From Candidatus Omnitrophota bacterium (lineage in GTDB: Bacteria; Omnitrophota; Gorgyraeia; 2-01-FULL-45-10): 64,000 nucleotides of DNA. The notes under the pieces are model-generated. The model was not told the origin of the DNA. It worked only from the letters and a program-made list of their open reading frames with translations, and did no database searches. The position numbers were made by a program, and so were the translations under genes. Positions 1 through 64,000 of the stretch are shown piece after piece; positions within the stretch are counted from its first letter, which is position 1, and each line of letters opens with the position of its first letter. Where the stretch lies: NCBI GenBank assembly GCA_041661345.1, contig JBAZUO010000006.1, forward strand, positions 3,410 to 67,409. Reading direction: 5' to 3'.

Positions 1-798
1 GATGGATCTGAACTCACTTATATCTCTCTGTAAAGGCCCGACAAAGACAAATGACTTATCCGTGTGCGCTTTGGCCAGAAACTTCACAAGCTCAAAGTCT
101 ATCCATTTATGTATTCCACCGATATATCCCACTACGGGATGTTTTATCGGCGTCATGTCTTCCGGTATTTTTACCCCTCCGGCATTTATTTTTTCATAAA
201 CGTCCATATTGACGCCGTAGGGAAAGACGTGAACATTAGAATTGTATTTTGAACACCGGTCATAAAGGTTCTTGGCTGTTACAAATACGATATCCGCTCT
301 CTTGAGGAGCTCGTCTTCGGTGCGTTTTATATTTCTGGCTTGGGGTGAACTCGCCATAAAATTATCGATACAGTAATAGACGATCAGCTTGTTATCAATG
401 GCATCTACGATATCGAGAACAATGCCGGTAGGTAAAAATGTCCAAATGATGGGATTCGAAAAACCCACGGATTTAAGCCATCGCCGCAGCACCGGCAACA
501 TCATATAGCCGTTAAGCTTACGCGCAACCCTTGAATAAGGAAACGGCAGTATCAGCGGCGAATAAATGTAGAGATTTTCTTTTTCTTTCCGTATACCCTT
601 TACACTGTGAAGCCAATTCCGTACCCTTTTCTTCAACCTTGACAGATCTTTTAAGTTCGGAGGCCTGACGCCCGTATTTTCCACAAAAAGCACCCTGTTG
701 CCATTTGACGCCAGTGCCGACATTATCTCCTGGTGCCCTTGCCATATAAAATCCCAGTCTATGCTGGAAATGCATATTATATTTTCATTTTGAAGCAT
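1..798 (-). CDS. Glycosyltransferase, GT4/GT-B type; first 266 codons only (C-terminus lies beyond the window start)
   Basis: Absent from the supplied ORF track because it runs off the edge. Hand translation of the reverse complement from ATG 798..796 gives MLQNENIICISSIDWDFIWQGHQEIMSALASNGNRVLFVENTGVRPPNLKDL...PVVGYIGGIHKWIDFELVKFLAKAHTDKSFVFVGPLQRD... The frame has no stop down to position 1. The pattern is typical of TuaH/GT4-like enzymes. AGGTG lies 5 nt upstream of the ATG. Track ORF 518..775(-) is an out-of-frame shadow of this gene. Confidence 0.7.
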   Translation of the reverse strand, partial: MLQNENIICISSIDWDFIWQGHQEIMSALASNGNRVLFVENTGVRPPNLKDLSRLKKRVRNWLHSVKGIRKEKENLYIYSPLILPFPYSRVARKLNGYMMLPVLRRWLKSVGFSNPIIWTFLPTGIVLDIVDAIDNKLIVYYCIDNFMASSPQARNIKRTEDELLKRADIVFVTAKNLYDRCSKYNSNVHVFPYGVNMDVYEKINAGGVKIPEDMTPIKHPVVGYIGGIHKWIDFELVKFLAKAHTDKSFVFVGPLQRDISEFRSI

Positions 799-823
799 AA
801 GGACACCTGCCGGTTAAGTTCTA

Positions 824-853
824 TTGGTCAACGAGGCCGCTGTGTGCTATATT
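824..853 (+). promoter_or_regulatory. Weak candidate promoter for the 893 gene (TTGGTC-18-TATATT)
   Basis: Plus strand has TTGGTC (824..829), an 18-nt spacer and TATATT (848..853). It overlaps the opposite-strand promoter. Both the spacer and the boxes are sub-optimal. Confidence 0.25.
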
Positions 854-879
854 ATACTAAAATAATAGTACGTAAGCAA
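851..879 (-). promoter_or_regulatory. Putative sigma70-type promoter for the 798->1 glycosyltransferase gene (TTGCTT-17-TATAAT)
   Basis: The reverse complement reads TTGCTT acgtactattattttag TATAAT. The -35 box is at 879..874 and the -10 box at 856..851. A leader of about 50 nt follows, containing AGGTG before ATG 798. Confidence 0.4.
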
Positions 880-892
880 GAAAGAGCTATCG

Positions 893-1924
893 ATGCTTAA
901 AAATATAATATTAATCGTTATCAGCCTGATACTATTTTTTGCGCTGTTGGAGACAGGCGCCGCTATATATATTAAGTTGTCTTCGACGAAGCTAGCCCCA
1001 TTGACTGAAGATTTTGCCGAAACGCCTGATTCGCCCCATCTTTTCGACCGAGAGGTAGGTTACAGATTAAAACCTGTTTACTCGGATAAAAATATAAAAA
1101 CAAATTCCATGGGGTTCAGAAGCTCGCGTGATTTTGATTTCAAGGATGCGCAGCGCAAACGCGTTATGATATTAGGCGACTCGATGGCGTTCGGGTATAG
1201 GCTTGAGCAGAAAAACGTTTTTTCCGAAATACTAAACGATAAAAATATAGGATTTGATTTCGTCAATACCAGCGTTATCGGTTATACTACGGCGCAAGAA
1301 TACCTGACGTTGAAGAAATATATTGATATAATAAAACCCGAAATAATTATCCTTTTCTATTATCAGGCGAACGATATATGGGAAAACTGCAGGAATGATT
1401 GTTTTCACCCTAAGGCATATTTGAGTAACGGCAGGCTGGCTATAGCCGGTGTAAAAAAACATAGCGGGACTGCTTTTTATAAACGCTCCAATTTTTACAG
1501 ATTGCTCGATAAGCGAATATTGCAGGGAATGGACTTACAATATTTTATTCAAAGGCTGGATTTCGGGATAAGGGGTAAAAATTCCGTTGTCTGGAAAACA
1601 ATGAGAGAAATCTTAAGCGAGATAGGGGGTATCGCCCGTCGAAGAAATATCAAGGTCATAGTTATAGATATTCCTACCATAAATCAGGTCAAAAAACCTT
1701 CGGGAAGCAGGGCCCGCCAGAACCTGCTGGTGAAGGCTTGTGAGGAAGAAAAATTTTTGTACTACGACCTTCTTCTCTATTATCCCGATGATCGCAAAGA
1801 GCTGTTCTGCGACTGGAAATACGACGCCCATTGGAATAAAAATGGCCAGCAGTTCATAGCGTCATTTATTGAAAAAATATTTTCTGAGAATAAACTTTTA
1901 CACGGTAAGCATGAAAACAAATGA
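893..1924 (+). CDS. Membrane-anchored SGNH/GDSL-family hydrolase (possible glycan O-acyl esterase/transferase)
   Basis: 343 aa. N-terminal TM helix (IILIVISLILFFALLETGAAIYI). SGNH blocks present: ILGDSMAFGY (block I), QANDIWEN (block III), DAHWNKNGQ (block V, DxxH). Confidence 0.75.
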   Translation: MLKNIILIVISLILFFALLETGAAIYIKLSSTKLAPLTEDFAETPDSPHLFDREVGYRLKPVYSDKNIKTNSMGFRSSRDFDFKDAQRKRVMILGDSMAFGYRLEQKNVFSEILNDKNIGFDFVNTSVIGYTTAQEYLTLKKYIDIIKPEIIILFYYQANDIWENCRNDCFHPKAYLSNGRLAIAGVKKHSGTAFYKRSNFYRLLDKRILQGMDLQYFIQRLDFGIRGKNSVVWKTMREILSEIGGIARRRNIKVIVIDIPTINQVKKPSGSRARQNLLVKACEEEKFLYYDLLLYYPDDRKELFCDWKYDAHWNKNGQQFIASFIEKIFSENKLLHGKHENK

Positions 1925-3376
1925 TCTATGAACCGCCTTTTTCCATGATTCCTTCAAGCTTCTCATCATCTTGTTTCCGAGAACGATATTTAAAATATAA
2001 AAGAATACCGGAATGGATTTTATTTTCAAGGTAAATACGGTATCCAATATTTTATATAGCGGCTTAAGGCCTTTATAAACATTATATTCAAACCAAATAT
2101 AATTTGAAATTATCTGGCGTTTCGTGAACTCGGGCATATCCAGCGCAGCCCTCGCCCTCTCATTTCTAATATCGAGAGGCCGCTTAATCAGCCCTCTTTC
2201 CTCCGCCGACTTATATAACTCCGTACCCGGATACGGGAAAAAAATACTCAGCATGTAATGGTCCGGCTGGCATATTCTGGAAACACGGATGGTATCTTTA
2301 AAATCCTCCGCCGTTTCGCCGGGAATACCCATTAAAATATAAAATATGACTCTTATGCCATATTTTTTGGCTGACCGGACGGCTCTGAATATATCTTCAT
2401 TTGAATAATTCCTTTTCAATACGCCTCTCCTGATATTTTCATTCCCGGACTCAAGTCCGATATTTATAAAATCGAACCCGCATTTTTTCATTGTACTCAA
2501 AAGGTCTTCCGCATCTATCCCGGGCGTGATCCTTAAATTTGTACCAAATGATAACGGTTCGATCAATTCACGATTCAATTCCTCAAGCTTCGCGCAAAGC
2601 TTCTTGGCCCATTCTATATCAAGGCCAAAAGTTTCTACCTCCAAGTATATCTTTTTCACATCCCTGTTAACGAGGATCGTATCTCTTATCTCTTGTATGA
2701 TATTATCCGCGGATCTCAGCCTCACATAATCGCCGCTTGCTATTTTTCTTAAGGCATGATTACAGCAATATGCGCACAAAAAAGGGCACCCGCGTCCGAG
2801 TAAAACGGTAAAAAACTCCTTCGGCTTCTCGATCCATCGGTCCCATAATGACGTGTCGGGATAAGGCAGTATATCGATCTTCTTTAAAAATGGCCGGGTT
2901 ATATTCTTTTCGAAATTCCCACCCTTCCTGATCCAAAGGTTAGAAATACCGGACGGCGCAATATTGCCCTCCAGCTGTTTTACCAGTTCGAGAGTCGCCT
3001 CTTCCCCTTCCCCGACGCATATTGCATCGAAAGGAGCCGCAATACAGCTTTCCGGGTTTAGAGAAACGTGAGGGCCTCCTATTAACTGAAATATCCCGGG
3101 ATATCTTTTTTTTATATATTTTGCCGCATCAGTAATAAAAGCATATTCTGAAAATACGGCCGTAAAGCATATTAGGCGCGGGGAGGTTTTTTTGATAATT
3201 CTGTCTATGGCTATGAATCGCGTCTTCTTTGTTAGCACCGCCAGCTCGGTATCATGCCCTTCTTTTTTTAAAAAAGATGATATATATGAAATACCGAACG
3301 GTATGTCGGCGCGGGTAAGCAGAGGCTTATCCGGAGAGAAGGCGTCTTTAAGCGAATAAATGAACAGCACGTTCAT
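1898..3376 (-). CDS. Class B (cobalamin-binding-domain) radical SAM enzyme, paralog 1
   Basis: 492 aa. N-terminal Rossmann-type B12-binding-like domain (LIGGPHVSLNPE...ICVGEGEEATLELV) followed by GRGCPFLCAYC (CxxxCxxC). The 3' end overlaps the 893..1924 gene convergently by 27 nt. Confidence 0.9.
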   Translation of the reverse strand: MNVLFIYSLKDAFSPDKPLLTRADIPFGISYISSFLKKEGHDTELAVLTKKTRFIAIDRIIKKTSPRLICFTAVFSEYAFITDAAKYIKKRYPGIFQLIGGPHVSLNPESCIAAPFDAICVGEGEEATLELVKQLEGNIAPSGISNLWIRKGGNFEKNITRPFLKKIDILPYPDTSLWDRWIEKPKEFFTVLLGRGCPFLCAYCCNHALRKIASGDYVRLRSADNIIQEIRDTILVNRDVKKIYLEVETFGLDIEWAKKLCAKLEELNRELIEPLSFGTNLRITPGIDAEDLLSTMKKCGFDFINIGLESGNENIRRGVLKRNYSNEDIFRAVRSAKKYGIRVIFYILMGIPGETAEDFKDTIRVSRICQPDHYMLSIFFPYPGTELYKSAEERGLIKRPLDIRNERARAALDMPEFTKRQIISNYIWFEYNVYKGLKPLYKILDTVFTLKIKSIPVFFYILNIVLGNKMMRSLKESWKKAVHRSFVFMLTV

Positions 3377-3394
3377 TGTATTTATACGTATCCT

Positions 3395-5509
3395 TTAATT
3401 AAATACGCGCGGTTTTTTTACCGCGCTTTCATATATGCTGGAGGCGGCATCCACCATCTGTTTTACAAAAAATTTCTTTTCATAAACCAAGCGGCCGTTT
3501 TCTCCGAGCCTTTTGGCAAATAACGCATCTTTCAGCAATACGATAATAGCGTCAGCCATGGCACGCGGATCTCTGGGTTCTACTAAAAGGCCGTTCTCCT
3601 TATCTGTAATGAGCTCCGGTATACCGCCTACATTTGTTGCTATGACAGGTTTTTTTAATATCATCGCTTCTATTATCACCTGGCCCAGCCCTTCCGAAAG
3701 AGAAGGAAGCACAGTCATATCGCTTAAATATAACAACGCGTTTTTTTCTTCCTCTCCCAAATGGCCCGTAAAAAGCGTATTTTTATCTACCCCTAAACGA
3801 TTCACTTCGCTCTCGAGGCTTTTTCGCTCCGGCCCGTCGCCGATAAAAAAGAATCTTGTTCTTGGAAATTGTTCGAGTACAAAGGGTATGCTTCTTATCA
3901 GATAGATCAGTCCCTTTATGGAATATAAATTGGCTATACAGCTTACAAGCCTTTCTTCCGGATTTATCAAATAACGTCGCCGGGCATCTTCCGTTCCGCT
4001 CACCTCTATTTCCGGCAACCCGCAGTAAATAACTTTTATCTTTTTTGGATTTACATTTATTCCGGGCCGTTCATGTAAATCATTTTTTACAGCCGATGAG
4101 ACTGCTATCACATGCCTTGCGGAAATATAAACAGCTCTATAAATAAGGGATAGTATGGATTTTCTGACGCGCTTTATGATATTTTTCCCGTCGTTGAAGA
4201 AATTGTAACCGACTACGGTGGCTATATATATCCTATTCTTTATGATAGCCGCTATCGCAGCGCAAAAATCGCTCGTGAAGAGTTTTGAATGCACAATATC
4301 GATATCTTCCTTCTCTATAATGGATGCCACAGCCCTTATCGCGCTGATACTGAAAAATGTCTTTACGCGTAATTCGTAGACCTGTTTTGCATATCTCCTG
4401 TATATTCCGACCATCTTCCCGCCGGCAGGGCATACGAGGTATGGCTCATATTTATCCGGATCGATGTACTTCATCAGGCGCGCAAGTTCGGTTTCGGAGC
4501 CTCCTATTTCGGAGGAATCGATAACATATAATATTTTCAGTCTTTTTGCGGAGGAGACACATTGCCCGTCCTCTAAGTGCATGCCGGCCACGCTGGTATG
4601 CTTACCAATTATCCATCGGGAAGCTCTTAAAGGCAGGATCGCAATGAAAGAGACGAGGCAGAGCCTGAAGATATTTTTACGAAGCGCCGCGCACTCCTTG
4701 AGGGCATCAAAAGCACTTCTTTTATCACCTTCATTTAAGTATGCTAATACCATCGTGCACTTATAACTCGCCGACATATGCGCTATCTTGCTCAACGCGG
4801 ATTTGTCCTTTTTTATCTCAACATCCGCAAGATATGAATCCATTATCGCGTTCAGCTCTCTCAACATCAGGGTCCTCTTCCTGCTATGGCTTGCGGCGTG
4901 AACCCTGTATTTCACAAGGACTTCATCTATATAATCGATTTCGTGCTTTCTGGCTATTTTCAGAAAGAGATCCCAGTCTTCGGCCACTATAAACTTCTTG
5001 TCGAAAAGTCCGGCGTCCAGCAGGATATCCTTCCTGGTTATTGCGGTCATGACCGGAATAAAATCCGCCTTCAGGAGATCGTAGAACGCATGGCCGCGCT
5101 TCGGGGGCTCAATATCAAAAATGGTACGGTTCCTTATCCCGCCCTCGTCCAATATGACGCTGTTCGAATATACGAGGCCAACGCCGGGGTTTGCCTCAAA
5201 CATACGCATCTGTTTTTCCAGCTTTGTAGGCAGCCATATGTCGTCGTGGTCCAGGAAAGCGATGAACTCGCCCCGGGCCTCCAGGATTGCCTTATTGCGG
5301 GCGGCAGCTATACCCTGATTCTCCTGACGGAATAATCTTATCTTCTCCCCGTACAGCTTCCATATCTCTTCGTAAGCGCCGTCAGTAGAGCCGTCATCGA
5401 CGACAATTATCTCGTAGTCCTTGCGGGTTTGAGCAAGAACGCTGTCGATCGTCTCGACTATGAATTTTTTCCCGTTATATAACGGTATGACAACGCTTAT
5501 CTTGGGCAT
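3395..5509 (-). CDS. Two-domain glycosyltransferase: N-terminal GT2 + C-terminal GT4
   Basis: 704 aa. GT2 signatures: SVVIPLYNGKKFIVETIDSVLAQT, VVDDGSTDG, FLDHDD. Hydrophobic linker: LCLVSFIAILPL. GT4 signature near the C-terminus: SLSEGLGQVIIEAMILKKPVIATNVGGIPELI. Confidence 0.85.
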   Translation of the reverse strand: MPKISVVIPLYNGKKFIVETIDSVLAQTRKDYEIIVVDDGSTDGAYEEIWKLYGEKIRLFRQENQGIAAARNKAILEARGEFIAFLDHDDIWLPTKLEKQMRMFEANPGVGLVYSNSVILDEGGIRNRTIFDIEPPKRGHAFYDLLKADFIPVMTAITRKDILLDAGLFDKKFIVAEDWDLFLKIARKHEIDYIDEVLVKYRVHAASHSRKRTLMLRELNAIMDSYLADVEIKKDKSALSKIAHMSASYKCTMVLAYLNEGDKRSAFDALKECAALRKNIFRLCLVSFIAILPLRASRWIIGKHTSVAGMHLEDGQCVSSAKRLKILYVIDSSEIGGSETELARLMKYIDPDKYEPYLVCPAGGKMVGIYRRYAKQVYELRVKTFFSISAIRAVASIIEKEDIDIVHSKLFTSDFCAAIAAIIKNRIYIATVVGYNFFNDGKNIIKRVRKSILSLIYRAVYISARHVIAVSSAVKNDLHERPGINVNPKKIKVIYCGLPEIEVSGTEDARRRYLINPEERLVSCIANLYSIKGLIYLIRSIPFVLEQFPRTRFFFIGDGPERKSLESEVNRLGVDKNTLFTGHLGEEEKNALLYLSDMTVLPSLSEGLGQVIIEAMILKKPVIATNVGGIPELITDKENGLLVEPRDPRAMADAIIVLLKDALFAKRLGENGRLVYEKKFFVKQMVDAASSIYESAVKKPRVFN

Positions 5510-6645
5510 TACCTGCTTACACCCTTAAAAAAATTTTTTATCGAAGATATGATCCTTGTCGCATCTTCGTCGCTCATCCCATAATAAAGCGGCAGCGTAA
5601 GTATCTGGAGCGCCACTTTCTCGGTAACTGGCAGTTTGCCGCTTGCGGCTTTATAAAACGGCTGCATATGATTAGGTAAGTAATGAACGCCCGTTTCTAT
5701 GCCTCTTCTTTTCAGGTATGCCATCAGGAGGACTCTTCTGCGATCCTTTATCTTAACGATATAATTGAACGGAGCGATCTTTCGATAGTCCTTTTCGATA
5801 AGGCCTATTCCGCCTATCCGTTTCAAGCCCTTATCGTACATTGCGGCTATCTCCCTGCGCCGATCCAGAAAGATATCTATTTTCCCGAGCTGCTCCAATC
5901 CTATGGCGGCGTTCATATTGCTCATATGATACCGGTATCCAAGTTCCTTTACCTCATAAAACCACGACCTTTTATGCTTATATCTGGACCAGGTGTCCTT
6001 ATCTATGCCAAGGATCCTCTTCCTTATAATTATCCTGGCAAGATCGTCATCATTCGTCGCGACTGCACCGCCCTCTCCGCATGTGATAACCTTTATCGGG
6101 TCAAAACTAAAACAGGCCGCGTCGCCGAACGAACCTATCTTCTTACCTTTATATGCGGAACCGAATGCGTGGGCCGCATCTTCTATAACATGCATATGCT
6201 TATCCTGAGCCAGGTTCAAAAGCGCATCCATATCACAGGGCAGGCCCGAATAATGAACCGGCAGGATCGCTCTTGTATTTTTCGTGATCTTTCCGGCCGC
6301 GTCATCTATATCGATATTGAGGGTATCCTCATCGACGTCGCAGAAAATCGCTTTTGCGCCACACATGGAGACCGCGTGCGCCGTCGCGACAAATGTCAGT
6401 GAGGGGACTATCACCTCATCGCCTGCGCCTATTCCATAACTTTCCAGAGCGATATGAAGAGCGGAGGTTCCCGTGTTAACCGCTATGACATTTCTGACGC
6501 CCAGATAATTCTTCAGGGCTTCTTCAAATTCGTGAACCACTGACCCCATTCCGAGCCACCCGGTATCGAAGACCCGCCTCACACAGGCAAGTTCCTTCGC
6601 ATCAAGATACGGTTTGGCACATGGAATATTAGAGTATTTTTTCAT
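5509..6645 (-). CDS. DegT/DnrJ/EryC1/StrS-family PLP-dependent sugar aminotransferase
   Basis: 378 aa. Motifs NTGTSALHIAL, ILPVHYSGLPCDMD and FSFDPIKVITCGEGGAV (Schiff-base lysine context). One-nt start/stop overlaps at both ends (TAATG, TGATG). Confidence 0.9.
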   Translation of the reverse strand: MKKYSNIPCAKPYLDAKELACVRRVFDTGWLGMGSVVHEFEEALKNYLGVRNVIAVNTGTSALHIALESYGIGAGDEVIVPSLTFVATAHAVSMCGAKAIFCDVDEDTLNIDIDDAAGKITKNTRAILPVHYSGLPCDMDALLNLAQDKHMHVIEDAAHAFGSAYKGKKIGSFGDAACFSFDPIKVITCGEGGAVATNDDDLARIIIRKRILGIDKDTWSRYKHKRSWFYEVKELGYRYHMSNMNAAIGLEQLGKIDIFLDRRREIAAMYDKGLKRIGGIGLIEKDYRKIAPFNYIVKIKDRRRVLLMAYLKRRGIETGVHYLPNHMQPFYKAASGKLPVTEKVALQILTLPLYYGMSDEDATRIISSIKNFFKGVSR

Positions 6646-7409
6646 CAGGCATTGACCCCCTCACACCAATATACGTCCCATCTCGTTTTTTTCTCCAAAA
6701 AACCTTCGCTGATCCGGGGAAATCCCGCGGCCTTCATAACACGATCAAAATCATGCCGATTGCGCAAATATCCCCAGAACTGCCCGCGTTCTTTAATGCC
6801 GAGCGCATCGAATATCGAGGCCGCCAGGTCTTTCGCCGGCTTTGCTATTTTTTTAATCAGGCTGTCAGCATTTTTTTCGAAATCGAACGACACGCTTATC
6901 ATCAAGCAGGTGCCGCCCGGCAATAAATACCTCTTTACCGATTTCAATACATCAGACAATTGCTCCTGGTTGAAGAAGTATTCCGCGGCCGAGAGATATA
7001 TACACCGATAAAGGCGGTCATTCGGCAGACATTCCGGGAAGAGGCCTATATGCGCCCTCTCGGCGGCAATGTGCGGCAATATCCAGCGTAAAGGGTCTTG
7101 CGAAACTTCCGTCACCTCCAGATTATTAAATCCGGCATCTATCAGCACTTTTTCCACCACTCCCAGGCCGCATCCGATCGAAAGGATCCTGCCGTCTTTA
7201 TCCTCGCTGTGGCGGTCTACGATAAAACTACCGACCTGCCGCTTCAAATCCATCCACTCTCTGTCGAGGTCATCCCATTTTTTATATTTTTCAAAAAATG
7301 CCTTATAGAAAGATGAATAGAAAGACGCATCGGCCATCTTGGACGAGGACGGTTTCGAAAATGTCTTGAAAGGAATGGCGTGCCACTCTGACTGATAAAT
7401 TTTCTTCAT
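6645..7409 (-). CDS. Class I SAM-dependent methyltransferase
   Basis: Motif I ILSIGCGLGVVE and post-I LLPGGTCLM. The track ORF starts at 7475. I prefer ATG 7409 (MKKIYQSEWH...) because it forms an ATGA overlap with the stop of the upstream kinase gene. Confidence 0.8.
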   Translation of the reverse strand: MKKIYQSEWHAIPFKTFSKPSSSKMADASFYSSFYKAFFEKYKKWDDLDREWMDLKRQVGSFIVDRHSEDKDGRILSIGCGLGVVEKVLIDAGFNNLEVTEVSQDPLRWILPHIAAERAHIGLFPECLPNDRLYRCIYLSAAEYFFNQEQLSDVLKSVKRYLLPGGTCLMISVSFDFEKNADSLIKKIAKPAKDLAASIFDALGIKERGQFWGYLRNRHDFDRVMKAAGFPRISEGFLEKKTRWDVYWCEGVNA

Positions 7410-8167
7410 ATCCGTTTTAATGCCTCCGAAACCTTGCCGTCTATTTCCGATATCTCGGCAGCCGTGAAATCGCATACCGGGAATTTACACGGGAATACCG
7501 ATATCTGGTTCCCCCATCTCTCGGCATTCCCATCTATAAAACCCCTCGTAAACCTAAGAGGGAATTTCGTCAACCCGGGATCTGATCTATTATCGGCATT
7601 GAGACGATCTATGTTTTCGGCGATGATATCCACCTCTTGCGGAGTGATCCGTCCGCCTCGCCGCCTCATGCCGAACCATAACGTCTCGAATAAAAGGTGA
7701 AGGGCATCGTATGCCCATGGTGCGCCGTCCCGGCTGAAATGTTCCCAATCTATGATGGTGACCTTCCCGGCATTTACAATAATATTATCTATCGAGAGGT
7801 CGCCGTGTAACGGGAAGCCGGCGCTTGAGGACCGGGGCCATGTTTCGCAATAATGGCTGACCGCCTTTCGAATTATATCGACGTTTTTTTCCAGACCGCA
7901 TCTATAGTCGGCCTTCCTGCCTTCAATAAATTTTATCTCGATCTTAAGGTACCCCTTCCCCTGCGCGGCTATTCTGCACAACGGATGCCCCGCGGAAGAT
8001 CCGATTGCTTCCTGGTACCAACCCCATCCTTCTATTTCCCGGTTCAGGTTTTCAATACCACACGGGGTCGAAGCGGTTTTGAATATCCTCTTTTCCCCGG
8101 CGCCGCCGGCTGCAAGATAAGTGGAGATTTCGCTCCCATGCGAACAGTTCCTGATCAACTCTATCAT
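7406..8167 (-). CDS. APH/choline-kinase-fold small-molecule kinase (phosphotransferase enzyme family)
   Basis: 253 aa. Brenner-type motif HGDLSIDNIIV followed by VTIIDWEHF (metal-binding Asp). Size and layout match aminoglycoside/choline/sugar kinases. Confidence 0.75.
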   Translation of the reverse strand: MIELIRNCSHGSEISTYLAAGGAGEKRIFKTASTPCGIENLNREIEGWGWYQEAIGSSAGHPLCRIAAQGKGYLKIEIKFIEGRKADYRCGLEKNVDIIRKAVSHYCETWPRSSSAGFPLHGDLSIDNIIVNAGKVTIIDWEHFSRDGAPWAYDALHLLFETLWFGMRRRGGRITPQEVDIIAENIDRLNADNRSDPGLTKFPLRFTRGFIDGNAERWGNQISVFPCKFPVCDFTAAEISEIDGKVSEALKRI

Positions 8168-17435: not shown

Positions 17436-18269
17436 ACTTCCCTCCCTGTAATATCATACCTCTGTATCTGCATAAAGCGCCGGCATGGTCTCCATCGGCG
17501 GCCCTTGCGGTCTGCAGAATATAATTTCCCGAATATCCTACGTCATTGAGAGCCTTGAGAACGCCTGCTATGTCGGCATCCCCTTCTCCGAGCGGCACCG
17601 TGGTGCCATTCAATTTCCTGTCCTTTATGTGGACGTTGCTGATCCTATTGCCGTAAGTTAAGATCTCTTCTCTGAAATCATAACCCAATGAAGCGCTGTT
17701 ACCTATATCATAATTGATACCGAAACACACCGGATCGAATTTATTGATAAATTTTTTAAAAAGAAACGGTTCATAATCTGATTCGAATGCTATCGTCAAA
17801 CCATTATCCTCAATAATTGATGGACGGTATCCATGCCCGCTCGCAGGCGCTCTTCCTGCTGGCTGTCCTCGAGACTGCCCCTGTCAACAAGCGGAACGAC
17901 GATCTTATTTATGCCGATCTCCGTGCAGGCTTCGACTATATCCATGAATTCTTTCAGCAGCTGCGCGCTACGCTGCCTTTCAGCTTTATAAAAAGGCTCC
18001 TGTATATATGTGTCACAGGTTATGGACGCTATAACGATAGCATTGTCCTTCATATGTTTTTTCATCTCGCGGCGGCCGCCTTCGGACATGAGAGGATTGT
18101 CACTCAACCTATCCTGCTCAACGACCCACTCCATGAGGCCGAACCCGCACTTTTTCGAAATGGCAAATTCATCACGCCATGTATCGCGTGGAAATGATTG
18201 TATCTTACCGGGCTCGATCGGCGAGAATCTTCCCAGCATAAAGCCGACGCGCTTCGGGTCAATTTCCAT
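17419..18269 (-). pseudogene. Xylose-isomerase-like TIM-barrel sugar(-phosphate) isomerase/epimerase, split by a frame change into two ORFs
   Basis: Track ORFs 17796..18341 (181 aa) and 17419..17799 (126 aa, TTG start) are the N- and C-terminal halves of a single barrel of about 280 aa (C-half motifs NYDIGNSASLGYD, NVHIKD). Upstream of the TTG, the second frame reads SIIEDNGLTIAFESDYEP. Both frames are open over 17796..17883. The likely true start is ATG 18269 (MEIDPKRVGF...). Confidence 0.55.
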
Positions 18270-20022
18270 CTGCTGTCCTGTCAAATTGATATAGCCGCCC
18301 CTTCTGCCTGATAAGGTCCTGATAATTCCCGGACTCCACAATCCTGCGGTTCTCTACTACATGTATCAGGTCCGCGGACTTGACGGTCGAAAGACGATGG
18401 GCGATGACAATGATCGTCAATGAATTCCTCATATACTCCAGGGCCTCCTGGATAGCCGATTCCGATTCGACGTCCAATGAACTTGTTGCCTCATCCAGGA
18501 TCAAAAGGCTGGGCGATATCGTAAGGGCTCTTGCAAGCGCTAAACGCTGCCTCTGCCCGCCCGATAACTTCAGGCCATTCTCGCCTATCTGCGTATCGTA
18601 CCCAGCGCTCAAACCCGCTATAAATTTATCGAGGGCCACTATCTTAAAAATCCGGTCCATCTCCGGGCCGGTGATGTCTTCTTTCCGTATACACACGTTC
18701 TCCCTGATCGTGCCGTTAAAAAGAACGCTATCCTGAGATACATATCCTATCAGATCGTGCAGCCTGGACTTATTGATCTCTCCGGCGGGATATCCGTTTA
18801 TCCTTACCATGCCTTTCTGGGGCTCTATGAGCCCTACTATCAAGTCCGCTATTGTGGTCTTCCCCGTCCCGGAAACTCCGATCAGCGCGGTCATTTTATT
18901 TTTCGGAATTACAAATGACAGGTTGTCAAATATCGGCGCCGATCTATTATACTCAAAATAGATGCCGTCAAATTTTATCTCTTCTATATCGCTAAGCTCG
19001 ACATCGCCGTCAATGCTTCTGTTTTTTTCGAAACGCTCGATATAATCGATGATGAGCGCCGTATTTGGCCTGTTCGATATCCACACCTGCTGGGCTTTTA
19101 AAAGCTCGTTGACTCGCGGCAGAAGTTGTCTTAAAAGGTAGACGAATACTATGAGCTCCGCGATCCCGAACGTGATCCGCCGTGACGCAAAATATATGAC
19201 TATCAATATTATAATACCCGACACTTCGTTGAAGTAGGCTGACCCCTGTGTCGTCACGCGGTATTTATAGTCACCCTTCAAAGAGGCCTTATTTGTCTTC
19301 GCCAGAAACTTAAATGTCGCCTGTTGAAGATTTGAACTGAATATGAACTTCGCGGCTCTCAGCCTGTCGAGCATATCCGCAGAGAGTAAGTTTGAGAACC
19401 TGAGATTCACCTGGTTATATCTTTTCGCAATGACGGAAAGCGTGTAATTGACTATGAATATCGCCGAGAGGCATACAAAGAAAACCAGGGAAAGACGCCA
19501 GGACATATATATCGCGATCCCTATGTAAATGATGCTGTAAAAAAGCGCGGCCACCCCTTTAAGTGTGAAGAAATATATATCTCCGGCAGAAACGCATTTC
19601 TCGATGACTATATTGCTGAATTCGCCGGTCCTCACATCCAGGACGGTGTTCCATCTTGTCCCAAAAAACGTTTTTATCAGTCTCTCCCTGAACTGCCTGG
19701 TCACGTAATTCCGGATCTGCTCCATCTGGGCCGTATTTATAAACTTTAACACGAACGAGATCATGATCAGGCTGATCGCGAATATGAGTATCGCATTTAG
19801 GCTGTTCGGGATCCCGAAAAATGCTAAAAATCGATCGATCCTGGCCATCAACAACGCGTTGACGCCTCTTCCCCCAAACATTCCGTCTATTATGGGTATG
19901 AGCAGCGGAATACCGAATGCGTCAAATGCGCCGGTGACCAAGAGCAGCATGATTATCCATACCATCAATCTCATCAGCTCTTTTGCGCCGCCATATTTCA
20001 GAAGTTTATTCAAATAATCCAT
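18259..20022 (-). CDS. ABC exporter, fused TMD-NBD half-transporter (MsbA/PglK-like)
   Basis: 587 aa. About 6 TM helices, then Walker A GVSGTGKTT, signature LSGGQRQRLALARAL and Walker B LILDEATSSLD. Confidence 0.9.
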   Translation of the reverse strand: MDYLNKLLKYGGAKELMRLMVWIIMLLLVTGAFDAFGIPLLIPIIDGMFGGRGVNALLMARIDRFLAFFGIPNSLNAILIFAISLIMISFVLKFINTAQMEQIRNYVTRQFRERLIKTFFGTRWNTVLDVRTGEFSNIVIEKCVSAGDIYFFTLKGVAALFYSIIYIGIAIYMSWRLSLVFFVCLSAIFIVNYTLSVIAKRYNQVNLRFSNLLSADMLDRLRAAKFIFSSNLQQATFKFLAKTNKASLKGDYKYRVTTQGSAYFNEVSGIIILIVIYFASRRITFGIAELIVFVYLLRQLLPRVNELLKAQQVWISNRPNTALIIDYIERFEKNRSIDGDVELSDIEEIKFDGIYFEYNRSAPIFDNLSFVIPKNKMTALIGVSGTGKTTIADLIVGLIEPQKGMVRINGYPAGEINKSRLHDLIGYVSQDSVLFNGTIRENVCIRKEDITGPEMDRIFKIVALDKFIAGLSAGYDTQIGENGLKLSGGQRQRLALARALTISPSLLILDEATSSLDVESESAIQEALEYMRNSLTIIVIAHRLSTVKSADLIHVVENRRIVESGNYQDLIRQKGRLYQFDRTADGN

Positions 20023-20024
20023 GC

Positions 20025-21458
20025 CTATCCTTTTCTTGAAGGCAGTATTACGCTTTTAAAAAAGGCCCATGCGTTACGAAACGCTGCCGCCAAACCGGCC
20101 CTCTTTATGTTATATAAGATTCTTCGCGGGGTGAGATAGAACATCTTGAATCCCTTCCGCTGAAGCTCGACCAGGTCTTTTACCTTCAGATCATTGACTT
20201 CGATGACTGCGCTGCCGTATCTCTTATATTGAGAAAAATCGTCCGTCAATAAACGCATCCCTCCCGTTCCCTTCTTAGCCATCTCATATAATACCGTACC
20301 CGGATAGGGGGTGACAATATTGATATACATCTGCTGGCAATATTTCAATTTCCTGGCGAAGTTAAGCGTCTCTATGGCCGTCTTCCTTGTTTCATACGGA
20401 TGGCCCAGCATGATCGAGCCGCGCGTCTCTATGCCGAGTTTCGCGGCTGCACGGTAAGCGGGCGGATAGTCCTTCAGGCTGGTCCCTTTTTTAATATACC
20501 CCAGTATATTCTGATTGCCGCTTTCGATCCCGAAAGATATGCGGACGAAACCCGCATCCTTCATGACCCTCAATATTTCTTCATCCACAACGTCCGCCCT
20601 GGTCCAACCTTCCCACGTTATATCGAGCTTGCGTTTCTTTATTTCCCCGCAAAACTCACGCACACGGTCATGACGCAGAGTCAAGGTGTCGTCAATAAGC
20701 ACAAAATGCCTGATATTGAATTTATCTACAAGACTTTCGATCTCGTCAACAACCAGTTTTATCTTCCGATACCTGATCCGCTTGCCGAATACCGTATGCG
20801 CCGAACAAAATATACATTCGAACGGGCATCCGCGGCTCGTCATTATCGTTGTGAAACGGGCCATTCCCTTGCCCGGCACGCTCCACATGTAATTATCGAG
20901 ATTTAACCCCTCCCTGTCCGGAACCGGCACTTCATCGAGATCGGTAATGAGGGGTGTGGGCGGATTGACAAGTATCTTCCCCGACGCATCCCTGTATATC
21001 AGGCCGTTTATCTCGCCGATATCACCTCTCTTATCCTCAAGATAATCGATCAGCTTAACCAGACTCGTCTCTCCTTCTCCGAATATCCCGAAGTCGAAAA
21101 ACTCCCTGCCCTTAATGGAATCCTGCGGCATCACCGTAACGTGAGGCCCCCCGACTATGATCGGAACGTCGATAGACCTTTTAAGGATCCTCCCTAGCTC
21201 CGAGGCGATATGATAAATGGAGGATGTGCTTGATATGCAGATATAATCCGGCTTGTAGGCGACGGCAAGATCGCGGCATTCCTCCAGGCTGTTATTGTTC
21301 ATCTCCGCGTCGATTATCATCGTCTCTATGCCGCGCTTCTTCAGGATCGCCGAAAGATAACATACGCCAAGTGGCGGATACGCATTGCCCAGTTTGGCCG
21401 CACTTTTAAAATTACTGTAAACATCGCCCCATGGCGGCTGGATGAACAACACTCTCAT
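20025..21458 (-). CDS. Class B (cobalamin-binding-domain) radical SAM enzyme, paralog 2
   Basis: 477 aa. Motifs IVGGPHVTVMP...FGEGETSLVKLIDYL, then SRGCPFECIFC. Confidence 0.9.
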   Translation of the reverse strand: MRVLFIQPPWGDVYSNFKSAAKLGNAYPPLGVCYLSAILKKRGIETMIIDAEMNNNSLEECRDLAVAYKPDYICISSTSSIYHIASELGRILKRSIDVPIIVGGPHVTVMPQDSIKGREFFDFGIFGEGETSLVKLIDYLEDKRGDIGEINGLIYRDASGKILVNPPTPLITDLDEVPVPDREGLNLDNYMWSVPGKGMARFTTIMTSRGCPFECIFCSAHTVFGKRIRYRKIKLVVDEIESLVDKFNIRHFVLIDDTLTLRHDRVREFCGEIKKRKLDITWEGWTRADVVDEEILRVMKDAGFVRISFGIESGNQNILGYIKKGTSLKDYPPAYRAAAKLGIETRGSIMLGHPYETRKTAIETLNFARKLKYCQQMYINIVTPYPGTVLYEMAKKGTGGMRLLTDDFSQYKRYGSAVIEVNDLKVKDLVELQRKGFKMFYLTPRRILYNIKRAGLAAAFRNAWAFFKSVILPSRKG

Positions 21459-21462
21459 TAGA

Positions 21463-22914
21463 TCAATTTTCTCCCTTTATGGCAAACGTGAATATATTGC
21501 TGCCGGCGATCGCCAGGCGCATAAATTCGTCAAAGGAATTTATTTTTTTCAATCTGTCAAAAATATAGCCTGGACGGAAATAAAATTTCCGGTAAGCCTT
21601 CAAAACGTATTTTTCCAGCGCATCCTTTCTTACCGAGGTAAACGCCTCGTTATAAAATCCCTGGACATGTAATTTATCCATCTGGGCATCCGATCCGTCT
21701 TTTATATCCGGGTAACGTTCCGCCACATAATCAAAAAGCTCGGTCCCGGGATAAGGTGTACATATGCCGAAGGACGCCGTCGAAGGGTTCAGGCGTATGA
21801 TGAATCTTATGGTCTCTTTCATCGTTTCGATCGTCTCCCCCGGAGAACCGAGCATCAAGTGGGCATGCGAATCTATTCCGACCTCCTTACAGATCCTGAA
21901 GGCCTCTTGCGCCTGTTCAAGCGTAGTGCCCTTACCTATCCTATCCAGTATTTTCTGCGAACCGCTCTCTATTCCGAATTTCACCATATGGCAGCCGGCC
22001 TTCTTCATCTTTTCCAGCTGCGTCTTATCTATCGTATCGACACGGCTATTGCAGATCCAGCTGACATCGATGCCCTCTCCGATCATCTTATCGCAAACTT
22101 CGATATTTCTCTTCTTGTATACCGTAAATGTTTCATCCCTGAAGAATATTTCCTTGTATCCCAGCTTAACTATCTGCCGGATCTCTTCCATGATGCTATC
22201 TACGCTCCTGTACCGTATATTCCTTCCGAAGAAGTTCGGTACCGTGCAGAAACTACATTTGGCAGGACAGCCGCGGGATGTCTGCATCGTAGCGTACGGC
22301 ATCCTCTTCACGATAGGGTTAAAATAGTCGACCCCTTTCGGCAAGAGGCTCCTGTCGGGGATCGGAAGCTCGTCAAGATCGATGAAAGGATACGGCTCGT
22401 TGATCTTCAGTTTTCCATTGAGCCTGTACCCTATACCCTTCACGGTGCGCCAATCCTCACCCGAAATTATCTTCTTAACAACATCGCGAATAATAAATTC
22501 CGGCTCGCGGAAAACGAGGATATCGACAGACTCTTCCTTGATACAATACGTGGGCATGAATGTCGGGTGCGATCCAAACAGTATGGCTATAAGATCGCGA
22601 TTCAGGCCTTTCAGGACTTTCAGCGTCTCTACGTCATTCTTGAAACTATTTGTCGATGACAGGATGATAACGCTTGCGTAATCATTGATATTGCGCAGAG
22701 CCTTTTCGAACGAACCGTAGTCGATGCCGGCATCGATAAAATCGGTATCCAACCCCGCCTTACGTAATGTGGTCGTTACATACAGGTGATTTAGCGGGGG
22801 CATCTGCATACCGCCGATGCGCCTGCCTTTACACCAGCAGCCGTACATGAAATCCTGTACGATATTTTTTATTGCCTTATTCCCCGGATTTAAAACCAAT
22901 GTCTTTTTCATCAA
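21463..22914 (-). CDS. Class B-like radical SAM enzyme, paralog 3 (divergent N-domain)
   Basis: 483 aa. SRGCPAKCSFC is present. The N-domain has FGSHPTFMP...FREPEFIIRDVV where the paralogs have GGPH...GEGE. Confidence 0.85.
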   Translation of the reverse strand: MMKKTLVLNPGNKAIKNIVQDFMYGCWCKGRRIGGMQMPPLNHLYVTTTLRKAGLDTDFIDAGIDYGSFEKALRNINDYASVIILSSTNSFKNDVETLKVLKGLNRDLIAILFGSHPTFMPTYCIKEESVDILVFREPEFIIRDVVKKIISGEDWRTVKGIGYRLNGKLKINEPYPFIDLDELPIPDRSLLPKGVDYFNPIVKRMPYATMQTSRGCPAKCSFCTVPNFFGRNIRYRSVDSIMEEIRQIVKLGYKEIFFRDETFTVYKKRNIEVCDKMIGEGIDVSWICNSRVDTIDKTQLEKMKKAGCHMVKFGIESGSQKILDRIGKGTTLEQAQEAFRICKEVGIDSHAHLMLGSPGETIETMKETIRFIIRLNPSTASFGICTPYPGTELFDYVAERYPDIKDGSDAQMDKLHVQGFYNEAFTSVRKDALEKYVLKAYRKFYFRPGYIFDRLKKINSFDEFMRLAIAGSNIFTFAIKGEN

Positions 22915-22933
22915 TACCCCGATATCAATAAAT

Positions 22934-23878
22934 CTAGCTCTTCGTATCCTCTTTTATGTAAACGCTATCGTCAGACCCTTTCTTCTGATGGCCGTATATT
23001 ACCAACTCTGCGACAAATCCGGTCATTATAATCTGTATAGCGGTCGTAAAAAAGAATAACCCCGCAAAGAATGCCGGCCTGATCCCTGTTTGCCCATAGC
23101 AAAATTTCATCATGATGCTATACAGGATCAATGCCGATCCGAGCGTTAAACTCAGTAAGCCGACCACACCTATGAAATGAAAAGGCCTCCTGGAATAACC
23201 AAGCAGGAAGTAGGCCGACAAAAAATCAAAAAAGCCGTGCAGGTAACGTTCCGATCCGAATTTAGATTTCCCATACGACCGCCTATTATGATGTACGGGT
23301 ATCTCCGTCATGATAAATCCGTAACTATTCGCCAGTATGGGTATGAACCTGTGCATCTCCCCGTATACTTTGATAGTTTTGATCACGCACTTTCGATATG
23401 CCTTGAACCCGCAGTTAAAATCGTGCAATTTGATACCGGTTATCAAAGACACGAATTTATTAAAAAAACCGGAGGCCAGTTTTTTTTCCAGAGGGTCTTT
23501 CCTATTGATCTTCCATCCATTAACAAGGTCATACCCCTCATCTATCTTTTTAATGAAATTGGATACCTCCCGGGGGTCATCCTGGAGATCGGCATCCATC
23601 GTAATCACTACATCGCCCTGTGCATTCTGAAAACCGATATTAAGCGCCATAGACTTGCCCATATTCCTTCTCAGCGTGAATAACCTGACCCTCTTATCCT
23701 TCTTCATCAATTCGTTTATAATTGCTCCGCCCTTATCGGCACTGCCGTCATCGACGAAAACCAGTTCATAATTGTATCGTTCAGCCTCTTTAGAGATCTC
23801 CTGATATAACTGGTTGAGGCTTAGCTCTTCATTATAAAAAGGCACAATTATCGAAATCAAACGTCCCTGGTTCATCAT
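22934..23878 (-). CDS. GT2 polyprenyl-phosphate glycosyltransferase (GtrB/ArnC/Dpm1-like) with C-terminal TM hairpin
   Basis: 314 aa. Motifs ISIIVPFYNEE, VFVDDGSADKG and MDADLQDDP, plus two C-terminal TM helices (FHFIGVVGLLSLTLGSALILY; FFAGLFFFTTAIQIIMTGFVAELVI). Confidence 0.85.
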   Translation of the reverse strand: MMNQGRLISIIVPFYNEELSLNQLYQEISKEAERYNYELVFVDDGSADKGGAIINELMKKDKRVRLFTLRRNMGKSMALNIGFQNAQGDVVITMDADLQDDPREVSNFIKKIDEGYDLVNGWKINRKDPLEKKLASGFFNKFVSLITGIKLHDFNCGFKAYRKCVIKTIKVYGEMHRFIPILANSYGFIMTEIPVHHNRRSYGKSKFGSERYLHGFFDFLSAYFLLGYSRRPFHFIGVVGLLSLTLGSALILYSIMMKFCYGQTGIRPAFFAGLFFFTTAIQIIMTGFVAELVIYGHQKKGSDDSVYIKEDTKS

Positions 23879-25494
23879 CTAATCCTCCTTTGGTCCACTG
23901 CGGTTCTTGGAAGATACACCTTGTAGTCATTATCGATCTCTTTTTCGAGCACATATCTTTTCTTCAATGCATCCGAGACCCCGCCGCTTAAGCTGGGTGT
24001 AAAATAAGGATCGTCGACGATCAGTTTAAACTCATTATCGTCTATCATCTGGATCAGTTTTTTTTCCGAAATAAGGTGATGTCTTTCGTAACTGTCATCT
24101 TTTACAATTCGAAATATTACTGCAATAGTGAAACTTTTGACCAGAGTGTTCGGAATTCGTCTATCGGCAACAAAGAGAGGCGCTTGTGAGCCTATCAGTA
24201 TCGCATCATCTTTTTTCGTATATTTGATTATTTCATCGGCTACTTTTCTAACGCTTGCCTGAGTCTCAAACCCTATATCCGGTTTGGTGAATATATTTGT
24301 TATAAATTTTTTATAACCTCCACCGACCGCCTTAAACCCAATCAAAAAATAGACGAGGATCAGGATTGTCAATAGCAACGATTTCACCCTGGATTTTTGC
24401 ATCGCCGTTAGCCAATAAATTATTGACGGAGCCGACCCTATCGCAAGAAAAGGGACGGCTATCCCGAAATAATGCCATGTAAAACCGTGCCTGCTTATAA
24501 AAACACATGTAACGAAATAAGCCAGAAGTATCAGCGACTGCAATATAACGCCTGCGCGATATCTCTTATAGCCGTCGCTTGCCGCAACGAGCAGGACTGC
24601 AAAACCGAACAGTATCAGTAATATGGCCGTCTGGCCGCCATATGATCTCAAAAAATCAACGAGAACATTGAATCGGAAAAGCCACGGGGTTGCGATATAA
24701 CTGCCATATTCCGGATGAAATACGATCTCCCTGTAAAAAGACGATCCCTTCAAATAACAAAAAATGAAGGTGTCGGGCCTTGTAAAAAATAGGTATATCG
24801 CCAGCGATGAACCCAGTATCGCGCCGCCTATCGCCGGCACGGATGCCAGGAGCGCGTTTTTCGTCCGCCCGGTATTTTTTCGGACATTATAAATAAAATT
24901 CAAAAATATGACCGCTGCGGGCAGTAAGACCGCCGATCTGCACCAGACCGCGGCGGCAAGGCAGATGCCTATTGAAAACCCATATAGGGAAAATCTTTTT
25001 GAATGCGAGGATAGTCCCGGTAAGGACGAAAGGAGCATGGCAAGCATTATGAAAAAAAGCGCTGTTTGCGAATGACCGGCGCTTTCGAGCGGACTGCCTT
25101 CAAAAAGGTAAAGGCTGCTTACCATAAAAAGCCCGGTGCATATTATCGCCGCGCTTCTTCTCTTATACGCATTTACAACGGCCAGATACGTGAAGACGGC
25201 TATCGAAGAGCTCAGCACATAAATTATGGTCCTTGCGACATAAATATTAAAACCGAACAATTTCATCAAGAAGCCGTGCATGAATACTGTGTACGGCGTA
25301 TGCTGGGAATAGTAATCACGCACCGGGAATACACCTTCCGTCGCCATTCGGGAAAGCAAAAGAAATGTTGATTCATCGGCGCCGTAATTTCTCCAAATGT
25401 ATCCTGCACAGCATATAAAAGACGCCGCAAATATAAATACAACGAGCCATCCGTTTTTTATGCTGTCGATCTTATCTTCTAAAAAATTACTCAT
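23875..25494 (-). CDS. GT-C-fold integral membrane glycosyltransferase (ArnT/PMT-like)
   Basis: 539 aa. About 11-12 TM helices with an acidic first-loop motif (YGADESTFLLLSRMA). Soluble C-terminal domain of about 130 aa. ATGA-coupled to the GtrB-like gene. Confidence 0.65.
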   Translation of the reverse strand: MSNFLEDKIDSIKNGWLVVFIFAASFICCAGYIWRNYGADESTFLLLSRMATEGVFPVRDYYSQHTPYTVFMHGFLMKLFGFNIYVARTIIYVLSSSIAVFTYLAVVNAYKRRSAAIICTGLFMVSSLYLFEGSPLESAGHSQTALFFIMLAMLLSSLPGLSSHSKRFSLYGFSIGICLAAAVWCRSAVLLPAAVIFLNFIYNVRKNTGRTKNALLASVPAIGGAILGSSLAIYLFFTRPDTFIFCYLKGSSFYREIVFHPEYGSYIATPWLFRFNVLVDFLRSYGGQTAILLILFGFAVLLVAASDGYKRYRAGVILQSLILLAYFVTCVFISRHGFTWHYFGIAVPFLAIGSAPSIIYWLTAMQKSRVKSLLLTILILVYFLIGFKAVGGGYKKFITNIFTKPDIGFETQASVRKVADEIIKYTKKDDAILIGSQAPLFVADRRIPNTLVKSFTIAVIFRIVKDDSYERHHLISEKKLIQMIDDNEFKLIVDDPYFTPSLSGGVSDALKKRYVLEKEIDNDYKVYLPRTAVDQRRIR

Positions 25495-25509
25495 GGTTTC
25501 CGCCCGCCG

Positions 25510-27504
25510 TCAACCGGTTATATCGGCAATGAACCCGGCTATCCTGTTAAACTGCATACCGTCCCTGTTATGATATACCCACGGATCGGCCGTTCTGCAA
25601 TTCTCTTTTATCAAACTATTGAACCCGTCATCTCCTAAAATTTTTTTGCAAGAATCATACAGCTCTGCGAAACCCGTAGCCCTCACAAAAGGATATCTAC
25701 CGTCACGCCTGTATCCGGCAGGCGTAAGGGCCTCGTCCTCAAACGGCGCGAGATCCTGTTTGTCGTGCTCGAATATCATAACCGGCCTTTCATAATCGAT
25801 CGCTTCGACCGCTATCGAGGACCGCGACGTAATGACTATATCCGCAAATGACAAAAGAGCCGGGTTCGCCGCTACGGCGTTTATTATTCTATATTTTCCA
25901 TTACCCGCAAAGCGGTTTATCCATGCCGCGGCTTTTGTAAAGGCCGGATGAGGCTTAATGATAAGATCGCAATTCAACCGTTCGCTTACATTAAGGACGT
26001 CGATGACCGATCTTTCGGTCTCATCGAAATTTGTATATAAATATTCCATATGAAAATCCCGCGTAAGCCGCGCCAGGAAATAGACTATCGTTTTTTTCCT
26101 GGCAGATAAACCGAGGGCCCCCTTCAGCACGCGTTTCCTGAGAAAACCCATATCTCTTCTCTTATCATATTCTATATTTCCGGTTACGGCCACATCCTTG
26201 GCGCTCAGGCCGGAACCTGTCATATTGTTTTTTATACCCTCTCCCACGACCGCAAAATGAGAATAACTGTTCGAGTAAAAAATATCGGTAGCCTTATCTA
26301 TTTCGCCCTTTTCCGGATAGATACAGAATTGAACGCCATGAGGTATCAATAATGACGGGATCCGTTCATTCGCGAAAAAATGTAGCGCAGCTGTATGGCT
26401 TGCCTCATTGGTCGCGTGAGATCCTCCCATCAAAAGGTCAAATCCATATTCTTCCTGCATCTCTTTTATCGATAGGTATCCAAGCCAGTAATCCGGCAGG
26501 TACCTCCTTAATATCCATCTGAGCTTGCTATTGCATAAATAGGTTATATTAATATCCTTGTAACGCTTGTCTTGCAGCAACGCGCCTTCGGCCAATTTTT
26601 CCGCATCCCTCACCAGATTGGTGAATGCATCGGTTACACGTATCTTCTCGCTTATTTTGAAAAGAGAAATTCCGTCGCCGGATTGTTCGCTTAAATATAA
26701 AAGAGGGTAGCACCGGCAGCCCGCAGAATCCCTTAACCATTCGACGAGCGGCTTCAATCTCCAAGAAGGAGATTTCGCGCCGCCGCCAAGTATCAAGATG
26801 CTCATCCCGGACAACTTCCCCCTGGTCTCGGCGGAGAGCTCCGCACCTTTAAAAACACGGTCATTCGCAAACAGTTTAAATACAAGATTTCCGTACCTAT
26901 TCTTGAAAGTCTGCCACAGCCCGTCTTTGCAGGCGGCTGGTAGGCGTAAGCCTGCGGCATTATCGGCCTTCCCTATTTCCAGCACTTTTACGCTATATCT
27001 CGCTCCGATAGCCCTCCCCAAATGTCTGATATTGTATTCCTTCGAATGCTCGAGCTCCACGACATCTTCAGGCCTGCCCGAAGGGACGATGATAAGCGCC
27101 GGCTTGAACATATTGACAGAATTGTGCATGACCGATATCGCATAGAAGACATAATTAAAGTAACGGTAGATCCCGTCCTTGACCGTTTCCGCAAGAGAAG
27201 CATCTCTTTTAAATACGAACCTCGCTGTGTCGGCCTTCAGGTCGTCAAGCCATTTCATCGCCCAGTCCGCCGCTTCTAAAAAAATCTCTTTTCTCTCTTC
27301 ATTAGATAATAGTTCTACAGGCAAAATCGGTTTTATGCCAAGGCCGCGCAGCATGATCTCCGCATCTATTTCCATCGCGATCCATGTAATCTCATCGGCG
27401 CCGATGCCATGAGCCGCTATCCCGTTAAAGATATCGACCACATCATCGGCAACCTCGACAAAGGCCAGTTTTGAACTATTCATTTCAGCTTTCATATCCG
27501 GCAT
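25510..27504 (-). CDS. Uncharacterised 664-aa protein; C-terminal domain resembles TagF-type / HP-motif GT-B transferases
   Basis: No TM segments. C-terminal motifs IVYFLARLTRD, CDLIIKPHPAF and ADIVITSRSSIAVEAIDYERPVMIFEHD. I do not recognise the N-terminal 400 aa or so. Confidence 0.35.
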   Translation of the reverse strand: MPDMKAEMNSSKLAFVEVADDVVDIFNGIAAHGIGADEITWIAMEIDAEIMLRGLGIKPILPVELLSNEERKEIFLEAADWAMKWLDDLKADTARFVFKRDASLAETVKDGIYRYFNYVFYAISVMHNSVNMFKPALIIVPSGRPEDVVELEHSKEYNIRHLGRAIGARYSVKVLEIGKADNAAGLRLPAACKDGLWQTFKNRYGNLVFKLFANDRVFKGAELSAETRGKLSGMSILILGGGAKSPSWRLKPLVEWLRDSAGCRCYPLLYLSEQSGDGISLFKISEKIRVTDAFTNLVRDAEKLAEGALLQDKRYKDINITYLCNSKLRWILRRYLPDYWLGYLSIKEMQEEYGFDLLMGGSHATNEASHTAALHFFANERIPSLLIPHGVQFCIYPEKGEIDKATDIFYSNSYSHFAVVGEGIKNNMTGSGLSAKDVAVTGNIEYDKRRDMGFLRKRVLKGALGLSARKKTIVYFLARLTRDFHMEYLYTNFDETERSVIDVLNVSERLNCDLIIKPHPAFTKAAAWINRFAGNGKYRIINAVAANPALLSFADIVITSRSSIAVEAIDYERPVMIFEHDKQDLAPFEDEALTPAGYRRDGRYPFVRATGFAELYDSCKKILGDDGFNSLIKENCRTADPWVYHNRDGMQFNRIAGFIADITG

Positions 27505-27523
27505 TGCTAATTAATCCTATGAT

Positions 27524-28018
27524 TTATAAAAATTTTTCTGCAAGGTTGAGGGCACTTATTACCGAGGCCTTTAACTCTCCTATCCGCGCAAGGCGCTCCT
27601 CATACACTTTCGCTATCTTTTTTTCTTCATCGGTAAGCTCGCTTCCGGCGGATCGGACGATCTCCATGAACTCCTCACTCACACTGGTGGCCTCCCGGAC
27701 ACGTTTCTGGATCCCCGCCTTGAGCTTGTTCGCTATAACCTTTTTAAGATCAAGCTCTGCCTCATAATAATCCTTCCGGGACCCCTTGACCCAGATATTC
27801 TTCACGGCCCCCCACTTTTCAAGCTCGCGCACATTTAAACTTATGCTCCCTTTGCTAACCCCGAGTTTTTCAACCATCTCGTCCAGGGAGAGAGGTTTAT
27901 GGCTCAAATACAGAAGCGCGTAAAGCTGAGCTACAAATTTGTTCAAGCCGAAACTGTCACACAATTTTCCTACGTGCTCTATGAACTTATGCTGTGCCAT
28001 CTCCAATTTAGCATTCAT
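27524..28018 (-). CDS. GbsR/MarR-like winged-helix transcriptional regulator
   Basis: 164 aa. LYALLYLSHKPLSLDEMVEKLGVSKGSISLNVRELEKWGAV matches the COG1510/GbsR-type wHTH pattern. ATGA overlap with the upstream radical SAM gene. Confidence 0.75.
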   Translation of the reverse strand: MNAKLEMAQHKFIEHVGKLCDSFGLNKFVAQLYALLYLSHKPLSLDEMVEKLGVSKGSISLNVRELEKWGAVKNIWVKGSRKDYYEAELDLKKVIANKLKAGIQKRVREATSVSEEFMEIVRSAGSELTDEEKKIAKVYEERLARIGELKASVISALNLAEKFL

Positions 28019-29634
28019 CTTAGTTTTCTCCGAAGTTTATCTTTTAAAATGCCCAGGGTCTTCCTTACCCCGGCCGTTTTCAACAACCAAAAGAATTTTT
28101 TCACTTTCTTATGAAACGCTATGAATCCGGAAGCTTTTTTCGACGCGTAAAGCCTGAATATCCTCTCCCCGTATCGCCCGAAAAGTTTTCTCATAAATCT
28201 CACCGTCCGCGGCTTCACGGCAATCCTGAAGGCCCATCCTTCGCGCAAAAAACCGTCTCTCACCAGAAGGAAGAGGAAGTTTTCGTACGTACGGTTCATG
28301 CTGTGAAATACCCGCCTGTTCTCCCGGTCCACATCCTCCCGCTTAAGGATGCCTTCTTCGATCGCCTTCTGGAAAAGCCTTGTTCCCGGCAGGAACCTTA
28401 ACGAAAATATATCAAGATAATCGTACCCTTTCAATCGGGCAATGAAGGCAAGGCTCTCCATGGCATCGTCAACGCTCTCCCACGGAGAATCCACGATCAC
28501 ATCATACTGTATGTTAAAGGTAAAATCCTTCTTGAGGCGATGGTTCAATTCGTCTACCTTCAATATCTGCTCCTTGCTCTCGCGGCGGTTGTAAAGCTTC
28601 CTTGTCTTTTCCGACCCGCTTTCTATTCCGAAGATGACACTATCCATGCCTGCGGATAAAAAATTTCTGAAAATTTCCTCATTTATCTGGTTGAACGTGA
28701 ACCCCGTCACGCTCAATGGTAGCTCTACGCTTGACCTGTACTCGCGGAGAATAGCTTCTAACGCGTCTCGCCTATTGGAAAGGATATTGGGATCAAAAAA
28801 TGCAACCCTGCTCACCCACGGGTAGCTCTTCCGTATCATCTTCAGCTCTTTGATAAAATGCTGTATATCTTTCGACTTTATTCTTTTCTGAAAACCGCTC
28901 CTATGGGCCAGGGTGTCATGGCCGCAATAAGAGCAGTCATTGACACACCCTCGGGAAAAAAAGGTGGCATATATATTAACGTGCTTACCCGCGTTCTCCG
29001 GCGTTATCTTCTCGCAGCCGCCTTCTGATAGATAATATTCGGACTGAAAAGAATAGTCCGGTAATGATTGTGAATCTAAAGACGCTTCTTTTCCGAAAAG
29101 GACGCGGCCCTCTCCGGACTTTCTTAAGACAGATGAAGAATAGATATTATCCGCAACCGGCACAAGCGCATCGCCCTGTGCGGGAAGATCGCCCCTTCTA
29201 AGCCTCTGGGCCAACTCCACTATGGCCCGTTCTCCGTCACCGATACAGACATAATCAGAGAAGAGGCTCGAATTATACGGATCGAGTGTCGCATGCGGCC
29301 CGCCCACAACAAATGGAATATCTTTCAGATTATACTTCGATGCGTAAATCTTATTCACGATATAGGCTACAAAGGAATATACAGTAATACCTATGAATAG
29401 AGAGCCCCGGGATATCTCGAACAGGTTCTTTATGGCATCGTCCGAAATATCATAATAACCATAATCCCAGGATAGCCCGCTTCCCTGCATCTTGGAAAGC
29501 TCTACGCAAACTATCGTAACTTCAAACCCTTGGGCACGCAATATGCCGGATAGATATCTGGCGGACATAGCTGCGCCGATAGAGTTTTGCCCAAACTGAA
29601 CAAGGGTGATCCTGTTTTTATCTGTTATTGGCAT
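28015..29634 (-). CDS. Class B (cobalamin-binding-domain) radical SAM enzyme, paralog 4
   Basis: 539 aa. Motifs VVGGPHATLDP...CIGDGERAIVELAQRL, then SRGCVNDCSYC. Confidence 0.85.
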   Translation of the reverse strand: MPITDKNRITLVQFGQNSIGAAMSARYLSGILRAQGFEVTIVCVELSKMQGSGLSWDYGYYDISDDAIKNLFEISRGSLFIGITVYSFVAYIVNKIYASKYNLKDIPFVVGGPHATLDPYNSSLFSDYVCIGDGERAIVELAQRLRRGDLPAQGDALVPVADNIYSSSVLRKSGEGRVLFGKEASLDSQSLPDYSFQSEYYLSEGGCEKITPENAGKHVNIYATFFSRGCVNDCSYCGHDTLAHRSGFQKRIKSKDIQHFIKELKMIRKSYPWVSRVAFFDPNILSNRRDALEAILREYRSSVELPLSVTGFTFNQINEEIFRNFLSAGMDSVIFGIESGSEKTRKLYNRRESKEQILKVDELNHRLKKDFTFNIQYDVIVDSPWESVDDAMESLAFIARLKGYDYLDIFSLRFLPGTRLFQKAIEEGILKREDVDRENRRVFHSMNRTYENFLFLLVRDGFLREGWAFRIAVKPRTVRFMRKLFGRYGERIFRLYASKKASGFIAFHKKVKKFFWLLKTAGVRKTLGILKDKLRRKLR

Positions 29635-31046
29635 GATAATCTTAATAACCTTTTACAAAGCCCGAGCGCGCCGCGCACATAAGCCTTCAACTCGTTAAAA
29701 TCGGATATCCTTAGTATCAAACGAAATAACTGTTTAGGCCTCATATAAAATTTAAGGTGCGCTTTTGTTATCAACGCCTTAAGCGTTTTTTTATCCAGGC
29801 CTTCCAGTTCGATTATCGGATTGCCGGAAGAGATAACAAATAGATCCCATGCAGGATGTTCTTTTTTGCCCTTCATGTAAATCGCGTGCGCCTCAGTGCC
29901 GGGATAGGGCGTCAATATAAAAAATATACTTACAACAGGGTCCAGTTCACAGGCGAAGTTTATCGTCTTATTTATCGTATCTCTGGTATCGCCGGGATTA
30001 CCCAGCATAAATGTACATTGAGATTTGATTCCTGCGAGGTTGGTCATCTTTACCGCATTCCTTGCCTGTTCCAGCGTTGCGCCCTTCTTTAAATTTTTCA
30101 GTACTTGTTCATCCCCTGATTCCACGCCGTAAGATATACAAAAACAACCGGCCTTTTTCATTAATTTAAGCAGCTCCAGCGAAACGGTGTTAACCCTCGA
30201 AAGGCACGTCCACTCAAACCTGAGCTTCTTATCTATGATCCTGCGGCATATATCCTTTGCCCTTTCCTGGTCATACGTAAAAGTGTCGTCCTTCAAAAAT
30301 ATATGCTCGATATTACAATCTTTTACGAGATGTTCTATCTCTCTTACAACATAATCCGCGCTATGGGCGCGAAAACGCCTTCCAAGGGTCAGGTGCGAGG
30401 CACAGTGTATGCAATAATGCGGACAACCGCGGCTTGTTATCATTGAAGCGCTTCTCTTGCCGCGGCTTGAAAAATCGTTCGGTTTATACCAACCCATATC
30501 AACAAGTTCTCTGGCCGGGAACGGAAGCGCATCAAGGTCCGTGATATATTCTCTCGGAGGCGTTTTGATGATCCTGCCGTCTTTTCTATAGGCGATACCT
30601 TTCACCCCGGATAGATCGCATTTACCCGTATCTAAAAGCTCACATAATTCCATAACGGTATCTTCACCTTCACCTATAACCAAAAGATCAAATTCCGGAT
30701 ATTTTTCCAGTATCTCATCCGGCATCGATGAGGCATGAATACCCCCCAAAATAACCTTTGCCTTCGTATTATCTTTCGCTATCCTGCCTATCTTTACAGC
30801 GCTATTAAAGGAAGGCGTAAAACAGGTGATACCTACTAAATCGGGTGATTCATCCCGCAATCTTTTTGCAAGGACTTCAAGGCTGATACCTTCAGCCTCC
30901 GGATCAAATATTTTTACCGAGTGGGGACTATTCTTTTTAAGCATACTGGCAATATAACCGAGCCCCAACGAAAAATGGCTGTGAGCAGCTAATTTGTCAG
31001 GCCCATAAATATGTAAATAAGGCGGATTTATCAGAGCAATTTTCAT
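29625..31046 (-). CDS. Class B (cobalamin-binding-domain) radical SAM enzyme, paralog 5; first gene of the 31046->1898 array
   Basis: Motifs ILGGIHASSMP...VIGEGEDTVMELCELL, then SRGCPHYCIHC. Track start 31106 lies inside the promoter spacer. ATG 31046 (MKIALINPPY) has AGGAGG 7 nt upstream. Confidence 0.9.
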   Translation of the reverse strand: MKIALINPPYLHIYGPDKLAAHSHFSLGLGYIASMLKKNSPHSVKIFDPEAEGISLEVLAKRLRDESPDLVGITCFTPSFNSAVKIGRIAKDNTKAKVILGGIHASSMPDEILEKYPEFDLLVIGEGEDTVMELCELLDTGKCDLSGVKGIAYRKDGRIIKTPPREYITDLDALPFPARELVDMGWYKPNDFSSRGKRSASMITSRGCPHYCIHCASHLTLGRRFRAHSADYVVREIEHLVKDCNIEHIFLKDDTFTYDQERAKDICRRIIDKKLRFEWTCLSRVNTVSLELLKLMKKAGCFCISYGVESGDEQVLKNLKKGATLEQARNAVKMTNLAGIKSQCTFMLGNPGDTRDTINKTINFACELDPVVSIFFILTPYPGTEAHAIYMKGKKEHPAWDLFVISSGNPIIELEGLDKKTLKALITKAHLKFYMRPKQLFRLILRISDFNELKAYVRGALGLCKRLLRLSCQ

Positions 31047-31090
31047 TATGCTACCTCCTACTTTTATTGCGTTTAAAACATTTTGAAAGG

Positions 31091-31119
31091 ATACTAACAC
31101 AGTCATAACGTATTGTCAA
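31091..31119 (-). promoter_or_regulatory. Putative sigma70-type promoter of the 31046->1898 array (TTGACA-17-TAGTAT)
   Basis: The reverse complement reads TTGACA atacgttatgactgtgt TAGTAT. The -35 box is at 31119..31114 and the -10 box at 31096..31091. A leader of about 38 nt follows, with AGGAGG. Confidence 0.5.
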
Positions 31120-31357
31120 CATAATAAGTTACAATACCTCAGCGCATACATCAAAGCTGGTTATTGGCTGAAAATAGCTTTATGAATCTATATCACTTTA
31201 TGATAGGATAAGATCGTTCCGAAAACGAAAAATAAATATAAATACAGGTGTTAGAACACAATGTCCATGCTTAACGTCAAGACGGAATCGAACATAAAAT
31301 GCCGGACAAAACTGATATTTTGGTTAGGAATAAACTCCTCTAAAGTCCAGAATTCGC

Positions 31358-31385
31358 TTGTTTATCGCCATATATCGACTATAAT
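31358..31385 (+). promoter_or_regulatory. Putative promoter for the plus-strand methyltransferase (TTGTTT-16-TATAAT)
   Basis: TTGTTT at 31358..31363, a 16-nt spacer and TATAAT at 31380..31385. ATG 31397 lies 12 nt after the -10 box. Caveat: an AGGTG at 31386..31390 would be excluded from such a transcript. Confidence 0.35.
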
Positions 31386-31396
31386 AGGTGCTTATA

Positions 31397-32035
31397 ATGA
31401 ATAATAAAATCTGGCTGGACCTCTATGGTCATCGCATAGCTTCTCGAACGATTAAAAAACAGAAATGGCTGGCTGGTTTTATTAAGCCTCATCATAGATT
31501 TTTCTTAGAGCTATTTTCAGCAACAGGTGAGAATGCGGGTATTATTAAAAAATTAAATCCGGATTTATATTGCATAGGCATTGATTATAGTTTTGAATTA
31601 TGCAAAAGAGGTAAAGAGAGTGGATATGTATCGATTAACGCTGATTGTAAGTATCTGCCTTTAAAAAAGGATGTTTTTGACATTGTATACTGTAATAGCT
31701 TTCATCACGTTGCTATTGACGTAGTAAAAGTTTTGGAGGATAGCGTTGCATTATTAAAAAAAGGAGGGCTATTGATCGGCGTTGAGCCTTACGGAAGATT
31801 AAGTAAAATACTGGTAAATATTATCTGCTTAATGCCAAATTTCCTTATTTCCTTGTTTCCGCAAAATTTTAGATTTTATGTATCAGCTATAAAATATGAA
31901 TGTAGGAACGAGGGTGTTATGGATTGGTATAAAGGATTTGTTCAAAGAGATTTTAATAGAGCATTGAATGAATATGATGTTTTGTTAATACGAAGAGATG
32001 CGTTGAGAGTTTATTATTGCATAAAAAGGAATTGA
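31397..32035 (+). CDS. Class I SAM-dependent methyltransferase (Methyltransf_11-like)
   Basis: Motifs FDIVYCNSFHHV and KKGGLLIGVEP. The track ORF starts at GTG 31388; the first ATG is 31397 (MNNKIWLDLYG). Visibly AT-rich. Confidence 0.7.
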   Translation: MNNKIWLDLYGHRIASRTIKKQKWLAGFIKPHHRFFLELFSATGENAGIIKKLNPDLYCIGIDYSFELCKRGKESGYVSINADCKYLPLKKDVFDIVYCNSFHHVAIDVVKVLEDSVALLKKGGLLIGVEPYGRLSKILVNIICLMPNFLISLFPQNFRFYVSAIKYECRNEGVMDWYKGFVQRDFNRALNEYDVLLIRRDALRVYYCIKRN

Positions 32036-32042
32036 TACGTTC

Positions 32043-32071
32043 TTGACATAACATTTGGATCTCAATATAAT
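32043..32071 (+). promoter_or_regulatory. Perfect-consensus sigma70 promoter (TTGACA-17-TATAAT) for the radical SAM/SPASM gene
   Basis: TTGACA at 32043..32048, the 17-nt spacer taacatttggatctcaa and TATAAT at 32066..32071. In-frame ATG 32082 begins 11 nt after the -10 box. Confidence 0.6.
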
Positions 32072-32081
32072 GACAGCCGCT

Positions 32082-33035
32082 ATGAAAAAAGGCAAACTTA
32101 AACTGATAAACCCCGAAATCCGGTTAGAGGTAACAAATATATGCAATGCGAATTGCATAATGTGCCCGCGAGAGAAGATGAAAAGGCCTCAGGGTATATT
32201 GAGCATGGAGTTGTATAAGCGTATCGTGGATGAAGCCGCAGCGGCGGGGGCAACGACGGTATCTCTTGAAAATTACGGAGAGCCTTTTTGCGATCCGTTC
32301 CTGGAGGAGCGGACAATATACGCCAAGCGAAAAGGATTATCGACATTCACGATCACCAACGCATCTCTTTTAGATGTAACCAGGGCTGAAAAAATAGTAC
32401 TGGCAGGATTGGATAAATTACGTATAAGTATGTACGGGGTAACAAAGGATGTCTATGAAAGCATACATAAAGGGCTAAAGTTCGAAACCGTTTCAGAGAA
32501 CGTGCTCAACCTGTTCAAAATACGGAATAAGCTTGGCAGCCGCACCCCCCGCGTAGAGATGTATTTTTTATTACTCGAAGAAAACAAACACCAGATCGAT
32601 TTATTCAGAAAAAAATGGGAAAACACGGCAGATTATGTCTCCATCTGGAAGCCGCATAATTGGTCGGATGGAAGGGCCTTCAGGAAATTACCGCACCAGG
32701 ATAAAAAAAGTTGCGGAAGGCCGTTCACGGGCCCACTACAGGTGATGTGGAACGGCCTCGTCGTACCGTGTTGTTTTGATTACGACGGCAGGATAATTCT
32801 GGGCGATCTTAACAAACAGTCGCTACATGAAGTAATGCATGATCCCAGATATGATGCGTTGAGAGAAGCTCATAAAAAGGGTGAATTTGATAAATATGGT
32901 TTTTGTAATGGCTGCGACCAGCTTTACAAGAGAGAAGACGTGCTGGTTTATACTAATATAAAAGGCTCCAGGGTAGGCGCTACAAATACTACTTATTTCG
33001 ATCTGCAAAAAAAGCCCAGTGTTTCCCGTAAGTGA
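32082..33035 (+). CDS. Radical SAM enzyme with Cys-rich SPASM/twitch-like C-terminal domain
   Basis: Motif EVTNICNANCIMCPRE (CxxxCxxC). C-terminal cysteines at CGRPF, VVPCCFDYDG and FCNGCDQ. The track ORF starts at TTG 32055. I prefer ATG 32082 (MKKGKLKLINPE) because of the promoter position; ATG 32070 is also possible. Confidence 0.85.
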   Translation: MKKGKLKLINPEIRLEVTNICNANCIMCPREKMKRPQGILSMELYKRIVDEAAAAGATTVSLENYGEPFCDPFLEERTIYAKRKGLSTFTITNASLLDVTRAEKIVLAGLDKLRISMYGVTKDVYESIHKGLKFETVSENVLNLFKIRNKLGSRTPRVEMYFLLLEENKHQIDLFRKKWENTADYVSIWKPHNWSDGRAFRKLPHQDKKSCGRPFTGPLQVMWNGLVVPCCFDYDGRIILGDLNKQSLHEVMHDPRYDALREAHKKGEFDKYGFCNGCDQLYKREDVLVYTNIKGSRVGATNTTYFDLQKKPSVSRK

Positions 33036-33793
33036 TTCCTTGCGCCCGTTAAGATAGCCGACACTTCCTCATGCTGTAGTAATTCGGCATATATATCCTT
33101 GGGCTGCCTATCGCCGCCTTTTCTTACCGGTGAATTGAGTATAATCGAAATTCCCATGCCGCGGATAATATTCACGAGATCCGGCCTTTTCAAAAAGATC
33201 GATGCCGGCATTTGTATCACGTCAAGCCATCCTATAAGCTTATTTTTTACAACCGTCTCCACCATCGCCTCATTCGAGATCGATGCGCCCGTATAGTTGA
33301 TACCGGCGTAATGGGTTTTCTTCATATTGGTCATCTCATCGATAATCTCGCCATCTTTTAATACCTCGGACGCTGCCCTATGTATATATAACAGGTCAAT
33401 TTTACCGAGATGGGACAAGCTCTGTTTTACCGAGGCTACAAGCTCACGCCTGGAGTGGTTAAGCGTAGCCGTCTGTGAAGACGCGTCAAAACCTTCCCCC
33501 CATTTTGTGGCAATGAAAGTTTTTGGTAATAGCTCTTTTCTGTTATTGAGATATCTCCCTATCAACTCTTCGCTCCTGCCATAAGAAGGAGAGGTATCTA
33601 TCATGAGGCTCCCATCCTGATCAGCGGCGCATAAAAATGCTTCATCCAGATATAGCGATATCTCCCTAAAATCCGGATACTTATAGGAAAAGTTATCCGG
33701 CGGCCATTTTCGGCCAAACCAGGTAGTCCCTACTCCGAGAAGAAAAATATTTAGTCCGTCTTTTCCGAACCGCCTGACAGGCAGAGGTGTCAC
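32993..33793 (-). CDS. Aldo/keto reductase family oxidoreductase
   Basis: 266 aa. Motifs LGVGTTWFG and IDTSPSYGRSEELIGRYL. GTG start overlaps the upstream stop by 1 nt (TAGTG). The 3' end overlaps the plus-strand gene by 43 nt. Confidence 0.8.
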   Translation of the reverse strand: MTPLPVRRFGKDGLNIFLLGVGTTWFGRKWPPDNFSYKYPDFREISLYLDEAFLCAADQDGSLMIDTSPSYGRSEELIGRYLNNRKELLPKTFIATKWGEGFDASSQTATLNHSRRELVASVKQSLSHLGKIDLLYIHRAASEVLKDGEIIDEMTNMKKTHYAGINYTGASISNEAMVETVVKNKLIGWLDVIQMPASIFLKRPDLVNIIRGMGISIILNSPVRKGGDRQPKDIYAELLQHEEVSAILTGARNHLRETLGFFCRSK

Positions 33794-35601
33794 TAGGAAG
33801 CCTCTCTATACGCATCTTTGATTCTCTTGTACAGTAAATGCGCACCGTAAGCAAAAAATATGATAAATATCGGAATAAGCATCCCTCTTCTCCTTGTATT
33901 TGTAACCAACACAATCCCGTATATTGATGATAAGAAAACGGCAATCGCTATAAAAAATAGATTAACCAACCTGGCCCTCTTATCTTTAAGGGCAAAGAAT
34001 ATTCCTGTGAAGATACCGATATATTCAAAGAATTGCACCCACAGAGGATATCTGAAGAAGTATCCGCTCGATGGATTTACGAGGTACACCGGATCGAACA
34101 CTCCGAAATTGGGCTGCAGAAAATAGATGGTTATTCTCTTGAAAAAACCTACCGCAAGTAATTTCAGTACAGATACCGGCCATGCCATAAATACCGCAAT
34201 TGCTTTAGAGGCATCTCTAAATGGGTTAAAGCCCATTGCGTCCAGGACTCTATTTTCTTCTATACCGCAAAAATTTCCGCAAAAAGATCTCGCTAGGCTC
34301 GTTGAGTGTGCCAGTTGAAATTCCCCATACTTCACGAAATTTACGATATGTTCGATGGAGCACAGGGCTGCAAATCCGGCAAAAAGAGACAGCGCAATCA
34401 TCGGAAGGCTTGATTTTTTTATCTTGCCCCTCATAAAAACACCAATCAAAAATGCCAGTATGAAAGGGATCAGCAAAAGCTCTGAACGCGCATTGTTGGC
34501 AAGGCCAAAAACCGCGCCTACAATAAAAGCTTTCTTGTAATCAAAATTTTCCGCAAGTAAAAGATATGAGGCTACCATAATGGCCATCGTGAAAAGCGGT
34601 ATATAGAGCGCCTCCAGTCCGATTACCGCCGACAGAAATATGAGAGTTTGGTTCAAGGCAACCATCATCGCTGCCACTATAGAAACGAATCGTATATTGA
34701 ATACCCTTTTTGCGATAAAATAGACTAAGATCGGCACGGTCGCGCCGAGCATCGATTGAATAATAATAGCGGCCTTAAAATTATGCAACCCGAATACCTT
34801 ATAAATTTCCGCCAGGAAGTACCAGTATCCGAAACCGTTCCAGTAGAATGTATCTTCTTTTGACATGAGGCCGCCCTGCGCGATCGTAGCCGCAAACGGA
34901 TCGTAGTTCAGGCCGTCATCGCTCGCGAATAAGAACCTGTCGCCTGTCAACTGCAGAAGCCTGAACCCCCAGAATATTCTTATGGCCAACGCGATTATAA
35001 AAATCAGCAGCAGGAATGTCTTTTCATCTTTGATAATTTTTCCTACCCGTAACGATAAGATTTTGAAAACTTCCGTCGGTTTTTCGAAAAAGAACGTTGA
35101 TAGGAAAAGCATGGCAAAAAATACCGCATATTTCATAAAGCCGCCGGCCCATAACATCGATTCTATCGCAAAAAAATAGATATAGACCGGGAGGTGCAGA
35201 ATGATGTCGCTTTTTATAAATTTTCTTCTGCCCGCCCCTATGGATAACGCATAAACGGATAAGACGGATATGCAGTAAGAATAAGCGTAAATTTTATATA
35301 CGCCCCTGTTGCCCTTATAAGGACCCCACGTGGAAATTCCTATGAATAATTCCGTTAATAGATATAAAAGCGGTAATATTATCACCATGCCGAGTATAAT
35401 ATGTGACTTATTTCTGCCGCCCTCCCTGTCGAAATACTTATAAATAAAAATAAATGCCGCCGCAATGATTACATATAAAAACGGATACGATATTATTATG
35501 TTAGTGCCGAACAGGCCTTTTAAATAAAAGACATTATCGATGTACCGCAAATAGCACAGGGAGAGTAACGAATAAACGAAGACGATGCTGAATTTAATCA
35601 T
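33793..35601 (-). CDS. Large polytopic membrane protein, GT-C-like glycosyltransferase
   Basis: 602 aa, roughly 14 or more hydrophobic helices. Acidic loop motif FASDDGLNYDPFAATIAQGG after the first helix bundle. Adjacent to a Dpm1-type synthase gene. Confidence 0.5.
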   Translation of the reverse strand: MIKFSIVFVYSLLSLCYLRYIDNVFYLKGLFGTNIIISYPFLYVIIAAAFIFIYKYFDREGGRNKSHIILGMVIILPLLYLLTELFIGISTWGPYKGNRGVYKIYAYSYCISVLSVYALSIGAGRRKFIKSDIILHLPVYIYFFAIESMLWAGGFMKYAVFFAMLFLSTFFFEKPTEVFKILSLRVGKIIKDEKTFLLLIFIIALAIRIFWGFRLLQLTGDRFLFASDDGLNYDPFAATIAQGGLMSKEDTFYWNGFGYWYFLAEIYKVFGLHNFKAAIIIQSMLGATVPILVYFIAKRVFNIRFVSIVAAMMVALNQTLIFLSAVIGLEALYIPLFTMAIMVASYLLLAENFDYKKAFIVGAVFGLANNARSELLLIPFILAFLIGVFMRGKIKKSSLPMIALSLFAGFAALCSIEHIVNFVKYGEFQLAHSTSLARSFCGNFCGIEENRVLDAMGFNPFRDASKAIAVFMAWPVSVLKLLAVGFFKRITIYFLQPNFGVFDPVYLVNPSSGYFFRYPLWVQFFEYIGIFTGIFFALKDKRARLVNLFFIAIAVFLSSIYGIVLVTNTRRRGMLIPIFIIFFAYGAHLLYKRIKDAYREAS

Positions 35602-35610
35602 AGGTTCGCC

Positions 35611-36966
35611 TTAGCTTTTACAATAAGCCGCAATATACGGGAATATCCCTATACAAAATATTTTTTTTACGCGCATATCTTTAAAACCGGCTTTCCTCAA
35701 CGAATCCGAAAGACTTTCAATAGAATAAAACAATTCGTCCTCTCTCAAAAAATAGCGCTTAAAATTTCTCCCGAACAATGAGCTGATCATTCCTAACATA
35801 TAGAACGCAATTCCCTTGGCGGGCACAATGCAGATAATTTCATTTCCCACTCTCCGCATTTCTTTAAAGATCGGGGCAGGGTCCGTAAAATGCTCCATGG
35901 TACCGCTGTTCCAGACCATATCGAATGCCTTGTCTTGAAACGGCAGACGGTAAAGATCTCCTCTTACCAATTTTATCTTTGTGCCATATTTATCGGCACA
36001 TTGCCTTGCCTTTATCAGCGCCCCGCTTGATATATCTAAAGCGGTTATATCATCGCCTCTTCTTTTAGCCAAAAATATGGAGCTTAAGGCCGAGCCCGAT
36101 CCTGCTTCCAATACCTTACCTTTACTGCCAAAGGTAATCGCGAACTCGGTAAATATATTAACCCAAAATTTTTCCCTTAACTTGAAGAGCGCCTTACCCA
36201 AAAACGTGTTATCTTCTTTGCTATGCCAGTAGTCCTCCCAATGAATGTCTTCTGCGGGAGGTTTTTTACCCGCTAGCCGTATTTTAAGCACCGTCATCAG
36301 ATACTTATTCCCCATCTTCAATATAGACAATTTTGATACGCCGCTTTCTCTTCCATACCATTTAACCGGAACTGATATCTTGGTAAAACCGCGCATATAG
36401 GCCTTCAGGGGGAGTTCCGCTGTTATGTTGAAATGGTCGCTCTCGAGCGGCCAGAGTTGTTTAATAACCTCCATCTTGTATCCTTTGAAAGCGTTCGTAA
36501 TATCGTTCTCATTTATCCAAAAGAGAGACATAATAAAATAGTTAGCCATTCTATTTATAATAAATTTTAGCGGCGGGTAATTATGAATTTCAGAGCCGCG
36601 GATAAAGCGGTTGCCATAAACAACATCGTAACCTTCTTCGAGTTTCCTGAATATTTTAACAACATCTTCAGGACAATCCGATTTATCGGCCATAACTATG
36701 ATCGCGCAGTCACCGCTTGCAGACGCGAGACCGTCTTTTATGGCTTTACCGAATCCATTGCCCCCTACCCTGCGCACAAATTTAACGTCTTTATGTTCTT
36801 TTGTCAGGCGATCGGTAATCGTACCCGTATTGTCTTTCGAGTTATCATCGACCACGACAATTTCGAATTCTATCCCTGCCTTTACCAGCTCAGTTCTCAG
36901 CTCGTTGACCACAGGATAGATATGGTCTTCCTCGTTATGCGCCGGTATTATTACTGAAAGTTTCAT
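35611..36966 (-). CDS. Fusion protein: Dpm1-type GT2 polyprenyl-phosphate glycosyltransferase + C-terminal class I SAM methyltransferase
   Basis: GT2 motifs: LSVIIPAHNEE, VVVDDNSKDNTG, VMADKSD. MT motifs: VLEAGSGSALSSIFLA, FDMVWNSGTMEHF. The start is either ATG 36990 (track) or ATG 36966 (MKLSVII, 1 nt after the upstream stop). Confidence 0.85.
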   Translation of the reverse strand: MKLSVIIPAHNEEDHIYPVVNELRTELVKAGIEFEIVVVDDNSKDNTGTITDRLTKEHKDVKFVRRVGGNGFGKAIKDGLASASGDCAIIVMADKSDCPEDVVKIFRKLEEGYDVVYGNRFIRGSEIHNYPPLKFIINRMANYFIMSLFWINENDITNAFKGYKMEVIKQLWPLESDHFNITAELPLKAYMRGFTKISVPVKWYGRESGVSKLSILKMGNKYLMTVLKIRLAGKKPPAEDIHWEDYWHSKEDNTFLGKALFKLREKFWVNIFTEFAITFGSKGKVLEAGSGSALSSIFLAKRRGDDITALDISSGALIKARQCADKYGTKIKLVRGDLYRLPFQDKAFDMVWNSGTMEHFTDPAPIFKEMRRVGNEIICIVPAKGIAFYMLGMISSLFGRNFKRYFLREDELFYSIESLSDSLRKAGFKDMRVKKIFCIGIFPYIAAYCKS

Positions 36967-36967
36967 C

Positions 36968-38044
36968 TCACACCCTGCATCTTTCGACAACGTTTATATA
37001 ATATTCAGGAGCTAAAACAGCTAAAGAATATTTACGCATGACCTTCTCCCTTCCGATCCTCCCCATCGCTTTTCGCTTATCCGGATCGTCTATCAGGATA
37101 GCGATTTTCCGTATCCACTCATCTTTTTCATCGGCAAGATAACCGCTCACACCTTCCTCTACAATCTCAGTATTTACGCCTACCGGCGAAACAACAACGG
37201 GTATGCCGCAGGCCATATAAAGAAGCGCCTTGTAGCCGCACTTGCCCTTCGTCCACTCATTGTCGGGCATGGGCATTATGCCTATATCAAAACTCTGTAT
37301 ATCCCGCGGTTCATTCGCTAAAGACCACTTCACGTTAACGACATTTTTCAGCCGGTCGCTGTAAAATGTTGCGCCGACTATTTTAAATACCACATTGTTA
37401 TACCGTCTTGCCAATGCCACAAACACATCTTCGATATCGTACAGGAACGCTTTTGTTGTATTGCTTCCGATCCACCCTATAACAATCTCAGCGCCATGCC
37501 GCGACTCCGTACTTGGCTTATATGTATCGGTATCAACGGAGCTCGGGATAACAAACGTGTTTTTATTGAAGCGCTCGGCATATTCTCCGAGATAACTGTT
37601 ACCTACGATAACAAGCCTGCTCATATTTATAATCTTCGCAATTTTGGAAGGCCTTTTAAATTTTTCTATACGTATATTCTGCCTGCTCGTGTTAGGCAAA
37701 AAAATGGCATCATCAAAATCAAATACTATCGTTTTGCCCGTCCATGATAATACGGTTTCGATGAATGGCCCGCCGAGAGGGTACGCCTCCCTGTGTATGA
37801 AAACAACATCATAGTAAAAGGCTCTGATCATATCGAGTAATCTATTTAACGTACATATAACAAACCAGAATCCCTTTTCAAAAATTTTACCCGGGCTATA
37901 TAATATCCTGTAAAATGGCGTATTCATAAACGGCCTGACCTTGCAGGAAATTCCCCTTGATTCAAGATAGGGTATAAATTGCTCAACCCTTATTCTATTC
38001 GAAGCTCCCTCAGTAGGATATGGCACCAAAAACAGTATCTTCAT
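36968..38044 (-). CDS. GT4-family glycosyltransferase
   Basis: 358 aa. MKILFLVPYPTEGASNRIRVEQ at the N-terminus. C-terminal GT-B motif GYKALLYMACGIPVVVSPVGVNTEIVEEGVSGYL. Confidence 0.85.
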   Translation of the reverse strand: MKILFLVPYPTEGASNRIRVEQFIPYLESRGISCKVRPFMNTPFYRILYSPGKIFEKGFWFVICTLNRLLDMIRAFYYDVVFIHREAYPLGGPFIETVLSWTGKTIVFDFDDAIFLPNTSRQNIRIEKFKRPSKIAKIINMSRLVIVGNSYLGEYAERFNKNTFVIPSSVDTDTYKPSTESRHGAEIVIGWIGSNTTKAFLYDIEDVFVALARRYNNVVFKIVGATFYSDRLKNVVNVKWSLANEPRDIQSFDIGIMPMPDNEWTKGKCGYKALLYMACGIPVVVSPVGVNTEIVEEGVSGYLADEKDEWIRKIAILIDDPDKRKAMGRIGREKVMRKYSLAVLAPEYYINVVERCRV

Positions 38045-38048
38045 CGGT

Positions 38049-39290
38049 TTAGCTCAATTCCTCGTATATTTTTTTGTACTTGCTTATACCGTCTTCGAGA
38101 GAGAGGCACCGTCTCGCAGCATCTCTACATCTATCTCTCAGCTCATCGCCTGTTTTTTTAAGGTCCAGTATATCGCGGACAGCCTCTTTGTAATGGTTTC
38201 CCTGAAAATGCGCCACAAGGATACCGATCCGCTCGCGCTTTACTATATCCTCCGTGTCTCCGACGCCGGGATTGGTGATAACAGGCACTCCGCATGCCAG
38301 GAATTCGCCCATCTTTATCGGCGACGAACCCATTTTATTGTATGAATTTATGAAAAATATTCCCGCATCCGCGATCTGTAAATATTTTGGCATATCTTCA
38401 AACTTCAGGCCTACGACCACTCTGATATTATCTTTATCGATGCCTCTGGATAACGCTTTTTCATACAGCTCGGGGGCCTCATATGGCGTCAAGATAACGA
38501 AGATCGCGTCAGGTACTGTCTTGAGCAGTTCCCCAAAGAAATCGAGCATACGCTCCATAAAATAGAATGTACCAATCTTACCCAAATACATTAATATGAA
38601 TTTATTTTCTAGCCCCAGCGTTTTTTTAAAATCGGCAGCTTCTTTAATATCAAAATTGAATTTATTTATATCAACACAGCATGGGATTATTTCCATAACA
38701 GTGCCTTTATCTTTTAAATACGGCAATTTTTTATTATATTCCAGGTGCCTCTTGGTAAGGACCGTTACTGCGTCGGCTGACCTGAGAAGCCTGGCTTCCG
38801 CGAATTTCACCAATTTATACTGCAGACTGCCCTCGCTCCATAATCCTCCGGCCGCCATCTCTTCCGCCAGCCTTCCGCGCATATCAAATAAAACCTTCAC
38901 CTTGAAAAACTTCGACAAAACTATCATAATGCTTCCCGGCGTGATCCCGCGCACATGGACTATTTTAATTTTCTTTGCAGGAATAAGGTACAGGCAATAT
39001 ATGATGCCTGTAAATATGTCAAATAGGGTTGAGATAAGACGCGGATTCTTATGGTATCTCAAATATATCCATTCTATCCCATGCGATTTTAATTCTTCCC
39101 GAATATGCGCTATCCGCGCCTTCTCCGTCTTCTCGATATCTCTTTTTTTCTCATAAGTAACTAAAATAAATTCGTAGCCCTCTTTTGCCAGGCCTTTCAA
39201 GTAAGGTATCGCCTGGGACGAGAGTATCGGCTCAAGAAGGCCGTTATAAGACAAAAATAGGACCTTTATATTGCTATCGTTCGGTATCAT
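38049..39290 (-). CDS. GT4-family glycosyltransferase
   Basis: 413 aa. C-terminal motif SSPIKMGEFLACGVPVITNPGVGDTEDIV and a typical two-Rossmann layout. Confidence 0.85.
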   Translation of the reverse strand: MIPNDSNIKVLFLSYNGLLEPILSSQAIPYLKGLAKEGYEFILVTYEKKRDIEKTEKARIAHIREELKSHGIEWIYLRYHKNPRLISTLFDIFTGIIYCLYLIPAKKIKIVHVRGITPGSIMIVLSKFFKVKVLFDMRGRLAEEMAAGGLWSEGSLQYKLVKFAEARLLRSADAVTVLTKRHLEYNKKLPYLKDKGTVMEIIPCCVDINKFNFDIKEAADFKKTLGLENKFILMYLGKIGTFYFMERMLDFFGELLKTVPDAIFVILTPYEAPELYEKALSRGIDKDNIRVVVGLKFEDMPKYLQIADAGIFFINSYNKMGSSPIKMGEFLACGVPVITNPGVGDTEDIVKRERIGILVAHFQGNHYKEAVRDILDLKKTGDELRDRCRDAARRCLSLEDGISKYKKIYEELS

Positions 39291-40530
39291 TTTTCCCCAA
39301 AAACTGCATAATTCCTTTAGCGGCGAATATGAAGACTAGCGGCGCAAAATAATCCCTGTGCCTGAAGGCTGCTCCGATATTCGCTTCGGCAATAGAAAAG
39401 AAAGAAATGCCTATAAAAACAAAGGTCAGTATATACATTGTCCTGTTAAACGACAACTTGAACCCTTCCCGAAAGCCAAGAATCGAAAACAACAGAAGGG
39501 AAATCCACAACATGGTCTGCTGGCACGCTATGAGTTGACTCATTCTCGTAATTCTCCACGGAAAAGGCGAAAATAGGAAATATGCCAGCCCTGTAAAATA
39601 AGCCTTGATAAAACCGGCTATGTCCAGGGTCCCTGCCCTGATTGCATGCAAAAACTTACAATCATATATTCGATAACCTGCCGAATCAGACAAATATAGG
39701 GCGGAATTATTCACAATGATCAAGCGGATCTGTTTTAAAATCACAGGCCAAAATTGATTGTACAGGACTATGATAAAGGCTGCCAGAATAATCGACGATA
39801 AGATGATCCATTCTTTTTTCTTAAGGCTGGCAAGTAACCTGTAAATAACGGAACATACGATCGCCCCTATCGCCGCGTAGAAACATATCTTCTGAAGATC
39901 TTTTAATAAATATATCGAAAAGGCAATGAGACACAATCTTAAAATTTTTGATCTGCTATTCTTCAGCCCGGATATAAGATAAGCGCAAAATGTTATTAAA
40001 AAAATGACGAGCGGATCCCGCAGATTGCAGATAGACCAGTATACGATCGATGGATAAAAACTGGCCAGTAAAAACGGTATCTTTGCAATTTTCGGGGAAA
40101 ATATATTTTTAGCCGTAAAATATAAGAATAGAGGCGTGAAACTGCCTATAAGGCAGTTTATCAGCTTAGACGACAGATAGTTGCAGTTGAAAAAGCGGTA
40201 ATATAAAGCCAGCAGATACGTAAAGGGGTTTATGCCGTAATCAGCGCCACCCATATCAAACATAGGGTTATATGGCTTATTCTGCCATATTAAGGCTATC
40301 TTTAGCGCCTTCATGCTATACAGTCTGTCGTCACCCAGAACAAAACCTTTAAAACCATCAAGATAGGACTGCCAGTGGAGCAAATACATAAAAATAACAC
40401 GAAGAAGAAAGGCTGTTATGATGACAGCTGCTAAAAATTTCTTTTCTTCCTTTGGGCCGTACATTAGCAGCAGCGTTATAAAAACAGAGAACAGTAAAAA
40501 TATGAACGATGCGCCAAATTCTATCTGCAT
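39274..40530 (-). CDS. Polytopic membrane protein: Wzy-like polymerase or GT-C-like glycosyltransferase (ambiguous)
   Basis: 418 aa, about 11-12 TM helices. Early loop motif VLGDDRLYSMKALK. It sits between a membrane-anchored GT2 and GT4 genes, two genes from the Wzx-like flippase. Confidence 0.45.
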   Translation of the reverse strand: MQIEFGASFIFLLFSVFITLLLMYGPKEEKKFLAAVIITAFLLRVIFMYLLHWQSYLDGFKGFVLGDDRLYSMKALKIALIWQNKPYNPMFDMGGADYGINPFTYLLALYYRFFNCNYLSSKLINCLIGSFTPLFLYFTAKNIFSPKIAKIPFLLASFYPSIVYWSICNLRDPLVIFLITFCAYLISGLKNSRSKILRLCLIAFSIYLLKDLQKICFYAAIGAIVCSVIYRLLASLKKKEWIILSSIILAAFIIVLYNQFWPVILKQIRLIIVNNSALYLSDSAGYRIYDCKFLHAIRAGTLDIAGFIKAYFTGLAYFLFSPFPWRITRMSQLIACQQTMLWISLLLFSILGFREGFKLSFNRTMYILTFVFIGISFFSIAEANIGAAFRHRDYFAPLVFIFAAKGIMQFLGKNDTER

Positions 40531-40533
40531 AAC

Positions 40534-41505
40534 CTATTCTTTCCCGAACAATTTATGTTTAAAATAATCCACGATGCCGCAAAACATGGCAATATCTATC
40601 CACACCATTATCGCGGTTACAAGAGTCACCCCTCTTATGCTTAATTTATCAGATAGCGAAGCATCTTTCCTTCTTTCAAATATCAATCCCAGGGCCCTTG
40701 AGGCCAATCCTACCAATAGTAGAATAAACCATAATGGTGAATTAAACACGCCTAACAAAGCAATGATCAAACCAAAGGCATACATCACCAATACAGATTG
40801 ATGCCAATCCCGCCACCTTCCTGCCTTTATATCATGCATCGAATAAAGAAAAAACCTTTTGAATACTGCTGAAAAATTGGAAGGTATATCCCATAGCACC
40901 GTTGCTTCGGGCGCGTATGCGGTCTTGAATCTCCCTTTTTTAATTTTTTCCATAAATATGCGGTCTTCGGCGGCTCGAAAATCAGGAAAGCCGCCTACGG
41001 ATTCCCAAACCTTTTTTCTCATGAGGCTGGACGCGATAAAGTGCGAACGCATCTTCTTCCCGTTTATCAATTTTGGCGCAGGTACAAAAGCAACCGCCAA
41101 ACACTCTTTAAAGAACGAATCCGTTACCGGCTCATAATTTCCATAAACGACATCGACGCCATTGTCCTCTTCCACGCATCTATACAAATATTTAAGCCAA
41201 TTTTTATCAAGCTTTATCCCGGCATCCGTCATAGCTATCATATCGTATTTTGCATTTTTTATGGCTATGTTCCTGGCCTTGCCTGGATACGAGTCATTCG
41301 CTTTTATAAGCTGTATGGGCATGCCCTTCCTTTTATATGACTCTATGATCTCATCAGTCCCGTCGATAGAGCCACCATCGGTTATCACGACCTCATCAGG
41401 TGTAAGGCTCTGCCCGATTACTGAATCCAGAAGCTTCGCTATAGAATCCTCCTCGTTCTTCACGGGTATTATTAACGATATCCTATCCGGCATGGTTGGC
41501 CCCAA
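40534..41505 (-). CDS. GT2-family glycosyltransferase with C-terminal TM helices
   Basis: 323 aa. Motifs ISLIIPVKNEEDSIAKLLDSVIGQSL, VVITDGGSIDGT and AMTDAG. C-terminal TM helices: VLVMYAFGLIIALLGVF..., VTLVTAIMVWIDIAMFCGIV. Confidence 0.85.
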   Translation of the reverse strand: MGPTMPDRISLIIPVKNEEDSIAKLLDSVIGQSLTPDEVVITDGGSIDGTDEIIESYKRKGMPIQLIKANDSYPGKARNIAIKNAKYDMIAMTDAGIKLDKNWLKYLYRCVEEDNGVDVVYGNYEPVTDSFFKECLAVAFVPAPKLINGKKMRSHFIASSLMRKKVWESVGGFPDFRAAEDRIFMEKIKKGRFKTAYAPEATVLWDIPSNFSAVFKRFFLYSMHDIKAGRWRDWHQSVLVMYAFGLIIALLGVFNSPLWFILLLVGLASRALGLIFERRKDASLSDKLSIRGVTLVTAIMVWIDIAMFCGIVDYFKHKLFGKE

Positions 41506-42982
41506 ATATCAGTTTCAACCTTGATTTAGCAATATCAACGATCTTGTTCTTCTCCGAACCCGTCGCCATAATATACAGCCAAAACGCTAATAATATCAAT
41601 TTGAAAATGGATGTTAAAATATCGTCGCTTCCGATAAATACAATGGCTCCCGCAACGACAATTCCGGAAAGGATGAGCATCGCGTTCCTTGCATAAAGCC
41701 TGAAATCCATCTTTTTAATATGATAATAAAGAAGCGCTGAAAACTGGACAAGATTCGCAGCCAGGTATGATGTCGTGATCGCCTTAAGGCCAAGCGGCTT
41801 TAACAACAAAATAAAAAATCCTATATAGCACACCGTATATAAGAGGTTAAAACCCAAGTAGCTCCTCAGTTTTGCGCTTGCCAATAGTGACGTTCCCATA
41901 ATATAAGACAGGATATAGAAAAAATCACCGGAGAGCTCCGTGGCAAAGAGTTCGCTCGAGGCGGTAAATTTCGCCGAGAATAACATATGAATAATCGCAT
42001 GCCTGAATAAAAATAATCCCGCGATCGACACCACTACCCCGAAAGCACAGAAACGAAACGCGTTATTTATTTCACGCGCATACTCGCCCTTTTCCTTGAT
42101 CGAGCTTATCTTCGGATAAAAATACGACCATAGGCCATTGGTAAAAAATGTCAGGTAGTATGCGGACAAGGCAAAGACGACCTGATAATAACCGCTTGCT
42201 TCCACGCCGATGTTCTTTATTACCAGGGATCTTAAGAAAACTATATTGGCCATCGTAAGAATTCCGGCGCCAAAAGACGCCCCGCCGTACGACAGGAGGT
42301 CCTTGCCGAACTTCCTGAAATTATCCCTTATCGATACAAAGTTTTTTACGCTGAATATTTCTTTAAGTAAATTTTTTGGCAGGCTTTTATCGAGAAGGTA
42401 CAGGTAAACAGAGAAGGTTAAAATGCCGTTTACCGCAAGGTATATGAAGCCTCCGTTTATATTCATTAAGGATATGAAGATGAAAAGCGGTATGAGAGAT
42501 AAAACGCTGGAAAAACTCCTCGCCTTTGTAAATGCCTTATAATTACCAAAACCAAAAAGTACCGATTCTCCTGTAGATGCAATCACAAAAAACGGAATTC
42601 CGACTGTCGCTATAAATATAAAGAACCCGTAGCCTTCACGCGAAAATAGCAATTTTGAAAACATGCCGGAAAATAATAACGTTAACAGCATCAGCGCAAA
42701 CGACGCTATCACCTGCATCCAGAAAGCGCATGATATGAGTCCGCTTGTTTTGGAAATATCATTATCGGTATTATACTTCGAGACGTATTTCGTCACTCCC
42801 AAGCCTATACTTAAAGATGATATCGTAATTATGAGCTGTTGAAAATTCAGCGCCTGCGAAAATATTCCCACACCGGAAGGACCTAATGTTAGCGCCGTGA
42901 ACTTCGCCCTTACAACACCTACCAGGATGTAAGTAAGCGTCGCTATCGACGTTATCGTAGTTACTTTAAAGAGCTTTAACAT
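41483..42982 (-). CDS. wzx: Wzx-like polysaccharide flippase (MOP/PST superfamily)
   Basis: 499 aa, about 12-14 TM helices. The N-terminus ITSIATLTYILVGVVRAKFTALTLGPSGVGIFSQ is typical of O-antigen/teichuronic-type PST translocases. Confidence 0.75.
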   Translation of the reverse strand: MLKLFKVTTITSIATLTYILVGVVRAKFTALTLGPSGVGIFSQALNFQQLIITISSLSIGLGVTKYVSKYNTDNDISKTSGLISCAFWMQVIASFALMLLTLLFSGMFSKLLFSREGYGFFIFIATVGIPFFVIASTGESVLFGFGNYKAFTKARSFSSVLSLIPLFIFISLMNINGGFIYLAVNGILTFSVYLYLLDKSLPKNLLKEIFSVKNFVSIRDNFRKFGKDLLSYGGASFGAGILTMANIVFLRSLVIKNIGVEASGYYQVVFALSAYYLTFFTNGLWSYFYPKISSIKEKGEYAREINNAFRFCAFGVVVSIAGLFLFRHAIIHMLFSAKFTASSELFATELSGDFFYILSYIMGTSLLASAKLRSYLGFNLLYTVCYIGFFILLLKPLGLKAITTSYLAANLVQFSALLYYHIKKMDFRLYARNAMLILSGIVVAGAIVFIGSDDILTSIFKLILLAFWLYIMATGSEKNKIVDIAKSRLKLIFGANHAG

Positions 42983-43379
42983 ACTTTAAGAATTCCTCAT
43001 GATCCCGTATGTAGTCTGACTCCTTGTAAATATCTGAGGCAAGCACAAGTATAACGCAATCCTTTGAGAAATTATGCATCGTATGCCACACACCCGGTCT
43101 TAAGTATATTCCGACGTATGGCTTTGAAAGGGCTACCTTCTCCTTTTTATTTCCGTCATCAAGGCCAAGCTTGAACGAGCCGTTGACGCAGAAGATCGCC
43201 TGCTCCAGCTTCTTATGGGCATGCTTCCCTCTTACGGCACCCAAATGGCTTAAGTTATTGATAAAGTAGACCCTTTTAATTTTAAACGGGACTTGATTTT
43301 GGGCTTCGGCCACAACGAGATTACCGTCTACGCCGTCATCGATGAATTTTAATTCTATCTTCCTATAAAAGCTCTTCAT
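42966..43379 (-). CDS. fdtA: WxcM/FdtA-like cupin: dTDP-4-keto-6-deoxyhexose 3,4-ketoisomerase
   Basis: 137 aa. Motifs FKIKRVYFI, RGKHAHKKLEQAIFCVNGSF and PGVWHTMHNFSKDCVILVLAS. Size and motifs fit FdtA/QdtA rather than RmlC. Confidence 0.75.
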   Translation of the reverse strand: MKSFYRKIELKFIDDGVDGNLVVAEAQNQVPFKIKRVYFINNLSHLGAVRGKHAHKKLEQAIFCVNGSFKLGLDDGNKKEKVALSKPYVGIYLRPGVWHTMHNFSKDCVILVLASDIYKESDYIRDHEEFLKYVKAL

Positions 43380-44505
43380 ATATCTCCGTTATTTTTTTTA
43401 TTTCCTTTTCCAACGATAAATTTTCATTAACGTATTCACTGGCATTTTTCCCAAGGATATTACACAGTCCCGGATTCTCAATTAAATATTCCATCTTTTC
43501 CGCCAGGGATCCCGGGTCATCAGGCCGGCACAGGATGCCGGTCTTACCGTCAATTACGGATCTCTCCGATCCCGGGAACGGCGTTGTTACTACAGGCATT
43601 CCCGAAGATTGGGCGGCGACGAGCGTCAATGAAGGGCCGCCTTCATCATCGCCGTCTTTGGCCGCTATCGATGGGAGCACGAATATATCATTACTGTAGA
43701 GATGTTCCTTATAAAGGCTCGCGAATTTTGAACCCATACCTGAAGTATCCATAATCGAAACGCGGTTTCCTATTTTCAATTTCTTTATACAGTCGTCCAG
43801 TACTTTTTTTTGCCCGGGAGAGCCGTATCCCAAAACCGTGAGCTTTACATCCCGCCCTTTATTGACCAGGCCGGCAATTGCCTCAAATAGTACGGGATAT
43901 CCTTTCTTCTCGACGAACCGGGCCGCGATTAAAAACTTAGTGCCATTCCCCCGCGTCCTGGGATTGTATTTGTAAAGAGAAAGATCGTTCAGGCAATCGG
44001 CAATCCTTATCTTTTCCGATGGACAGCCTATTTTTTCAAGCCGCGACTTCGCCTCCGTGCACAAGACAATGAATAGGCTTCTGGTCTTAAACATCCCCTG
44101 ATAACGCTTTATCCATTTTGCCTGCTTAACCAGCCGCGAAACATCCATGCCGTAGAATGTAACAACCATGGGCAGGCCTAGTTCATCCATAAGGTTTGCA
44201 AGGCCCGCGCCCACAGGCCCGAAGTGCGCATGGACAAGCGATGCATTTGAGTCACTCAGCATTCTTCTGTAAAAATTATTCCTTGCATTAATATAGATCA
44301 GCCTTGTTAAGATAACTTTTGAAAATATCGCGCATGGATTTTTATCAAAAATATATACATCCCCGTCGCTTTGTGACAGGTCTCCTGCCGCTTTTTCACA
44401 TAGCGTCACTAACTTATATCTGTCACCGACCGTTTTATAACAATGTGGCCCGTTCGGGTCACCGGCTGGATACGTTTCATATATGTGCGCTATCGTTTTT
44501 TTCAT
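43363..44505 (-). CDS. GT4-family glycosyltransferase
   Basis: 380 aa. Motif GGPSLTLVAAQSSGMPVVTTPFPGSERSVIDGKTGIL (E/GT-B C-terminal motif). Confidence 0.85.
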   Translation of the reverse strand: MKKTIAHIYETYPAGDPNGPHCYKTVGDRYKLVTLCEKAAGDLSQSDGDVYIFDKNPCAIFSKVILTRLIYINARNNFYRRMLSDSNASLVHAHFGPVGAGLANLMDELGLPMVVTFYGMDVSRLVKQAKWIKRYQGMFKTRSLFIVLCTEAKSRLEKIGCPSEKIRIADCLNDLSLYKYNPRTRGNGTKFLIAARFVEKKGYPVLFEAIAGLVNKGRDVKLTVLGYGSPGQKKVLDDCIKKLKIGNRVSIMDTSGMGSKFASLYKEHLYSNDIFVLPSIAAKDGDDEGGPSLTLVAAQSSGMPVVTTPFPGSERSVIDGKTGILCRPDDPGSLAEKMEYLIENPGLCNILGKNASEYVNENLSLEKEIKKITEIYEELL

Positions 44506-44515
44506 CTTAACCCTA

Positions 44516-45466
44516 TCATGCCTTCCTTAAAATAAAACAGATATTCTGTCCAAAATTTTTTATTACCGGGTTACCTCCTACGCGCCTTTCGATCCAGGAT
44601 AGGCGTTTGTATATGTCGAGGCCGAATCTTCTAAAAACAAGGCTTATGAGATTTCTCGGTAATACCATAAACGAAAATATATCGACTTCTTCCAGCCCGC
44701 TTTCCAGCAGCAATCTCTTCCATCTCGAAGGCAGATAATTATAAACCTCATCAAAATAATTTTTGTACGCGCCATGAGGCTCCGGAAGAGGAAAATGCGG
44801 CCTATTCTTCTTCATCCTCTCAAAAATGCCGAGGTTATCATCGCCGGAAACGATTGTCATGGTATCCTTTTTGCTTATCCGGCCGGAACTGCGCGTAAAA
44901 AGACGATGCCACATTGCCGACAGGAAGTCCGCGTAAAAAATTACCGGATAATAGGCTACCCTCTCCATGAAATTCGGGACTATAACGATAAATAATCCGC
45001 CTTTTTTGAGCACCCTCTTTACATCCGCGATCATCTTTTCCCTATTCGGGACATGCTCAAGCGTATACATCGAAAACACCATGTCAAACATCCCGGCCTT
45101 AAACGGCAGGTCTTCCCCTGAACATGAAACCAGCTCGCAGTTCCTGATCGCTAGACGCGCGGTTAATTCTTTCGCGGTACCCATCCCAACAGAGTGGCTC
45201 TTCGAATCCTGGCCGTAAAGATCCGTTGCAATTACGCTATCCGCAAATTTAGATAATACGCATGAATTGAAGCCATTGCCGCAGCCTATTTCCAGAAGTT
45301 TTCCGCAATCCTTTAAGTTTATAAACGATAAAAGATTTTCCATCTCCATGCCGCGCAGTTCAAAGTAATTACCCCACGGCTCAAGATTTCCCGCTTTTAT
45401 CCTGGCTTCGTTTTTTACTTCATCTACGCAATTCATTGAATATTCCCGCCAACTCCTGCGCCACAT
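44516..45466 (-). CDS. Class I SAM-dependent methyltransferase
   Basis: 316 aa. Motifs LLEIGCGNGFNS (motif I), FDMVFSMYTLEHV and KKGGLFIVIVPN. The start may instead be the internal ATG at 45436. Confidence 0.8.
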   Translation of the reverse strand: MWRRSWREYSMNCVDEVKNEARIKAGNLEPWGNYFELRGMEMENLLSFINLKDCGKLLEIGCGNGFNSCVLSKFADSVIATDLYGQDSKSHSVGMGTAKELTARLAIRNCELVSCSGEDLPFKAGMFDMVFSMYTLEHVPNREKMIADVKRVLKKGGLFIVIVPNFMERVAYYPVIFYADFLSAMWHRLFTRSSGRISKKDTMTIVSGDDNLGIFERMKKNRPHFPLPEPHGAYKNYFDEVYNYLPSRWKRLLLESGLEEVDIFSFMVLPRNLISLVFRRFGLDIYKRLSWIERRVGGNPVIKNFGQNICFILRKA

Positions 45467-46643
45467 AAGACCTGGTATAACTTTTTAATTTTTCTTCATC
45501 AATGCCGGATGCAACAAAGCCAATTTCCTTGTGTTCGTTGTAACACTTTAATAATATTTCTTTCAGCTCCTTTTTGGAATTAGCTACAAAACCGGCGTTA
45601 AGCTCTCTTACAAGGCCGTTCACGATACTGTCCTTTTCGGATATCACAATTATGGGCCTGCGGGAGCCAAGATATTCAAATATCTTGGCAGAATACCAGC
45701 CGCTAGCCCCTTTCCATTGAAAAAATAATAGCATCGACGAACTCTTCTGAATCCTTAACGCCTCCTTATAATCGACCGGGCCGTGCTCTTTCACTATATC
45801 ATCGATTTTGTATTTACCGGCAAGGCCCGATATATCGGCTTTTTCAAATCCCAGCGTATAGAATTCTATATCTATTTTATTCCTATCTATCGATCCATCC
45901 TTAACGCATTCGCTTACCGCCTCAAATAGGACTTCCGGATCCTGAGACACGCGATTCAGCTTGCCGGTATACCCCATAGTGAATTTTTCAGGCTTCATCG
46001 ATGGCATGCCATTAAAATCTTCTTCGTCGAATCCGTTTGTAACAACCCTTATCCTGCTCGGCGCAACTCTGCTCGTTCGCGCCAGGGCTCGCGCCCAATT
46101 ACTGGAGACTATTGTAATCAAGTCAGCGTCTTTTAGGACTTTTCTTTCAAGCGGTATGGAAAATATACGCTTTTTTAGAAAAAATTCCTTTTCGAAATGG
46201 TAGTCCGACCACAGATCCCTCATATCCGCTATCCACGGAAGCCCCGTCTTCTCCTTGACCAGCCTGCCTATCATGTGTGCGGTCGATGGAGGAGACATCG
46301 AAAAAATGACATCGAACCTTTCTTCTCCATGCAATTTTAAAGCCTGCTTCAATGCGTGATCCAACCAACCTATATTGGTATCCGGCACTAAAAGTAACTT
46401 CCTCAATCTATCGGGAAGAAACACGAATTTCTCCTCATAGCCGGTCTTTACGATTTTATAAAAATTCATGTCCATTCCGGCATCCTCTGATCTGGACATA
46501 GAGGCCCGCGCGCTGTCATCGGTCGTGAGAACCGTAGGCATCCACCCAAACTTGGGCAGATACTTCACGAACTTTAAAGCCCTCATCACGCCAACACCGC
46601 CTTTGGGCGGCCATGAATACGTTATGAACAAGACCTTCTTCAT
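45420..46643 (-). CDS. GT4-like (GT-B) glycosyltransferase
   Basis: 407 aa. N-terminus MKKVLFITYSWPPKGGVGVMRALKFVKYLPKFGW, as in many GT4 'group 1' enzymes. Two Rossmann halves. Confidence 0.7.
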   Translation of the reverse strand: MKKVLFITYSWPPKGGVGVMRALKFVKYLPKFGWMPTVLTTDDSARASMSRSEDAGMDMNFYKIVKTGYEEKFVFLPDRLRKLLLVPDTNIGWLDHALKQALKLHGEERFDVIFSMSPPSTAHMIGRLVKEKTGLPWIADMRDLWSDYHFEKEFFLKKRIFSIPLERKVLKDADLITIVSSNWARALARTSRVAPSRIRVVTNGFDEEDFNGMPSMKPEKFTMGYTGKLNRVSQDPEVLFEAVSECVKDGSIDRNKIDIEFYTLGFEKADISGLAGKYKIDDIVKEHGPVDYKEALRIQKSSSMLLFFQWKGASGWYSAKIFEYLGSRRPIIVISEKDSIVNGLVRELNAGFVANSKKELKEILLKCYNEHKEIGFVASGIDEEKLKSYTRSYVAQELAGIFNELRR

Positions 46644-46662
46644 GCCTGCATCCTAGTCATTA

Positions 46663-47733
46663 TCATCTGCCCTTATTATCGGTACACACCATGCATGGCT
46701 CCGGGAGAAGAGAGCTGTCTTTCGATAAAAATTTTCTTCTCATCGATTTGAAAAATTCGTTATTCCAGACATCGGCATCCCTGAAACTGCCGTGCCCTTC
46801 CATGTTAAGAAGCATCATGGAACAACTGGAAACGTTCCCGTCCCCATCGATCCTTATCTGTGAAAAATATGTGCTACAGCGTATCTGCTTAGATTGCGCA
46901 TCCACAAGGATCGGCGGCGTGATCTTTTTTCTCACAGAAACAGGATATTTTTTTAACATACCTTCGATTTCTGCCGATAAATCAGGGTCATACATCAATA
47001 CTCTCTCCTCAGCCCTGAGCCCATCATATGGGCTTGGCAGAAAATTGCAGAAAAAGATACGGTCAACGCCAAGCTTTAGCCCTACGCCTACCATTTCCGG
47101 GATAAATTTGTAATTTAATTTGTCTACTATAAACGAGAGCTTTATATTCACTCGCGAGCGCCTTCTATCCCTCTCCTCCACCAAATGTTTCGTCGCATCA
47201 TATATCTGATTATAGATACCGCCGTCCATGCCGGTCATCCTCGCAAACTCTTCCGGATTATGGCCGTTGATGCTTATCGTTATACCGTCCAGCTCTGAAT
47301 TCAATATATTGTCTATATTTTTTTCTATAACGGTACCGTTTGAAAAAGTTTTAACGACCATCCTCCTGGAAGCGGCGTAATCCACCATCTTGAATAAATC
47401 CTTATTTAGGAGCGGCTCGCCGGAACCAATGATATGAAGAGTAACGGCACTGCTAAAGCGATCCACTATCTCTTTGAACATAATAAAATCGATATCCTTG
47501 ATATTATTCTGCCGGTTAGGGTAATCACGCGGCACACGTGATGAATGTGTGGGGCACATATCACAGGCAAGCGTGCAGCGGTTTGTCGCCACTATCGAGA
47601 TCGTTACCGGAGCATATTCAAGGCATTCCCTCCTCCCTGAAAATAGATATTTAATATAATTATATTTCTGCGGGATCGTATGATTGCTCCATACAATCTC
47701 TAAAATATCTCTGATCATGGCAATCGTATTCAT
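46663..47733 (-). CDS. Radical SAM enzyme with Cys-rich SPASM/twitch-like C-terminus
   Basis: 356 aa. Motif VATNRCTLACDMCPTH (CxxxCxxC). C-terminal cysteines at RCSTYF, VSSCSMM and PCMVCTDN. ATGA-coupled to the upstream class B radical SAM gene. Confidence 0.85.
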   Translation of the reverse strand: MNTIAMIRDILEIVWSNHTIPQKYNYIKYLFSGRRECLEYAPVTISIVATNRCTLACDMCPTHSSRVPRDYPNRQNNIKDIDFIMFKEIVDRFSSAVTLHIIGSGEPLLNKDLFKMVDYAASRRMVVKTFSNGTVIEKNIDNILNSELDGITISINGHNPEEFARMTGMDGGIYNQIYDATKHLVEERDRRRSRVNIKLSFIVDKLNYKFIPEMVGVGLKLGVDRIFFCNFLPSPYDGLRAEERVLMYDPDLSAEIEGMLKKYPVSVRKKITPPILVDAQSKQIRCSTYFSQIRIDGDGNVSSCSMMLLNMEGHGSFRDADVWNNEFFKSMRRKFLSKDSSLLPEPCMVCTDNKGR

Positions 47734-49211
47734 ACTGCCTTATTTTTGTTGAGGGACAGAAATTTCTTGATGGACAGCTTAATGTCCGTAAGCATCTTAT
47801 TATTGAACACATACTCATATAAAAAGGCATTAGTATATACACCTGCAAGAAAGGCTGCTGTTGCGGCGCCTACACCCATTTTTCTTAATTTGGCATATAG
47901 GTGTTTATTTGAATACGCGCGCCTGTTCTTCCTGGTAAATCTCGACGTAGTCTTATACGCATAACTAAAGGCTTTCTTTCTCAACTCATAGGGAAAATCC
48001 GGAGTCGATAGAAATGGCGTATTTACGCGCTGAGAGCCGTCATTGAGGTAGGCCTCCGGTTCTCTCAATAAATAACCGTGTGCCTTCGCATAATCAAAAA
48101 GCTCTGTGTTCGGATAAGGTAAAAGGTGATAAAAACTCGCAGTCATTATTGGATATTTCATGGCCAATTTCACCGATTTCTCAAATTCATGCCAGGTCTC
48201 GCCCGGCGAGCCTATCAGTAGGAAAATCTCCACCATATAATCAAGCTCGCAGGCCATTCTTATGGCCTCTTCCATATCCTTTACGGTAGCGGACTTTTTC
48301 AGGTTCTTAAGTATCTTGTCATCGCCGGATTCGACCCCCACGCCCAACATCTTGAATCCCACCTGCCGCATGCGCTTGAGGATATTGTAGTCAAGCCTGT
48401 CCGCCCTTACGCCGTTATCGCACATCAAATATATATCCTTGAAATTTCTTTTTTCAATCTCATCACAAAATTCGTAAACCCTTTCTTTCATCAGCGTAAA
48501 ATTGTCGTCCCTCATGCTGAATTCTCGATGCCCCTGCCTATAATGATATTCTATCTCGTCCACTACATTTTTAGGCGAACGCGCGACGAATCTCTTCCCT
48601 ATAGCAAGCTTAACGGGGCAATATATACATTCAAAGGGACAACCCCTTGAAGAAAAGATCGAGACCAGAGACATATAATCTTTCTTTTTGAATTTTAAAT
48701 ATTTAGGGTATGGGAGGCTGTCGAGGTCCTGAATAAACGGCCTGTCCCCATTATAAACAACATTGCCGTCTTCGCGATGGATCAATCCTTTAATTTCATG
48801 CAGATCTTTCTGCCCTGAAATTAACTCCATGAGCGTCTCTTCGCCCTCCAACACTACGCCGTAATCGATGGCATCACATTTTTTCAAAACCTCATCCCTG
48901 ACCGTAGAAACGTGAGCGCCGCCCGCCGCCGCCTTTAGATCCGGGAACGACTTTTTTATCCGCCTTATCACCCCGTAATTATACAAATAATTCAGGCTCA
49001 TCATGCTGAACCCGACCATATCCGGTTTAAAATTAGTTATCTTCTCGCGCAGTTTTTGTTCTGTGTTCGTTCGGACATTCAGGTCGAATACGTCGTTCTC
49101 GATACCCTTTGAACTCAGAAGCTCGGAGAGGCATCCTATGCCTGCTGGAAGAACGTTCGAAAATATGGAGTCGTACTTGGCCTGGACCAGTAATATTCTT
49201 TTATATCCCAT
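47730..49211 (-). CDS. Class B (cobalamin-binding-domain) radical SAM enzyme, paralog 6
   Basis: Motifs AAGGAHVSTVRDE...VVLEGEETLMELISG, then SRGCPFECIYC. Track start 49301 overlaps asnB by 101 nt. I prefer ATG 49211 (MGYKRILLVQ), 5 nt after the asnB stop. Confidence 0.9.
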   Translation of the reverse strand: MGYKRILLVQAKYDSIFSNVLPAGIGCLSELLSSKGIENDVFDLNVRTNTEQKLREKITNFKPDMVGFSMMSLNYLYNYGVIRRIKKSFPDLKAAAGGAHVSTVRDEVLKKCDAIDYGVVLEGEETLMELISGQKDLHEIKGLIHREDGNVVYNGDRPFIQDLDSLPYPKYLKFKKKDYMSLVSIFSSRGCPFECIYCPVKLAIGKRFVARSPKNVVDEIEYHYRQGHREFSMRDDNFTLMKERVYEFCDEIEKRNFKDIYLMCDNGVRADRLDYNILKRMRQVGFKMLGVGVESGDDKILKNLKKSATVKDMEEAIRMACELDYMVEIFLLIGSPGETWHEFEKSVKLAMKYPIMTASFYHLLPYPNTELFDYAKAHGYLLREPEAYLNDGSQRVNTPFLSTPDFPYELRKKAFSYAYKTTSRFTRKNRRAYSNKHLYAKLRKMGVGAATAAFLAGVYTNAFLYEYVFNNKMLTDIKLSIKKFLSLNKNKAV

Positions 49212-51093
49212 GCTCTTGCCTCGTATCAATAAATCTCCTGAGCCATAATTCAAGGTTAATCCAGCTCCATACGGCATAACAGGCATCCTTTTTCCCTTCA
49301 ATAAACAGTTCGTATGTTTTCATAACATTTTCGCTGTTAAAATATGGACGGCTCCTGAACTCTCTGGAATTGAGGATCTCTCTCACCTTATCCTTAAGAT
49401 CCGCTTTAAACCACTTCTCGAGAGGCGTGGCAAATCCCATCTTATCTCTTCTTAGCCTGACTTTATCGGGTAAGATACCCTTAAGCGATTCCCTCAATAT
49501 ATATTTTGTGAATCCGTTCTTTATCTTATATTCCGGCCCCAATGAGAACAAATATTCCACAAGCCTGTAATCCAAAAATGGCGCCCTCGTTTCTACTGAA
49601 TGCGCCATGCTCGACCGGTCATCTATGTGCAGAAGGGATGGAAGCGGAGAAATTTTAAGCGCATTGTACAGGTCATTATTTAATATGCCGGAGAATTTTC
49701 TTTCAATCTTTACCTTGCCGCTACTGTTCATAACAAATTCCCTGTCCAGATAATCCGGTGTTTTCTTTTCTCTGATGCTATCGATCAAATTTTTAAAAGT
49801 CCGGGGTGTAGAATAAGAAAACAATATTTTAAATATGCGGCCGGCCACATCCTCGTCGCCCTTGAAACTCCTGTAAATATCGATCTCCCTAACGGCATCG
49901 GGCCACTTAAAAGACCGGATCAGATCCGCAAATAAATAAAAATAATATTTATGATAACCCGCGAGGATCTCATCTCCACCCTGGCCGGTCAAAAGCACTT
50001 TAACCCCTTTATCCCTCGCGGCCTTCATCACATACCACTGCGGGAATATGCTTAAAGTACTGTATGGCTCGTCCTGATGCCATATTATTTCTTCCATCTC
50101 GCCAAAAAGATGTTCAGGCTTGGTAAATATAAAATTCGGCCTTGCCTTCGTTCTTTCCAATACCAGGTTTATAAACTTTCTCTCATCGTATTTATCGTCT
50201 TCGAAACAGGATGAAAAAGTTTCGATCGGACTGCCTTTAAGAATATCCGCCGCAATACACGCGATAGATGAAGAGTCGAGCCCTCCGCTTAATGAGATCC
50301 CCAGAGGAACATCGCTTCTTAACCGCAGCCTGACGGAATCTTCGAAAAGCTCACGAAATTTATCACATGCCTGGCTTTCCGATCGCGGCAGTGCCCTCTT
50401 ATTCGGATCGAGGTCCCAATATTTCACCTGAATAAATTTCTTATCCGGAATCGACAGTTTTATGTAGTGGGCGGCCTTAAGCTGCCTTACGGATCGGAAA
50501 AATGTCTCGTCGGAAATATCCATATAACCATATCCCGAGGCGAGATAATTAAAGACAGCCTTGTCGTTAGCTTCCCTTTTTATCCGCGAGTTAACAAGCA
50601 GTCCCTTGATTTCGGATGCGAATATAAAAGCGGAGTCATCCAAGTAATAGTAGAAAGGTTTAACGCCGAATCTGTCTCTTGCGCAAAAAATCTCTTTCTT
50701 CTTTATATCCAGGATAGCGAACGCCCACATACCGTTAAAATGTTTAAGGCAATCCTCGCCCCATTCCTCGTATGCGTGGATAATAACTTCCGTGTCTGAC
50801 CTGGATCTGAATATGTGGCCGAGCCTCGCCAGCTCTTCTCTCAACTCGACGTAATTATAGATCTCGCCGTTATGCACAATGTAGAGGGTCGAATCCTCGT
50901 TAGGCATCGGCTGATGGGCAACTTTGGAAAGGTCTATTATGGAAAGCCTGGCGTGGCCCAGGCCGATGAAACCGTCTAAATATACACCCATATCGTCAGG
51001 GCCGCGATGCCGCAAGGATTTTACCATCTCCTCAAGGATGCCCCTGTCGGCAGGCTTTCTATCCAGATTAACTATACCGGCTATGCCGCACAT
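49201..51093 (-). CDS. asnB: Asparagine synthase (glutamine-hydrolysing) family amidotransferase, glycan-modifying type
   Basis: 630 aa. MCGIAGIVN (N-terminal Cys nucleophile, Ntn GATase), SLSGGLDSS (PP-loop) and a long C-terminal synthetase domain. Confidence 0.9.
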   Translation of the reverse strand: MCGIAGIVNLDRKPADRGILEEMVKSLRHRGPDDMGVYLDGFIGLGHARLSIIDLSKVAHQPMPNEDSTLYIVHNGEIYNYVELREELARLGHIFRSRSDTEVIIHAYEEWGEDCLKHFNGMWAFAILDIKKKEIFCARDRFGVKPFYYYLDDSAFIFASEIKGLLVNSRIKREANDKAVFNYLASGYGYMDISDETFFRSVRQLKAAHYIKLSIPDKKFIQVKYWDLDPNKRALPRSESQACDKFRELFEDSVRLRLRSDVPLGISLSGGLDSSSIACIAADILKGSPIETFSSCFEDDKYDERKFINLVLERTKARPNFIFTKPEHLFGEMEEIIWHQDEPYSTLSIFPQWYVMKAARDKGVKVLLTGQGGDEILAGYHKYYFYLFADLIRSFKWPDAVREIDIYRSFKGDEDVAGRIFKILFSYSTPRTFKNLIDSIREKKTPDYLDREFVMNSSGKVKIERKFSGILNNDLYNALKISPLPSLLHIDDRSSMAHSVETRAPFLDYRLVEYLFSLGPEYKIKNGFTKYILRESLKGILPDKVRLRRDKMGFATPLEKWFKADLKDKVREILNSREFRSRPYFNSENVMKTYELFIEGKKDACYAVWSWINLELWLRRFIDTRQEHGI

Positions 51094-51099
51094 GGATTT

Positions 51100-52215
51100 T
51101 TATCTCTTAAAGAATTCCATGATCTTTTTTATAACGTAATCCTTCTGTTCGATTTTCAGTTCCGGATAAACGGCGATCGCGAATGTTTCGAGCGATGCGG
51201 CCTCAGACTCTTTCAGGTCTCCTTTTTTATATCCAAGGCTTTTATAACATTCCTGCAGGTGAAGCGGTATCGGGTAATAAGTTCTGGTCTCAACGCCGCC
51301 GTCTACGAGAAACCTCATCAGCTTTTCGAGGCCGGACCGGACTCTTAAAACATACTGATGATAGGTATGAATATTATGGCTGGGAACGTAAGGCAGGATT
51401 AATGGCAGGGTTTTTAAATTTTCATTATAATACATCGCATTGGCCCTGCGCGCTGCAAGCCATTTATCGAGATATCTTAATTTAACCCTCAACACAGCGG
51501 CCTGGATATTATCAAGCCTTGAATTGGTTCCGATTACGGCGTGGACATATCTTACGGAACTGCCGTGAACTCTCAACATCGTAAGCCTTTCAGCCAGGCT
51601 CTTGTCATTAGTAACTACCATGCCGCCTTCGCCGAATGCCCCGAGGTTCTTGCTAGGAAAGAAGCTTAGCGCCCCGAGATCCCCCATTGAACCGGCTTTT
51701 TTGCCTTTATATACGGCGCCTATAGCCTGAGCGCAGTCTTCCACGATCTTTAGCCCATGTTTCCCGGCAATGGCAAGTATCGGATCCATCTCAGCGCATT
51801 GGCCGTAAAGATGAACGGGTATGATAGCCTTAGTTCGTTTACTGATCTTCCGCTCGATGAGATTAGGGTCTATATTGTATGTCTTTGGGTCGATATCCAC
51901 GAATACGGGCTTCGCGCCCACCAGCGAGATGACTTCCGCGGAAGAGAAGAACGTAAAAGGCGATGTGATCACCTCGTCACCCGGTTTTATCCCAAGCGCC
52001 ATAAGCGACAATAGGAGCGCGTCTGTACCCGATGCCACACCTACGGCATATTTCGTATTACAATACCGGGCGATCTCCTTTTCAAGTTCCTTTAAATCTT
52101 CGCCCAATATAAAATTCTGGCTTTCCACCACCCTGTCAACAGCTTCCTTTACCTCTTTTTTGATCGTTTCGTATTGCCCTTTTAAGTCTAATATAGAAAT
52201 CTGCATACCCTTCAT
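51100..52215 (-). CDS. DegT/DnrJ/EryC1/StrS-family PLP-dependent sugar aminotransferase
   Basis: 371 aa. Motifs GVASGTDALLLSL, IIPVHLYGQCAEMD and LSFFPSKNLGAFGEGG (catalytic Lys context). Confidence 0.9.
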   Translation of the reverse strand: MKGMQISILDLKGQYETIKKEVKEAVDRVVESQNFILGEDLKELEKEIARYCNTKYAVGVASGTDALLLSLMALGIKPGDEVITSPFTFFSSAEVISLVGAKPVFVDIDPKTYNIDPNLIERKISKRTKAIIPVHLYGQCAEMDPILAIAGKHGLKIVEDCAQAIGAVYKGKKAGSMGDLGALSFFPSKNLGAFGEGGMVVTNDKSLAERLTMLRVHGSSVRYVHAVIGTNSRLDNIQAAVLRVKLRYLDKWLAARRANAMYYNENLKTLPLILPYVPSHNIHTYHQYVLRVRSGLEKLMRFLVDGGVETRTYYPIPLHLQECYKSLGYKKGDLKESEAASLETFAIAVYPELKIEQKDYVIKKIMEFFKR

Positions 52216-53693
52216 CCTTTCTTGATATTATTTTTTAAATTCCTTTTAACGAATTTATTCACCCCAAGCCCGGACAAAACCACCATAAGTTTTTTAAAAT
52301 TTATAAGCCTCCCCGCCAGAAATCCGATCACCAGACCATATCTTTTCGTGAATAGCCCTGTAAAATATTTTGTAGCGACACGATTGCTCAGCCTCTTACC
52401 AAGTTTTAACGCCTTTATCCTGTCCTTGCATGGAAAATCATCCGTTTCAAAGATAGGAAATCCGGAATAATAGGAAAGCCGGTCGAGGTATTTCTCATCC
52501 TTATCAAGAAAAATAGAATTTTTTCTGATCCAGTCAAATACTTCTGTCCCCGGATAAGGAACGAGATTATAAAAATTGATCTTGTCTACGGGCCAGTTTT
52601 CGACCTTTTTTATATACTCCCTGATCATATTTAAATTTTCACCGGGATGTCCGATAATAAAAGTTGCGCCGACATACTCTATTCCGGCCTTTTTTGCAAG
52701 GCGCACCGCGCTTTCCGCCTGAGAAACCTTTATCCCCTTACCCATTCTCGCCAATATATCATTGTTCCCGCTTTCCACGCCGAACATGATAATTTTACAT
52801 CCGGATTGCTTCATCTTAAGGAGGAGGGATTCGCTGACCCTGTCCGCTCTCGTACCATTACCTAAAAACCAGCTTATTTTTAAATCGGCTTTGATTATAA
52901 GATCGCAAATCTCCTCTGACCGTTTCATGTCAAAGGTAAAGCAATCATCTATGAATTCGAATTCCTCATACCCTAAGTTTTTCCAATGGATGAGTTCGTC
53001 AAATACATTTTTAGGAGAGCGCGGCCTAAAATTTCTTCCCATAGTCAGCCTTACCGCACAATAATTACAATTATAAGGACAGCCTCTTGATGACGCGATA
53101 TTGATCCTCTTCCTCCTGGCGTATCTATCTATCTCAAAATCTTCATACGCCGGAAAAGGAAGGCTGTCCAGGTCCGTTATGGGCTCCCTGTCGGCATTTT
53201 CCGTAACTGCGCCGTCTCTTTTAAAAATCAGGCCTTTTATCTCTTCCGGGCCGGAAATATTGCCTTTAAGAAATTCCAGAAGCTCAATAAGCGTGAATTC
53301 CCCCTCACCCTTGATCGCATAATCAGCTTCGGTCTCACGCAAACTCTCCTGTCTAACCGATGAAACGTGGGGCCCGCCTATAACTACAGGAATATCAACG
53401 ATCTCTTTTATTTTCTTTATCAAGGCTTGTGTTTTGCTTCGCTCGAGGCTCCAATAGCTTATACCTACAACGGTCGGTTTGTAATCGGCAATTATATCTT
53501 TTATATCTCCGACAGAATAACCTAATCGCATATCTATAGCCTTAAAATCTATAGAATTCTTCTTCAGCATCCCCGATAGATAGGCCAAACCCACAGGAGG
53601 CTCATTAGGAACGCCGAGATCAAAACTCTCAATACTTATCTTAGGCATGATAAGCAGTATATTATGCGAACTTATCGGTCTATTCTGCTGCAT
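52212..53693 (-). CDS. Class B (cobalamin-binding-domain) radical SAM enzyme, paralog 7; first gene of the 53693->32993 array
   Basis: 493 aa. Motifs VIGGPHVSSVRQE...AIKGEGEFTLIELLEFL, then SRGCPYNCNYC. Confidence 0.9.
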   Translation of the reverse strand: MQQNRPISSHNILLIMPKISIESFDLGVPNEPPVGLAYLSGMLKKNSIDFKAIDMRLGYSVGDIKDIIADYKPTVVGISYWSLERSKTQALIKKIKEIVDIPVVIGGPHVSSVRQESLRETEADYAIKGEGEFTLIELLEFLKGNISGPEEIKGLIFKRDGAVTENADREPITDLDSLPFPAYEDFEIDRYARRKRINIASSRGCPYNCNYCAVRLTMGRNFRPRSPKNVFDELIHWKNLGYEEFEFIDDCFTFDMKRSEEICDLIIKADLKISWFLGNGTRADRVSESLLLKMKQSGCKIIMFGVESGNNDILARMGKGIKVSQAESAVRLAKKAGIEYVGATFIIGHPGENLNMIREYIKKVENWPVDKINFYNLVPYPGTEVFDWIRKNSIFLDKDEKYLDRLSYYSGFPIFETDDFPCKDRIKALKLGKRLSNRVATKYFTGLFTKRYGLVIGFLAGRLINFKKLMVVLSGLGVNKFVKRNLKNNIKKG

Positions 53694-53720
53694 ACACTTT
53701 TTCCCATTTTTTAGAATGTA

Positions 53721-53750
53721 ATATTAGCATGGAGGAAGGCTTTATGTCAA
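53721..53750 (-). promoter_or_regulatory. Putative sigma70-type promoter of the 53693->32993 array (TTGACA-18-TAATAT, with TGn extended -10)
   Basis: The reverse complement reads TTGACA taaagccttcctccatgc TAATAT. The -35 box is at 53750..53745 and the -10 box at 53726..53721. A TG sits 1 nt upstream of the -10. Leader of about 27 nt to ATG 53693. Confidence 0.45.
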
Positions 53751-53872
53751 ATGAAAAAACACGGGGTTATTTATCGTATCTTGTTTGCTATCAATTAGAT
53801 AAGTAACTATTTAGTTTATTTTAAACGATTTAAACTTAAGTCTTATCTTAGGATAGCAGACGGTAAATCCTC

Positions 53873-53901
53873 TTGACCTATAAATATCGCAGTGCTATAA
53901 T
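53873..53901 (+). promoter_or_regulatory. Putative sigma70-type promoter (TTGACC-17-TATAAT) giving a leaderless or near-leaderless transcript of the 53911 gene
   Basis: TTGACC at 53873..53878, the 17-nt spacer tataaatatcgcagtgc and TATAAT at 53896..53901. ATG 53911 begins 10 nt after the -10 box. There is no Shine-Dalgarno in tttggcgat. Confidence 0.55.
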
Positions 53902-53910
53902 TTTGGCGAT

Positions 53911-54636
53911 ATGTCAACCTTAATAGTAATGCCAACGTACAATGAATGCAACTGCCTGGAGAATATCTTAAGGGCTATTTTAGCTCTAGGCCTTGACATA
54001 AAAATTTTGATCGTCGACGACAATTCCCCTGACGGCACAGGCCGTATCGCTGACGCCCTGGCAAGATCGGATAATCACATATCTGTATTACACCGGCCAA
54101 AGAAGGAAGGCTTGGGGAAAGCCTATCTTGAAGGCTTCAGGCGCGCCCTCGAAGATAAAGATGTCGATTATATAATGGAAATGGACGCCGATTTTTCGCA
54201 TGACCCAAAATATATTCCAAAATTCCTCGAGGCAATATCCGACTGTGATATCGTCATCGGCTCCAGATTTTACAAGGGCAGGATCAGCATAGTCAACTGG
54301 CCTCTCTCGCGGCTTATCCTGAGCTACGGGGCGCGTATCTACGTAAGATTATTTGCCGGGCTGGGCTTGAGCGATCCTACAAGCGGCTTCAAATGCTTCA
54401 GGCGCCGCGCGGTGGAAATGATCTTGAATAATGGGATAATATCGAACGGGTACGCCTTTCAGATAGAGGTAAACTACGCTTGCAAAAAACTGGGGCTAAA
54501 ATTCGGGGAGATCCCTATAATATTTTATAACAGGGATATAGGTACTTCAAAAATGGGCGCCCTGCGCACAGTCATAGATGCGATGGCTATTGTATGGTTA
54601 GTCAAATTCAAAAGATTCACAGGAAGCATTAAATAA
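53911..54636 (+). CDS. Polyprenol-phosphate mannose/hexose synthase (Dpm1/Ppm1-like GT2, soluble form)
   Basis: 241 aa. Motifs LIVMPTYNE, LIVDDNSPDGTG, EGLGKAYLEGF, MDADFSHDP and IGSRF. Confidence 0.9.
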   Translation: MSTLIVMPTYNECNCLENILRAILALGLDIKILIVDDNSPDGTGRIADALARSDNHISVLHRPKKEGLGKAYLEGFRRALEDKDVDYIMEMDADFSHDPKYIPKFLEAISDCDIVIGSRFYKGRISIVNWPLSRLILSYGARIYVRLFAGLGLSDPTSGFKCFRRRAVEMILNNGIISNGYAFQIEVNYACKKLGLKFGEIPIIFYNRDIGTSKMGALRTVIDAMAIVWLVKFKRFTGSIK

Positions 54637-54647
54637 AACCCTCCGGT

Positions 54648-55931
54648 TCAAATCCCCACATCACGTTTTTTGGCATGCACTATTAGTTCACCTTTCATTA
54701 TATATTTATACTCCAATATTTCAAAACCGTTTTTTTCTAACAGCGAGCAAAGCTCTTTTCTGTCATAATGCGCGATGTGCCCCTCTCCATATGCAAGAGG
54801 CAATATCCTGACGTAGAACCATTCGAAAAATCGCCACCAAAAAGCCGCATAATCAGGGGTGCCTATTATAAGACGGCCTCCATTTTTTAAAACTCTGTTA
54901 AATTCACCCAAATCTAAACTTTCTTTAGGGATATGCTCGACGACCTGCGAACAGATGGCCCGGGAAAATACCTCGTCTTTAAAAGGAAGTTTCGCTATAC
55001 TGCCCTTCACCAATAAGTTACTCACTTTATTCTTGATATAATTCAATTTTTTTAAGCTGATATCCAATCCTACGGAATGCTCCAGGTTTTGAATTATCCT
55101 GCTTGAACCGCATCCCAAGTCCACCAGGCGGCCTTCGCCTTTCGCCATCTTCATGATCAGGGAGTACCTTTTTCTTTGCCAGTATCTCTGCAGAGGTATT
55201 ATGCTGTCAAAAGCCCTGTCGTCATAATCTGCGGAAAAATTTGAATTTCTCAGTTGCCAGGATTGATAAAGGGTCCTGGCATATGAAAGGCCAAATTTAA
55301 ATATCTTTGCAGTTGATCTGTCATGACGCCTCGGTTCATAGAAAAATGGAATTTCCATGATGTGGTAACCATCGCAGTGAATCTTTATCAGAATCTCCGC
55401 AAGTATATTAAAATCTTCCGCGCTGATGGTATTCAATAAGCTCTTTGCAATACCGGTGTCATATAACCTAAAACCGCTTGATAAGTCTTTATAAGGTAAT
55501 GAGAGGGTAAGCGAGTAAGCTTTATTTAAAATTATACTTAATATCTTACGGAAGAAGGGCATGCTGGCGCCCCCGCCGCGCACATAACGCGATGCTATCA
55601 CCAGTTGACACTCATTCCGCTTCTCCCAGAGTCCATTTATAAATTTTGGATTATGGGAACAGTCGGCATCGAGAGTTATAGCATATTTGCCGCCGGCTAC
55701 CTCGAATGCCTGTTTAAACGCGCTGCCATATCCTGGAATGCGTTGAGTTATTACTTTGCAGTCGAAGGATTTTGCGATTTCGGCAGTACCATCGTAGGAA
55801 TTACCGTCTACAACTATGATCTCATAAGCCGATGTCAGCTCCGATACAACAGTTTTTATTTTTGGGACCAATAATTTCAAATTGTCCGCTTCATTGTACG
55901 CCAAAATGATGATAGACAGTTCTTTCTTCAT
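54648..55931 (-). CDS. Fusion protein: Dpm1-type GT2 + C-terminal class I SAM methyltransferase (second copy of this architecture)
   Basis: 427 aa. GT2 motifs: LSIIILAYNE, IVVDGNSYDGT, LDADCSHNP. MT motifs: LVDLGCGSSRII, VFSRAICSQVVEHI, KNGGRLIIGTPD. Confidence 0.85.
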   Translation of the reverse strand: MKKELSIIILAYNEADNLKLLVPKIKTVVSELTSAYEIIVVDGNSYDGTAEIAKSFDCKVITQRIPGYGSAFKQAFEVAGGKYAITLDADCSHNPKFINGLWEKRNECQLVIASRYVRGGGASMPFFRKILSIILNKAYSLTLSLPYKDLSSGFRLYDTGIAKSLLNTISAEDFNILAEILIKIHCDGYHIMEIPFFYEPRRHDRSTAKIFKFGLSYARTLYQSWQLRNSNFSADYDDRAFDSIIPLQRYWQRKRYSLIMKMAKGEGRLVDLGCGSSRIIQNLEHSVGLDISLKKLNYIKNKVSNLLVKGSIAKLPFKDEVFSRAICSQVVEHIPKESLDLGEFNRVLKNGGRLIIGTPDYAAFWWRFFEWFYVRILPLAYGEGHIAHYDRKELCSLLEKNGFEILEYKYIMKGELIVHAKKRDVGI

Positions 55932-55941
55932 ATTATCAAGA

Positions 55942-57681
55942 TCACCTTAATTTTATCTTATAGATCTTCAGGCTATTCTGATACTCCGACGCGGGATTGT
56001 CAAATGTGGCGCCGCTCGGATAGTAAACCTCTTCTTCAAATCTCCCCGCCTCGGGAAGATCTTTATAATAATTTGCCCTTAGGAAATCGGCTCTTTTCTC
56101 GGTGTGATTAGTAAGATACGACCTTATCCCTTCTCCCATTTCTTTCGCAAGGCCCGGCGCTTCCGTCAATTCATCCAATCTATGGCACGTAAGAAGCATA
56201 TATTCTATTCCATGACGGCTCAGTATCGTTCCGATAAGCTCTTCCTGCCCGGCAAAAGTCAGCTTCTCAAATCTCAGGCCATTTTTTTCATCCCGTAGTA
56301 TCTTATCGGCTTCGTACATGATCTGATTCACCGAAATGTAGCTGTAATCTTTATAAAGGCCCGGCCAAAAATATATCGGCCCGGCAACGCTTGAGCCTGG
56401 TGGAATATACGATTTTACCTTTTCTATGAAACCTGCATAAGGCTGCCTCTTGCCTGAAGAAAGGTCTTTATATATAAAAGCTGCATTGGCAGAAAAATAT
56501 AAAATTAAAATCATAGCAAAAAAAATGGTCTTAAACATATCGGGTTTCATACCGCGCGCACTAAATCCAGCTATCAATCTATCCGTAGGCAAAGAAAGGC
56601 ATATGCCGAAATACGGCACCATTTCATAGAGATAAGCCGGAAATTTATTGGGATGGACCGACATGGATATGATGAATACAGATATAATGAATAGCAAAAA
56701 AAATTCGCTTTTTGTCTTAAACTTTTTGATTATGAGGGCCGCGAAAGAAGCAAAAAGAATAATCTGGCCGGACATGCGCGCAAAATATATATTCAGGTTA
56801 ACATTGGAAATAAGCCAATTTAAATCATAAATATATCTATTAACAAGCCGGCCATCTACCCAGATATTGTTGAATATATTCCTCACTGGCGGCAACCCGA
56901 AATACCGCACCGGAATCTCATCCAGGATATTAAGGAAAATAGGCTGGGCATAATAGAATTCCTTAAATATTAGACCCATCTGCCTGGCATATTCCTGAAA
57001 GTTCAATAAAATATACGCCATATAAGGGCCGACGCTGAGCAAAAGCCCAAGCATATACAGGAAAAGCTGAAAAAAGGATCTATTGTAGAAAATCAAAAGA
57101 ATGGTTATTATTATACTTATGGCCATGCCTGTGGGGTGCGATAAATATGACATGCCCGTCAATATCCCGGATGCTATGAAATAAAATTTAGAGCGATTCG
57201 TATTTGCTATATAGTAAAATAAAATAGCCGATACGCCGAACAATGTCGCGGGAATTTCCGATAATAGTTGCCTGGAATTCAAAAAAAATATATGACTTGA
57301 CGCGACGATCAGCGCGGATAACAGGGCCACCCTGCCATTAAACATCCTCCGTGCAAGAAGATAGACGACAATCAATGTTATAACACTCAGAATGATGTAT
57401 AATAACCGGCCGGTAAAGATACTTAAACCGAATATTTTTCCGAATCCTGCCAATAGGATCCACTGTAACGGCATCGCATTGAAAAGCTTTCCATACTCAA
57501 ATTTGGCTGTGTAAAAATCACACCAAATCCGCCCTTCTGTTATTATGTGGTTTGCGGTATTCAGATGGACTATCTCATCAAACCATGGGTTGGGGACATC
57601 CGCTAATTTATATAGCGCTAGAAACACGTATAAAGATAATATGATAAGGAGCAATAATCTAAAACGTGTTTTATTTTTCAT
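55942..57681 (-). CDS. GT-C-fold membrane glycosyltransferase (ArnT/PMT_2, GT39/GT83-like)
   Basis: 579 aa. About 12 TM helices, then a soluble C-terminal domain. First-loop motif PNPWFDEIVHLNTANHII (the DE motif of ArnT/PMT-type enzymes). Confidence 0.75.
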   Translation of the reverse strand: MKNKTRFRLLLLIILSLYVFLALYKLADVPNPWFDEIVHLNTANHIITEGRIWCDFYTAKFEYGKLFNAMPLQWILLAGFGKIFGLSIFTGRLLYIILSVITLIVVYLLARRMFNGRVALLSALIVASSHIFFLNSRQLLSEIPATLFGVSAILFYYIANTNRSKFYFIASGILTGMSYLSHPTGMAISIIITILLIFYNRSFFQLFLYMLGLLLSVGPYMAYILLNFQEYARQMGLIFKEFYYAQPIFLNILDEIPVRYFGLPPVRNIFNNIWVDGRLVNRYIYDLNWLISNVNLNIYFARMSGQIILFASFAALIIKKFKTKSEFFLLFIISVFIISMSVHPNKFPAYLYEMVPYFGICLSLPTDRLIAGFSARGMKPDMFKTIFFAMILILYFSANAAFIYKDLSSGKRQPYAGFIEKVKSYIPPGSSVAGPIYFWPGLYKDYSYISVNQIMYEADKILRDEKNGLRFEKLTFAGQEELIGTILSRHGIEYMLLTCHRLDELTEAPGLAKEMGEGIRSYLTNHTEKRADFLRANYYKDLPEAGRFEEEVYYPSGATFDNPASEYQNSLKIYKIKLR

Positions 57682-57683
57682 AC

Positions 57684-58826
57684 CTACAGCGCAGAATTCA
57701 ATTTTTGAGCGATAATTTCCGCTATTACGCTGTTTCCGTAATCGGTGAGATGGACGACATCCACAAACATCCTGTCTTTATCCTCCCGAGGATATCTGTC
57801 CACGGTATCCGCCGCGTCGATACATTCCAGGGAGTAGCGCTTCGCGGTATTTCTTATCAAATCATTGCTGATCTCATAGTGCTTTTTCCAAAGCCTCTCA
57901 TCCTCCCAAAATGTCTTTGGATTAACGGAAGTGAGATAGAGCGGCTGAGTGATCAATATCAACCTTATTTTATGCGCGGTCGCTTCTTCGCATACTTTTT
58001 CCAGATATAACTCGAAATCGCCCCATACCTTTTTGTCGTTCAATATTTTTTCTGCACATCCCGGATTATACCAGACCGCATCCACCCGTTTACCTTTCAT
58101 CAGGTAAATTTTTTCGTTCAACGTACATAATAATAAACTTTTCGACAGCAAAAACATTTTTATTTTAAAGAGCTGAGACCTCAACCCTGTCCCTTCGTAG
58201 GATTTCGCGTTCCAGTTGTTATATCCGCTATAGACGGTTATTATATCCGGCTTGAGATCGAAGATCTCATTTTTCAAAAAATAGTAAATCTCCCTTATAT
58301 TCATCCCGCCGACACCGGCATTCACCACTTCTATGTCCTTGCCGTACACTTCTTTCAGTAGTTTCCTGGTTAGATAAGGATATGTATTGTCATCGTTGTT
58401 ATCGGCACCCAGCGTCGAAGATCCGCCCATCATAAAGAGGCGCGTTTTAGTTTTAGGATCAAGCAGCTCAGGGCCTCTGAAGCCGAGGGAATTTATATGC
58501 ATCCCGGCATTTTCATTCAGAAGATAATCCCCCGGGACATTCTTCCTGTAGTCGTTTTTATTGTCATAAACAAATTTAAAGACTTTAACTCCGTCAACAT
58601 TACTTGTCAGGATTTTAGTATTTAAATGGGCTTTAACGGCTTCTGCGCGCTCTTTTTCCTGTATGGTGGTATCCCTTAATTCGAGAGCGGTCTTTGTCCC
58701 GTACATAAGCCAGGTGGGATCTTTGTACCTTACAGCATACCTTATTCTTTGGGTAAGTTCGGGTATACCAAAAAAAAGGACGATGATTACGAATGAAACC
58801 AGGATGGTTTTAAGAAAATTTTTCAT
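57684..58826 (-). CDS. Membrane-anchored SGNH/GDSL-family hydrolase, paralog of the 893..1924 product
   Basis: 380 aa. N-terminal TM helix (ILVSFVIIVLFFGIPEL). Block I variant LFMMGGSSTLG, a GYNNW motif and block V FVDVVHLTDYGNSVIAE (DxxH). Confidence 0.7.
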   Translation of the reverse strand: MKNFLKTILVSFVIIVLFFGIPELTQRIRYAVRYKDPTWLMYGTKTALELRDTTIQEKERAEAVKAHLNTKILTSNVDGVKVFKFVYDNKNDYRKNVPGDYLLNENAGMHINSLGFRGPELLDPKTKTRLFMMGGSSTLGADNNDDNTYPYLTRKLLKEVYGKDIEVVNAGVGGMNIREIYYFLKNEIFDLKPDIITVYSGYNNWNAKSYEGTGLRSQLFKIKMFLLSKSLLLCTLNEKIYLMKGKRVDAVWYNPGCAEKILNDKKVWGDFELYLEKVCEEATAHKIRLILITQPLYLTSVNPKTFWEDERLWKKHYEISNDLIRNTAKRYSLECIDAADTVDRYPREDKDRMFVDVVHLTDYGNSVIAEIIAQKLNSAL

Positions 58827-58842
58827 GCGCTTTTCGCAGGTC

Positions 58843-59778
58843 TTACTGATTAAGCCTGAACCATTCTATGGTCCGGAAAAGGCCGTCTTCAAGCTTAACC
58901 CGGGGCTTCCATTTAAGAATTTTTTTGGCTTTCGATATATCCGGCCGTCTGACTTTAGGATCATCGACCGGTAAACTCTTATAAACGATCCTAGACTTTG
59001 AATTTGTGAGTTTTATTATGGCCCTGGCTAATCTTACGAGCGACAATTCGTTGGGATTGCCGATGTTAACTGGCAGATTTTCTTTGGACATAAGCAGCTT
59101 ATAGATTCCATCCACAAGATCCGAAACATAACAGAAACTCCTGGTCTGGGAGCCGTCGCCGTAAACGGTGATGGGCCTATTCTTCAACGCCTGACTGATA
59201 AAATTCGGTATGGCCCTTCCGTCGTTTTCTCTCATTTTTTCGCCGTAAGTATTGAATATCCGGACGATCTTCGTGTCTATTCTATGGACCTTATGATAAG
59301 CCATTGTGATCGCTTCCGCAAAGCGTTTCGCTTCATCGTAAACACCGCGCGGGCCTATCGGATTCACATTACCCCAGTAACTTTCCGGTTGCGGATTGAT
59401 GAGCGGATCGCCGTAAACTTCACTTGTTGAAGCCAAAAGAAATACGGCTTTCTTGGCTTTCGCCAAACCAAGGGCATTGTGGGTCCCCAAAGATCCGACC
59501 TTAAGCGTCTGGATCGGATATTTGAGATAGTCTATCGGGCTTGCCGGAGACGCGAAATGTAGGATATAATCAATTTTACCTGTTATGTTTATTTTTTCCG
59601 ACACATTATGTTTTACAAATTTGAAATTCCTGTCTTTCAGCAGATGCTCTATATTCGACATCTTGCCGGTGATGAGATTATCCATGCAAATTATACGATA
59701 ACCCTTTGCCAGAAAAAACTCGCAAAGATAAGACCCTAAAAAACCGGCGCCGCCCATTATTAAAACACGTTTTTTCAT
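58843..59778 (-). CDS. uxs: UDP-glucuronate (or UDP-HexNAc-uronate) decarboxylase, UXS type extended SDR
   Basis: 311 aa. Motifs [51 protein letters not shown] and [26 protein letters not shown]...[16 protein letters not shown]. Confidence 0.9.
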
Positions 59779-60740
59779 ATTTCTTTAAACCAATCTACGG
59801 TTCGATCTAAACCTTCCTCAAATTTCACTATCTTCTTGATTTTCAAAAGCCGTTTCATTTTGCTTATATCGGCACATGATTTTCTGACATCACCGCGCCT
59901 CTTTGGGGCGGATTCGCATTTTAAATTTGTACCAAGCAGCTTATTAAGCTCTCTTACTATATCATTGATCGATGTCGTCGTGCCGCAGGCGATATTAAAA
60001 ACCTCCCCCGATATGCCAGGGGTGACGCAGGCTTTCAGATTTGCCTCAACGACGTTCGATACAAAGGTAAAGTCTCTCGATTGTTTCCCATCCCATTCTA
60101 CTACCGGGCTTTCACCTTTCATCATTTTAGAGATGAACATCGGGATAACAGCCGAATATTTCGACTCTGGATTCTGCCTGGGGCCGAATACGTTGAAATA
60201 TCTCAAGGAGACCGTCTCCAGACCGAATGTTTTCGCAAACGTCACGCAATAATTTTCCGCCGCGAGTTTCGATACGCCATACGGAGATATCGGTGATGCA
60301 TGATCCGTTTCTTTCTGCGGAAACTTTTTTGCGTTACCATACGCCGAGCTGGATGACGCGTAAACAACCCTTTTAACTTTATTATCTTTTGCGGCCATCA
60401 GAAGATTGAGGGTGCCGAAAACATTAACATCGTTCGTCATGAAGGGGTCTTCGACTGACTTTGCCACAGAACGAAGCGCGGCCTGATGGATAACAAAATT
60501 CACACCCCGGAGAGCCTTGTCCAGCAATCGCTTGTCCCTTACGTCGCCCTCGATAACTTTTATCCTGTCGAGAAAAGGTTCTATATTTTCGCGTTTACCG
60601 GTAGTGAAATTATCGAGAATGCGGACTTCACCGACTTCAGGGGCAGTGCCCTTCTGGGACAATCCCTTCCGTCTCAGGAGCTCTTCGACGATATTGGAGC
60701 CTATGAATCCCGCGCCGCCCGTCACAAGATAACTTGCCAC
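59775..60740 (-). CDS. NAD-dependent nucleotide-sugar 4-epimerase (WbpP/TviC-like)
   Basis: 321 aa, GTG start. Motifs [30 protein letters not shown] (YxxxK), [24 protein letters not shown] and [18 protein letters not shown]. Confidence 0.85.
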
Positions 60741-62044
60741 TACAACCTCACTATGTTAGATATATTCTTTACGCCTTTTAAAACGTTACGCGTATCAACC
60801 ACCAATTTTGAATTTTCGGCAATGAACTTATAATCGACATTCGAATGGTCTGTGACAATGACGACACAGTCCGAATCCTTAAACGCGTTCTTATTAAATT
60901 TCAGGCTCTTAAGATTGATGCCGTGTATCTTAAGATACGGCAGATACGGATCATAATAGGAAACGAGCGCCCCCTTTTTTATCAGCAGGTCTATTATCTC
61001 CAGCGCCGGAGACTCACGCAAGTCCTTTACATCTTTTTTATACGCAACGCCTGCGACAAGGACCTTGGAACACTTCAAGGACTTGCCGCAGTTATTCAGG
61101 CCATCCATCACCTTGCTTACAACATAATGCGGCATCTCGGAGTTTACCTGCGACGCCAAATCGATGAACCTCGCCTCAAATCCATGCATTCTGGCCTTCC
61201 ATGACAAATATATCGGGTCAACTGGAATGCAGTGCCCCCCTACACCTGGTCCGGGATAGAACGGCATGAAGCCATATGGTTTCGTCTTCGCTGCATCGAT
61301 AACTTCCCAAACGTTGATGCCCAATTTATCGCACATCAGCATAAGCTCATTGACCATGCCGATATTCACGATCCTGAAGGTATTTTCCAGCAACTTCACC
61401 ATCTCAGCGACCTTGCTCGATGACACAGGAATTACAGTATCAATGGCCTGTTCATATAATATTTTGGCTATCTCGGTCGACTTTTTCGATATACCGCCTA
61501 TTATCTTCGGCGTGTTCTTGGTATCATATTTCGCGTTGCCAGGGTCTATCCTTTCGGGGGAGAAGGCCAGATAAAAATCTTTTCCTTCCCTTAACCCGGC
61601 AGACTCCAACACTGGCAGCATTACCTCTTCTGTGGTGCCGGGATAAGTTGTCGATTCGAGAACAACAATCTGTCCGCGCTTCATATATTTTTTGATGTTT
61701 TCCACCGCCGATACTATATATGAAACATCCGGCTCTTTGGTCTTGTAAAGCGGCGTCGGAACACATATGATAACCGCGTCCAGTTTCTTTATATGCATAA
61801 AATCGTTCGTGATCGCGAATTTCCTTTTGGATATCGCGTCCTTTATTTCCGACGAAGGAACGTCAAGGATATATGATATCCCCTTGCCGAGCTTTGCAAG
61901 CCTGCCCTGGTCCACATCCATGCCATATACGGTGAACCCTTTCTTTACAAAGGTAATGGCAAGCGGCAGCCCCACATATCCCAGTCCGATCACTCCGATC
62001 TTTGCCGTTTTATTCAGGATCTTCTTTTTGAGTTTGTTGAACAT
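60740..62044 (-). CDS. UDP-N-acetyl-hexosamine 6-dehydrogenase (WbpA/WecC/TviB-type nucleotide-sugar dehydrogenase)
   Basis: 434 aa. Motifs KIGVIGLGYVGLPLAITF and GPGVGGHCIPVDPIYL (catalytic Cys). The length and motifs fit the UDP-GlcNAc/ManNAc dehydrogenase subgroup rather than Ugd. Confidence 0.85.
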   Translation of the reverse strand: MFNKLKKKILNKTAKIGVIGLGYVGLPLAITFVKKGFTVYGMDVDQGRLAKLGKGISYILDVPSSEIKDAISKRKFAITNDFMHIKKLDAVIICVPTPLYKTKEPDVSYIVSAVENIKKYMKRGQIVVLESTTYPGTTEEVMLPVLESAGLREGKDFYLAFSPERIDPGNAKYDTKNTPKIIGGISKKSTEIAKILYEQAIDTVIPVSSSKVAEMVKLLENTFRIVNIGMVNELMLMCDKLGINVWEVIDAAKTKPYGFMPFYPGPGVGGHCIPVDPIYLSWKARMHGFEARFIDLASQVNSEMPHYVVSKVMDGLNNCGKSLKCSKVLVAGVAYKKDVKDLRESPALEIIDLLIKKGALVSYYDPYLPYLKIHGINLKSLKFNKNAFKDSDCVVIVTDHSNVDYKFIAENSKLVVDTRNVLKGVKNISNIVRL

Positions 62045-62046
62045 GG

Positions 62047-62964
62047 CTATTTTCCCCTTCCCTCAAGAATGTATTCTTTCAAAGCATCTTTCCAATTGCG
62101 CATCTTGTGCCCGGTGAAACGAGTAAACTTTGAATTGTCCAGGACCGACATCGCAGGCCGTTTCGCCGGACGATTGAGCTTTTCGGAAGATATCGGGACA
62201 ACCTCCGTCTCCGACCCGGTCAGTTTAAGTACCTCTTTAGCATACTCATACCACGAAACGCTTCCCGAATTTGAAACATGATATATTCCACAGCCCTGTG
62301 AGCTGTGAGCTGTGAGCTGTGAGCTGATCTTGTCTATCACTACCCGTATCGCTCCGGCTAAATCCTTCGTGTACGTGGGAGACCCTACCTGGTCATTGAC
62401 AACCTGAAGCACATCCTCCCCCGAGGCCTTTGTAATGATCGTCTCAACAAAATTCTTACCGTGTTTTCCGTACAGCCAGCTCGTCCGGAGAATGAAATAA
62501 TTTTTTACGCCTTCTATAACGGCCTCTTCGCCCTTAAATTTCGAATCACCATAAATGCTGAGCGGCAAAGCCTCATCGTCTTCTCTGTAGGGGCCCGATT
62601 TTTTGGTGCCGTCAAACACGAAGTCCGTGCTTATGTGGATCATCGTTGCGCCGGCGGCGGCGCAGGCTTTCGCTACATTCTCTGCGCCCGCGGTATTAAC
62701 ATTATACGCCTTATCTTTATCGCGTTCGCATCCATCTACGTCCGTCATCGCGGCGGTATGCACGACAATATCCGGCTTTATTTTTTCAATAACAACCGTA
62801 ACGCTTTTCTTATCCGTTATATCACACTGGCTGAAATGCCGTACACCATCACCCCGTACAATGTCCGCGCCATATACATCGAATGCTTTATCCAGCTCCG
62901 CGCAAAGATCCACTCCAAGCATTCCGTTTGAGCCGGTAACTAATACTTTATATCTTTTCGGCAT
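62047..62964 (-). CDS. rfbD: dTDP-4-dehydrorhamnose reductase family (RmlD) with a repeat-encoded loop insertion
   Basis: 305 aa. Motifs VLVTGSNGMLGVDL, YGDSKFKGE (YxxxK), VVNDQVGSPTYTKDLA and RPAMSVLDNSKF. The extra loop SSQLTAHSSQGC is encoded by a heptamer repeat. Confidence 0.85.
   Translation of the reverse strand: MPKRYKVLVTGSNGMLGVDLCAELDKAFDVYGADIVRGDGVRHFSQCDITDKKSVTVVIEKIKPDIVVHTAAMTDVDGCERDKDKAYNVNTAGAENVAKACAAAGATMIHISTDFVFDGTKKSGPYREDDEALPLSIYGDSKFKGEEAVIEGVKNYFILRTSWLYGKHGKNFVETIITKASGEDVLQVVNDQVGSPTYTKDLAGAIRVVIDKISSQLTAHSSQGCGIYHVSNSGSVSWYEYAKEVLKLTGSETEVVPISSEKLNRPAKRPAMSVLDNSKFTRFTGHKMRNWKDALKEYILEGRGK
62297..62326. repeat. Perfect tandem heptanucleotide repeat (TGTGAGC)x4 + TG inside rmlD
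   Basis: Read directly from the sequence: cagccc TGTGAGC TGTGAGC TGTGAGC TGTGAGC TG atctt. On the coding strand it is (GCTCACA)n and encodes SSQLTAHSSQ. Confidence 0.95.
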
Positions 62965-63920
62965 TTAATTAACCGTTTCCACCAGGATTCGTTATCTCTG
63001 TACCAATCTACCGTAAGTTTCAGGGCATATTTGAAATCATGTGTGGGCTGCCATCCAAGCCCTTTCATCTTTGTGATGTCTAAGGCATATCTCTTATCGT
63101 GGCCGGGCCTGTCTTTCACAAATTCTATGGAGCTCTCATCCTTGCCAAGCATATTGATGAGGCTCCGGGTGAGCTCCATATTGGTGATCTCATTGCCGCC
63201 GCCGATATTATAAACCTCTCCCGGTTTACCCTTATGGATCACAGCGTCGATGCCCTCGCAATTATCTATTACATAAAGCCAGTCCCGCACATTCATCCCG
63301 TCGGCATACACGGGGACCTTCTTGTCATTGATGAGATTCGTTATAAAAAGTGGTATCACCTTTTCCGGATACTGATAGGGGCCATAATTATTGGAACTGC
63401 GCGTTATTATGACCGGTAACCCATATGTGATGTAATAGGACCGCGCTAGAAGGTCCGCGCTCGCTTTTGTCGCGGAATAAGGGCTGTTGGGCTTCAGGGG
63501 ATAGTCCTCTCTGAAAGAACCCGTCTGTATGCTGCCGTAAACCTCATCGGTCGATATCTGAACGAATAATCCCACGCCGTGTTTTTTCGCGGCTTGTAAA
63601 AGCGTGTGCGTCCCAAAGACGTTTGTCCGGACAAAGCTATCCGGGTCCAGTATAGACCTGTCGACATGACTCTCGGCGGCAAAATTGATTATCACATCGC
63701 AGTTCTTTGCCAGTTTCTCGACAACCTTGCTATCGGCGATATCGCCTTTTACGAATTTATAGTTCTTATTGCCGGCTATGTCCTTAAGATTTTCCGGATT
63801 GCCGCAGTAGGTAAGTTTATCCAGGTTCACTATTTCGTAATCACGGTACTTATTGAGGATATGCCTTATGAAATTAGAGCCTATGAAACCGGCCCCGCCC
63901 GTAACAAGCAGTTTCTTCAT
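62940..63920 (-). CDS. rfbB: dTDP-glucose 4,6-dehydratase
   Basis: Motifs [50 protein letters not shown] and SNNYGPYQYPEKVIPLFI...NVRDWLYV. Track start is 63926. The second ATG at 63920 forms an ATGA overlap with the rmlA stop. Confidence 0.95.
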   Translation of the reverse strand: MKKLLVTGGAGFIGSNFIRHILNKYRDYEIVNLDKLTYCGNPENLKDIAGNKNYKFVKGDIADSKVVEKLAKNCDVIINFAAESHVDRSILDPDSFVRTNVFGTHTLLQAAKKHGVGLFVQISTDEVYGSIQTGSFREDYPLKPNSPYSATKASADLLARSYYITYGLPVIITRSSNNYGPYQYPEKVIPLFITNLINDKKVPVYADGMNVRDWLYVIDNCEGIDAVIHKGKPGEVYNIGGGNEITNMELTRSLINMLGKDESSIEFVKDRPGHDKRYALDITKMKGLGWQPTHDFKYALKLTVDWYRDNESWWKRLIKCRKDIKY

Positions 63921-64000
63921 TCGCATTTCCCGCTCGTTTTTGCTACGAGGTTATTTGCCCTCAATAATGATTCGAATGTCCCCGCGTCGGTCCACCAGCC
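63917..64000 (-). CDS. rfbA: Glucose-1-phosphate thymidylyltransferase, C-terminal 27 codons only (gene continues beyond the window end)
   Basis: Hand translation of the reverse complement from 64000 gives GWWTDAGTFESLLRANNLVAKTSGKCE*. The W.DAGT.ESLL.A motif is typical of RmlA-family C-termini. Not in the ORF track because it is truncated. Confidence 0.65.
   Translation of the reverse strand, partial: GWWTDAGTFESLLRANNLVAKTSGKCE

Follow-up and report, generated by a model that had tools for sequence, protein, structure and literature searches.

Nine radical SAM genes in a probably composite surface-glycoconjugate locus of Candidatus Omnitrophota

Radical SAM (rSAM) enzymes act on a range of substrates. 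BtrN, DesII and BlsE are sugar-acting rSAMs; enzymes of the GenK/DesII type use free sugar intermediates as substrates, DesII a dTDP-sugar, and MoeK5 acts on a lipid-anchored sugar. The class B enzymes MgmA (the MCR glutamine methylase), Mmp10, PoyC and TsrM target amino-acid residues. HpnJ and Cds act on lipid-anchored sugars (PMC13459092). The window analyzed here, a 64,000-nucleotide stretch of a Candidatus Omnitrophota metagenome-assembled genome (MAG), holds nine rSAM genes in a cell-surface sugar gene cluster of ~60 kb. Radical SAM tailoring of surface sugars is the best reading of this arrangement. On balance, the evidence leans toward a composite surface-glycoconjugate locus in which all nine rSAMs tailor sugars, across at least three separately conserved modules and by the mechanisms proposed below.

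All nine rSAM ORFs are present where a first-pass annotation of this DNA had placed them (all domain calls from Pfam):

1898..3376, minus strand: B1, B12-binding + radical SAM, 492 aa, C-terminal hydrophobic helix (TM scan)
20025..21458, minus strand: B2, B12-binding + radical SAM, 477 aa
21463..22914, minus strand: B3, B12-binding-like + radical SAM, 483 aa
28015..29634, minus strand: B4, B12-binding + radical SAM, 539 aa, the most divergent paralog
29625..31046, minus strand: B5, B12-binding + radical SAM, first gene of the 1898-31046 array
32055..33035, plus strand: S1, radical SAM + SPASM/twitch (SPASM 49.3 bits)
46663..47733, minus strand: S2, radical SAM + Cys-rich SPASM-like tail, 356 aa
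47730..49211, minus strand: B6, B12-binding + radical SAM
52212..53693, minus strand: B7, B12-binding + radical SAM, first gene of the 32993-53693 array

The domain calls made for these proteins were correct. PF02310 B12-binding (36-79 bits, cutoff 32.1 bits) and PF04055 Radical_SAM (52-108 bits, cutoff 29.5 bits) are matched in all seven B-type ORFs, and PF04055 with PF13186 SPASM (cutoff 21.5 bits) in S1 and S2. The longest ORFs of B5 (29625-31106) and B6 (47730-49301) extend beyond starts 31046 and 49211, which agree with NCBI models of 473 and 493 aa. The (S/G)RGCxxxCxxC motif was found in 7/7 B-type ORFs. A GGPH...GEGE motif, likewise ascribed to all seven, is exact in B1, B2 and B7 and varies in the other four: GGPH...GDGE (B4), GGIH (B5), GGAH/LEGE (B6) and FGSH/FREPE (B3). 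The weakest PF02310 scores belong to B3 and B4. The B12-type enzymes may use cobalamin, but sequence does not show whether they bind it. Pairwise identity among the seven is only 20-36% (25-30% between B1 and the others), and they are accordingly regarded as old, distinct subfamilies. None of the nine reaches the cutoff of a named NCBIfam family, and none qualifies as GenK, HpnJ, OxsB or any other named type. The absence of all nine from named non-glycan families (NCBIfam, 0/9) was counted in favor of sugar tailoring. Solubility is predicted for all nine, apart from the C-terminal helix of B1.

The rSAM genes are embedded in tightly packed arrays, as had been claimed: in the two minus-strand arrays, 1898-31046 (26 genes) and 32993-53693 (17 genes), genes overlap or are separated by at most 19 bp. 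Promoter-like sites lie near the start of B7 (53750-53721, weak evidence) and upstream of B5 on the minus strand (31119-31091), the latter likewise weak evidence because such sites are no more numerous than in shuffled sequence. rSAMs account for 9 of the 54 window genes (P ~3e-5 under an assumed genomic background rate of 3%). Their clustering is judged to be beyond chance above all because other genomes show the same arrangements of rSAM and glycan genes, a recurrence that carries more weight than this P value. Pfam also bears out the described surroundings, with glycosyltransferases, methyltransferases, aminotransferases of the DegT and class III types and a Wzx flippase. It finds no flippase of the GtrA or ArnE/F type in the window, nor an initiating phosphoglycosyltransferase, Wzy or Wzz.

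Module 1 (18259-25494) is a GT-C/GT2/B3/B2/ABC cassette, with these genes beside the two rSAMs:

18259..20022, minus strand: ABC half-transporter (TMD+NBD; Pfam), five hydrophobic segments in the TM scan
22934..23878, minus strand: ArnC/GtrB-type polyprenyl-phosphate GT2, 314 aa, two C-terminal TM helices (Pfam, TM scan)
23875..25494, minus strand: unk539, divergent ArnT/PMT_2-like GT-C, 539 aa (homologs, TM scan, Foldseek)

The GT2 has ArnC as its best NCBIfam match (177 bits, near full length, below cutoff), followed by PgfS, AglJ and Dol-P hexose transferase, and the same topology is found upstream of B12-rSAMs in nine other loci. The stop of unk539 overlaps the GT2 start. This protein has no direct Pfam match, but 23/31 of its homologs match PF13231 PMT_2, and residues D40-E41 are invariant among them. 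It has at least eight TM helices and a soluble C-terminus, and Foldseek of its AF2 model (pLDDT 91) returns ArnT (5ezm/5f15; TM 0.60, prob 1.0) ahead of AglB, PglB, DPY19, Pmt4 and AftA. The family of B2 is large, well conserved (45-71% identity) and shared by bacteria and archaea. In Foldseek, the AF2 model of B2 (pLDDT 91) matches AprD4 best (TM 0.76-0.80), then MgmA, TsrM, OxsB, CysS and TokK; AprD4 is not known to use cobalamin. The named model nearest to B3 is HpnJ (268.7 bits, cutoff 577.6). The degenerate GEGE motif and weak PF02310 score of B3 were counted against cobalamin binding.

At least six further genomes, bacterial as well as archaeal, carry the GT2 + rSAM pair; an interposed class I methyltransferase and a GT-C usually accompany it. 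The order GT2, B12-rSAM, (class I methyltransferase), B12-rSAM, GT-C (DUF2079/PMT_2) is seen in four loci (L001, L003, L004, L005) that hold true orthologs of both B2 and B3, making B3 a conserved partner of B2. Variants occur in L006 (Methanosarcinales MAG), L019, L020, L024, L085 and L091 (Nanoarchaeia MAG). The methyltransferase is absent between B3 and B2 here, though present in most other cassettes. In L003 the cassette stands alone amid unrelated metabolic genes with no nucleotide-sugar genes, suggesting a self-contained unit. In L004 and L091, deacetylases of the ArnD or PIG-L family are encoded close to the cassette, and a single protein, P0111, is a GT2-B12-rSAM fusion.

We infer the substrates, step order and reaction types of the rSAMs as follows. 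In module 1, the ArnC-like GT2 would move a sugar from a nucleotide donor to polyprenyl phosphate at the cytoplasmic face, and soluble B3 and B2 would then alter that sugar, most likely while it is lipid-linked. By analogy, C-methylation, dehydration and ring contraction are candidate product chemistries: after H-abstraction by a 5'-deoxyadenosyl radical, the first guess would be methyl transfer from methylcobalamin, with AprD4-like dehydration or HpnJ/Cds-like ring contraction as alternatives. The ABC half-transporter, 2 bp downstream of B2 and a candidate flippase/exporter of the cassette product, or another flippase, would carry the product across the membrane, where the ArnT-like GT-C would attach it to LPS/lipid A, a glycan chain or a protein as the extracytoplasmic acceptor.

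A different view of the same enzymes is that they tailor the glycan, but always on soluble cytoplasmic nucleotide-sugar precursors and never on a polyprenyl-phosphate-linked sugar, GT2-rSAM adjacency mirroring only a shared pathway. We consider this unlikely, though still deserving serious attention. It accords with the predicted solubility of the nine proteins apart from the B1 helix, with the position of B6, B7 and S2 amid the nucleotide-sugar enzymes DegT, AsnB and FdtA, and with the likeness of S1 to DesII. However, the fusion protein, strict GT2-rSAM adjacency recurring across domains, the L003 cassette, the nearby deacetylases and the lipid-anchored precedents of HpnJ, Cds and MoeK5 all speak for membrane-linked substrates. 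The rSAMs of module 1 probably tailor a lipid-linked sugar.

Module 2 comprises a nonulosonic-acid block (3395-17435) with B4, B5 and B1, and is listed here with the genes next to B4:

3395..17435, minus strand: ulosonic/nonulosonic-acid (KDN-type) module (Pfam, NCBIfam), in window order GT2+GT4 fusion, DegT, methyltransferase, APH-like kinase, methyltransferase, LIC12162-family transferase (9229-10983), NeuB-like synthase, KdsC/KDN-9-P-phosphatase-like HAD, SDR, class III aminotransferase, AAC(3)-like N-acetyltransferase, PseF-like cytidylyltransferase, class III aminotransferase
25510..27504, minus strand: function-unassigned protein, 664 aa, one TM helix (TM scan, weak similarity)
27524..28018, minus strand: MarR/TrmB-like HTH regulator inside the array (Pfam)

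The LIC12162-family transferase is a clear match (TIGR04331, 411 bits, cutoff 225), and the HAD scores 106 bits, below cutoff, with the KDN-9-P phosphatase model. The C-terminus of the 664-aa protein weakly resembles TagF-type (E=0.0018) and KpsC/S-type (E=0.18) transferases, neither match reaching its cutoff. Gene set and order of the KDN-type block are matched in L090 and L089. The B4 family is rare (~15 orthologs), and in both other contexts examined, the same two loci, its members lie beside LIC12162/NeuB/CMP-transferase genes. B1 closes the long minus-strand array and adjoins the GT2+GT4 fusion. The product of module 2 would be a nonulosonic acid of the KDN type, CMP-activated, aminated, N-acetylated and methylated; B4-family rSAMs may modify it, and the LIC12162-family transferase would install it.

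Module 3 (39274-53693) is centered on B6, S2 and B7, and its surroundings include the S1 pair and flanking precursor genes (all Pfam):

31388..32035, plus strand: class I methyltransferase, paired with S1
33793..46643, minus strand: assembly/export block with a 12-TM PMT_2-like protein, unk602 (33793-35601), GT2+methyltransferase fusion, two GT1, PMT_2, GT2, Wzx flippase, FdtA isomerase, GT1, methyltransferase, GT4
49201-51093, minus strand: AsnB-type amidotransferase, between B6 and B7
51100-52215, minus strand: DegT aminotransferase, between B6 and B7
53911..63926, mixed strands: precursor/accessory block with GT2 (plus), GT2+methyltransferase, PMT_2, GDSL/SGNH protein, two NDP-sugar epimerases/dehydratases, UDP-glucose dehydrogenase, RmlD, RmlB (62940-63926)

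The run DegT-AsnB-B6-S2-...-FdtA-Wzx-GT2-PMT_2 shows 13-gene synteny (47-70% amino-acid identity) with metagenome contig L087, where the B6 ortholog (70% identical) adjoins an S2 ortholog (61%). S2 is translationally coupled to B6; its SPASM score of 22.0 bits barely passes the cutoff, with no single stretch passing, and its PDB relatives are limited to SkfB (E=0.007). AsnB and DegT are conserved in L087, L002 and L089. In L086, a B7 ortholog (70% identical) adjoins a B12-rSAM + class I methyltransferase fusion and a PMT_2-like gene, and a homolog of unk602 is weakly annotated PMT_2. The supposed likeness of S1 to BtrN is upheld by a PDB sequence search (4e-14), with DesII and BlsE next. A dTDP-3-amino-3,6-dideoxyhexose-type sugar may be formed through RmlB, FdtA and DegT, and AsnB, B6, S2 and B7 would tailor it ahead of Wzx-dependent assembly.

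The locus, or part of it, could alternatively make a secreted aminoglycoside-like or pseudo-oligosaccharide natural product, with the AAC(3)-like and APH-like genes providing self-resistance and the ABC protein export. Its DegT and class III aminotransferases, AAC(3)- and APH-family proteins, BtrN-like S1, AprD4-like B2 fold, GenK-like B12-rSAMs, ABC exporter and MarR regulator recall aminoglycoside clusters, and L089 carries a DHQ-synthase-like sugar-phosphate cyclase. Yet the window lacks a 2-deoxy-scyllo-inosose synthase/DHQS-like gene and bears envelope-glycan hallmarks: Wzx, four GT-C/PMT_2-like proteins, the ArnC-like GT2, at least ten glycosyltransferases, NeuB with CMP-transferase and LIC12162 O-antigen-family transferase, RmlB/D and UGDH. 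We give this explanation little credence. Less probable again is modification of membrane lipids (GrsA/B-, Hgm/Gmm-, HpnP/R- or ladderane-type) or glycan-unrelated head groups, co-location with glycan genes reflecting only a common envelope role. Omnitrophota carry Mss/Hbs lipid rSAM homologs (10.1101/2023.10.20.563219), and top partial NCBIfam matches include HpnJ, HpnR and a "lipid biosynthesis B12-binding/radical SAM protein" model, but all lipid-family scores fall far under their cutoffs, lipid-synthesis genes (tes, mss, shc, hpn) are missing from the window, and the conserved neighbors are GT2, GT-C, DegT, AsnB and NeuB. Least probable of all is modification of a protein or peptide (RiPP-like or glycoprotein acceptor): MgmA ranks second among the structural matches of B2, the partial matches include ApyD and RiPP C-methyltransferase models, and PMT-family GT-Cs can glycosylate proteins, but gaps of at most 19 bp leave no room for a precursor-peptide gene, RiPP recognition, leader-peptidase and YcaO-type genes are absent, and the conserved fusion and adjacency involve GT2.

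The linkage of rSAM to glycan genes is also borne out by a neighborhood survey. Glycosyltransferase/sugar genes make up 22% of ORFs within 1 kb of homologous rSAMs vs 9% beyond 6 kb, and this enrichment, the synteny elsewhere and the P0111 fusion affirm the proposed rSAM-glycan linkage. Of 80 more distant homologous loci, only 38% have a recognizable glycan gene as direct neighbor, which shows that glycan linkage is not exclusive across the wider clade. At least two B12-rSAMs occur in 36/80 sampled loci, with up to six in 16 kb. Multi-rSAM glycan loci are thus common in uncultured anaerobes, and this one is not unique. Nearly all homologs come from MAGs of mostly anaerobic lineages, which fits the anaerobic host that had been suggested.

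The idea of one locus building one hypermodified glycan also oversimplifies. The window combines at least three modules, each found independently elsewhere, and may feed several glycoconjugates; its sub-modules recur in many uncultured bacteria and archaea. No published description of such systems was found in open-access text, and the system appears to be undescribed, though not unique. Among known enzymes, the aminoglycoside-sugar enzyme AprD4 has the fold closest to the predicted B2 model. Among known pathways, the order epimerase, DegT, ArnC-like GT2, rSAM, rSAM in L019 and L024 resembles the Arn pathway, and module 1 itself would amount to a three-component system of the Arn/Gtr type that has gained radical chemistry.

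The nine radical SAM (rSAM) proteins encoded in the window lie where the first-pass annotation had placed them, and the ORF listing and Pfam confirm their architecture. Seven (B1-B7) combine B12-binding and Radical_SAM domains, and two (S1 and S2) combine Radical_SAM and SPASM domains.

B1, 1898-3376, minus strand: PF02310 then PF04055
B2, 20025-21458, minus strand: PF02310 then PF04055
B3, 21463-22914, minus strand: PF02310 then PF04055
B4, 28015-29634, minus strand: PF02310 then PF04055
B5, 29625-31046/31106, minus strand: PF02310 then PF04055
B6, 47730-49211/49301, minus strand: PF02310 then PF04055
B7, 52212-53693, minus strand: PF02310 then PF04055
S1, 32055-33035, plus strand: PF04055 and PF13186 (SPASM)
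S2, 46663-47733, minus strand: PF04055 and PF13186 (SPASM), the latter borderline

In Pfam, PF02310 matches all seven B proteins at 36.1-79.0 bits against a gathering score of 32.1, with marginal scores for B3 (37.9 bits) and B4 (36.1 bits), and PF04055 matches all seven at 52-108 bits against a cutoff of 29.5. PF13186 scores 49.3 bits in S1 and a borderline 22.0 bits in S2, where the cutoff is 21.5. For B5 and B6, the shorter starts (31046 and 49211) agree with the NCBI gene models. Two motifs had been described for the B proteins on first pass. RGCxxxCxxC is indeed invariant in a seven-way alignment, whereas 'GGPH...GEGE' is exact in only three proteins and varies in the others, B3 being the most degenerate (FGSH...FREPE). 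Pairwise identity among B1-B7 is only 20-36%, which rules out recent tandem duplication as their origin; judged by these alignments, they are old, distinct subfamilies. Nine rSAMs among 54 window genes is far above a plausible genomic background, assumed here to be 3% of genes.

Placement of these proteins in families rests on HMM cutoffs and PDB comparisons. An exact-sequence match assigns the window to a 67,950-bp contig of a Candidatus Omnitrophota MAG. NCBI annotates its rSAM proteins only as 'radical SAM protein' or 'YgiQ-like' (MFA6142100 and following), and none of the nine reaches the cutoff of a named NCBIfam family, all matches being partial. HpnJ and BchE lead the sub-cutoff matches among the B12-type proteins. 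HpnJ (TIGR03471) scores best for B3, at 268.7 bits against an equivalog cutoff of 577.6 (52-226 for the others), and BchE (TIGR02026) reaches at most 235.5 bits against 481. AprD4 (NF033070; at most 138 bits against 500) and MgmA (TIGR04014; at most 145 against 360) are likewise rejected, as are PhpK, HpnR, TsrM, KedN5, BzaD and the ladderane-lipid rSAM models, which match partially and under each curated cutoff. The leading NCBIfam model for S1 and S2 is a tungsten-cofactor maturase (~95 bits against a cutoff of 380), and no named NCBIfam SPASM family is at cutoff for either. The nine proteins are thus best classed, by sequence, as rSAMs of the class B and SPASM types that belong to no named family.

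Amino-sugar-acting enzymes are the nearest structural neighbours of the window rSAMs. A profile of the seven paralogs searched against the PDB matches AprD4, MgmA (9ccb), OxsB, TsrM, CysS and TokK. The AlphaFold model of B2, the one modelled among the seven, has a pLDDT of 91, and its best Foldseek match is the paromamine 1,2-diol dehydratase AprD4 (TM 0.76-0.80). Across AprD4, MgmA, TsrM, OxsB, CysS and TokK, Foldseek E values range from 1e-19 to 1e-26 and TM from 0.66 to 0.76, so that the overall fold of B2 is predicted to be like that of solved class B enzymes. In a PDB sequence search, S1 matches BtrN (4m7s; 55 bits, E=4e-14) along two segments, the better of which covers the C-terminal auxiliary-cluster region; its further solved relatives, DesII and BlsE, are, like BtrN, sugar-acting rSAMs. 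The same search gives S2 no similarity to BtrN and no close solved relative. B1-B7 may use cobalamin; AprD4 carries a B12-binding domain yet uses none, and we know of no sequence rule for cobalamin binding or use.

Nearly all genes of the window are on the minus strand, separated by gaps of at most 19 bp or overlapping, in long arrays running from 31046 to 1898 (26 genes), from 53693 to 32993 (17 genes) and from 63926 to 54648. The only sizeable intergenic gaps, of 341 and 217 bp, lie ahead of B5 and B7. Both contain sensibly placed sigma-70-like sites, which are weak evidence, their count being not above that in shuffled sequence. Two apparent ORF overlaps are long (6645-7475/7406-8167, 70 nt; 17796-18341/18259-20022, 83 nt), and in the downstream gene of each pair, the methyltransferase gene MT_a (6645-7475) and XylTIM_N (17796-18341), translation probably begins inside the longest ORF. 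A MarR/TrmB-like HTH regulator (27524-28018, minus strand) sits mid-array between B4, to which a 4-nt overlap couples it translationally, and unk664 (25510-27504, minus strand), a 664-aa protein with a single transmembrane helix whose C-terminal part weakly resembles TagF-type glycerophosphotransferases, KpsC/S-type capsule transferases and the BFO_1060 glycosyltransferase model.

The gene content includes at least 10 glycosyltransferases, four GT-C/PMT_2-like membrane proteins, seven methyltransferase domains and four aminotransferases (two DegT and two class III). It also includes RmlB, RmlD, UGDH, epimerases, FdtA, an AsnB-type amidotransferase, two SGNH/GDSL proteins, an ABC half-transporter, the MarR-like regulator and a Wzx flippase (41483-42982; Polysacc_synt/Polysacc_synt_3 matches, at least nine transmembrane helices). 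Pfam finds no Bac_transf, Glycos_transf_4, Wzy_C or Wzz match in the window; as an initiating phosphoglycosyltransferase, Wzy and Wzz all went undetected there, indispensable steps of the pathway would have to be encoded at other sites of the genome. The window also has no GtrA- or ArnE/F-type small flippase, nor free coding space for one, and its 54 genes include no Pfam families of a hopanoid context (shc, hpnH/I/K). Scans of the whole window with Rfam found nothing, including no cobalamin riboswitch, and a tRNA scan found no gene. Direct Pfam and NCBIfam searches return nothing significant for unk664, for unk539 (539 aa; 23875-25494) or for the 12-transmembrane-helix protein unk602 (602 aa; 33793-35601).

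The most useful new result is a conserved cassette of a GT-C protein, an ArnC-like GT2 and two rSAMs, small enough for direct test, which the window carries as module 1 (18259-25494). The B2 family is large, with members 45-71% identical in Thermodesulfobacteriota, Omnitrophota, Elusimicrobiota, Chloroflexota, Nanoarchaeia, Hodarchaeota and Methanosarcinales MAGs. All contexts of B2 orthologs with enough flanking DNA contain the cassette, in the order ~310-aa GT2, B12-rSAM, usually a ~220-aa class I methyltransferase, B12-rSAM and a large membrane protein annotated as DUF2079 or PMT_2 or left unannotated. True B3 orthologs partner B2 orthologs in the comparison loci L001, L004 and L005, the cassette stands alone amid unrelated genes in L003, and variants occur in L006, L019, L020, L024, L085 and a Nanoarchaeia MAG (L091).

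The window GT2 (22934-23878) matches ArnC as its best NCBIfam model over nearly the full length, followed by PgfS, AglJ and Dol-P hexose transferase, all under their equivalog cutoffs. It is not an ArnC ortholog, since its ArnC score is 177 bits where the cutoff is 529. It ends in two transmembrane helices, as is typical for polyprenyl-phosphate glycosyltransferases, and nine GT2s preceding rSAMs at other loci share this topology. The GT2 is accordingly predicted to be of the polyprenyl-phosphate type (ArnC/GtrB/DPMS-like). The stop of unk539 overlaps the GT2 start, the two genes sharing 4 nt. A transmembrane scan gives unk539 at least eight helices and a soluble C-terminal domain; 23 of its 31 remote homologs match PMT_2, and a D-E pair after the first helix is invariant among its homologs. 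Its AlphaFold model (pLDDT 91) finds ArnT best in Foldseek (TM 0.60), then AglB, PglB, DPY19, Pmt4 and AftA. On the strength of these homologs and the predicted structure, unk539 is best read as a divergent ArnT-like GT-C protein. BLASTP finds no similarity between unk539 and the DUF2079/PMT_2 proteins of L001 and L004, so the cassettes do not share an orthologous GT-C partner. An ABC half-transporter, which may serve as the flippase, is encoded 2 bp past B2.

Relatives of the cassette tie its parts together more closely. P0111, a homologous protein encoded in L002 (8120-10324), unites GT2, B12-binding and radical SAM domains in one 734-aa polypeptide. L019 and L024 show the order epimerase, DegT, ArnC-like GT2, rSAM, (methyltransferase), rSAM. 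ArnD and HpnK deacylate lipid-linked amino sugars ahead of the next step, and they are echoed near the GT2/rSAM cassette by an ArnD-family (Polysacc_deac_1) deacetylase in L004 (5525-6289) and a PIG-L-family deacetylase in L091 (970-1608). Because of these GT2, GT-C, fusion, gene-order and deacetylase links, the anatomy of module 1 is that of an Arn/Gtr-type three-component lipid-carrier pathway with two radical enzymes inserted.

Module 2 (3395-17435 with B4, B5 and B1) contains a KDN-type nonulosonic-acid set: a NeuB-like synthase, a KdsC/KDN-9-P-phosphatase-like HAD protein, a PseF-like cytidylyltransferase and a LIC12162-family transferase. The last (9229-10983, 584 aa) is a bona fide family member, matching TIGR04331 over its full length with 411.1 bits against a cutoff of 225. 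The B4 family is rare (~15 orthologs), and in both other contexts examined (L089 and L090) its members lie near or beside a LIC12162-family transferase. These blocks also encode CTP_transf_3, NeuB or an HpcH aldolase, a class III aminotransferase, an AP_endonuc_2 TIM barrel, SDRs and another B12-rSAM, and L090 continues with methyltransferase, APH, methyltransferase and DegT genes in the same order as the window from 9210 to 5509, at 43-57% identity. Given these contexts, and since B5 and B1 bracket the array, B4 belongs with the ulosonic-acid pathway, and B5 and B1 probably do so too. Module 2 further contains an AAC(3)-family 'aminoglycoside N-acetyltransferase' (14519-15352, minus strand; 142 bits against a cutoff of 270) and, inside the nonulosonic-acid genes, an APH-family kinase-like protein (7406-8167, minus strand). 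These are probably sugar N-acetylating and phosphorylating enzymes rather than resistance genes, as which automated pipelines could mislabel them in such loci. The gene for a xylose-isomerase-like TIM barrel (AP_endonuc_2) is broken into two ORFs, 17419-17799 and 17796-18341 (minus strand, 4-nt overlap); its L090 ortholog is a single 284-aa gene (1007-1861), and a frameshift, whether it marks a pseudogene or an assembly error, probably explains the break.

Module 3 (39274-53693), the presumed amino-deoxyhexose module with B6, S2 and B7, is likewise conserved elsewhere. L087 is syntenic with the window from 52215 to 39274 over 13 genes (47-70% amino-acid identity), in the order DegT, AsnB, B6, S2, (an extra B12-rSAM), GT4, methyltransferase, GT1, FdtA, Wzx, GT2, PMT_2. 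In L086, a 70% identical B7 ortholog adjoins an unk602 homolog, weakly annotated as PMT_2, and a 717-aa fusion (7855-10008) of B12-binding, radical SAM and class I methyltransferase domains; UGDH, an FdtA-like isomerase, a nucleotidyltransferase and RmlB are further genes of this locus. A more distant B7 relative lies amid GT2, PMT, GT4 and MptA/B-type genes.

The generality of these associations was assessed on 80 loci from species-representative genomes, picked solely by similarity to the B2 family; the set is a sample rather than a census and consists mostly of 29-38% paralogs rather than orthologs. The 80 best genome matches listed are all MAGs or uncultured (DPANN, Bathyarchaeia, Omnitrophota, Dehalococcoidia, CPR, Desulfobacterota and others), and the absence of cultured isolates among them may explain why the B2-type family is uncharacterised. 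At least two B12-rSAM ORFs occur in 36 of the sampled loci, and a recognisable glycosyltransferase or sugar-pathway gene lies within 300 bp of an rSAM in 30. Among neighbouring ORFs, such genes make up 22% at distances up to 1 kb and 9% at distances above 6 kb. All these figures are lower bounds, given the insensitivity of single-sequence phmmer. The association of rSAM and glycan genes is thus real and local, and not universal in the wider clade. Some uncultured genomes have rSAM clusters denser than that of the window: six B12-rSAM ORFs in 16 kb (L020), five in 8.6 kb (L054), five with two SPASM rSAMs in 21 kb (L077) and four consecutive SPASM rSAMs (L080). The link of the rSAM genes to glycan synthesis proposed on first pass is borne out by conserved cassettes and synteny elsewhere, the GT2-rSAM fusion and local enrichment, and an anaerobic, uncultured host is supported. 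The single locus then envisaged is glycan-linked, but it is a composite of recurrent modules and not a one-off.

The substrates of the rSAMs appear to be sugars, and that of module 1 would be lipid-linked. B3 and B2 could modify a sugar on polyprenyl phosphate, or just before it is loaded there, after which the ArnT-like GT-C would place the modified sugar outside the membrane. As methylases account for the majority of characterised class B enzymes (PMC9204698), C-methylation is a first guess for the reaction. AprD4-like dehydration is plausible from the predicted structural match, and an HpnJ/Cds-type ring contraction of a lipid-anchored hexose is plausible by analogy with the GT2-rSAM pair HpnI/HpnJ; the three are indistinguishable from sequence. 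A broader reading, to which we give less than an even chance, is a widespread, cross-domain and unrecognised route. In it, B12-type rSAMs would act on polyprenyl-phosphate monosaccharides made by ArnC-like GT2s, yielding C-methylated, deoxygenated or ring-contracted (carbocyclic) sugars that ArnT-like GT-C proteins deliver to the envelope. In the window, radical enzymes would in addition tailor a nonulosonic acid and a 3-amino-dideoxyhexose, giving several radical-derived modifications.

Action of the rSAMs purely on nucleotide sugars is a serious alternative to this lipid-linked route, and probably the better reading for module 3. An aminoglycoside-like biosynthetic gene cluster (BGC) instead of a surface glycan is suggested by a parts list of AAC(3), APH, BtrN-like and AprD4-like proteins, but it is outweighed by the Wzx flippase, the four GT-C proteins and the NeuB/LIC12162 genes, and the window has no 2-deoxy-scyllo-inosose synthase. 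Lipid-core or peptide substrates are unlikely, as the neighbouring genes speak against both and no coding space is left for a precursor peptide.

In open-access full text, we found no link of B12-type rSAMs to O-antigen, capsule or glycan loci, ArnC/ArnT/GtrB systems, GT-C proteins or nonulosonic acids, and no description of such systems in Omnitrophota. In a recent genome survey of that phylum, radical SAM appears only as one of the domains of giant proteins, and LPS and capsule glycosyltransferases are named as hypervariable cargo. To our knowledge, the sugars on which rSAMs are documented to act are those of antibiotics and of two lipid head groups (HpnJ and Cds), and not those of envelope polysaccharides. 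The surface glycans of uncultured anaerobes (Omnitrophota, DPANN, CPR, Bathyarchaeia, Desulfobacterota) are chemically almost unknown. The cassette is portable, has four to five genes (a GT2, two rSAMs, a GT-C and optionally a methyltransferase) and is conserved in bacteria and archaea. It makes many unassigned class B rSAMs testable in E. coli, and work on it would show on what class of substrate several class B subfamilies act that are large and so far unannotated. C-methylated or carbocyclic sugars, should these be the products, would add new building blocks to glycans, and the enzymes would be new biocatalysts; such sugars might withstand glycosidases, a property of possible importance to nanobacteria that depend on hosts or are predatory.

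The finding combines two known kinds of system, three-component lipid-carrier glycosylation and class B rSAM tailoring of sugars. With Arn and Gtr systems it shares a polyprenyl-phosphate GT2 with C-terminal transmembrane helices paired with an ArnT-like GT-C, and with Arn also the epimerase/dehydratase and DegT genes just upstream of the GT2 in L019 and L024. It differs in the two B12-type rSAMs, usually with a class I methyltransferase, between GT2 and GT-C, and in having an ABC half-transporter in place of ArnA, ArnE/F or GtrA.

In the HpnI-HpnK-HpnJ and Cds systems, a GT2 puts a hexosamine or hexose on a lipid, and the sugar so anchored is then remodelled by an rSAM (HpnJ, Cds; PMC13459092). 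Among named models, HpnJ scores highest for B3, B6, B7 and B1 (121-269 bits against a cutoff of 577.6). Here, however, there are no hopanoid or GDGT genes, two rSAMs occur together, polyprenyl phosphate is the probable carrier, and a GT-C would hand the product on. The rSAMs AprD4, GenK/GenD1, BtrN, DesII, BlsE and OxsB act on carbons of amino sugars or cyclitols; B2 and the seven-paralog profile match AprD4 best, in structure and in sequence, and S1 has its best PDB matches in BtrN and DesII. Identity to these aminoglycoside and nucleoside enzymes is only 16-22%, and the setting here is an envelope glycan (Wzx, GT-C, NeuB) and not an aminocyclitol BGC.

The role of MoeK5 is sugar C-methylation. 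This B12-binding rSAM methylase of moenomycin (10.1101/2023.10.20.563219) offers a likeness of pathway: a B12-rSAM takes part in building a glycan on a phospho-lipid anchor, although the product is a secondary-metabolite phosphoglycolipid, made with a single rSAM and without GT-C transfer. Leptospira-type O-antigen and nonulosonic-acid loci, finally, resemble module 2 in having a LIC12162 transferase beside NeuB-like, KdsC-like and CMP-transferase genes, to which the window and the L089 and L090 blocks add B12-rSAMs of the B4 family.

Follow-up and report, generated by a model that had tools for sequence, protein, structure and literature searches.

Four GT-C glycosyltransferases, each beside a candidate donor-making enzyme, in a glycan-biosynthesis cluster of Candidatus Omnitrophota

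Gene content of the locus

The window analyzed here, 64 kb out of a 68-kb contig from a Candidatus Omnitrophota genome, hosts one large minus-strand glycan-biosynthesis cluster coding for GT4 glycosyltransferases, a GT2-GT4 fusion, nucleotide-sugar pathways, a Wzx-like flippase and many SAM-dependent and B12-radical-SAM methyltransferases. Within it lie the nine ORFs of four modules (A to D), each featuring a polytopic membrane protein (A_mem, B_mem, C_mem and D_mem) and adjacent GT2 proteins. The gene pairs of the original prediction are borne out: all nine ORFs are present, and, when the order of the 54 window genes was shuffled, every one of the four membrane proteins was adjoined by a GT2 in just 0.13% of the orders (P = 0.0013), and at least three by a DPMS/GtrB-like GT2 in 0.8%. 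Other than that of A_mem and A_GT2, the junctions measure 3-11 bp. The folds and families of the nine proteins, their adjacency and the conservation of the B, C and D modules are established below.

Apart from an ABC exporter (18259-20022), the Wzx-like (Polysacc_synt) protein (41483..42982, minus strand; Pfam Polysacc_synt_3 and Polysacc_synt; ~12 TM helices) is the window's sole candidate for a flippase. Searches of the 64 kb recovered no priming phosphoglycosyltransferase, Wzy, WaaL, Wzz or GtrA; there is neither a GtrA-like small membrane ORF nor the intergenic room for one, and none of the encoded proteins is a candidate acceptor.

The A and D modules: ArnT-like transferases

A_mem (23875..25494, minus) displays a TM core and a C-terminal soluble domain and itself has no match in Pfam or NCBIfam; PMT_2 is matched by 22 of its 33 aligned relatives. 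A search of the PDB with the family profile recovered a single sequence match, the TMEM260 O-mannosyltransferase (2e-6). Its AlphaFold model (pLDDT 88.6) is closest in Foldseek to ArnT (5ezm; E 4.8e-8, TM-score 0.61), with the best 26 matches all being GT-C proteins, and D40, E41 and D60 are invariant across the family. The neighboring A_GT2 (22934..23878, minus) is a GtrB/ArnC-type polyprenyl-phosphate glycosyltransferase with a GT2 domain (Pfam, 5.7e-33), a DADLQD motif and two C-terminal TM helices (residues 235-253 and 271-289). Matches to ArnC (4e-52) and PgfS (2e-42) in NCBIfam, and to ArnC (1e-45) and GtrB sll0501 (1.5e-30) in the PDB, the latter two spanning residues 7-293, show that it is ArnC/GtrB-like across its full length, including the C-terminal helix pair.

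The stop codon of A_mem and the start codon of A_GT2 overlap in an ATGA preceded by an AAGGAGG site, by which the two genes are predicted to be translationally coupled, as had been proposed. The proposed pairing itself, however, is not kept in three related loci (L004, L012 and L013), where close homologs of A_mem have no GtrB-like GT2 adjoining them. In relatives, the conserved partner of the A-type GT-C is instead a soluble 664-aa protein, encoded here immediately upstream of A_mem (25510..27504, minus), whose homologs adjoin those of A_mem in L012 (3e-141) and L013 (2e-84). This protein shows weak matches to Glyphos_transf and the BFO_1060 glycosyltransferase, and none in the PDB.

D_mem (55942..57681, minus), an ArnT/PMT-like GT-C with a C-terminal soluble domain, matches PMT_2 (62 bits) and PMT (36 bits) in Pfam and ArnT 5ezm in the PDB (5e-3); it aligns with the A_mem family over 412 columns (hhalign, 99.1%, E 1e-18), its D35-E36 falling on the invariant DE of that family. 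It is accompanied by two DPMS-like proteins, neither with a predicted TM helix. D_GT2 (53911..54636, plus) is a soluble DPM1-type polyprenyl-phosphate hexose synthase with a DADFSH motif, whose best PDB match is the Pyrococcus furiosus DPMS (PfDPMS; 5e-30, residues 3-226). D_GT2MT (54648..55931, minus) is a fusion of a DPMS-like GT2 (Pfam GT2, 1e-23; best PDB match PfDPMS, 4e-20) with a class I SAM methyltransferase (Methyltransf_11, 9e-15). We scored the Dol-P triad at R117, R131 and S135 of PfDPMS, the residues that bind the phosphate of Dol-P (PMC5526996); it is intact (R/R/S) in both proteins and in the archaeal ortholog of the fusion.

With 2750 homologs, of which the best 120 are 45-67% identical and are distributed across several bacterial phyla and one Woesearchaeota archaeon, the D_GT2MT family is very large and cross-phylum. 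The Woesearchaeota locus (L016) retains the same trio of a ~240-aa GT2, a GT2-methyltransferase fusion and a GT-C; in three other loci (L015, L071 and L072) the D-type ortholog stands alone among housekeeping genes. Another ortholog of the fusion is adjoined by a small EamA/TMEM234 membrane protein, whose Pfam family type is presumably shared by the ArnE/F flippase. A literature search on the GT2-methyltransferase fusion found no paper.

The B and C modules and the intervening GT4 genes

B_mem (33793..35601, minus) is an all-membrane protein with an extra N-terminal helix block of ~190 aa. It has no direct match in Pfam or NCBIfam; precomputed PMT_2 matches occur in 6 of the 27 family members, throughout which S227, D228, D229 and Y233 are invariant. 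The best 34 PDB matches of its AlphaFold model (pLDDT 90.1) in Foldseek are all GT-C-fold proteins (best E 8e-5), namely STT3/PglB/AglB, Pmt4, PIG-M, ALG3/9/12, PimE, ArnT, AftA, DPY19 and the GPI-transamidase subunit PIG-U; oligosaccharyltransferases rank best, at low TM-scores (0.35-0.42). The WWDYG motif is absent from B_mem, as is a periplasmic domain from its model.

The adjacent B_GT2MT (35611..36966, minus) likewise fuses a DPMS-like GT2 (Pfam GT2, 1e-27; best PDB match PfDPMS, 1.5e-21, residues 8-222) to a class I SAM methyltransferase (Methyltransf_11, 2e-17; SAM motif VLEAGSGSA) and lacks a TM helix. It likely starts at the ATG at 36966, because its N-terminus MKLSV is shared with the ortholog in L001. 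The first Asp of its DxD is replaced by Met and its triad reads R/K/N, with K and N in place of R131 and S135. Orthologs of B_mem have a B-type GT2 and methyltransferase beside them in L001, L005, L009 and L011, as split genes (GT2 then methyltransferase) in L001 and L005 and as an upstream fusion in L009 (Nitrospinae), and in L002, L006, L007 and L010 a weaker DPMS-like GT2 is found no more than 4 kb away from them.

C_mem (39274..40530, minus), a small all-membrane protein, had been flagged as a possible Wzy; this was rejected, as it has no Wzy_C match and instead matches PMT_2 at 29.3 bits, above the 26.1 cut-off, with positions 7-158 of the 160-position model aligned, which places it among the GT-Cs. 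It is linked to the B_mem family by hhalign (96.5%, E 8e-10) and by hmmsearch with the B_mem profile (6e-8), its G-D67-D68-x-x-Y aligning with the invariant SDDGxxY of that family. Its partner C_GT2 (40534..41505, minus), a membrane-anchored GT2, matches GT2, Glyco_tranf_2_3 and Glyco_transf_21 (33 bits) in Pfam and HpnI in NCBIfam (across residues 7-303). We rejected it as a DPMS/GtrB-type synthase, since its best PDB matches are TarS, GalT1, chondroitin synthase and PcManGT, with ArnC reaching only 3e-3, and its triad is Y/K/A. Hence, the tentatively predicted fourth pair holds as an adjacency, conserved in L002 and L008, but not as a pair with a DPMS/GtrB-type synthase.

Two cytoplasmic GT4 (GT-B) glycosyltransferases (36968..39290, minus; Pfam Glycos_transf_1 and Glyco_trans_4) separate the B and C modules, giving the block C_GT2-C_mem-GT4-GT4-(GT2MT)-B_mem directly downstream of the Wzx-like gene. 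The block is kept in L008, and in L002 with one GT4, in both cases without the GT2-methyltransferase gene.

Functional interpretation

The four polytopic proteins are GT-C glycosyltransferases, as attested by the PMT_2/PMT matches of C_mem and D_mem, the models and Foldseek results for A_mem and B_mem, the profile links (96.6% between the A_mem and B_mem families, in addition to those above) and a D[DE] motif that follows the first core TM helix and is invariant or aligned in all four. By sequence, A_GT2, D_GT2, B_GT2MT and D_GT2MT fall in the clade that glycosylates polyprenyl phosphate, which would be their own acceptor too; the latter three are DPMS-like, with an exact triad in two of the three. 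The prediction that the GT2 partners belong with the polyprenyl-phosphate-sugar synthases thus stands for these four, with C_GT2 remaining outside the clade. Given four GT-Cs and four synthase-clade GT2s, the central claim, that the locus encodes several extracytoplasmic, lipid-donor-dependent glycosyl transfers atop cytoplasmic GT4/GT2 assembly, is supported.

Lipid-phosphate-sugar synthases feeding four outward-facing GT-Cs beside cytoplasmic glycan assembly are probably the best explanation of the locus. The cytoplasmic GT4s, the GT2-GT4 fusion, the nucleotide-sugar pathways and the SAM and B12-radical-SAM methyltransferases would build a lipid-linked glycan; in parallel, A_GT2, B_GT2MT, D_GT2MT and D_GT2 would transfer sugars from NDP-sugars to polyprenyl phosphate at the membrane's inner face. 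The methyltransferase of the fusions would most likely O-methylate the sugar on its lipid carrier, on the cytoplasmic side because SAM is lacking outside the cell. Candidates for flipping the lipid-monophosphate sugars are the Wzx-like protein and a flippase encoded at an unlinked site. Once flipped, the sugars would serve as donors for the GT-Cs, whose acidic first-loop motifs would face outward and which may act on the glycan after its export or on a surface protein; the assignment of synthases to GT-Cs is likewise putative. Three-component systems offer a precedent (PMC11127046).

The claim that each transfer adds a single sugar is unsupported. Given that the window lacks a priming phosphoglycosyltransferase as well as Wzy, WaaL and GtrA, some of the GT-Cs may instead polymerize or ligate lipid-linked oligosaccharides. 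In the lactococcal scheme, synthesis of an oligosaccharide starts from a GtrB-like product, and its polymerization and ligation fall to GT-C enzymes, with WpsA/B, WpsG (Wzx), WpsH and WpsJ as the experimental components (PMC10821137), and the conserved C_GT2-C_mem-GT4-GT4-B_mem block beside the Wzx-like gene is reminiscent of it. By analogy, at least one GT2 product would prime a whole oligosaccharide extended by the GT4s on polyprenyl monophosphate and flipped by the Wzx-like protein, with the GT-Cs, especially B_mem and C_mem, replacing the missing Wzy and WaaL; the en-bloc oligosaccharide transferases among the best fold matches of B_mem and the lack of Wzz are in keeping with this. We regard it as a tentative alternative: priming and ligase genes may sit elsewhere in the genome, B_mem lacks the WWDYG motif and periplasmic domain, A_mem and D_mem are of the ArnT-like single-sugar type, and four synthases for four GT-Cs better suit one donor per transferase.

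Somewhat less probable is that the same machinery has another acceptor, with some or all of the GT-Cs being PMT/TMEM260/PgfM-like protein O-glycosyltransferases acting on surface or S-layer proteins. The TMEM260 match of the A_mem profile, the PMT and PMT_2 matches and the resemblance of A_GT2 to PgfS of a streptococcal protein-glycosylation system point this way; yet, the best fold match of A_mem is the lipid A-modifying ArnT, the surrounding cluster is of the polysaccharide type (Wzx, GT4s, sugar-nucleotide pathways) and the window offers no acceptor protein.

GT2-methyltransferase proteins also occur as chain terminators, such as WsaE of Geobacillus. The fusions could accordingly be soluble bifunctional enzymes, chain modifiers or terminators that attach a terminal sugar to the cytoplasmic glycan as it grows and methylate that sugar, their adjacency to GT-Cs being mere operon packing. 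Their lack of TM helices, the large D-type family often found alone and far from any GT-C, and the substitutions in the DxD and triad of B_GT2MT would fit; however, we consider this unlikely, as every one of their best structural relatives is a polyprenyl-phosphate glycosyltransferase (DPMS, ArnC or GtrB), the D-type and its archaeal ortholog preserve the triad, and the linkage of GT2, methyltransferase and GT-C, split or fused, recurs in four phyla. Moreover, it is normal for DPM1-type enzymes to lack TM helices, and PfDPMS stripped of its TM region is still membrane-targeted and active (PMC5526996). A last alternative, which would have overturned the original prediction, sees the polytopic proteins not as GT-Cs but as Wzy polymerases, O-antigen ligases or transporters. 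The missing Pfam/NCBIfam matches of A_mem and B_mem and the lack of an identifiable Wzy might hint at this, but it is highly improbable, given the absence of Wzy_C matches, confident models that fit GT-C folds alone and recover transporters only at Foldseek probability <=0.2, PMT_2 among the relatives of both proteins and the conserved acidic loop motif.

Returning to the favored reading of synthases feeding outward GT-Cs, the locus had been called unusually multi-layered, which holds only relatively: related loci of Omnitrophota and Nitrospinae also contain several GT-C/GT2 modules, and the SCC locus of Streptococcus mutans has two experimentally proven pairs (PMC11754754). Multi-pair loci are thus already known. 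The cluster represents a known system in enlarged and slightly unusual form, and its new element is the widespread, uncharacterized fusion of a DPMS-like GT2 with a methyltransferase.

Four GT2/GT-C modules in one glycan cluster

The window constitutes a single dense glycan-biosynthesis cluster, nearly all of it on the minus strand, with intergenic gaps mainly below 20 bp and many overlapping starts and stops. All nine ORFs singled out in the original prediction are present at the positions assigned to them, and they make up the following modules, encoded on the minus strand except where noted: In module A, the gene for the glycosyltransferase family 2 (GT2) protein A_GT2 (22934-23878) shares with that of the polytopic A_mem (23875-25494) the ATGA overlap that had been claimed, which is preceded by AAGGAGG. 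In module B, the polytopic B_mem (33793-35601) is joined by B_GT2MT (35611-36966), a fusion of a GT2 and a methyltransferase (MT) domain; its start is most likely the predicted ATG at 36966, and its N-terminus (MKLSV...) is identical to that of its orthologue in the Omnitrophota contig L001. Module C couples the polytopic C_mem (39274-40530) to C_GT2 (40534-41505), and module D comprises the polytopic D_mem (55942-57681), the fusion D_GT2MT (54648-55931) and, on the plus strand, D_GT2 (53911-54636). When the order of the 54 genes was shuffled 200,000 times, a GT2 gene lay beside all four polytopic proteins in 0.13% of the orders, and at least three of them lay beside a GT2 like DPMS (dolichyl-phosphate mannose synthase) or GtrB in 0.8%; hence, the arrangement is not a matter of chance.

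The polytopic proteins are GT-C enzymes

The four polytopic proteins are GT-C enzymes, as had been predicted, and none classifies as a transporter, polymerase or ligase. For A_mem and B_mem this assignment is based on the modelled fold, and for C_mem and D_mem on a Pfam PMT_2 gathering score together with profile links to the modelled families. D_mem passes PMT_2 (62 bits) and PMT (36 bits), and C_mem passes PMT_2 (29.3 bits, cut-off 26.1); K+ channel matches of C_mem in a single-sequence PDB search are noise. Direct searches of Pfam (PMT_2 included, in the case of A_mem), NCBIfam and PDB sequences returned nothing for A_mem or B_mem apart from a bradykinin receptor (E = 0.02), which reflects transmembrane (TM) composition. 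A_mem appeared almost an orphan in a word-indexed homologue search, with one relative, and an exhaustive search of representatives raised this to 118; PMT_2 is recognized in 22 of the 33 relatives aligned, D40, E41 and D60 are invariant, and the family profile matches the protein O-mannosyltransferase TMEM260. Its model (pLDDT 88.6) superposes on ArnT at a TM-score of 0.61 in both directions (E = 4.8e-8), periplasmic domain included, and ArnT leads a run of 26 top Foldseek matches that are all GT-C. The B_mem family (n = 27) contains six members with PMT_2 and an invariant S-D-D-x-x-x-Y motif. Its model (pLDDT 90.1, pTM 0.90) is a helical membrane protein up to the C-terminus, and the top 34 consecutive Foldseek matches (best E = 8e-5, TM-scores 0.35-0.42) all have the GT-C fold, spanning STT3/PglB/AglB, Pmt4, PIG-M, ALG3/9/12, PimE, ArnT, AftA, DPY19 and the GPI-transamidase subunit PIG-U.

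Two sub-types emerge from profile comparisons: A_mem pairs with D_mem (99.1%, E = 1e-18), a match that includes the C-terminal soluble domain, and the all-membrane B_mem pairs with C_mem (96.5%, E = 8e-10), the sub-types themselves being joined by a link at 96.6%. Hydropathy indicates roughly 7-12 TM helices across the four, and the A_mem and B_mem models are helical bundles. An acidic D[DE] motif is invariant in the families of A_mem (D40-E41) and B_mem (D228-D229), and its counterparts are D35-E36 of D_mem, aligned to the A family, and D67-D68 of C_mem, aligned to B_mem. The models would place it in the first extracytoplasmic loop, an outward orientation that is predicted from the fold. No Wzy_C or O-antigen ligase domain was detected in any of the four with Pfam or NCBIfam (E ≤ 0.01), which, together with the GT-C folds and profiles, leads us to reject a Wzy, ligase or transporter identity; this includes the suggestion that C_mem might be a Wzy, given its PMT_2 match. 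A classical oligosaccharyltransferase identity (PglB/AglB/STT3) is likewise rejected: WWD or WWDxG, and with it WWDYG, is absent from all four, and B_mem also lacks a periplasmic domain.

The GT2 partners

Four of the GT2s, A_GT2, B_GT2MT, D_GT2 and D_GT2MT, are closest to ArnC/GtrB or to the DPMS of P. furiosus (PfDPMS), bearing out the prediction that the partners are of the polyprenyl-phosphate type; the prediction fails for its tentative fourth case, C_GT2, a membrane GT2 that lies outside this clade. A_GT2 is of the GtrB/ArnC type (residues 7-293; ArnC 1e-45, Synechocystis GtrB 1.5e-30; Pfam GT2 5.7e-33), with two C-terminal TM helices (235-253 and 271-289) falling within the full-length match and the metal motif MDADLQDDP aligned to 89-DADLQH-94 of PfDPMS. 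It scores below the NCBIfam equivalog cut-offs (177 vs 529 bits for ArnC, 146 vs 500 bits for PgfS), placing it in the same clade as ArnC and PgfS without making it an equivalog of either, and its synthase role is a prediction from sequence. The other three lack TM helices, and their matches to PfDPMS span the interface-helix region: D_GT2 is of the DPM1 type (5e-30, residues 3-226), and D_GT2MT (4e-20, residues 4-223) and B_GT2MT (1.5e-21, residues 8-222) are DPMS-like with an appended MT. In each case ArnC and GtrB are the second-ranked PDB matches. A PfDPMS without TM helices is still membrane-targeted and active, and the work on its structure attributes binding of the Dol-P phosphate to Arg117, Arg131 and Ser135, residues that it calls "conserved in bona fide DPMSs" (PMC5526996). 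On alignment to PfDPMS, this triad is R/R/S in D_GT2, D_GT2MT and the orthologous fusion from an archaeal locus (L016), K/K/S in A_GT2, and R/K/N in B_GT2MT. The DAD metal site is intact in D_GT2 and D_GT2MT and reads MAD in B_GT2MT, which retains the second Asp only; both this and the R/K/N triad recur in its orthologues from L001 and from a Nitrospinae genome (L009). The A-loop Arg202 is kept in all three TM-less proteins, and SAM motif I is present in the MT domains of both fusions.

C_GT2 is rejected as a DPMS/GtrB-type synthase: its best PDB relatives are TarS, GalT1, chondroitin synthase and PcManGT, with ArnC matched only at 3e-3, and it has Y/K/A at the triad positions and G in place of D91. 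Its Pfam domains are Glyco_transf_21 and Glyco_tranf_2_3, and an alignment to the NCBIfam HpnI model extends through the C-terminal TM region; from these matches, it looks like a membrane-embedded GT2 working on a lipid-anchored acceptor.

Conservation of the modules in other genomes

The B module recurs in both fused and split form. The Omnitrophota contig L001 carries a GT2 (53% identity with the corresponding half of B_GT2MT), a separate MT and the B_mem orthologue as overlapping genes, a Planctomycetia MAG (L005) shows the order B_mem, GT2, MT, the Nitrospinae genome L009 has a fused GT2-MT upstream of B_mem, and L011 has a GT2 and an MT a few kb upstream of the orthologue. That the same three parts occur either split or fused is good evidence that they cooperate. 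In L002, L006, L007 and L010 a weaker DPMS-like GT2 lies within 4 kb of the B_mem orthologue, and none was seen near it in L003 or L008. C_GT2 adjoins C_mem in L002 and L008, both of which keep the block C_GT2-C_mem-(radical SAM)-GT4-GT4-B_mem, L002 with a single GT4. As a separate observation, the Omnitrophota contig L003 carries a UbiA-family prenyltransferase (5020-5910) directly upstream of a B_mem-like GT-C (6001-7635), which is how three-component systems of the polyprenyl-phosphoribose (pentofuranose) type are arranged (PMC11127046).

The A pair is supported by its strong ArnC/ArnT likeness and translational coupling in the window only: a GtrB-like GT2 adjoined the A_mem homologue in none of three loci examined (L004, L012 and L013). 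The conserved upstream neighbor of A_mem homologues, in L012 and L013, is instead a soluble 664-aa protein (25510-27504, minus strand) with weak matches to TagF-like Glyphos_transf and the BFO_1060 glycosyltransferase and no relative among PDB sequences. In L012 its homologue lies beside cytidylyltransferases.

The D-type fusion belongs to a very large family, with 2750 matches, the best 120 of which (P0147-P0266) are 45-67% identical to D_GT2MT. Named sources among the matches listed are Omnitrophota, Chloroflexota, Acidobacteriota, Dormibacteraeota and a Woesearchaeota archaeon; one member (P0187) is labelled by NCBI as a [quoted passage not shown] and many by JGI as a "dolichol-phosphate mannosyltransferase". 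Among the six fusion contexts inspected besides the window, the woesearchaeal L016 repeats its trio of a GT2 (about 240 aa), a GT2-MT and a PMT_2 GT-C, the Omnitrophota locus L014 has two 540-aa weakly GT-C-like proteins upstream of the fusion, and one has upstream a small membrane protein of the EamA/TMEM234 family, the type to which ArnE/F belong. Housekeeping genes surround the fusion in three of the six, and its conservation, often amid such genes, points to a general envelope function. A metagenome scan with D_GT2MT retrieved GT2-only relatives of about 30% identity and no fusion orthologues; adjacency of a DPMS-like GT2 and a GT-C was seen in L024, L028, L031, L044, L048, L052-54 and L058. 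In a further locus (L050), a free MT (1055-1654) that shares homology with the fusions' MT domains comes after a GtrB-type GT2 (154-1089; 1e-75 against A_GT2); thus, the GT2 and MT association extends to the TM-anchored synthase type. Our literature search found neither a characterized GT2-MT/GT-C system nor a published function for the fusion.

Gene content of the surrounding cluster

Sugar pathways are represented in the window by RmlB, RmlD, UDP-glucose dehydrogenase, two further epimerases/dehydratases, FdtA, two DegT aminotransferases and an AsnB-type amidotransferase, and a nonulosonic acid set by NeuB, a cytidylyltransferase, a HAD protein and an aminotransferase. The other glycosyltransferases are four GT4 enzymes and a 704-aa two-domain GT2-GT4 fusion (3395-5509, minus strand) at the downstream (promoter-distal, low-coordinate) end. 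The flippase candidates are a Wzx-like protein, whose gene (41483-42982, minus strand) adjoins module C, and a fused ABC exporter. A MarR/TrmB-type regulator gene (27524-28018, minus strand), with a 4-bp overlap with its upstream gene, has radical SAM genes on one side and the A module on the other. Among the 54 genes we detected none for a priming phosphoglycosyltransferase (PGT; WbaP/WecA type), Wzy, WaaL, Wzz/OPX or GtrA, and the window holds no GtrA-like ORF or free space able to hold one. Two short overlapping minus-strand ORFs (17419-17799 and 17796-18341) each cover a different half of AP_endonuc_2, a xylose-isomerase-like TIM barrel; one gene may have been split or frameshifted here, or the assembly may be at fault.

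Modification genes code for two GDSL esterases, four free class I MTs, seven B12-binding radical SAM enzymes (1898-3376, 20025-21458, 21463-22914, 28015-29634, 29625-31106, 47730-49301 and 52212-53693, all minus strand) and two SPASM radical SAM enzymes (32055-33035, plus strand; 46663-47733, minus strand). Together with the two fusions, the radical SAM set and free MTs suggest a glycan that is heavily C-/O-methylated or otherwise radical-modified, and this feature may stand out more than the GT-C pairs do. Related enzymes occur as fusions elsewhere: a 906-aa protein in L008 (1908-4628) combines a GT4 with a B12-radical-SAM domain, and a 717-aa protein in L003 (7607-9760) combines the latter with a class I MT.

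Proposed mechanism and relationship to known systems

Mann and Whitfield have reviewed the three-component logic of polyprenyl-phosphate (Pren-P)-sugar synthase, flippase and GT-C, on which the following proposal, the one that we consider most likely, is modelled. The four synthase-clade GT2s would load sugars onto polyprenyl phosphate at the cytoplasmic face, and the loaded lipids would be flipped for the four GT-Cs to transfer their sugars on the outer face. D_GT2 could serve C_mem, which is allowed by the one-to-one ratio of synthases to GT-Cs. The fusion MTs would methylate the lipid-linked sugar in the cytoplasm before flipping, because SAM is absent outside the cell and methylation there is impossible. 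Sugar modification on a lipid carrier has precedents in ArnD, DprE1/E2 and AglP of Haloferax. On a bolder reading, which we consider rather unlikely, the fusions and the split GT2 and MT pairs would make polyprenyl-phosphate-linked O-methyl sugars, methylated on the carrier and installed outside by the adjacent GT-C. The acceptor may be a polysaccharide, lipid A or protein.

In its synthases and GT-Cs the window parallels several known systems. Module A recalls ArnC/ArnT (undecaprenyl-phosphate Ara4FN synthase and lipid A Ara4N transferase) in the full-length likeness of A_GT2 to ArnC, the ArnT-like fold of A_mem and the translational coupling, and the ArnD deformylase parallels the on-carrier methylation proposed for the fusions. 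However, the window lacks ArnA/B/D/E/F genes, A_GT2 is no equivalog, A_mem lacks a direct PMT_2 match and its relatives pair with the 664-aa protein instead. D_GT2, D_GT2MT and B_GT2MT recall the DPMSs (PfDPMS, which is the closest, DPM1 and Ppm1) that supply GT-Cs of the PMT/ALG/PIG-M/PimE type, the first two keeping the DAD site and Arg117/Arg131/Ser135 and TM-less forms being known there; B_GT2MT differs in its M-A-D and in K/N at two triad positions. To our knowledge, no characterized DPMS carries a C-terminal class I MT domain. The side-by-side Pren-P-sugar synthase and GT-C are shared with GtrA/GtrB/Gtr* and the Gram-positive three-/four-component systems (GacI/J/K/L, CsbB/GtcA/YfhO, SccN/M, SccP/Q), which a Wzx-type flippase is able to serve (PMC10821137). 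The logic has been extended to pentofuranoses (PMC11127046), and two synthase/GT-C pairs are proven in a single S. mutans polysaccharide locus (PMC11754754). Loci with several such pairs therefore have precedent and recur among the relatives that were examined, so that the description of the locus as "unusually multi-layered" holds only in a relative sense. Unlike those systems, the window has four GT-Cs and four synthase-clade GT2s in 35 kb and no GtrA, and three of its synthases are of the TM-less DPM1 type rather than the GtrB type, two of them fused to MTs. What is new is, in degree, the number of GT-Cs, two of them from subfamilies (A_mem and B_mem) that current Pfam and NCBIfam models miss, and, as a component, the DPMS-like GT2-MT fusion, whose conserved place is next to a GT-C, be its two parts fused or split.

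The lactococcal pellicle pathway (WpsA/B-WpsG-WpsH/I-WpsJ) offers a competing reading for at least B_mem and C_mem, in which a lipid-P-linked oligosaccharide would be elongated inside, flipped and then polymerized or ligated by the GT-Cs. In lactococci, a GtrB-like enzyme makes GlcNAc-P-C55; cytoplasmic elongation of this product and its flipping by a Wzx-type protein are followed by polymerization and ligation by GT-Cs, with no classical PGT serving that glycan (PMC10821137). The window resembles that pathway in combining a GtrB-like GT2, cytoplasmic glycosyltransferases, a Wzx-type flippase and two GT-Cs in one cluster, and differs in module order and number and in that no WpsB/GacJ-like activator was identified in it. 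Modules B and C follow directly downstream of the Wzx gene, with GT4s placed among them, and B_mem has its best fold matches, albeit with low TM-scores, in enzymes that transfer oligosaccharides en bloc. The window's lack of a PGT, Wzy, WaaL, Wzz and GtrA also favors this reading, and makes the earlier claim of single-sugar decorations too strong, while its other part, several outer-face GT-C/synthase sets, stands. We consider the lactococcal-type route less likely than not.

The proposal of outer-face decoration would extend the three-component logic to the uncultivated Omnitrophota and their neighbors, in which it seems usual for a locus to hold several modules. A classical PGT, Wzy or WaaL may be dispensable to such loci, which bears on the genome-based prediction of surface glycans in candidate phyla. 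The very large, cross-domain family of DPMS-like GT2-MT fusions, which had no described function, now has a hypothesis, namely the synthesis of methylated lipid-linked donors; if true, these would form a class of lipid-linked glycosyl donors that is widespread across bacterial phyla and DPANN archaea and has yet to be described.

Follow-up and report, generated by a model that had tools for sequence, protein, structure and literature searches.

A conserved DegT-AsnB-radical SAM module in an Omnitrophota cell-surface sugar operon, and the amino- and amide-bearing sugar that it may make

On a contig (JBAZUO010000006.1) of a Candidatus Omnitrophota bacterium (assembly GCA_041661345.1), five minus-strand genes follow one another in the same direction: a B12-binding radical SAM (B12-rSAM) enzyme, a DegT-family aminotransferase, a Cys2 AsnB-type amidotransferase, a second B12-rSAM enzyme and a small radical SAM (rSAM) enzyme. 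What might this combination make, and do its members belong to one pathway? An earlier note on this DNA took the genes for a self-contained sub-pathway yielding an aminated and amidated (or amidino) sugar that all three rSAM enzymes then modify, and could match it to no described pathway. The stretch analysed here, referred to as the window, is 64,000 nt long.

A close-packed block at the head of a longer operon

Pfam and NCBIfam confirm the domain calls of all five genes (Table 1), and the close packing claimed for them stands, with small corrections to its junctions and extent. The ATGA that joins the second B12-rSAM gene to the small rSAM gene (47733-47730) and the 6-nt gap between the DegT and AsnB genes are as described. 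The ATGA at 52212-52215, between the first B12-rSAM gene and the DegT gene, is present, but the true DegT start is probably the ATG at 52206, which is preceded by AAAGGA and where residue 4 of the reading frame aligns with residue 1 of QdtB, so that the two genes could instead be separated by 5 nt. In place of the 5 nt reported between the AsnB gene and the second B12-rSAM gene there is an 11-nt overlap, the sole in-frame ATG (49211) of the latter giving a protein of 493 aa, as against 491-493 aa in its orthologues. The promoter behind which the block was said to lie directly exists as a sequence match; since promoter-like sites are common in the region (54 sites, where shuffled sequences gave 36.3 +/- 5.6), only its location in the 217-bp divergent gap argues in its favour.

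The block does not end where the small rSAM gene ends. A GT4-type glycosyltransferase gene begins 19 nt past position 46663, and the minus-strand array then continues to ~32993 with overlaps or with spacers of at most 10 nt, that 19-nt gap being the sole exception. The five genes are thus the promoter-proximal first quarter of a ~20-gene cell-surface sugar operon of the O-antigen/EPS type. Nor are they self-contained in function: the dehydrogenase and epimerase genes that could feed the AsnB-type enzyme sit upstream and outside the block, and the GT4 gene is its constant partner downstream. That these are glycan-tailoring genes is borne out by their surroundings, which include glycosyltransferases (GTs), Wzx, FdtA, RmlB/D and the UXS-like and WbpP-like enzymes.

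Table 1. Features of the locus (window positions)
Feature	Position	Strand	Basis and remarks
Sigma-70-like promoter match, TTGACA-18-TAATAT	53721..53750	-	10/12 positions; lies in the divergent gap (217 bp) ahead of P0001
Class B rSAM no. 1, P0001, 493 aa	52212..53693	-	B12-binding + Radical_SAM; CPYNCNYC cluster motif; lineage-specific
DegT-family PLP aminotransferase, P0002	51100..52215	-	Pfam, 419 bits; likely true start ATG 52206
AsnB-family glutamine amidotransferase, P0003	49201..51093	-	GATase_7 + Asn_synthase; WbpS-like by context
Class B rSAM no. 2, P0004, 493 aa	47730..49211	-	B12-binding + Radical_SAM; start overlaps AsnB stop by 11 nt
Small rSAM, P0005, twitch-like	46663..47733	-	Radical_SAM; single auxiliary-cluster motif; SPASM marginal, 22 bits (cut-off 21.5)
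GT4-type glycosyltransferase	45420..46643	-	Pfam; constant partner downstream of the small rSAM; outside the block
Rest of array	32993..45466	-	Methyltransferase, GT4, FdtA, Wzx, GT2, PMT_2 GT-C, GT4 x2
Rest of array, continued	within 32993..45466	-	GT2-methyltransferase, 602-aa unknown, aldo-keto reductase
FdtA 3,4-ketoisomerase	42966-43379	-	156 bits
Wzx flippase	41483-42982	-	In the rest of the array
Upstream nucleotide-sugar genes	58843..63926	-	Separate transcription unit; RmlB, RmlD and the three below
UDP-HexNAc-type 6-dehydrogenase (WbpO-like)	60740-62044	-	Nearest UDP-HexNAc dehydrogenases (NCBIfam)
WbpP/WbgU-like 4-epimerase	59775-60740	-	WbgU 228 bits, WbpP 217 bits
UXS-like UDP-GlcA decarboxylase	58843-59778	-	Human UXS1, 338 bits

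A smaller core recurs in relatives

Conservation of the cassette was to be the touchstone of its unity, and the outcome is divided: part of it is kept as a unit in relatives, but all five genes together were not found elsewhere, either in 400 sampled genomes or in a scan of species genomes. What recurs in Omnitrophota is a core of DegT, AsnB, (the second B12-rSAM), twitch-like rSAM and GT4. Orthologues of the small rSAM protein, P0005, with 50-64% identity occur in 7 Omnitrophota genomes of the 400, accompanied by AsnB and GT4 in all seven and by DegT in six (the contig of the seventh, G067, ends at that point). The species-genome scan adds the Omnitrophota loci L036, L037, L042, L043 and L045 and, in Nitrospinae, an AsnB-rSAM-GT4 locus (L044). 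DegT and AsnB genes lie at most one gene apart in 11 Omnitrophota loci (the window, G033, G208, G051, G015, G187, G012, L036, L037, L042 and L043), L042 contributing only a 98-aa DegT fragment at a contig start. In most Omnitrophota loci the DegT protein is 66-73% identical to P0002, the lower values being 54% in L043 and 49% for the L042 fragment. In Omnitrophota, GT4 orthologues (31-41%) follow the rSAM gene directly or with one or two further rSAM genes in between; in Nitrospinae and Sericytochromatia loci they follow it directly. All the orthologous loci examined are glycan loci that contain GTs, and many of them also have Wzx or nucleotide-sugar genes.

Among 25 loci with an rSAM protein at least 35% identical to P0005, 20 have an amidotransferase near it, AsnB-type in 18 and WbuX with HisF2 in two (one also with HisH). 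Acetamidino-forming enzymes of the PseA type, previously offered as AsnB relatives, are members of the WbuX family and not of AsnB; true WbuX/HisF2/HisH genes adjoin distant orthologues of the small rSAM gene.

The conserved linkage to DegT and AsnB is seen only for the small rSAM, and the view that three rSAM enzymes modify one sugar is not supported. P0004 is found in some relatives only, its orthologues (52-66%) being flanked by AsnB and the small rSAM in G033, G015/L039, L036, L042 and L045. P0001 has a single orthologue (71%), in G051 and ~9.5 kb from DegT, all others being at most 45% identical and the best match in metagenome contigs 44%. More distant B12-rSAM homologues (40-47%) lie among GTs, with no AsnB or small rSAM in their short flanks.

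The enzymes of the block

The nearest relatives of P0002 appear, by sequence, to be sugar C3-aminotransferases. QdtB, WbpE and DesV are C3-specific enzymes, and P0002 combines the DegT fold with best matches in that class: its PDB matches are 7b0d (366 bits), QdtB (335), WbpE (311), DesV (304), perosamine synthase (238) and ArnB (163). Identity with QdtB is ~50%, judged by eye from the alignment.

P0003 opens with MCGIAG (residues 1-6, Cys2 being the nucleophile) and has a PP-loop, SLSGGLDSS, near residue 267; such a pairing of an N-terminal Cys nucleophile with SGGxDS is to be expected of a WbpS/WbqG-type enzyme. It passes the broad model TIGR01536 (487.8 bits, cut-off 267.1) and stays below the cut-offs of AsnB NF006949 (282.8 against 499) and of TIGR03108 eps_aminotran_1 (482.9 against 816.9, in two stretches), the family to which WbpS and WbqG are assigned in the available text of PMC7468200. 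In the alignment with PDB 1ct9, the stretch that scores best is confined to residues 22-171. In a quick tree, which has SH-aLRT support only and is without WbpS, WbqG or PGN_1234 sequences, P0003 falls with locus-linked AsnBs in clades with support of 98 and 96, while E. coli AsnB and the second AsnB of this genome, encoded among dnaK/dnaJ/accD-type genes, lie apart. The grouping with housekeeping enzymes that would have refuted the earlier note is not seen in this tree, and we reject a housekeeping asparagine synthetase B on its position there and on the missed NF006949 cut-off. The setting agrees with WbpS: WbpO/WbpP-type genes that would supply a UDP-HexNAc uronic acid and an adjoining WbpE-type gene are present, and the trio of 6-dehydrogenase, 4-epimerase and UXS-like genes is also found upstream of DegT in G051, L037 and L043.

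In P0005, residues C53/C57/C60 and C286, C304, C347 and C350 are invariant in 23 sequences. With only four invariant C-terminal cysteines (Cx17C...x42...CxxC), the seven-cysteine SPASM motif is absent from these sequences, and no stretch passes the Pfam SPASM model on its own; because of these features P0005 better fits the one-cluster twitch form. Its cysteine spacing presumably resembles that of BtrN, and BtrN is partnered with a DegT-family aminotransferase, BtrS, as P0005 is with P0002. The AlphaFold2 model (pLDDT 94.6), in which two short N-terminal helices precede the core, matches DesII (Z 22.5), BlsE (22.3), SuiB (21.9) and BtrN (17.5). The substrates of the two top matches are nucleotide- or nucleoside-linked sugars (for BlsE, cytosylglucuronic acid, in the available text of PMC3715490). 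Scores of Z 20-22.5 are, however, tied among sugar and peptide rSAMs (DesII, BlsE, SuiB, SkfB, PqqE and anSME), and BtrN lies below that group (rmsd 3.0 over 224 aligned residues, with no sequence match). DesII, BlsE and BtrN share the fold at 15-17% identity and come from antibiotic clusters, whereas P0005 is set in a cell-surface glycan locus. A near structural neighbour is the cluster of a 609-aa rSAM-SPASM+GT2 fusion (TM 0.78). The sole sequence-level match of P0005 is SkfB (E 0.007), and the GT4 protein has no PDB sequence match.

P0001 and P0004 (36% identical to one another) both have the class B architecture, an N-terminal B12-binding domain with a CxxxCxxC core, that is common to the methylases 9ccb, CysS and TsrM and to the dehydratase AprD4. 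Unlike the methylases they are embedded among GTs and reach no NCBIfam family cut-off, HpnJ being the top match (164 and 177 bits, against 577.6). Among solved sequences 9ccb comes closest to P0004 (61.6 bits), with AprD4 and CysS next; 9ccb is cited in papers on MCR glutamine methylation. Our literature search found no paper on class B rSAM enzymes in O-antigen or EPS loci. By sequence and distribution, P0001 and P0004 are probably interchangeable, lineage-specific tailoring enzymes, C-methylases rather than fixed members of the module; their scores, far below every NCBIfam cut-off, and the presence of the non-methylating AprD4 among their relatives speak against this.

A proposed route to an amino- and amide-bearing sugar

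The statement that the block maps onto no described pathway is too strong, since DegT and AsnB with WbpO/WbpP-like genes fit the Wbp/WbpS route (represented by WbpO/WbpP/WbpS of P. aeruginosa O6, WbqG of E. coli O121, and WbpA/B/E/D with PGN_1234 of Porphyromonas gingivalis). According to the available text of PMC7468200, wbpE, wzx and wbpS, which is of the asnB type, lie side by side in P. gingivalis, wbpE and wbpS work on one sugar, and a PGN_1234 mutant loses the uronamide; that gene order is echoed here. Here also a Cys2 AsnB-family amidotransferase adjoins a WbpE-class aminotransferase, and the locus contains Wzx, a dehydrogenase of the UDP-HexNAc type and an epimerase resembling WbpP. 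The differences are that the operon is without a WbpB-type dehydrogenase and a WbpD-type acetyltransferase (of the genomes checked, G208 alone has a GFO_IDH_MocA gene of the WbpB type near the locus), that P0003 is below the eps_aminotran_1 cut-off, and that radical SAM genes are interleaved, none being mentioned for any Wbp locus in the same portion of PMC7468200.

From the domains, catalytic motifs, synteny and family placements observed, we infer the following substrates and reactions. DegT, of the C3-aminotransferase class, would aminate a 3-keto nucleotide sugar; the AsnB-type enzyme, using glutamine and ATP, would convert a sugar carboxylate to the carboxamide in WbpS-like fashion, its uronic acid being supplied by the upstream WbpO/WbpP-like dehydrogenase and epimerase; P0005 would act on that same sugar in one radical step; and the adjoining GT4 would transfer the product. 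For the radical step we prefer abstraction of hydrogen by P0005 from a sugar C-H/C-OH, giving the keto group that DegT needs, so that P0005 would take the place of the missing WbpB-type dehydrogenase under anaerobic conditions (compare BtrN and DesII on other sugars). Several points count against this explanation. No DegT gene lies within 10 kb of the rSAM gene in L044 (Nitrospinae), L046, L049 and L054-L056, which speaks against an rSAM that exists to feed DegT, and L050 carries the rSAM alongside a WbpB-like dehydrogenase. The tied Z-scores of the predicted fold, with BtrN lower, also tell against it, as do the score of P0003 under the TIGR03108 cut-off and the lack of an N-acetyltransferase in the five-gene block.

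The enzymes may, moreover, use different sugars, since in this genome DegT could draw on FdtA and RmlB (dTDP-Fuc3N) and AsnB on WbpO/WbpP (GalNAcAN). Two independent textbook pathways would then run side by side, an FdtB/QdtB-type DegT making a dTDP-3-amino-3,6-dideoxyhexose from the RmlB/FdtA product and a WbpS-type AsnB making the GalNAcA-amide from the WbpO/WbpP product, with the rSAMs decorating other residues or the finished repeat unit and adjacency reflecting operon packing only. The true FdtA with RmlB and RmlD in the window, the roughly equal closeness of DegT to QdtB and WbpE, the WbgU/WbpP-like epimerase with a dehydrogenase nearest to UDP-HexNAc enzymes, and the distant B12-rSAM homologues found among GTs apart from AsnB and the small rSAM all agree with this. 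Yet FdtA lies eight genes from DegT, no FdtC/QdtC acyltransferase is present here, and of six genomes checked only this one has a true FdtA; the five relatives have just 23-25-bit cupin matches and nonetheless keep DegT (66-70%) directly beside AsnB. With the 11 adjacent loci and the sugar that wbpE and wbpS share in P. gingivalis, in the text available, we consider separate pathways unlikely, if the most serious competitor.

Modification of a lipid or lipid-linked sugar, by HpnJ-type hopanoid ring chemistry or of the lipid A/ArnT type, with the rSAMs acting at the membrane on a polyprenyl- or lipid-bound sugar instead of nucleotide sugars, is decidedly improbable. HpnJ heads the matches of both B12-rSAMs, but far under its cut-off; their C-terminal segments are moderately hydrophobic (hydropathy 1.3-1.55), but below the usual transmembrane threshold; and PMT_2/ArnT-like GT-C genes and a small GT2 gene are in the locus, but Pfam and NCBIfam reveal no hopanoid or lipid A genes in the window. 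AsnB homologues that amidate lipid II-bound mDAP do exist and count for this alternative. We give hardly any weight to a RiPP-type maturation cluster, with AsnB as a lasso-type/macrolactam cyclase, the B12-rSAMs as peptide C-methylases and the SPASM enzyme as a cross-linker. On the lasso-cyclase model NF033535 (cut-off 525) P0003 reaches 441.8 bits, both B12-rSAMs match RiPP methylase models (ApyD, TIGR03975), and the tied top folds of P0005 include SuiB, SkfB and CteB; all the model scores are nevertheless below their cut-offs. The junctions (-11 to +19 nt) are too small for a precursor gene, and the P0005 model has two short N-terminal helices and no peptide-recognition domain, with four rather than seven conserved C-terminal cysteines. 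P0003 retains the Cys2 glutaminase nucleophile that, to our knowledge, lasso cyclases do not need, and all orthologous loci examined are glycan loci.

With moderate confidence, then, we hold that the core module serves to make an amino- and amide-bearing sugar and to transfer it, within a long O-antigen/EPS-type operon. The most likely product class would be a 3-amino (2,3-diamino) hexuronamide of the Wbp/WbpS kind, and the small rSAM P0005 is, as judged by sequence, the best-conserved unexplained part of the block.

The block and the array that contains it

The source genome is 1.6 Mb in size and 89% complete, and the nearest homologues of the window's proteins bear Omnitrophota or Omnitrophica names. 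Five minus-strand genes, preceded by a 217-bp divergent gap, encode two cobalamin-binding radical SAM enzymes (B12-rSAMs; P0001 and P0004), a DegT aminotransferase (P0002), an AsnB-type amidotransferase (P0003) and a small, twitch-like radical SAM enzyme (P0005). P0001 and P0004 are paralogues, with 36% identity across their full length. The ATGA junctions at 52215-52212 and 47733-47730 are confirmed in the sequence, as is the 6-nt spacer ahead of the AsnB-type gene. The 5-nt spacer described in the earlier note is wrong, however: the ATG of P0004 is at 49211, in an 11-nt overlap with the AsnB stop, and this start yields a protein of 493 aa, in keeping with its orthologues. For DegT, the ATG at 52206 is a more likely start than that at 52215, since AAAGGA lies upstream of it and residue 1 of QdtB aligns with DegT residue 4. 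The TTGACA-18-TAATAT sequence taken to be the block's promoter is present, but such matches are common here (54, versus 36.3 +/- 5.6 in shuffles). The same divergent gap holds an opposite-facing TTGACC-17-TATAAT match (11/12). It stops 10 nt short of the start codon (ATG) of a single plus-strand gene, a GT2, that separates the two minus-strand arrays.

The block had been proposed to be a self-contained sub-pathway. It is not: a GT4 glycosyltransferase gene starts 19 nt past P0005 and the array runs on, with overlaps or short spacers, through genes for a methyltransferase, a GT4, FdtA, Wzx, a GT2, PMT_2, two GT4s, a GT2-methyltransferase, a 602-aa protein of unknown function and an aldo-keto reductase, down to ~32993 (~20 genes, the block included). 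Upstream, past the plus-strand GT2 gene, a second minus-strand unit encodes RmlB, RmlD, a UDP-HexNAc-type 6-dehydrogenase, a WbgU/WbpP-like 4-epimerase, a UXS-like decarboxylase (338 bits against human UXS1), a GDSL protein, PMT_2 and a GT2-methyltransferase. Another stretch rich in radical SAM genes lies at 20025-33035; two large proteins encoded there (664 and 539 aa) have no Pfam or NCBIfam match. In total, the window holds six B12-rSAMs and two SPASM/twitch enzymes within 35 kb.

Features of the window, with positions in window coordinates
Feature	Position	Strand	Content
P0001	52212-53693	-	B12-binding and radical SAM; motif CPYNCNYC
P0002	51100-52215	-	DegT, 419 bits
P0003	49201-51093	-	GATase and Asn_synthase; N-terminus MCGIAG; PP-loop SGGLDS
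P0004	47730-49211	-	B12-binding and radical SAM
P0005	46663-47733	-	radical SAM; SPASM match marginal
GT4	45420-46643	-	glycosyltransferase
Promoter-like match	53873-53901	+	TTGACC-17-TATAAT
GT2	53911-54636	+	glycosyltransferase
B12-rSAM, 20025-33035 stretch	29625-31106
B12-rSAM, 20025-33035 stretch	28015-29634
B12-rSAM, 20025-33035 stretch	21463-22914
B12-rSAM, 20025-33035 stretch	20025-21458
SPASM radical SAM, 20025-33035 stretch	32055-33035	+
Methyltransferase, 20025-33035 stretch		+
MarR-like gene, GT2 and ABC exporter, 20025-33035 stretch

Conservation of an inner core

A search with P0005 of this genome and 400 other sampled Omnitrophota genomes gives matches at E <= 1e-20 in 19 of the 401, and seven of the 400 others have an orthologue of 50-64% identity. 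Up to 20 kb round these seven, and round two weaker matches, was compared with the window's proteins as ORFs of at least 90 aa. AsnB (48-66%) and GT4 (35-41%) are present in all seven loci. DegT (66-73%) lies immediately before AsnB, or one gene off, in six; in the seventh (G067) the contig stops there. A P0004 orthologue (63-65%) accompanies only two (G033 and G015), and no P0001 orthologue above 33% occurs in the extracted stretches of any of the seven. Among all 400 genomes P0001 has a single orthologue, in G051 (71%), ~9.5 kb upstream of DegT and beside a Ugd-like gene and rml genes; other matches are at most 45%, and JGI metagenome contigs give nothing closer than 44%. Thus, the expectation that the cassette is conserved as a unit holds for the inner core, but the five genes were not found together elsewhere in the 400 Omnitrophota genomes or the JGI metagenome contigs.

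A wider scan of species genomes, in which the query was built from 23 aligned P0005 relatives, gave 190 confirmed stretches, from which 79 loci were kept; the 21 with a radical SAM protein of at least 35% identity were analysed. One locus (L036) has DegT, AsnB, a P0004-type enzyme and the small radical SAM enzyme in the same order as the window, followed by two other B12-rSAMs, and the P0004 type (52-56%) also occurs in L042 and L045. Smaller sets are AsnB-rSAM-GT4 without DegT in a Nitrospinae locus (L044), AsnB-rSAM in L048 and rSAM-GT4 on a 3-kb Sericytochromatia contig (L047). Remoter B12-rSAM homologues (40-47%) in other loci are surrounded by glycosyltransferase genes. In G051 a 717-aa fusion of a B12-rSAM with a class I methyltransferase domain (L140:5543-7696) lies directly before the P0001 orthologue. 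First-look B12-rSAM candidates number 10-48 per Omnitrophota genome of 1.2-2.7 Mb, and 19 in the source genome; these raw counts, which are not confirmed genes, suggest that the family is greatly expanded in the phylum.

The link between the small radical SAM enzyme and amidotransferases was counted in 25 loci (the window, G033, G051, G187 and the 21 species-genome loci), a descriptive count because these loci are kin and were selected via the radical SAM gene. In 17 of the 25 an AsnB-family gene lies within ~4 kb, and G051 adds an eighteenth case at a distance of up to 6.5 kb. In a Riflebacteria genome (L055:11489-13662) and a Nitrospirae genome (L056:7502-9989) AsnB is replaced by an acetamidino-forming system beside a 35-37% P0005 orthologue: WbuX (254 bits in each) and AglZ/HisF2 (339 and 357 bits, respectively), all above cut-offs, with HisH also in the latter. 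No amidotransferase gene was found near the radical SAM gene in L046, L049, L051 or L054; the 3-kb contig of L047 is too short to count either way.

The amidotransferase and aminotransferase, and their known counterparts

P0003 passes only the broad TIGR01536 model and scores under the cut-offs for AsnB proper (282.8 versus 499) and eps_aminotran_1 (482.9 versus 816.9). Its top solved relative is 7ylz, a hydroxyamidotransferase (192.6 bits), and its best-scoring alignment with E. coli AsnB covers residues 22-171 only, within the glutaminase domain. Contig C13 of the same genome carries another AsnB-family gene, whose neighbours are dnaK, dnaJ, DUF1015, accD-like and GGDEF genes. The quick maximum-likelihood tree of 30 sequences carries SH-aLRT support only, has long branches in several rows and takes as references E. 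coli K-12 AsnB and the C13 paralogue. (PseA was dropped as a comparison, being of the WbuX family rather than AsnB.) P0003 falls in clades of support 98 (6 rows) and 96 (9 rows) composed entirely of AsnBs linked to such loci in Omnitrophota; a separate, weakly supported group (SH-aLRT 82) takes in E. coli AsnB together with the C13 paralogue and second copies from L026 and L045. This agrees with the view that the gene is not a housekeeping asparagine synthetase. Other locus-linked AsnBs (G051, G187 and G012; 48-52% identity) group elsewhere with Nitrospinae and other phyla, so the AsnB partner is not one orthologous line. The G067 locus has two tandem AsnB-family genes (L026:11601-15409) whose longest ORFs begin MSGIAG, with Ser at the expected nucleophile Cys2; the predicted N-terminus of the AsnB-like protein in L050 is MAGICG.

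The best bit scores of DegT are with 7b0d, an uncharacterised entry (366), QdtB (335), WbpE (311) and DesV (304); ArnB (163) and PseC-type models are much more distant. QdtB, WbpE and DesV are C3-aminotransferases. For P. gingivalis, Veith et al. (PMC7468200) place an asnB gene, PGN_1234, just downstream of wbpE and wzx, and report that a mutant deleted for it no longer makes the uronamide version of a 2,3-diamino glucuronic acid. With this precedent, and with the WbpO/WbpP-like pair upstream of the block, DegT and AsnB map to a described, Wbp/WbpS-type route; the earlier note had been unable to map the combination onto any. These two parts of the block are ordinary.

The Omnitrophota operon differs from the Wbp route in lacking the WbpB-type 3-dehydrogenase and the N-acetyltransferase. 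A true FdtA (156 bits) is present in this genome, where it could be an alternative supplier for DegT, and absent from five relatives checked; these have only weak cupin matches near rml genes, which we would guess are probably RmlC-like. WbpB-type (GFO_IDH_MocA) genes are present in the genomes checked and, except in G208, unlinked to the locus, a distribution that is neutral on the idea that the radical SAM enzyme acts as the dehydrogenase. A Dehalococcoidia locus (L050:3030-6119) has a UDP-GlcNAc 3-dehydrogenase-like GFO_IDH_MocA gene and one for an AAC(3)-fold acetyltransferase, just upstream of genes for an AsnB-like protein, a glycosyltransferase and a radical SAM enzyme.

The radical SAM enzymes and the proposed chemistry

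The invariant cysteines of P0005 among 23 relatives are C53, C57 and C60, together with C286, C304, C347 and C350 (Cx17C...x42...CxxC), a pattern that indicates one auxiliary cluster and not the seven-Cys SPASM motif. In Foldseek and VIA-align comparisons with its confident AlphaFold2 model (pLDDT 94.6, pTM 0.91), the two top folds are DesII (Z 22.5, rmsd 4.2, 305 residues aligned) and BlsE (Z 22.3, rmsd 3.8, 279 residues aligned); SuiB, SkfB, CteB, PqqE, MoaA and anSME follow at most two Z units below, and BtrN scores 17.5. In the ESM Atlas a cluster of 609-aa rSAM-SPASM and GT2 fusions is a near structural neighbour (TM 0.78); several look-alike clusters there consist mostly of phage (Uroviricota) records. 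This fusion and the linkage to amidotransferases are the contexts that bear on the substrate of P0005. The nearest solved sequences to the B12-rSAMs are 9ccb, AprD4 and CysS; 9ccb is cited by two papers on B12-rSAMs, one of which deals with MCR glutamine methylation. A C-terminal membrane anchor in the B12-rSAMs is not claimed, their hydropathy there being only 1.3-1.55.

The observations comprise domain content, catalytic motifs, gene order and the families to which the proteins belong; from them we infer a core that would produce and transfer a sugar bearing amino and amide groups. AsnB would convert a uronate to the amide, DegT would aminate C3, the twitch enzyme would carry out one radical step on the sugar and GT4 would transfer the finished product, with the B12-rSAMs as exchangeable decorators, probably C-methylases. 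That radical step of P0005 might supply the keto group for DegT. Pointing that way are the relatives' missing WbpB and FdtA, the resemblance in fold to DesII and BlsE, and the precedent of BtrN/BtrS, a radical SAM enzyme paired with an aminotransferase; the loci with the radical SAM gene and no DegT weaken the idea, as does L050, which holds both a WbpB-like gene and a radical SAM gene.

We regard as doubtful the fullest form of this proposal, a new radical route to envelope amino/amido sugars by way of the twitch enzyme, amidotransferase and glycosyltransferase. It comprises a radical SAM enzyme that would make a keto-sugar or other activated intermediate without NAD or oxygen, replacing WbpB- or FdtA-type enzymes, and B12-rSAMs that would C-methylate or otherwise change unactivated carbons of the surface polysaccharide. 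That the array instead makes two separate textbook sugars is a minority reading to be taken seriously. Action of the enzymes on a lipid-linked sugar we consider improbable. Sugar and peptide radical SAM enzymes are not separated by the fold search, so the substrate class of P0005 is not fixed by its fold; a RiPP cluster, set in such glycosyltransferase-rich surroundings, is very improbable. The literature search found no report of such radical chemistry in O-antigen or EPS biosynthesis, nothing joining radical SAM, acetamidino and glycan, and no related report for radical SAM with asparagine synthase, O-antigen and aminotransferase; an Omnitrophota genome preprint mentions radical SAM only within giant proteins. 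The original observation is real, with corrections, and its interpretation right in part. The element left to explain, the conserved twitch enzyme and the abundance of B12-rSAMs in glycan loci, is mildly novel.

Bacteria of the Omnitrophota have not been cultured and are often very small or attached to a host; we know of no description of their surface chemistry. Radical SAM genes are unusually abundant in their glycan loci, and the portable, defined core (aminotransferase, amidotransferase, twitch enzyme and GT4) provides a four-enzyme set for reconstitution. If the twitch enzyme does not supply or alter the amino-uronamide sugar, the locus is just another variable operon of the O-antigen type. 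If it does, this would be a new reaction for nucleotide-sugar biochemistry, and would also account for the comparable genes of Nitrospinota, Chloroflexota, Patescibacteria and Methanoperedens.
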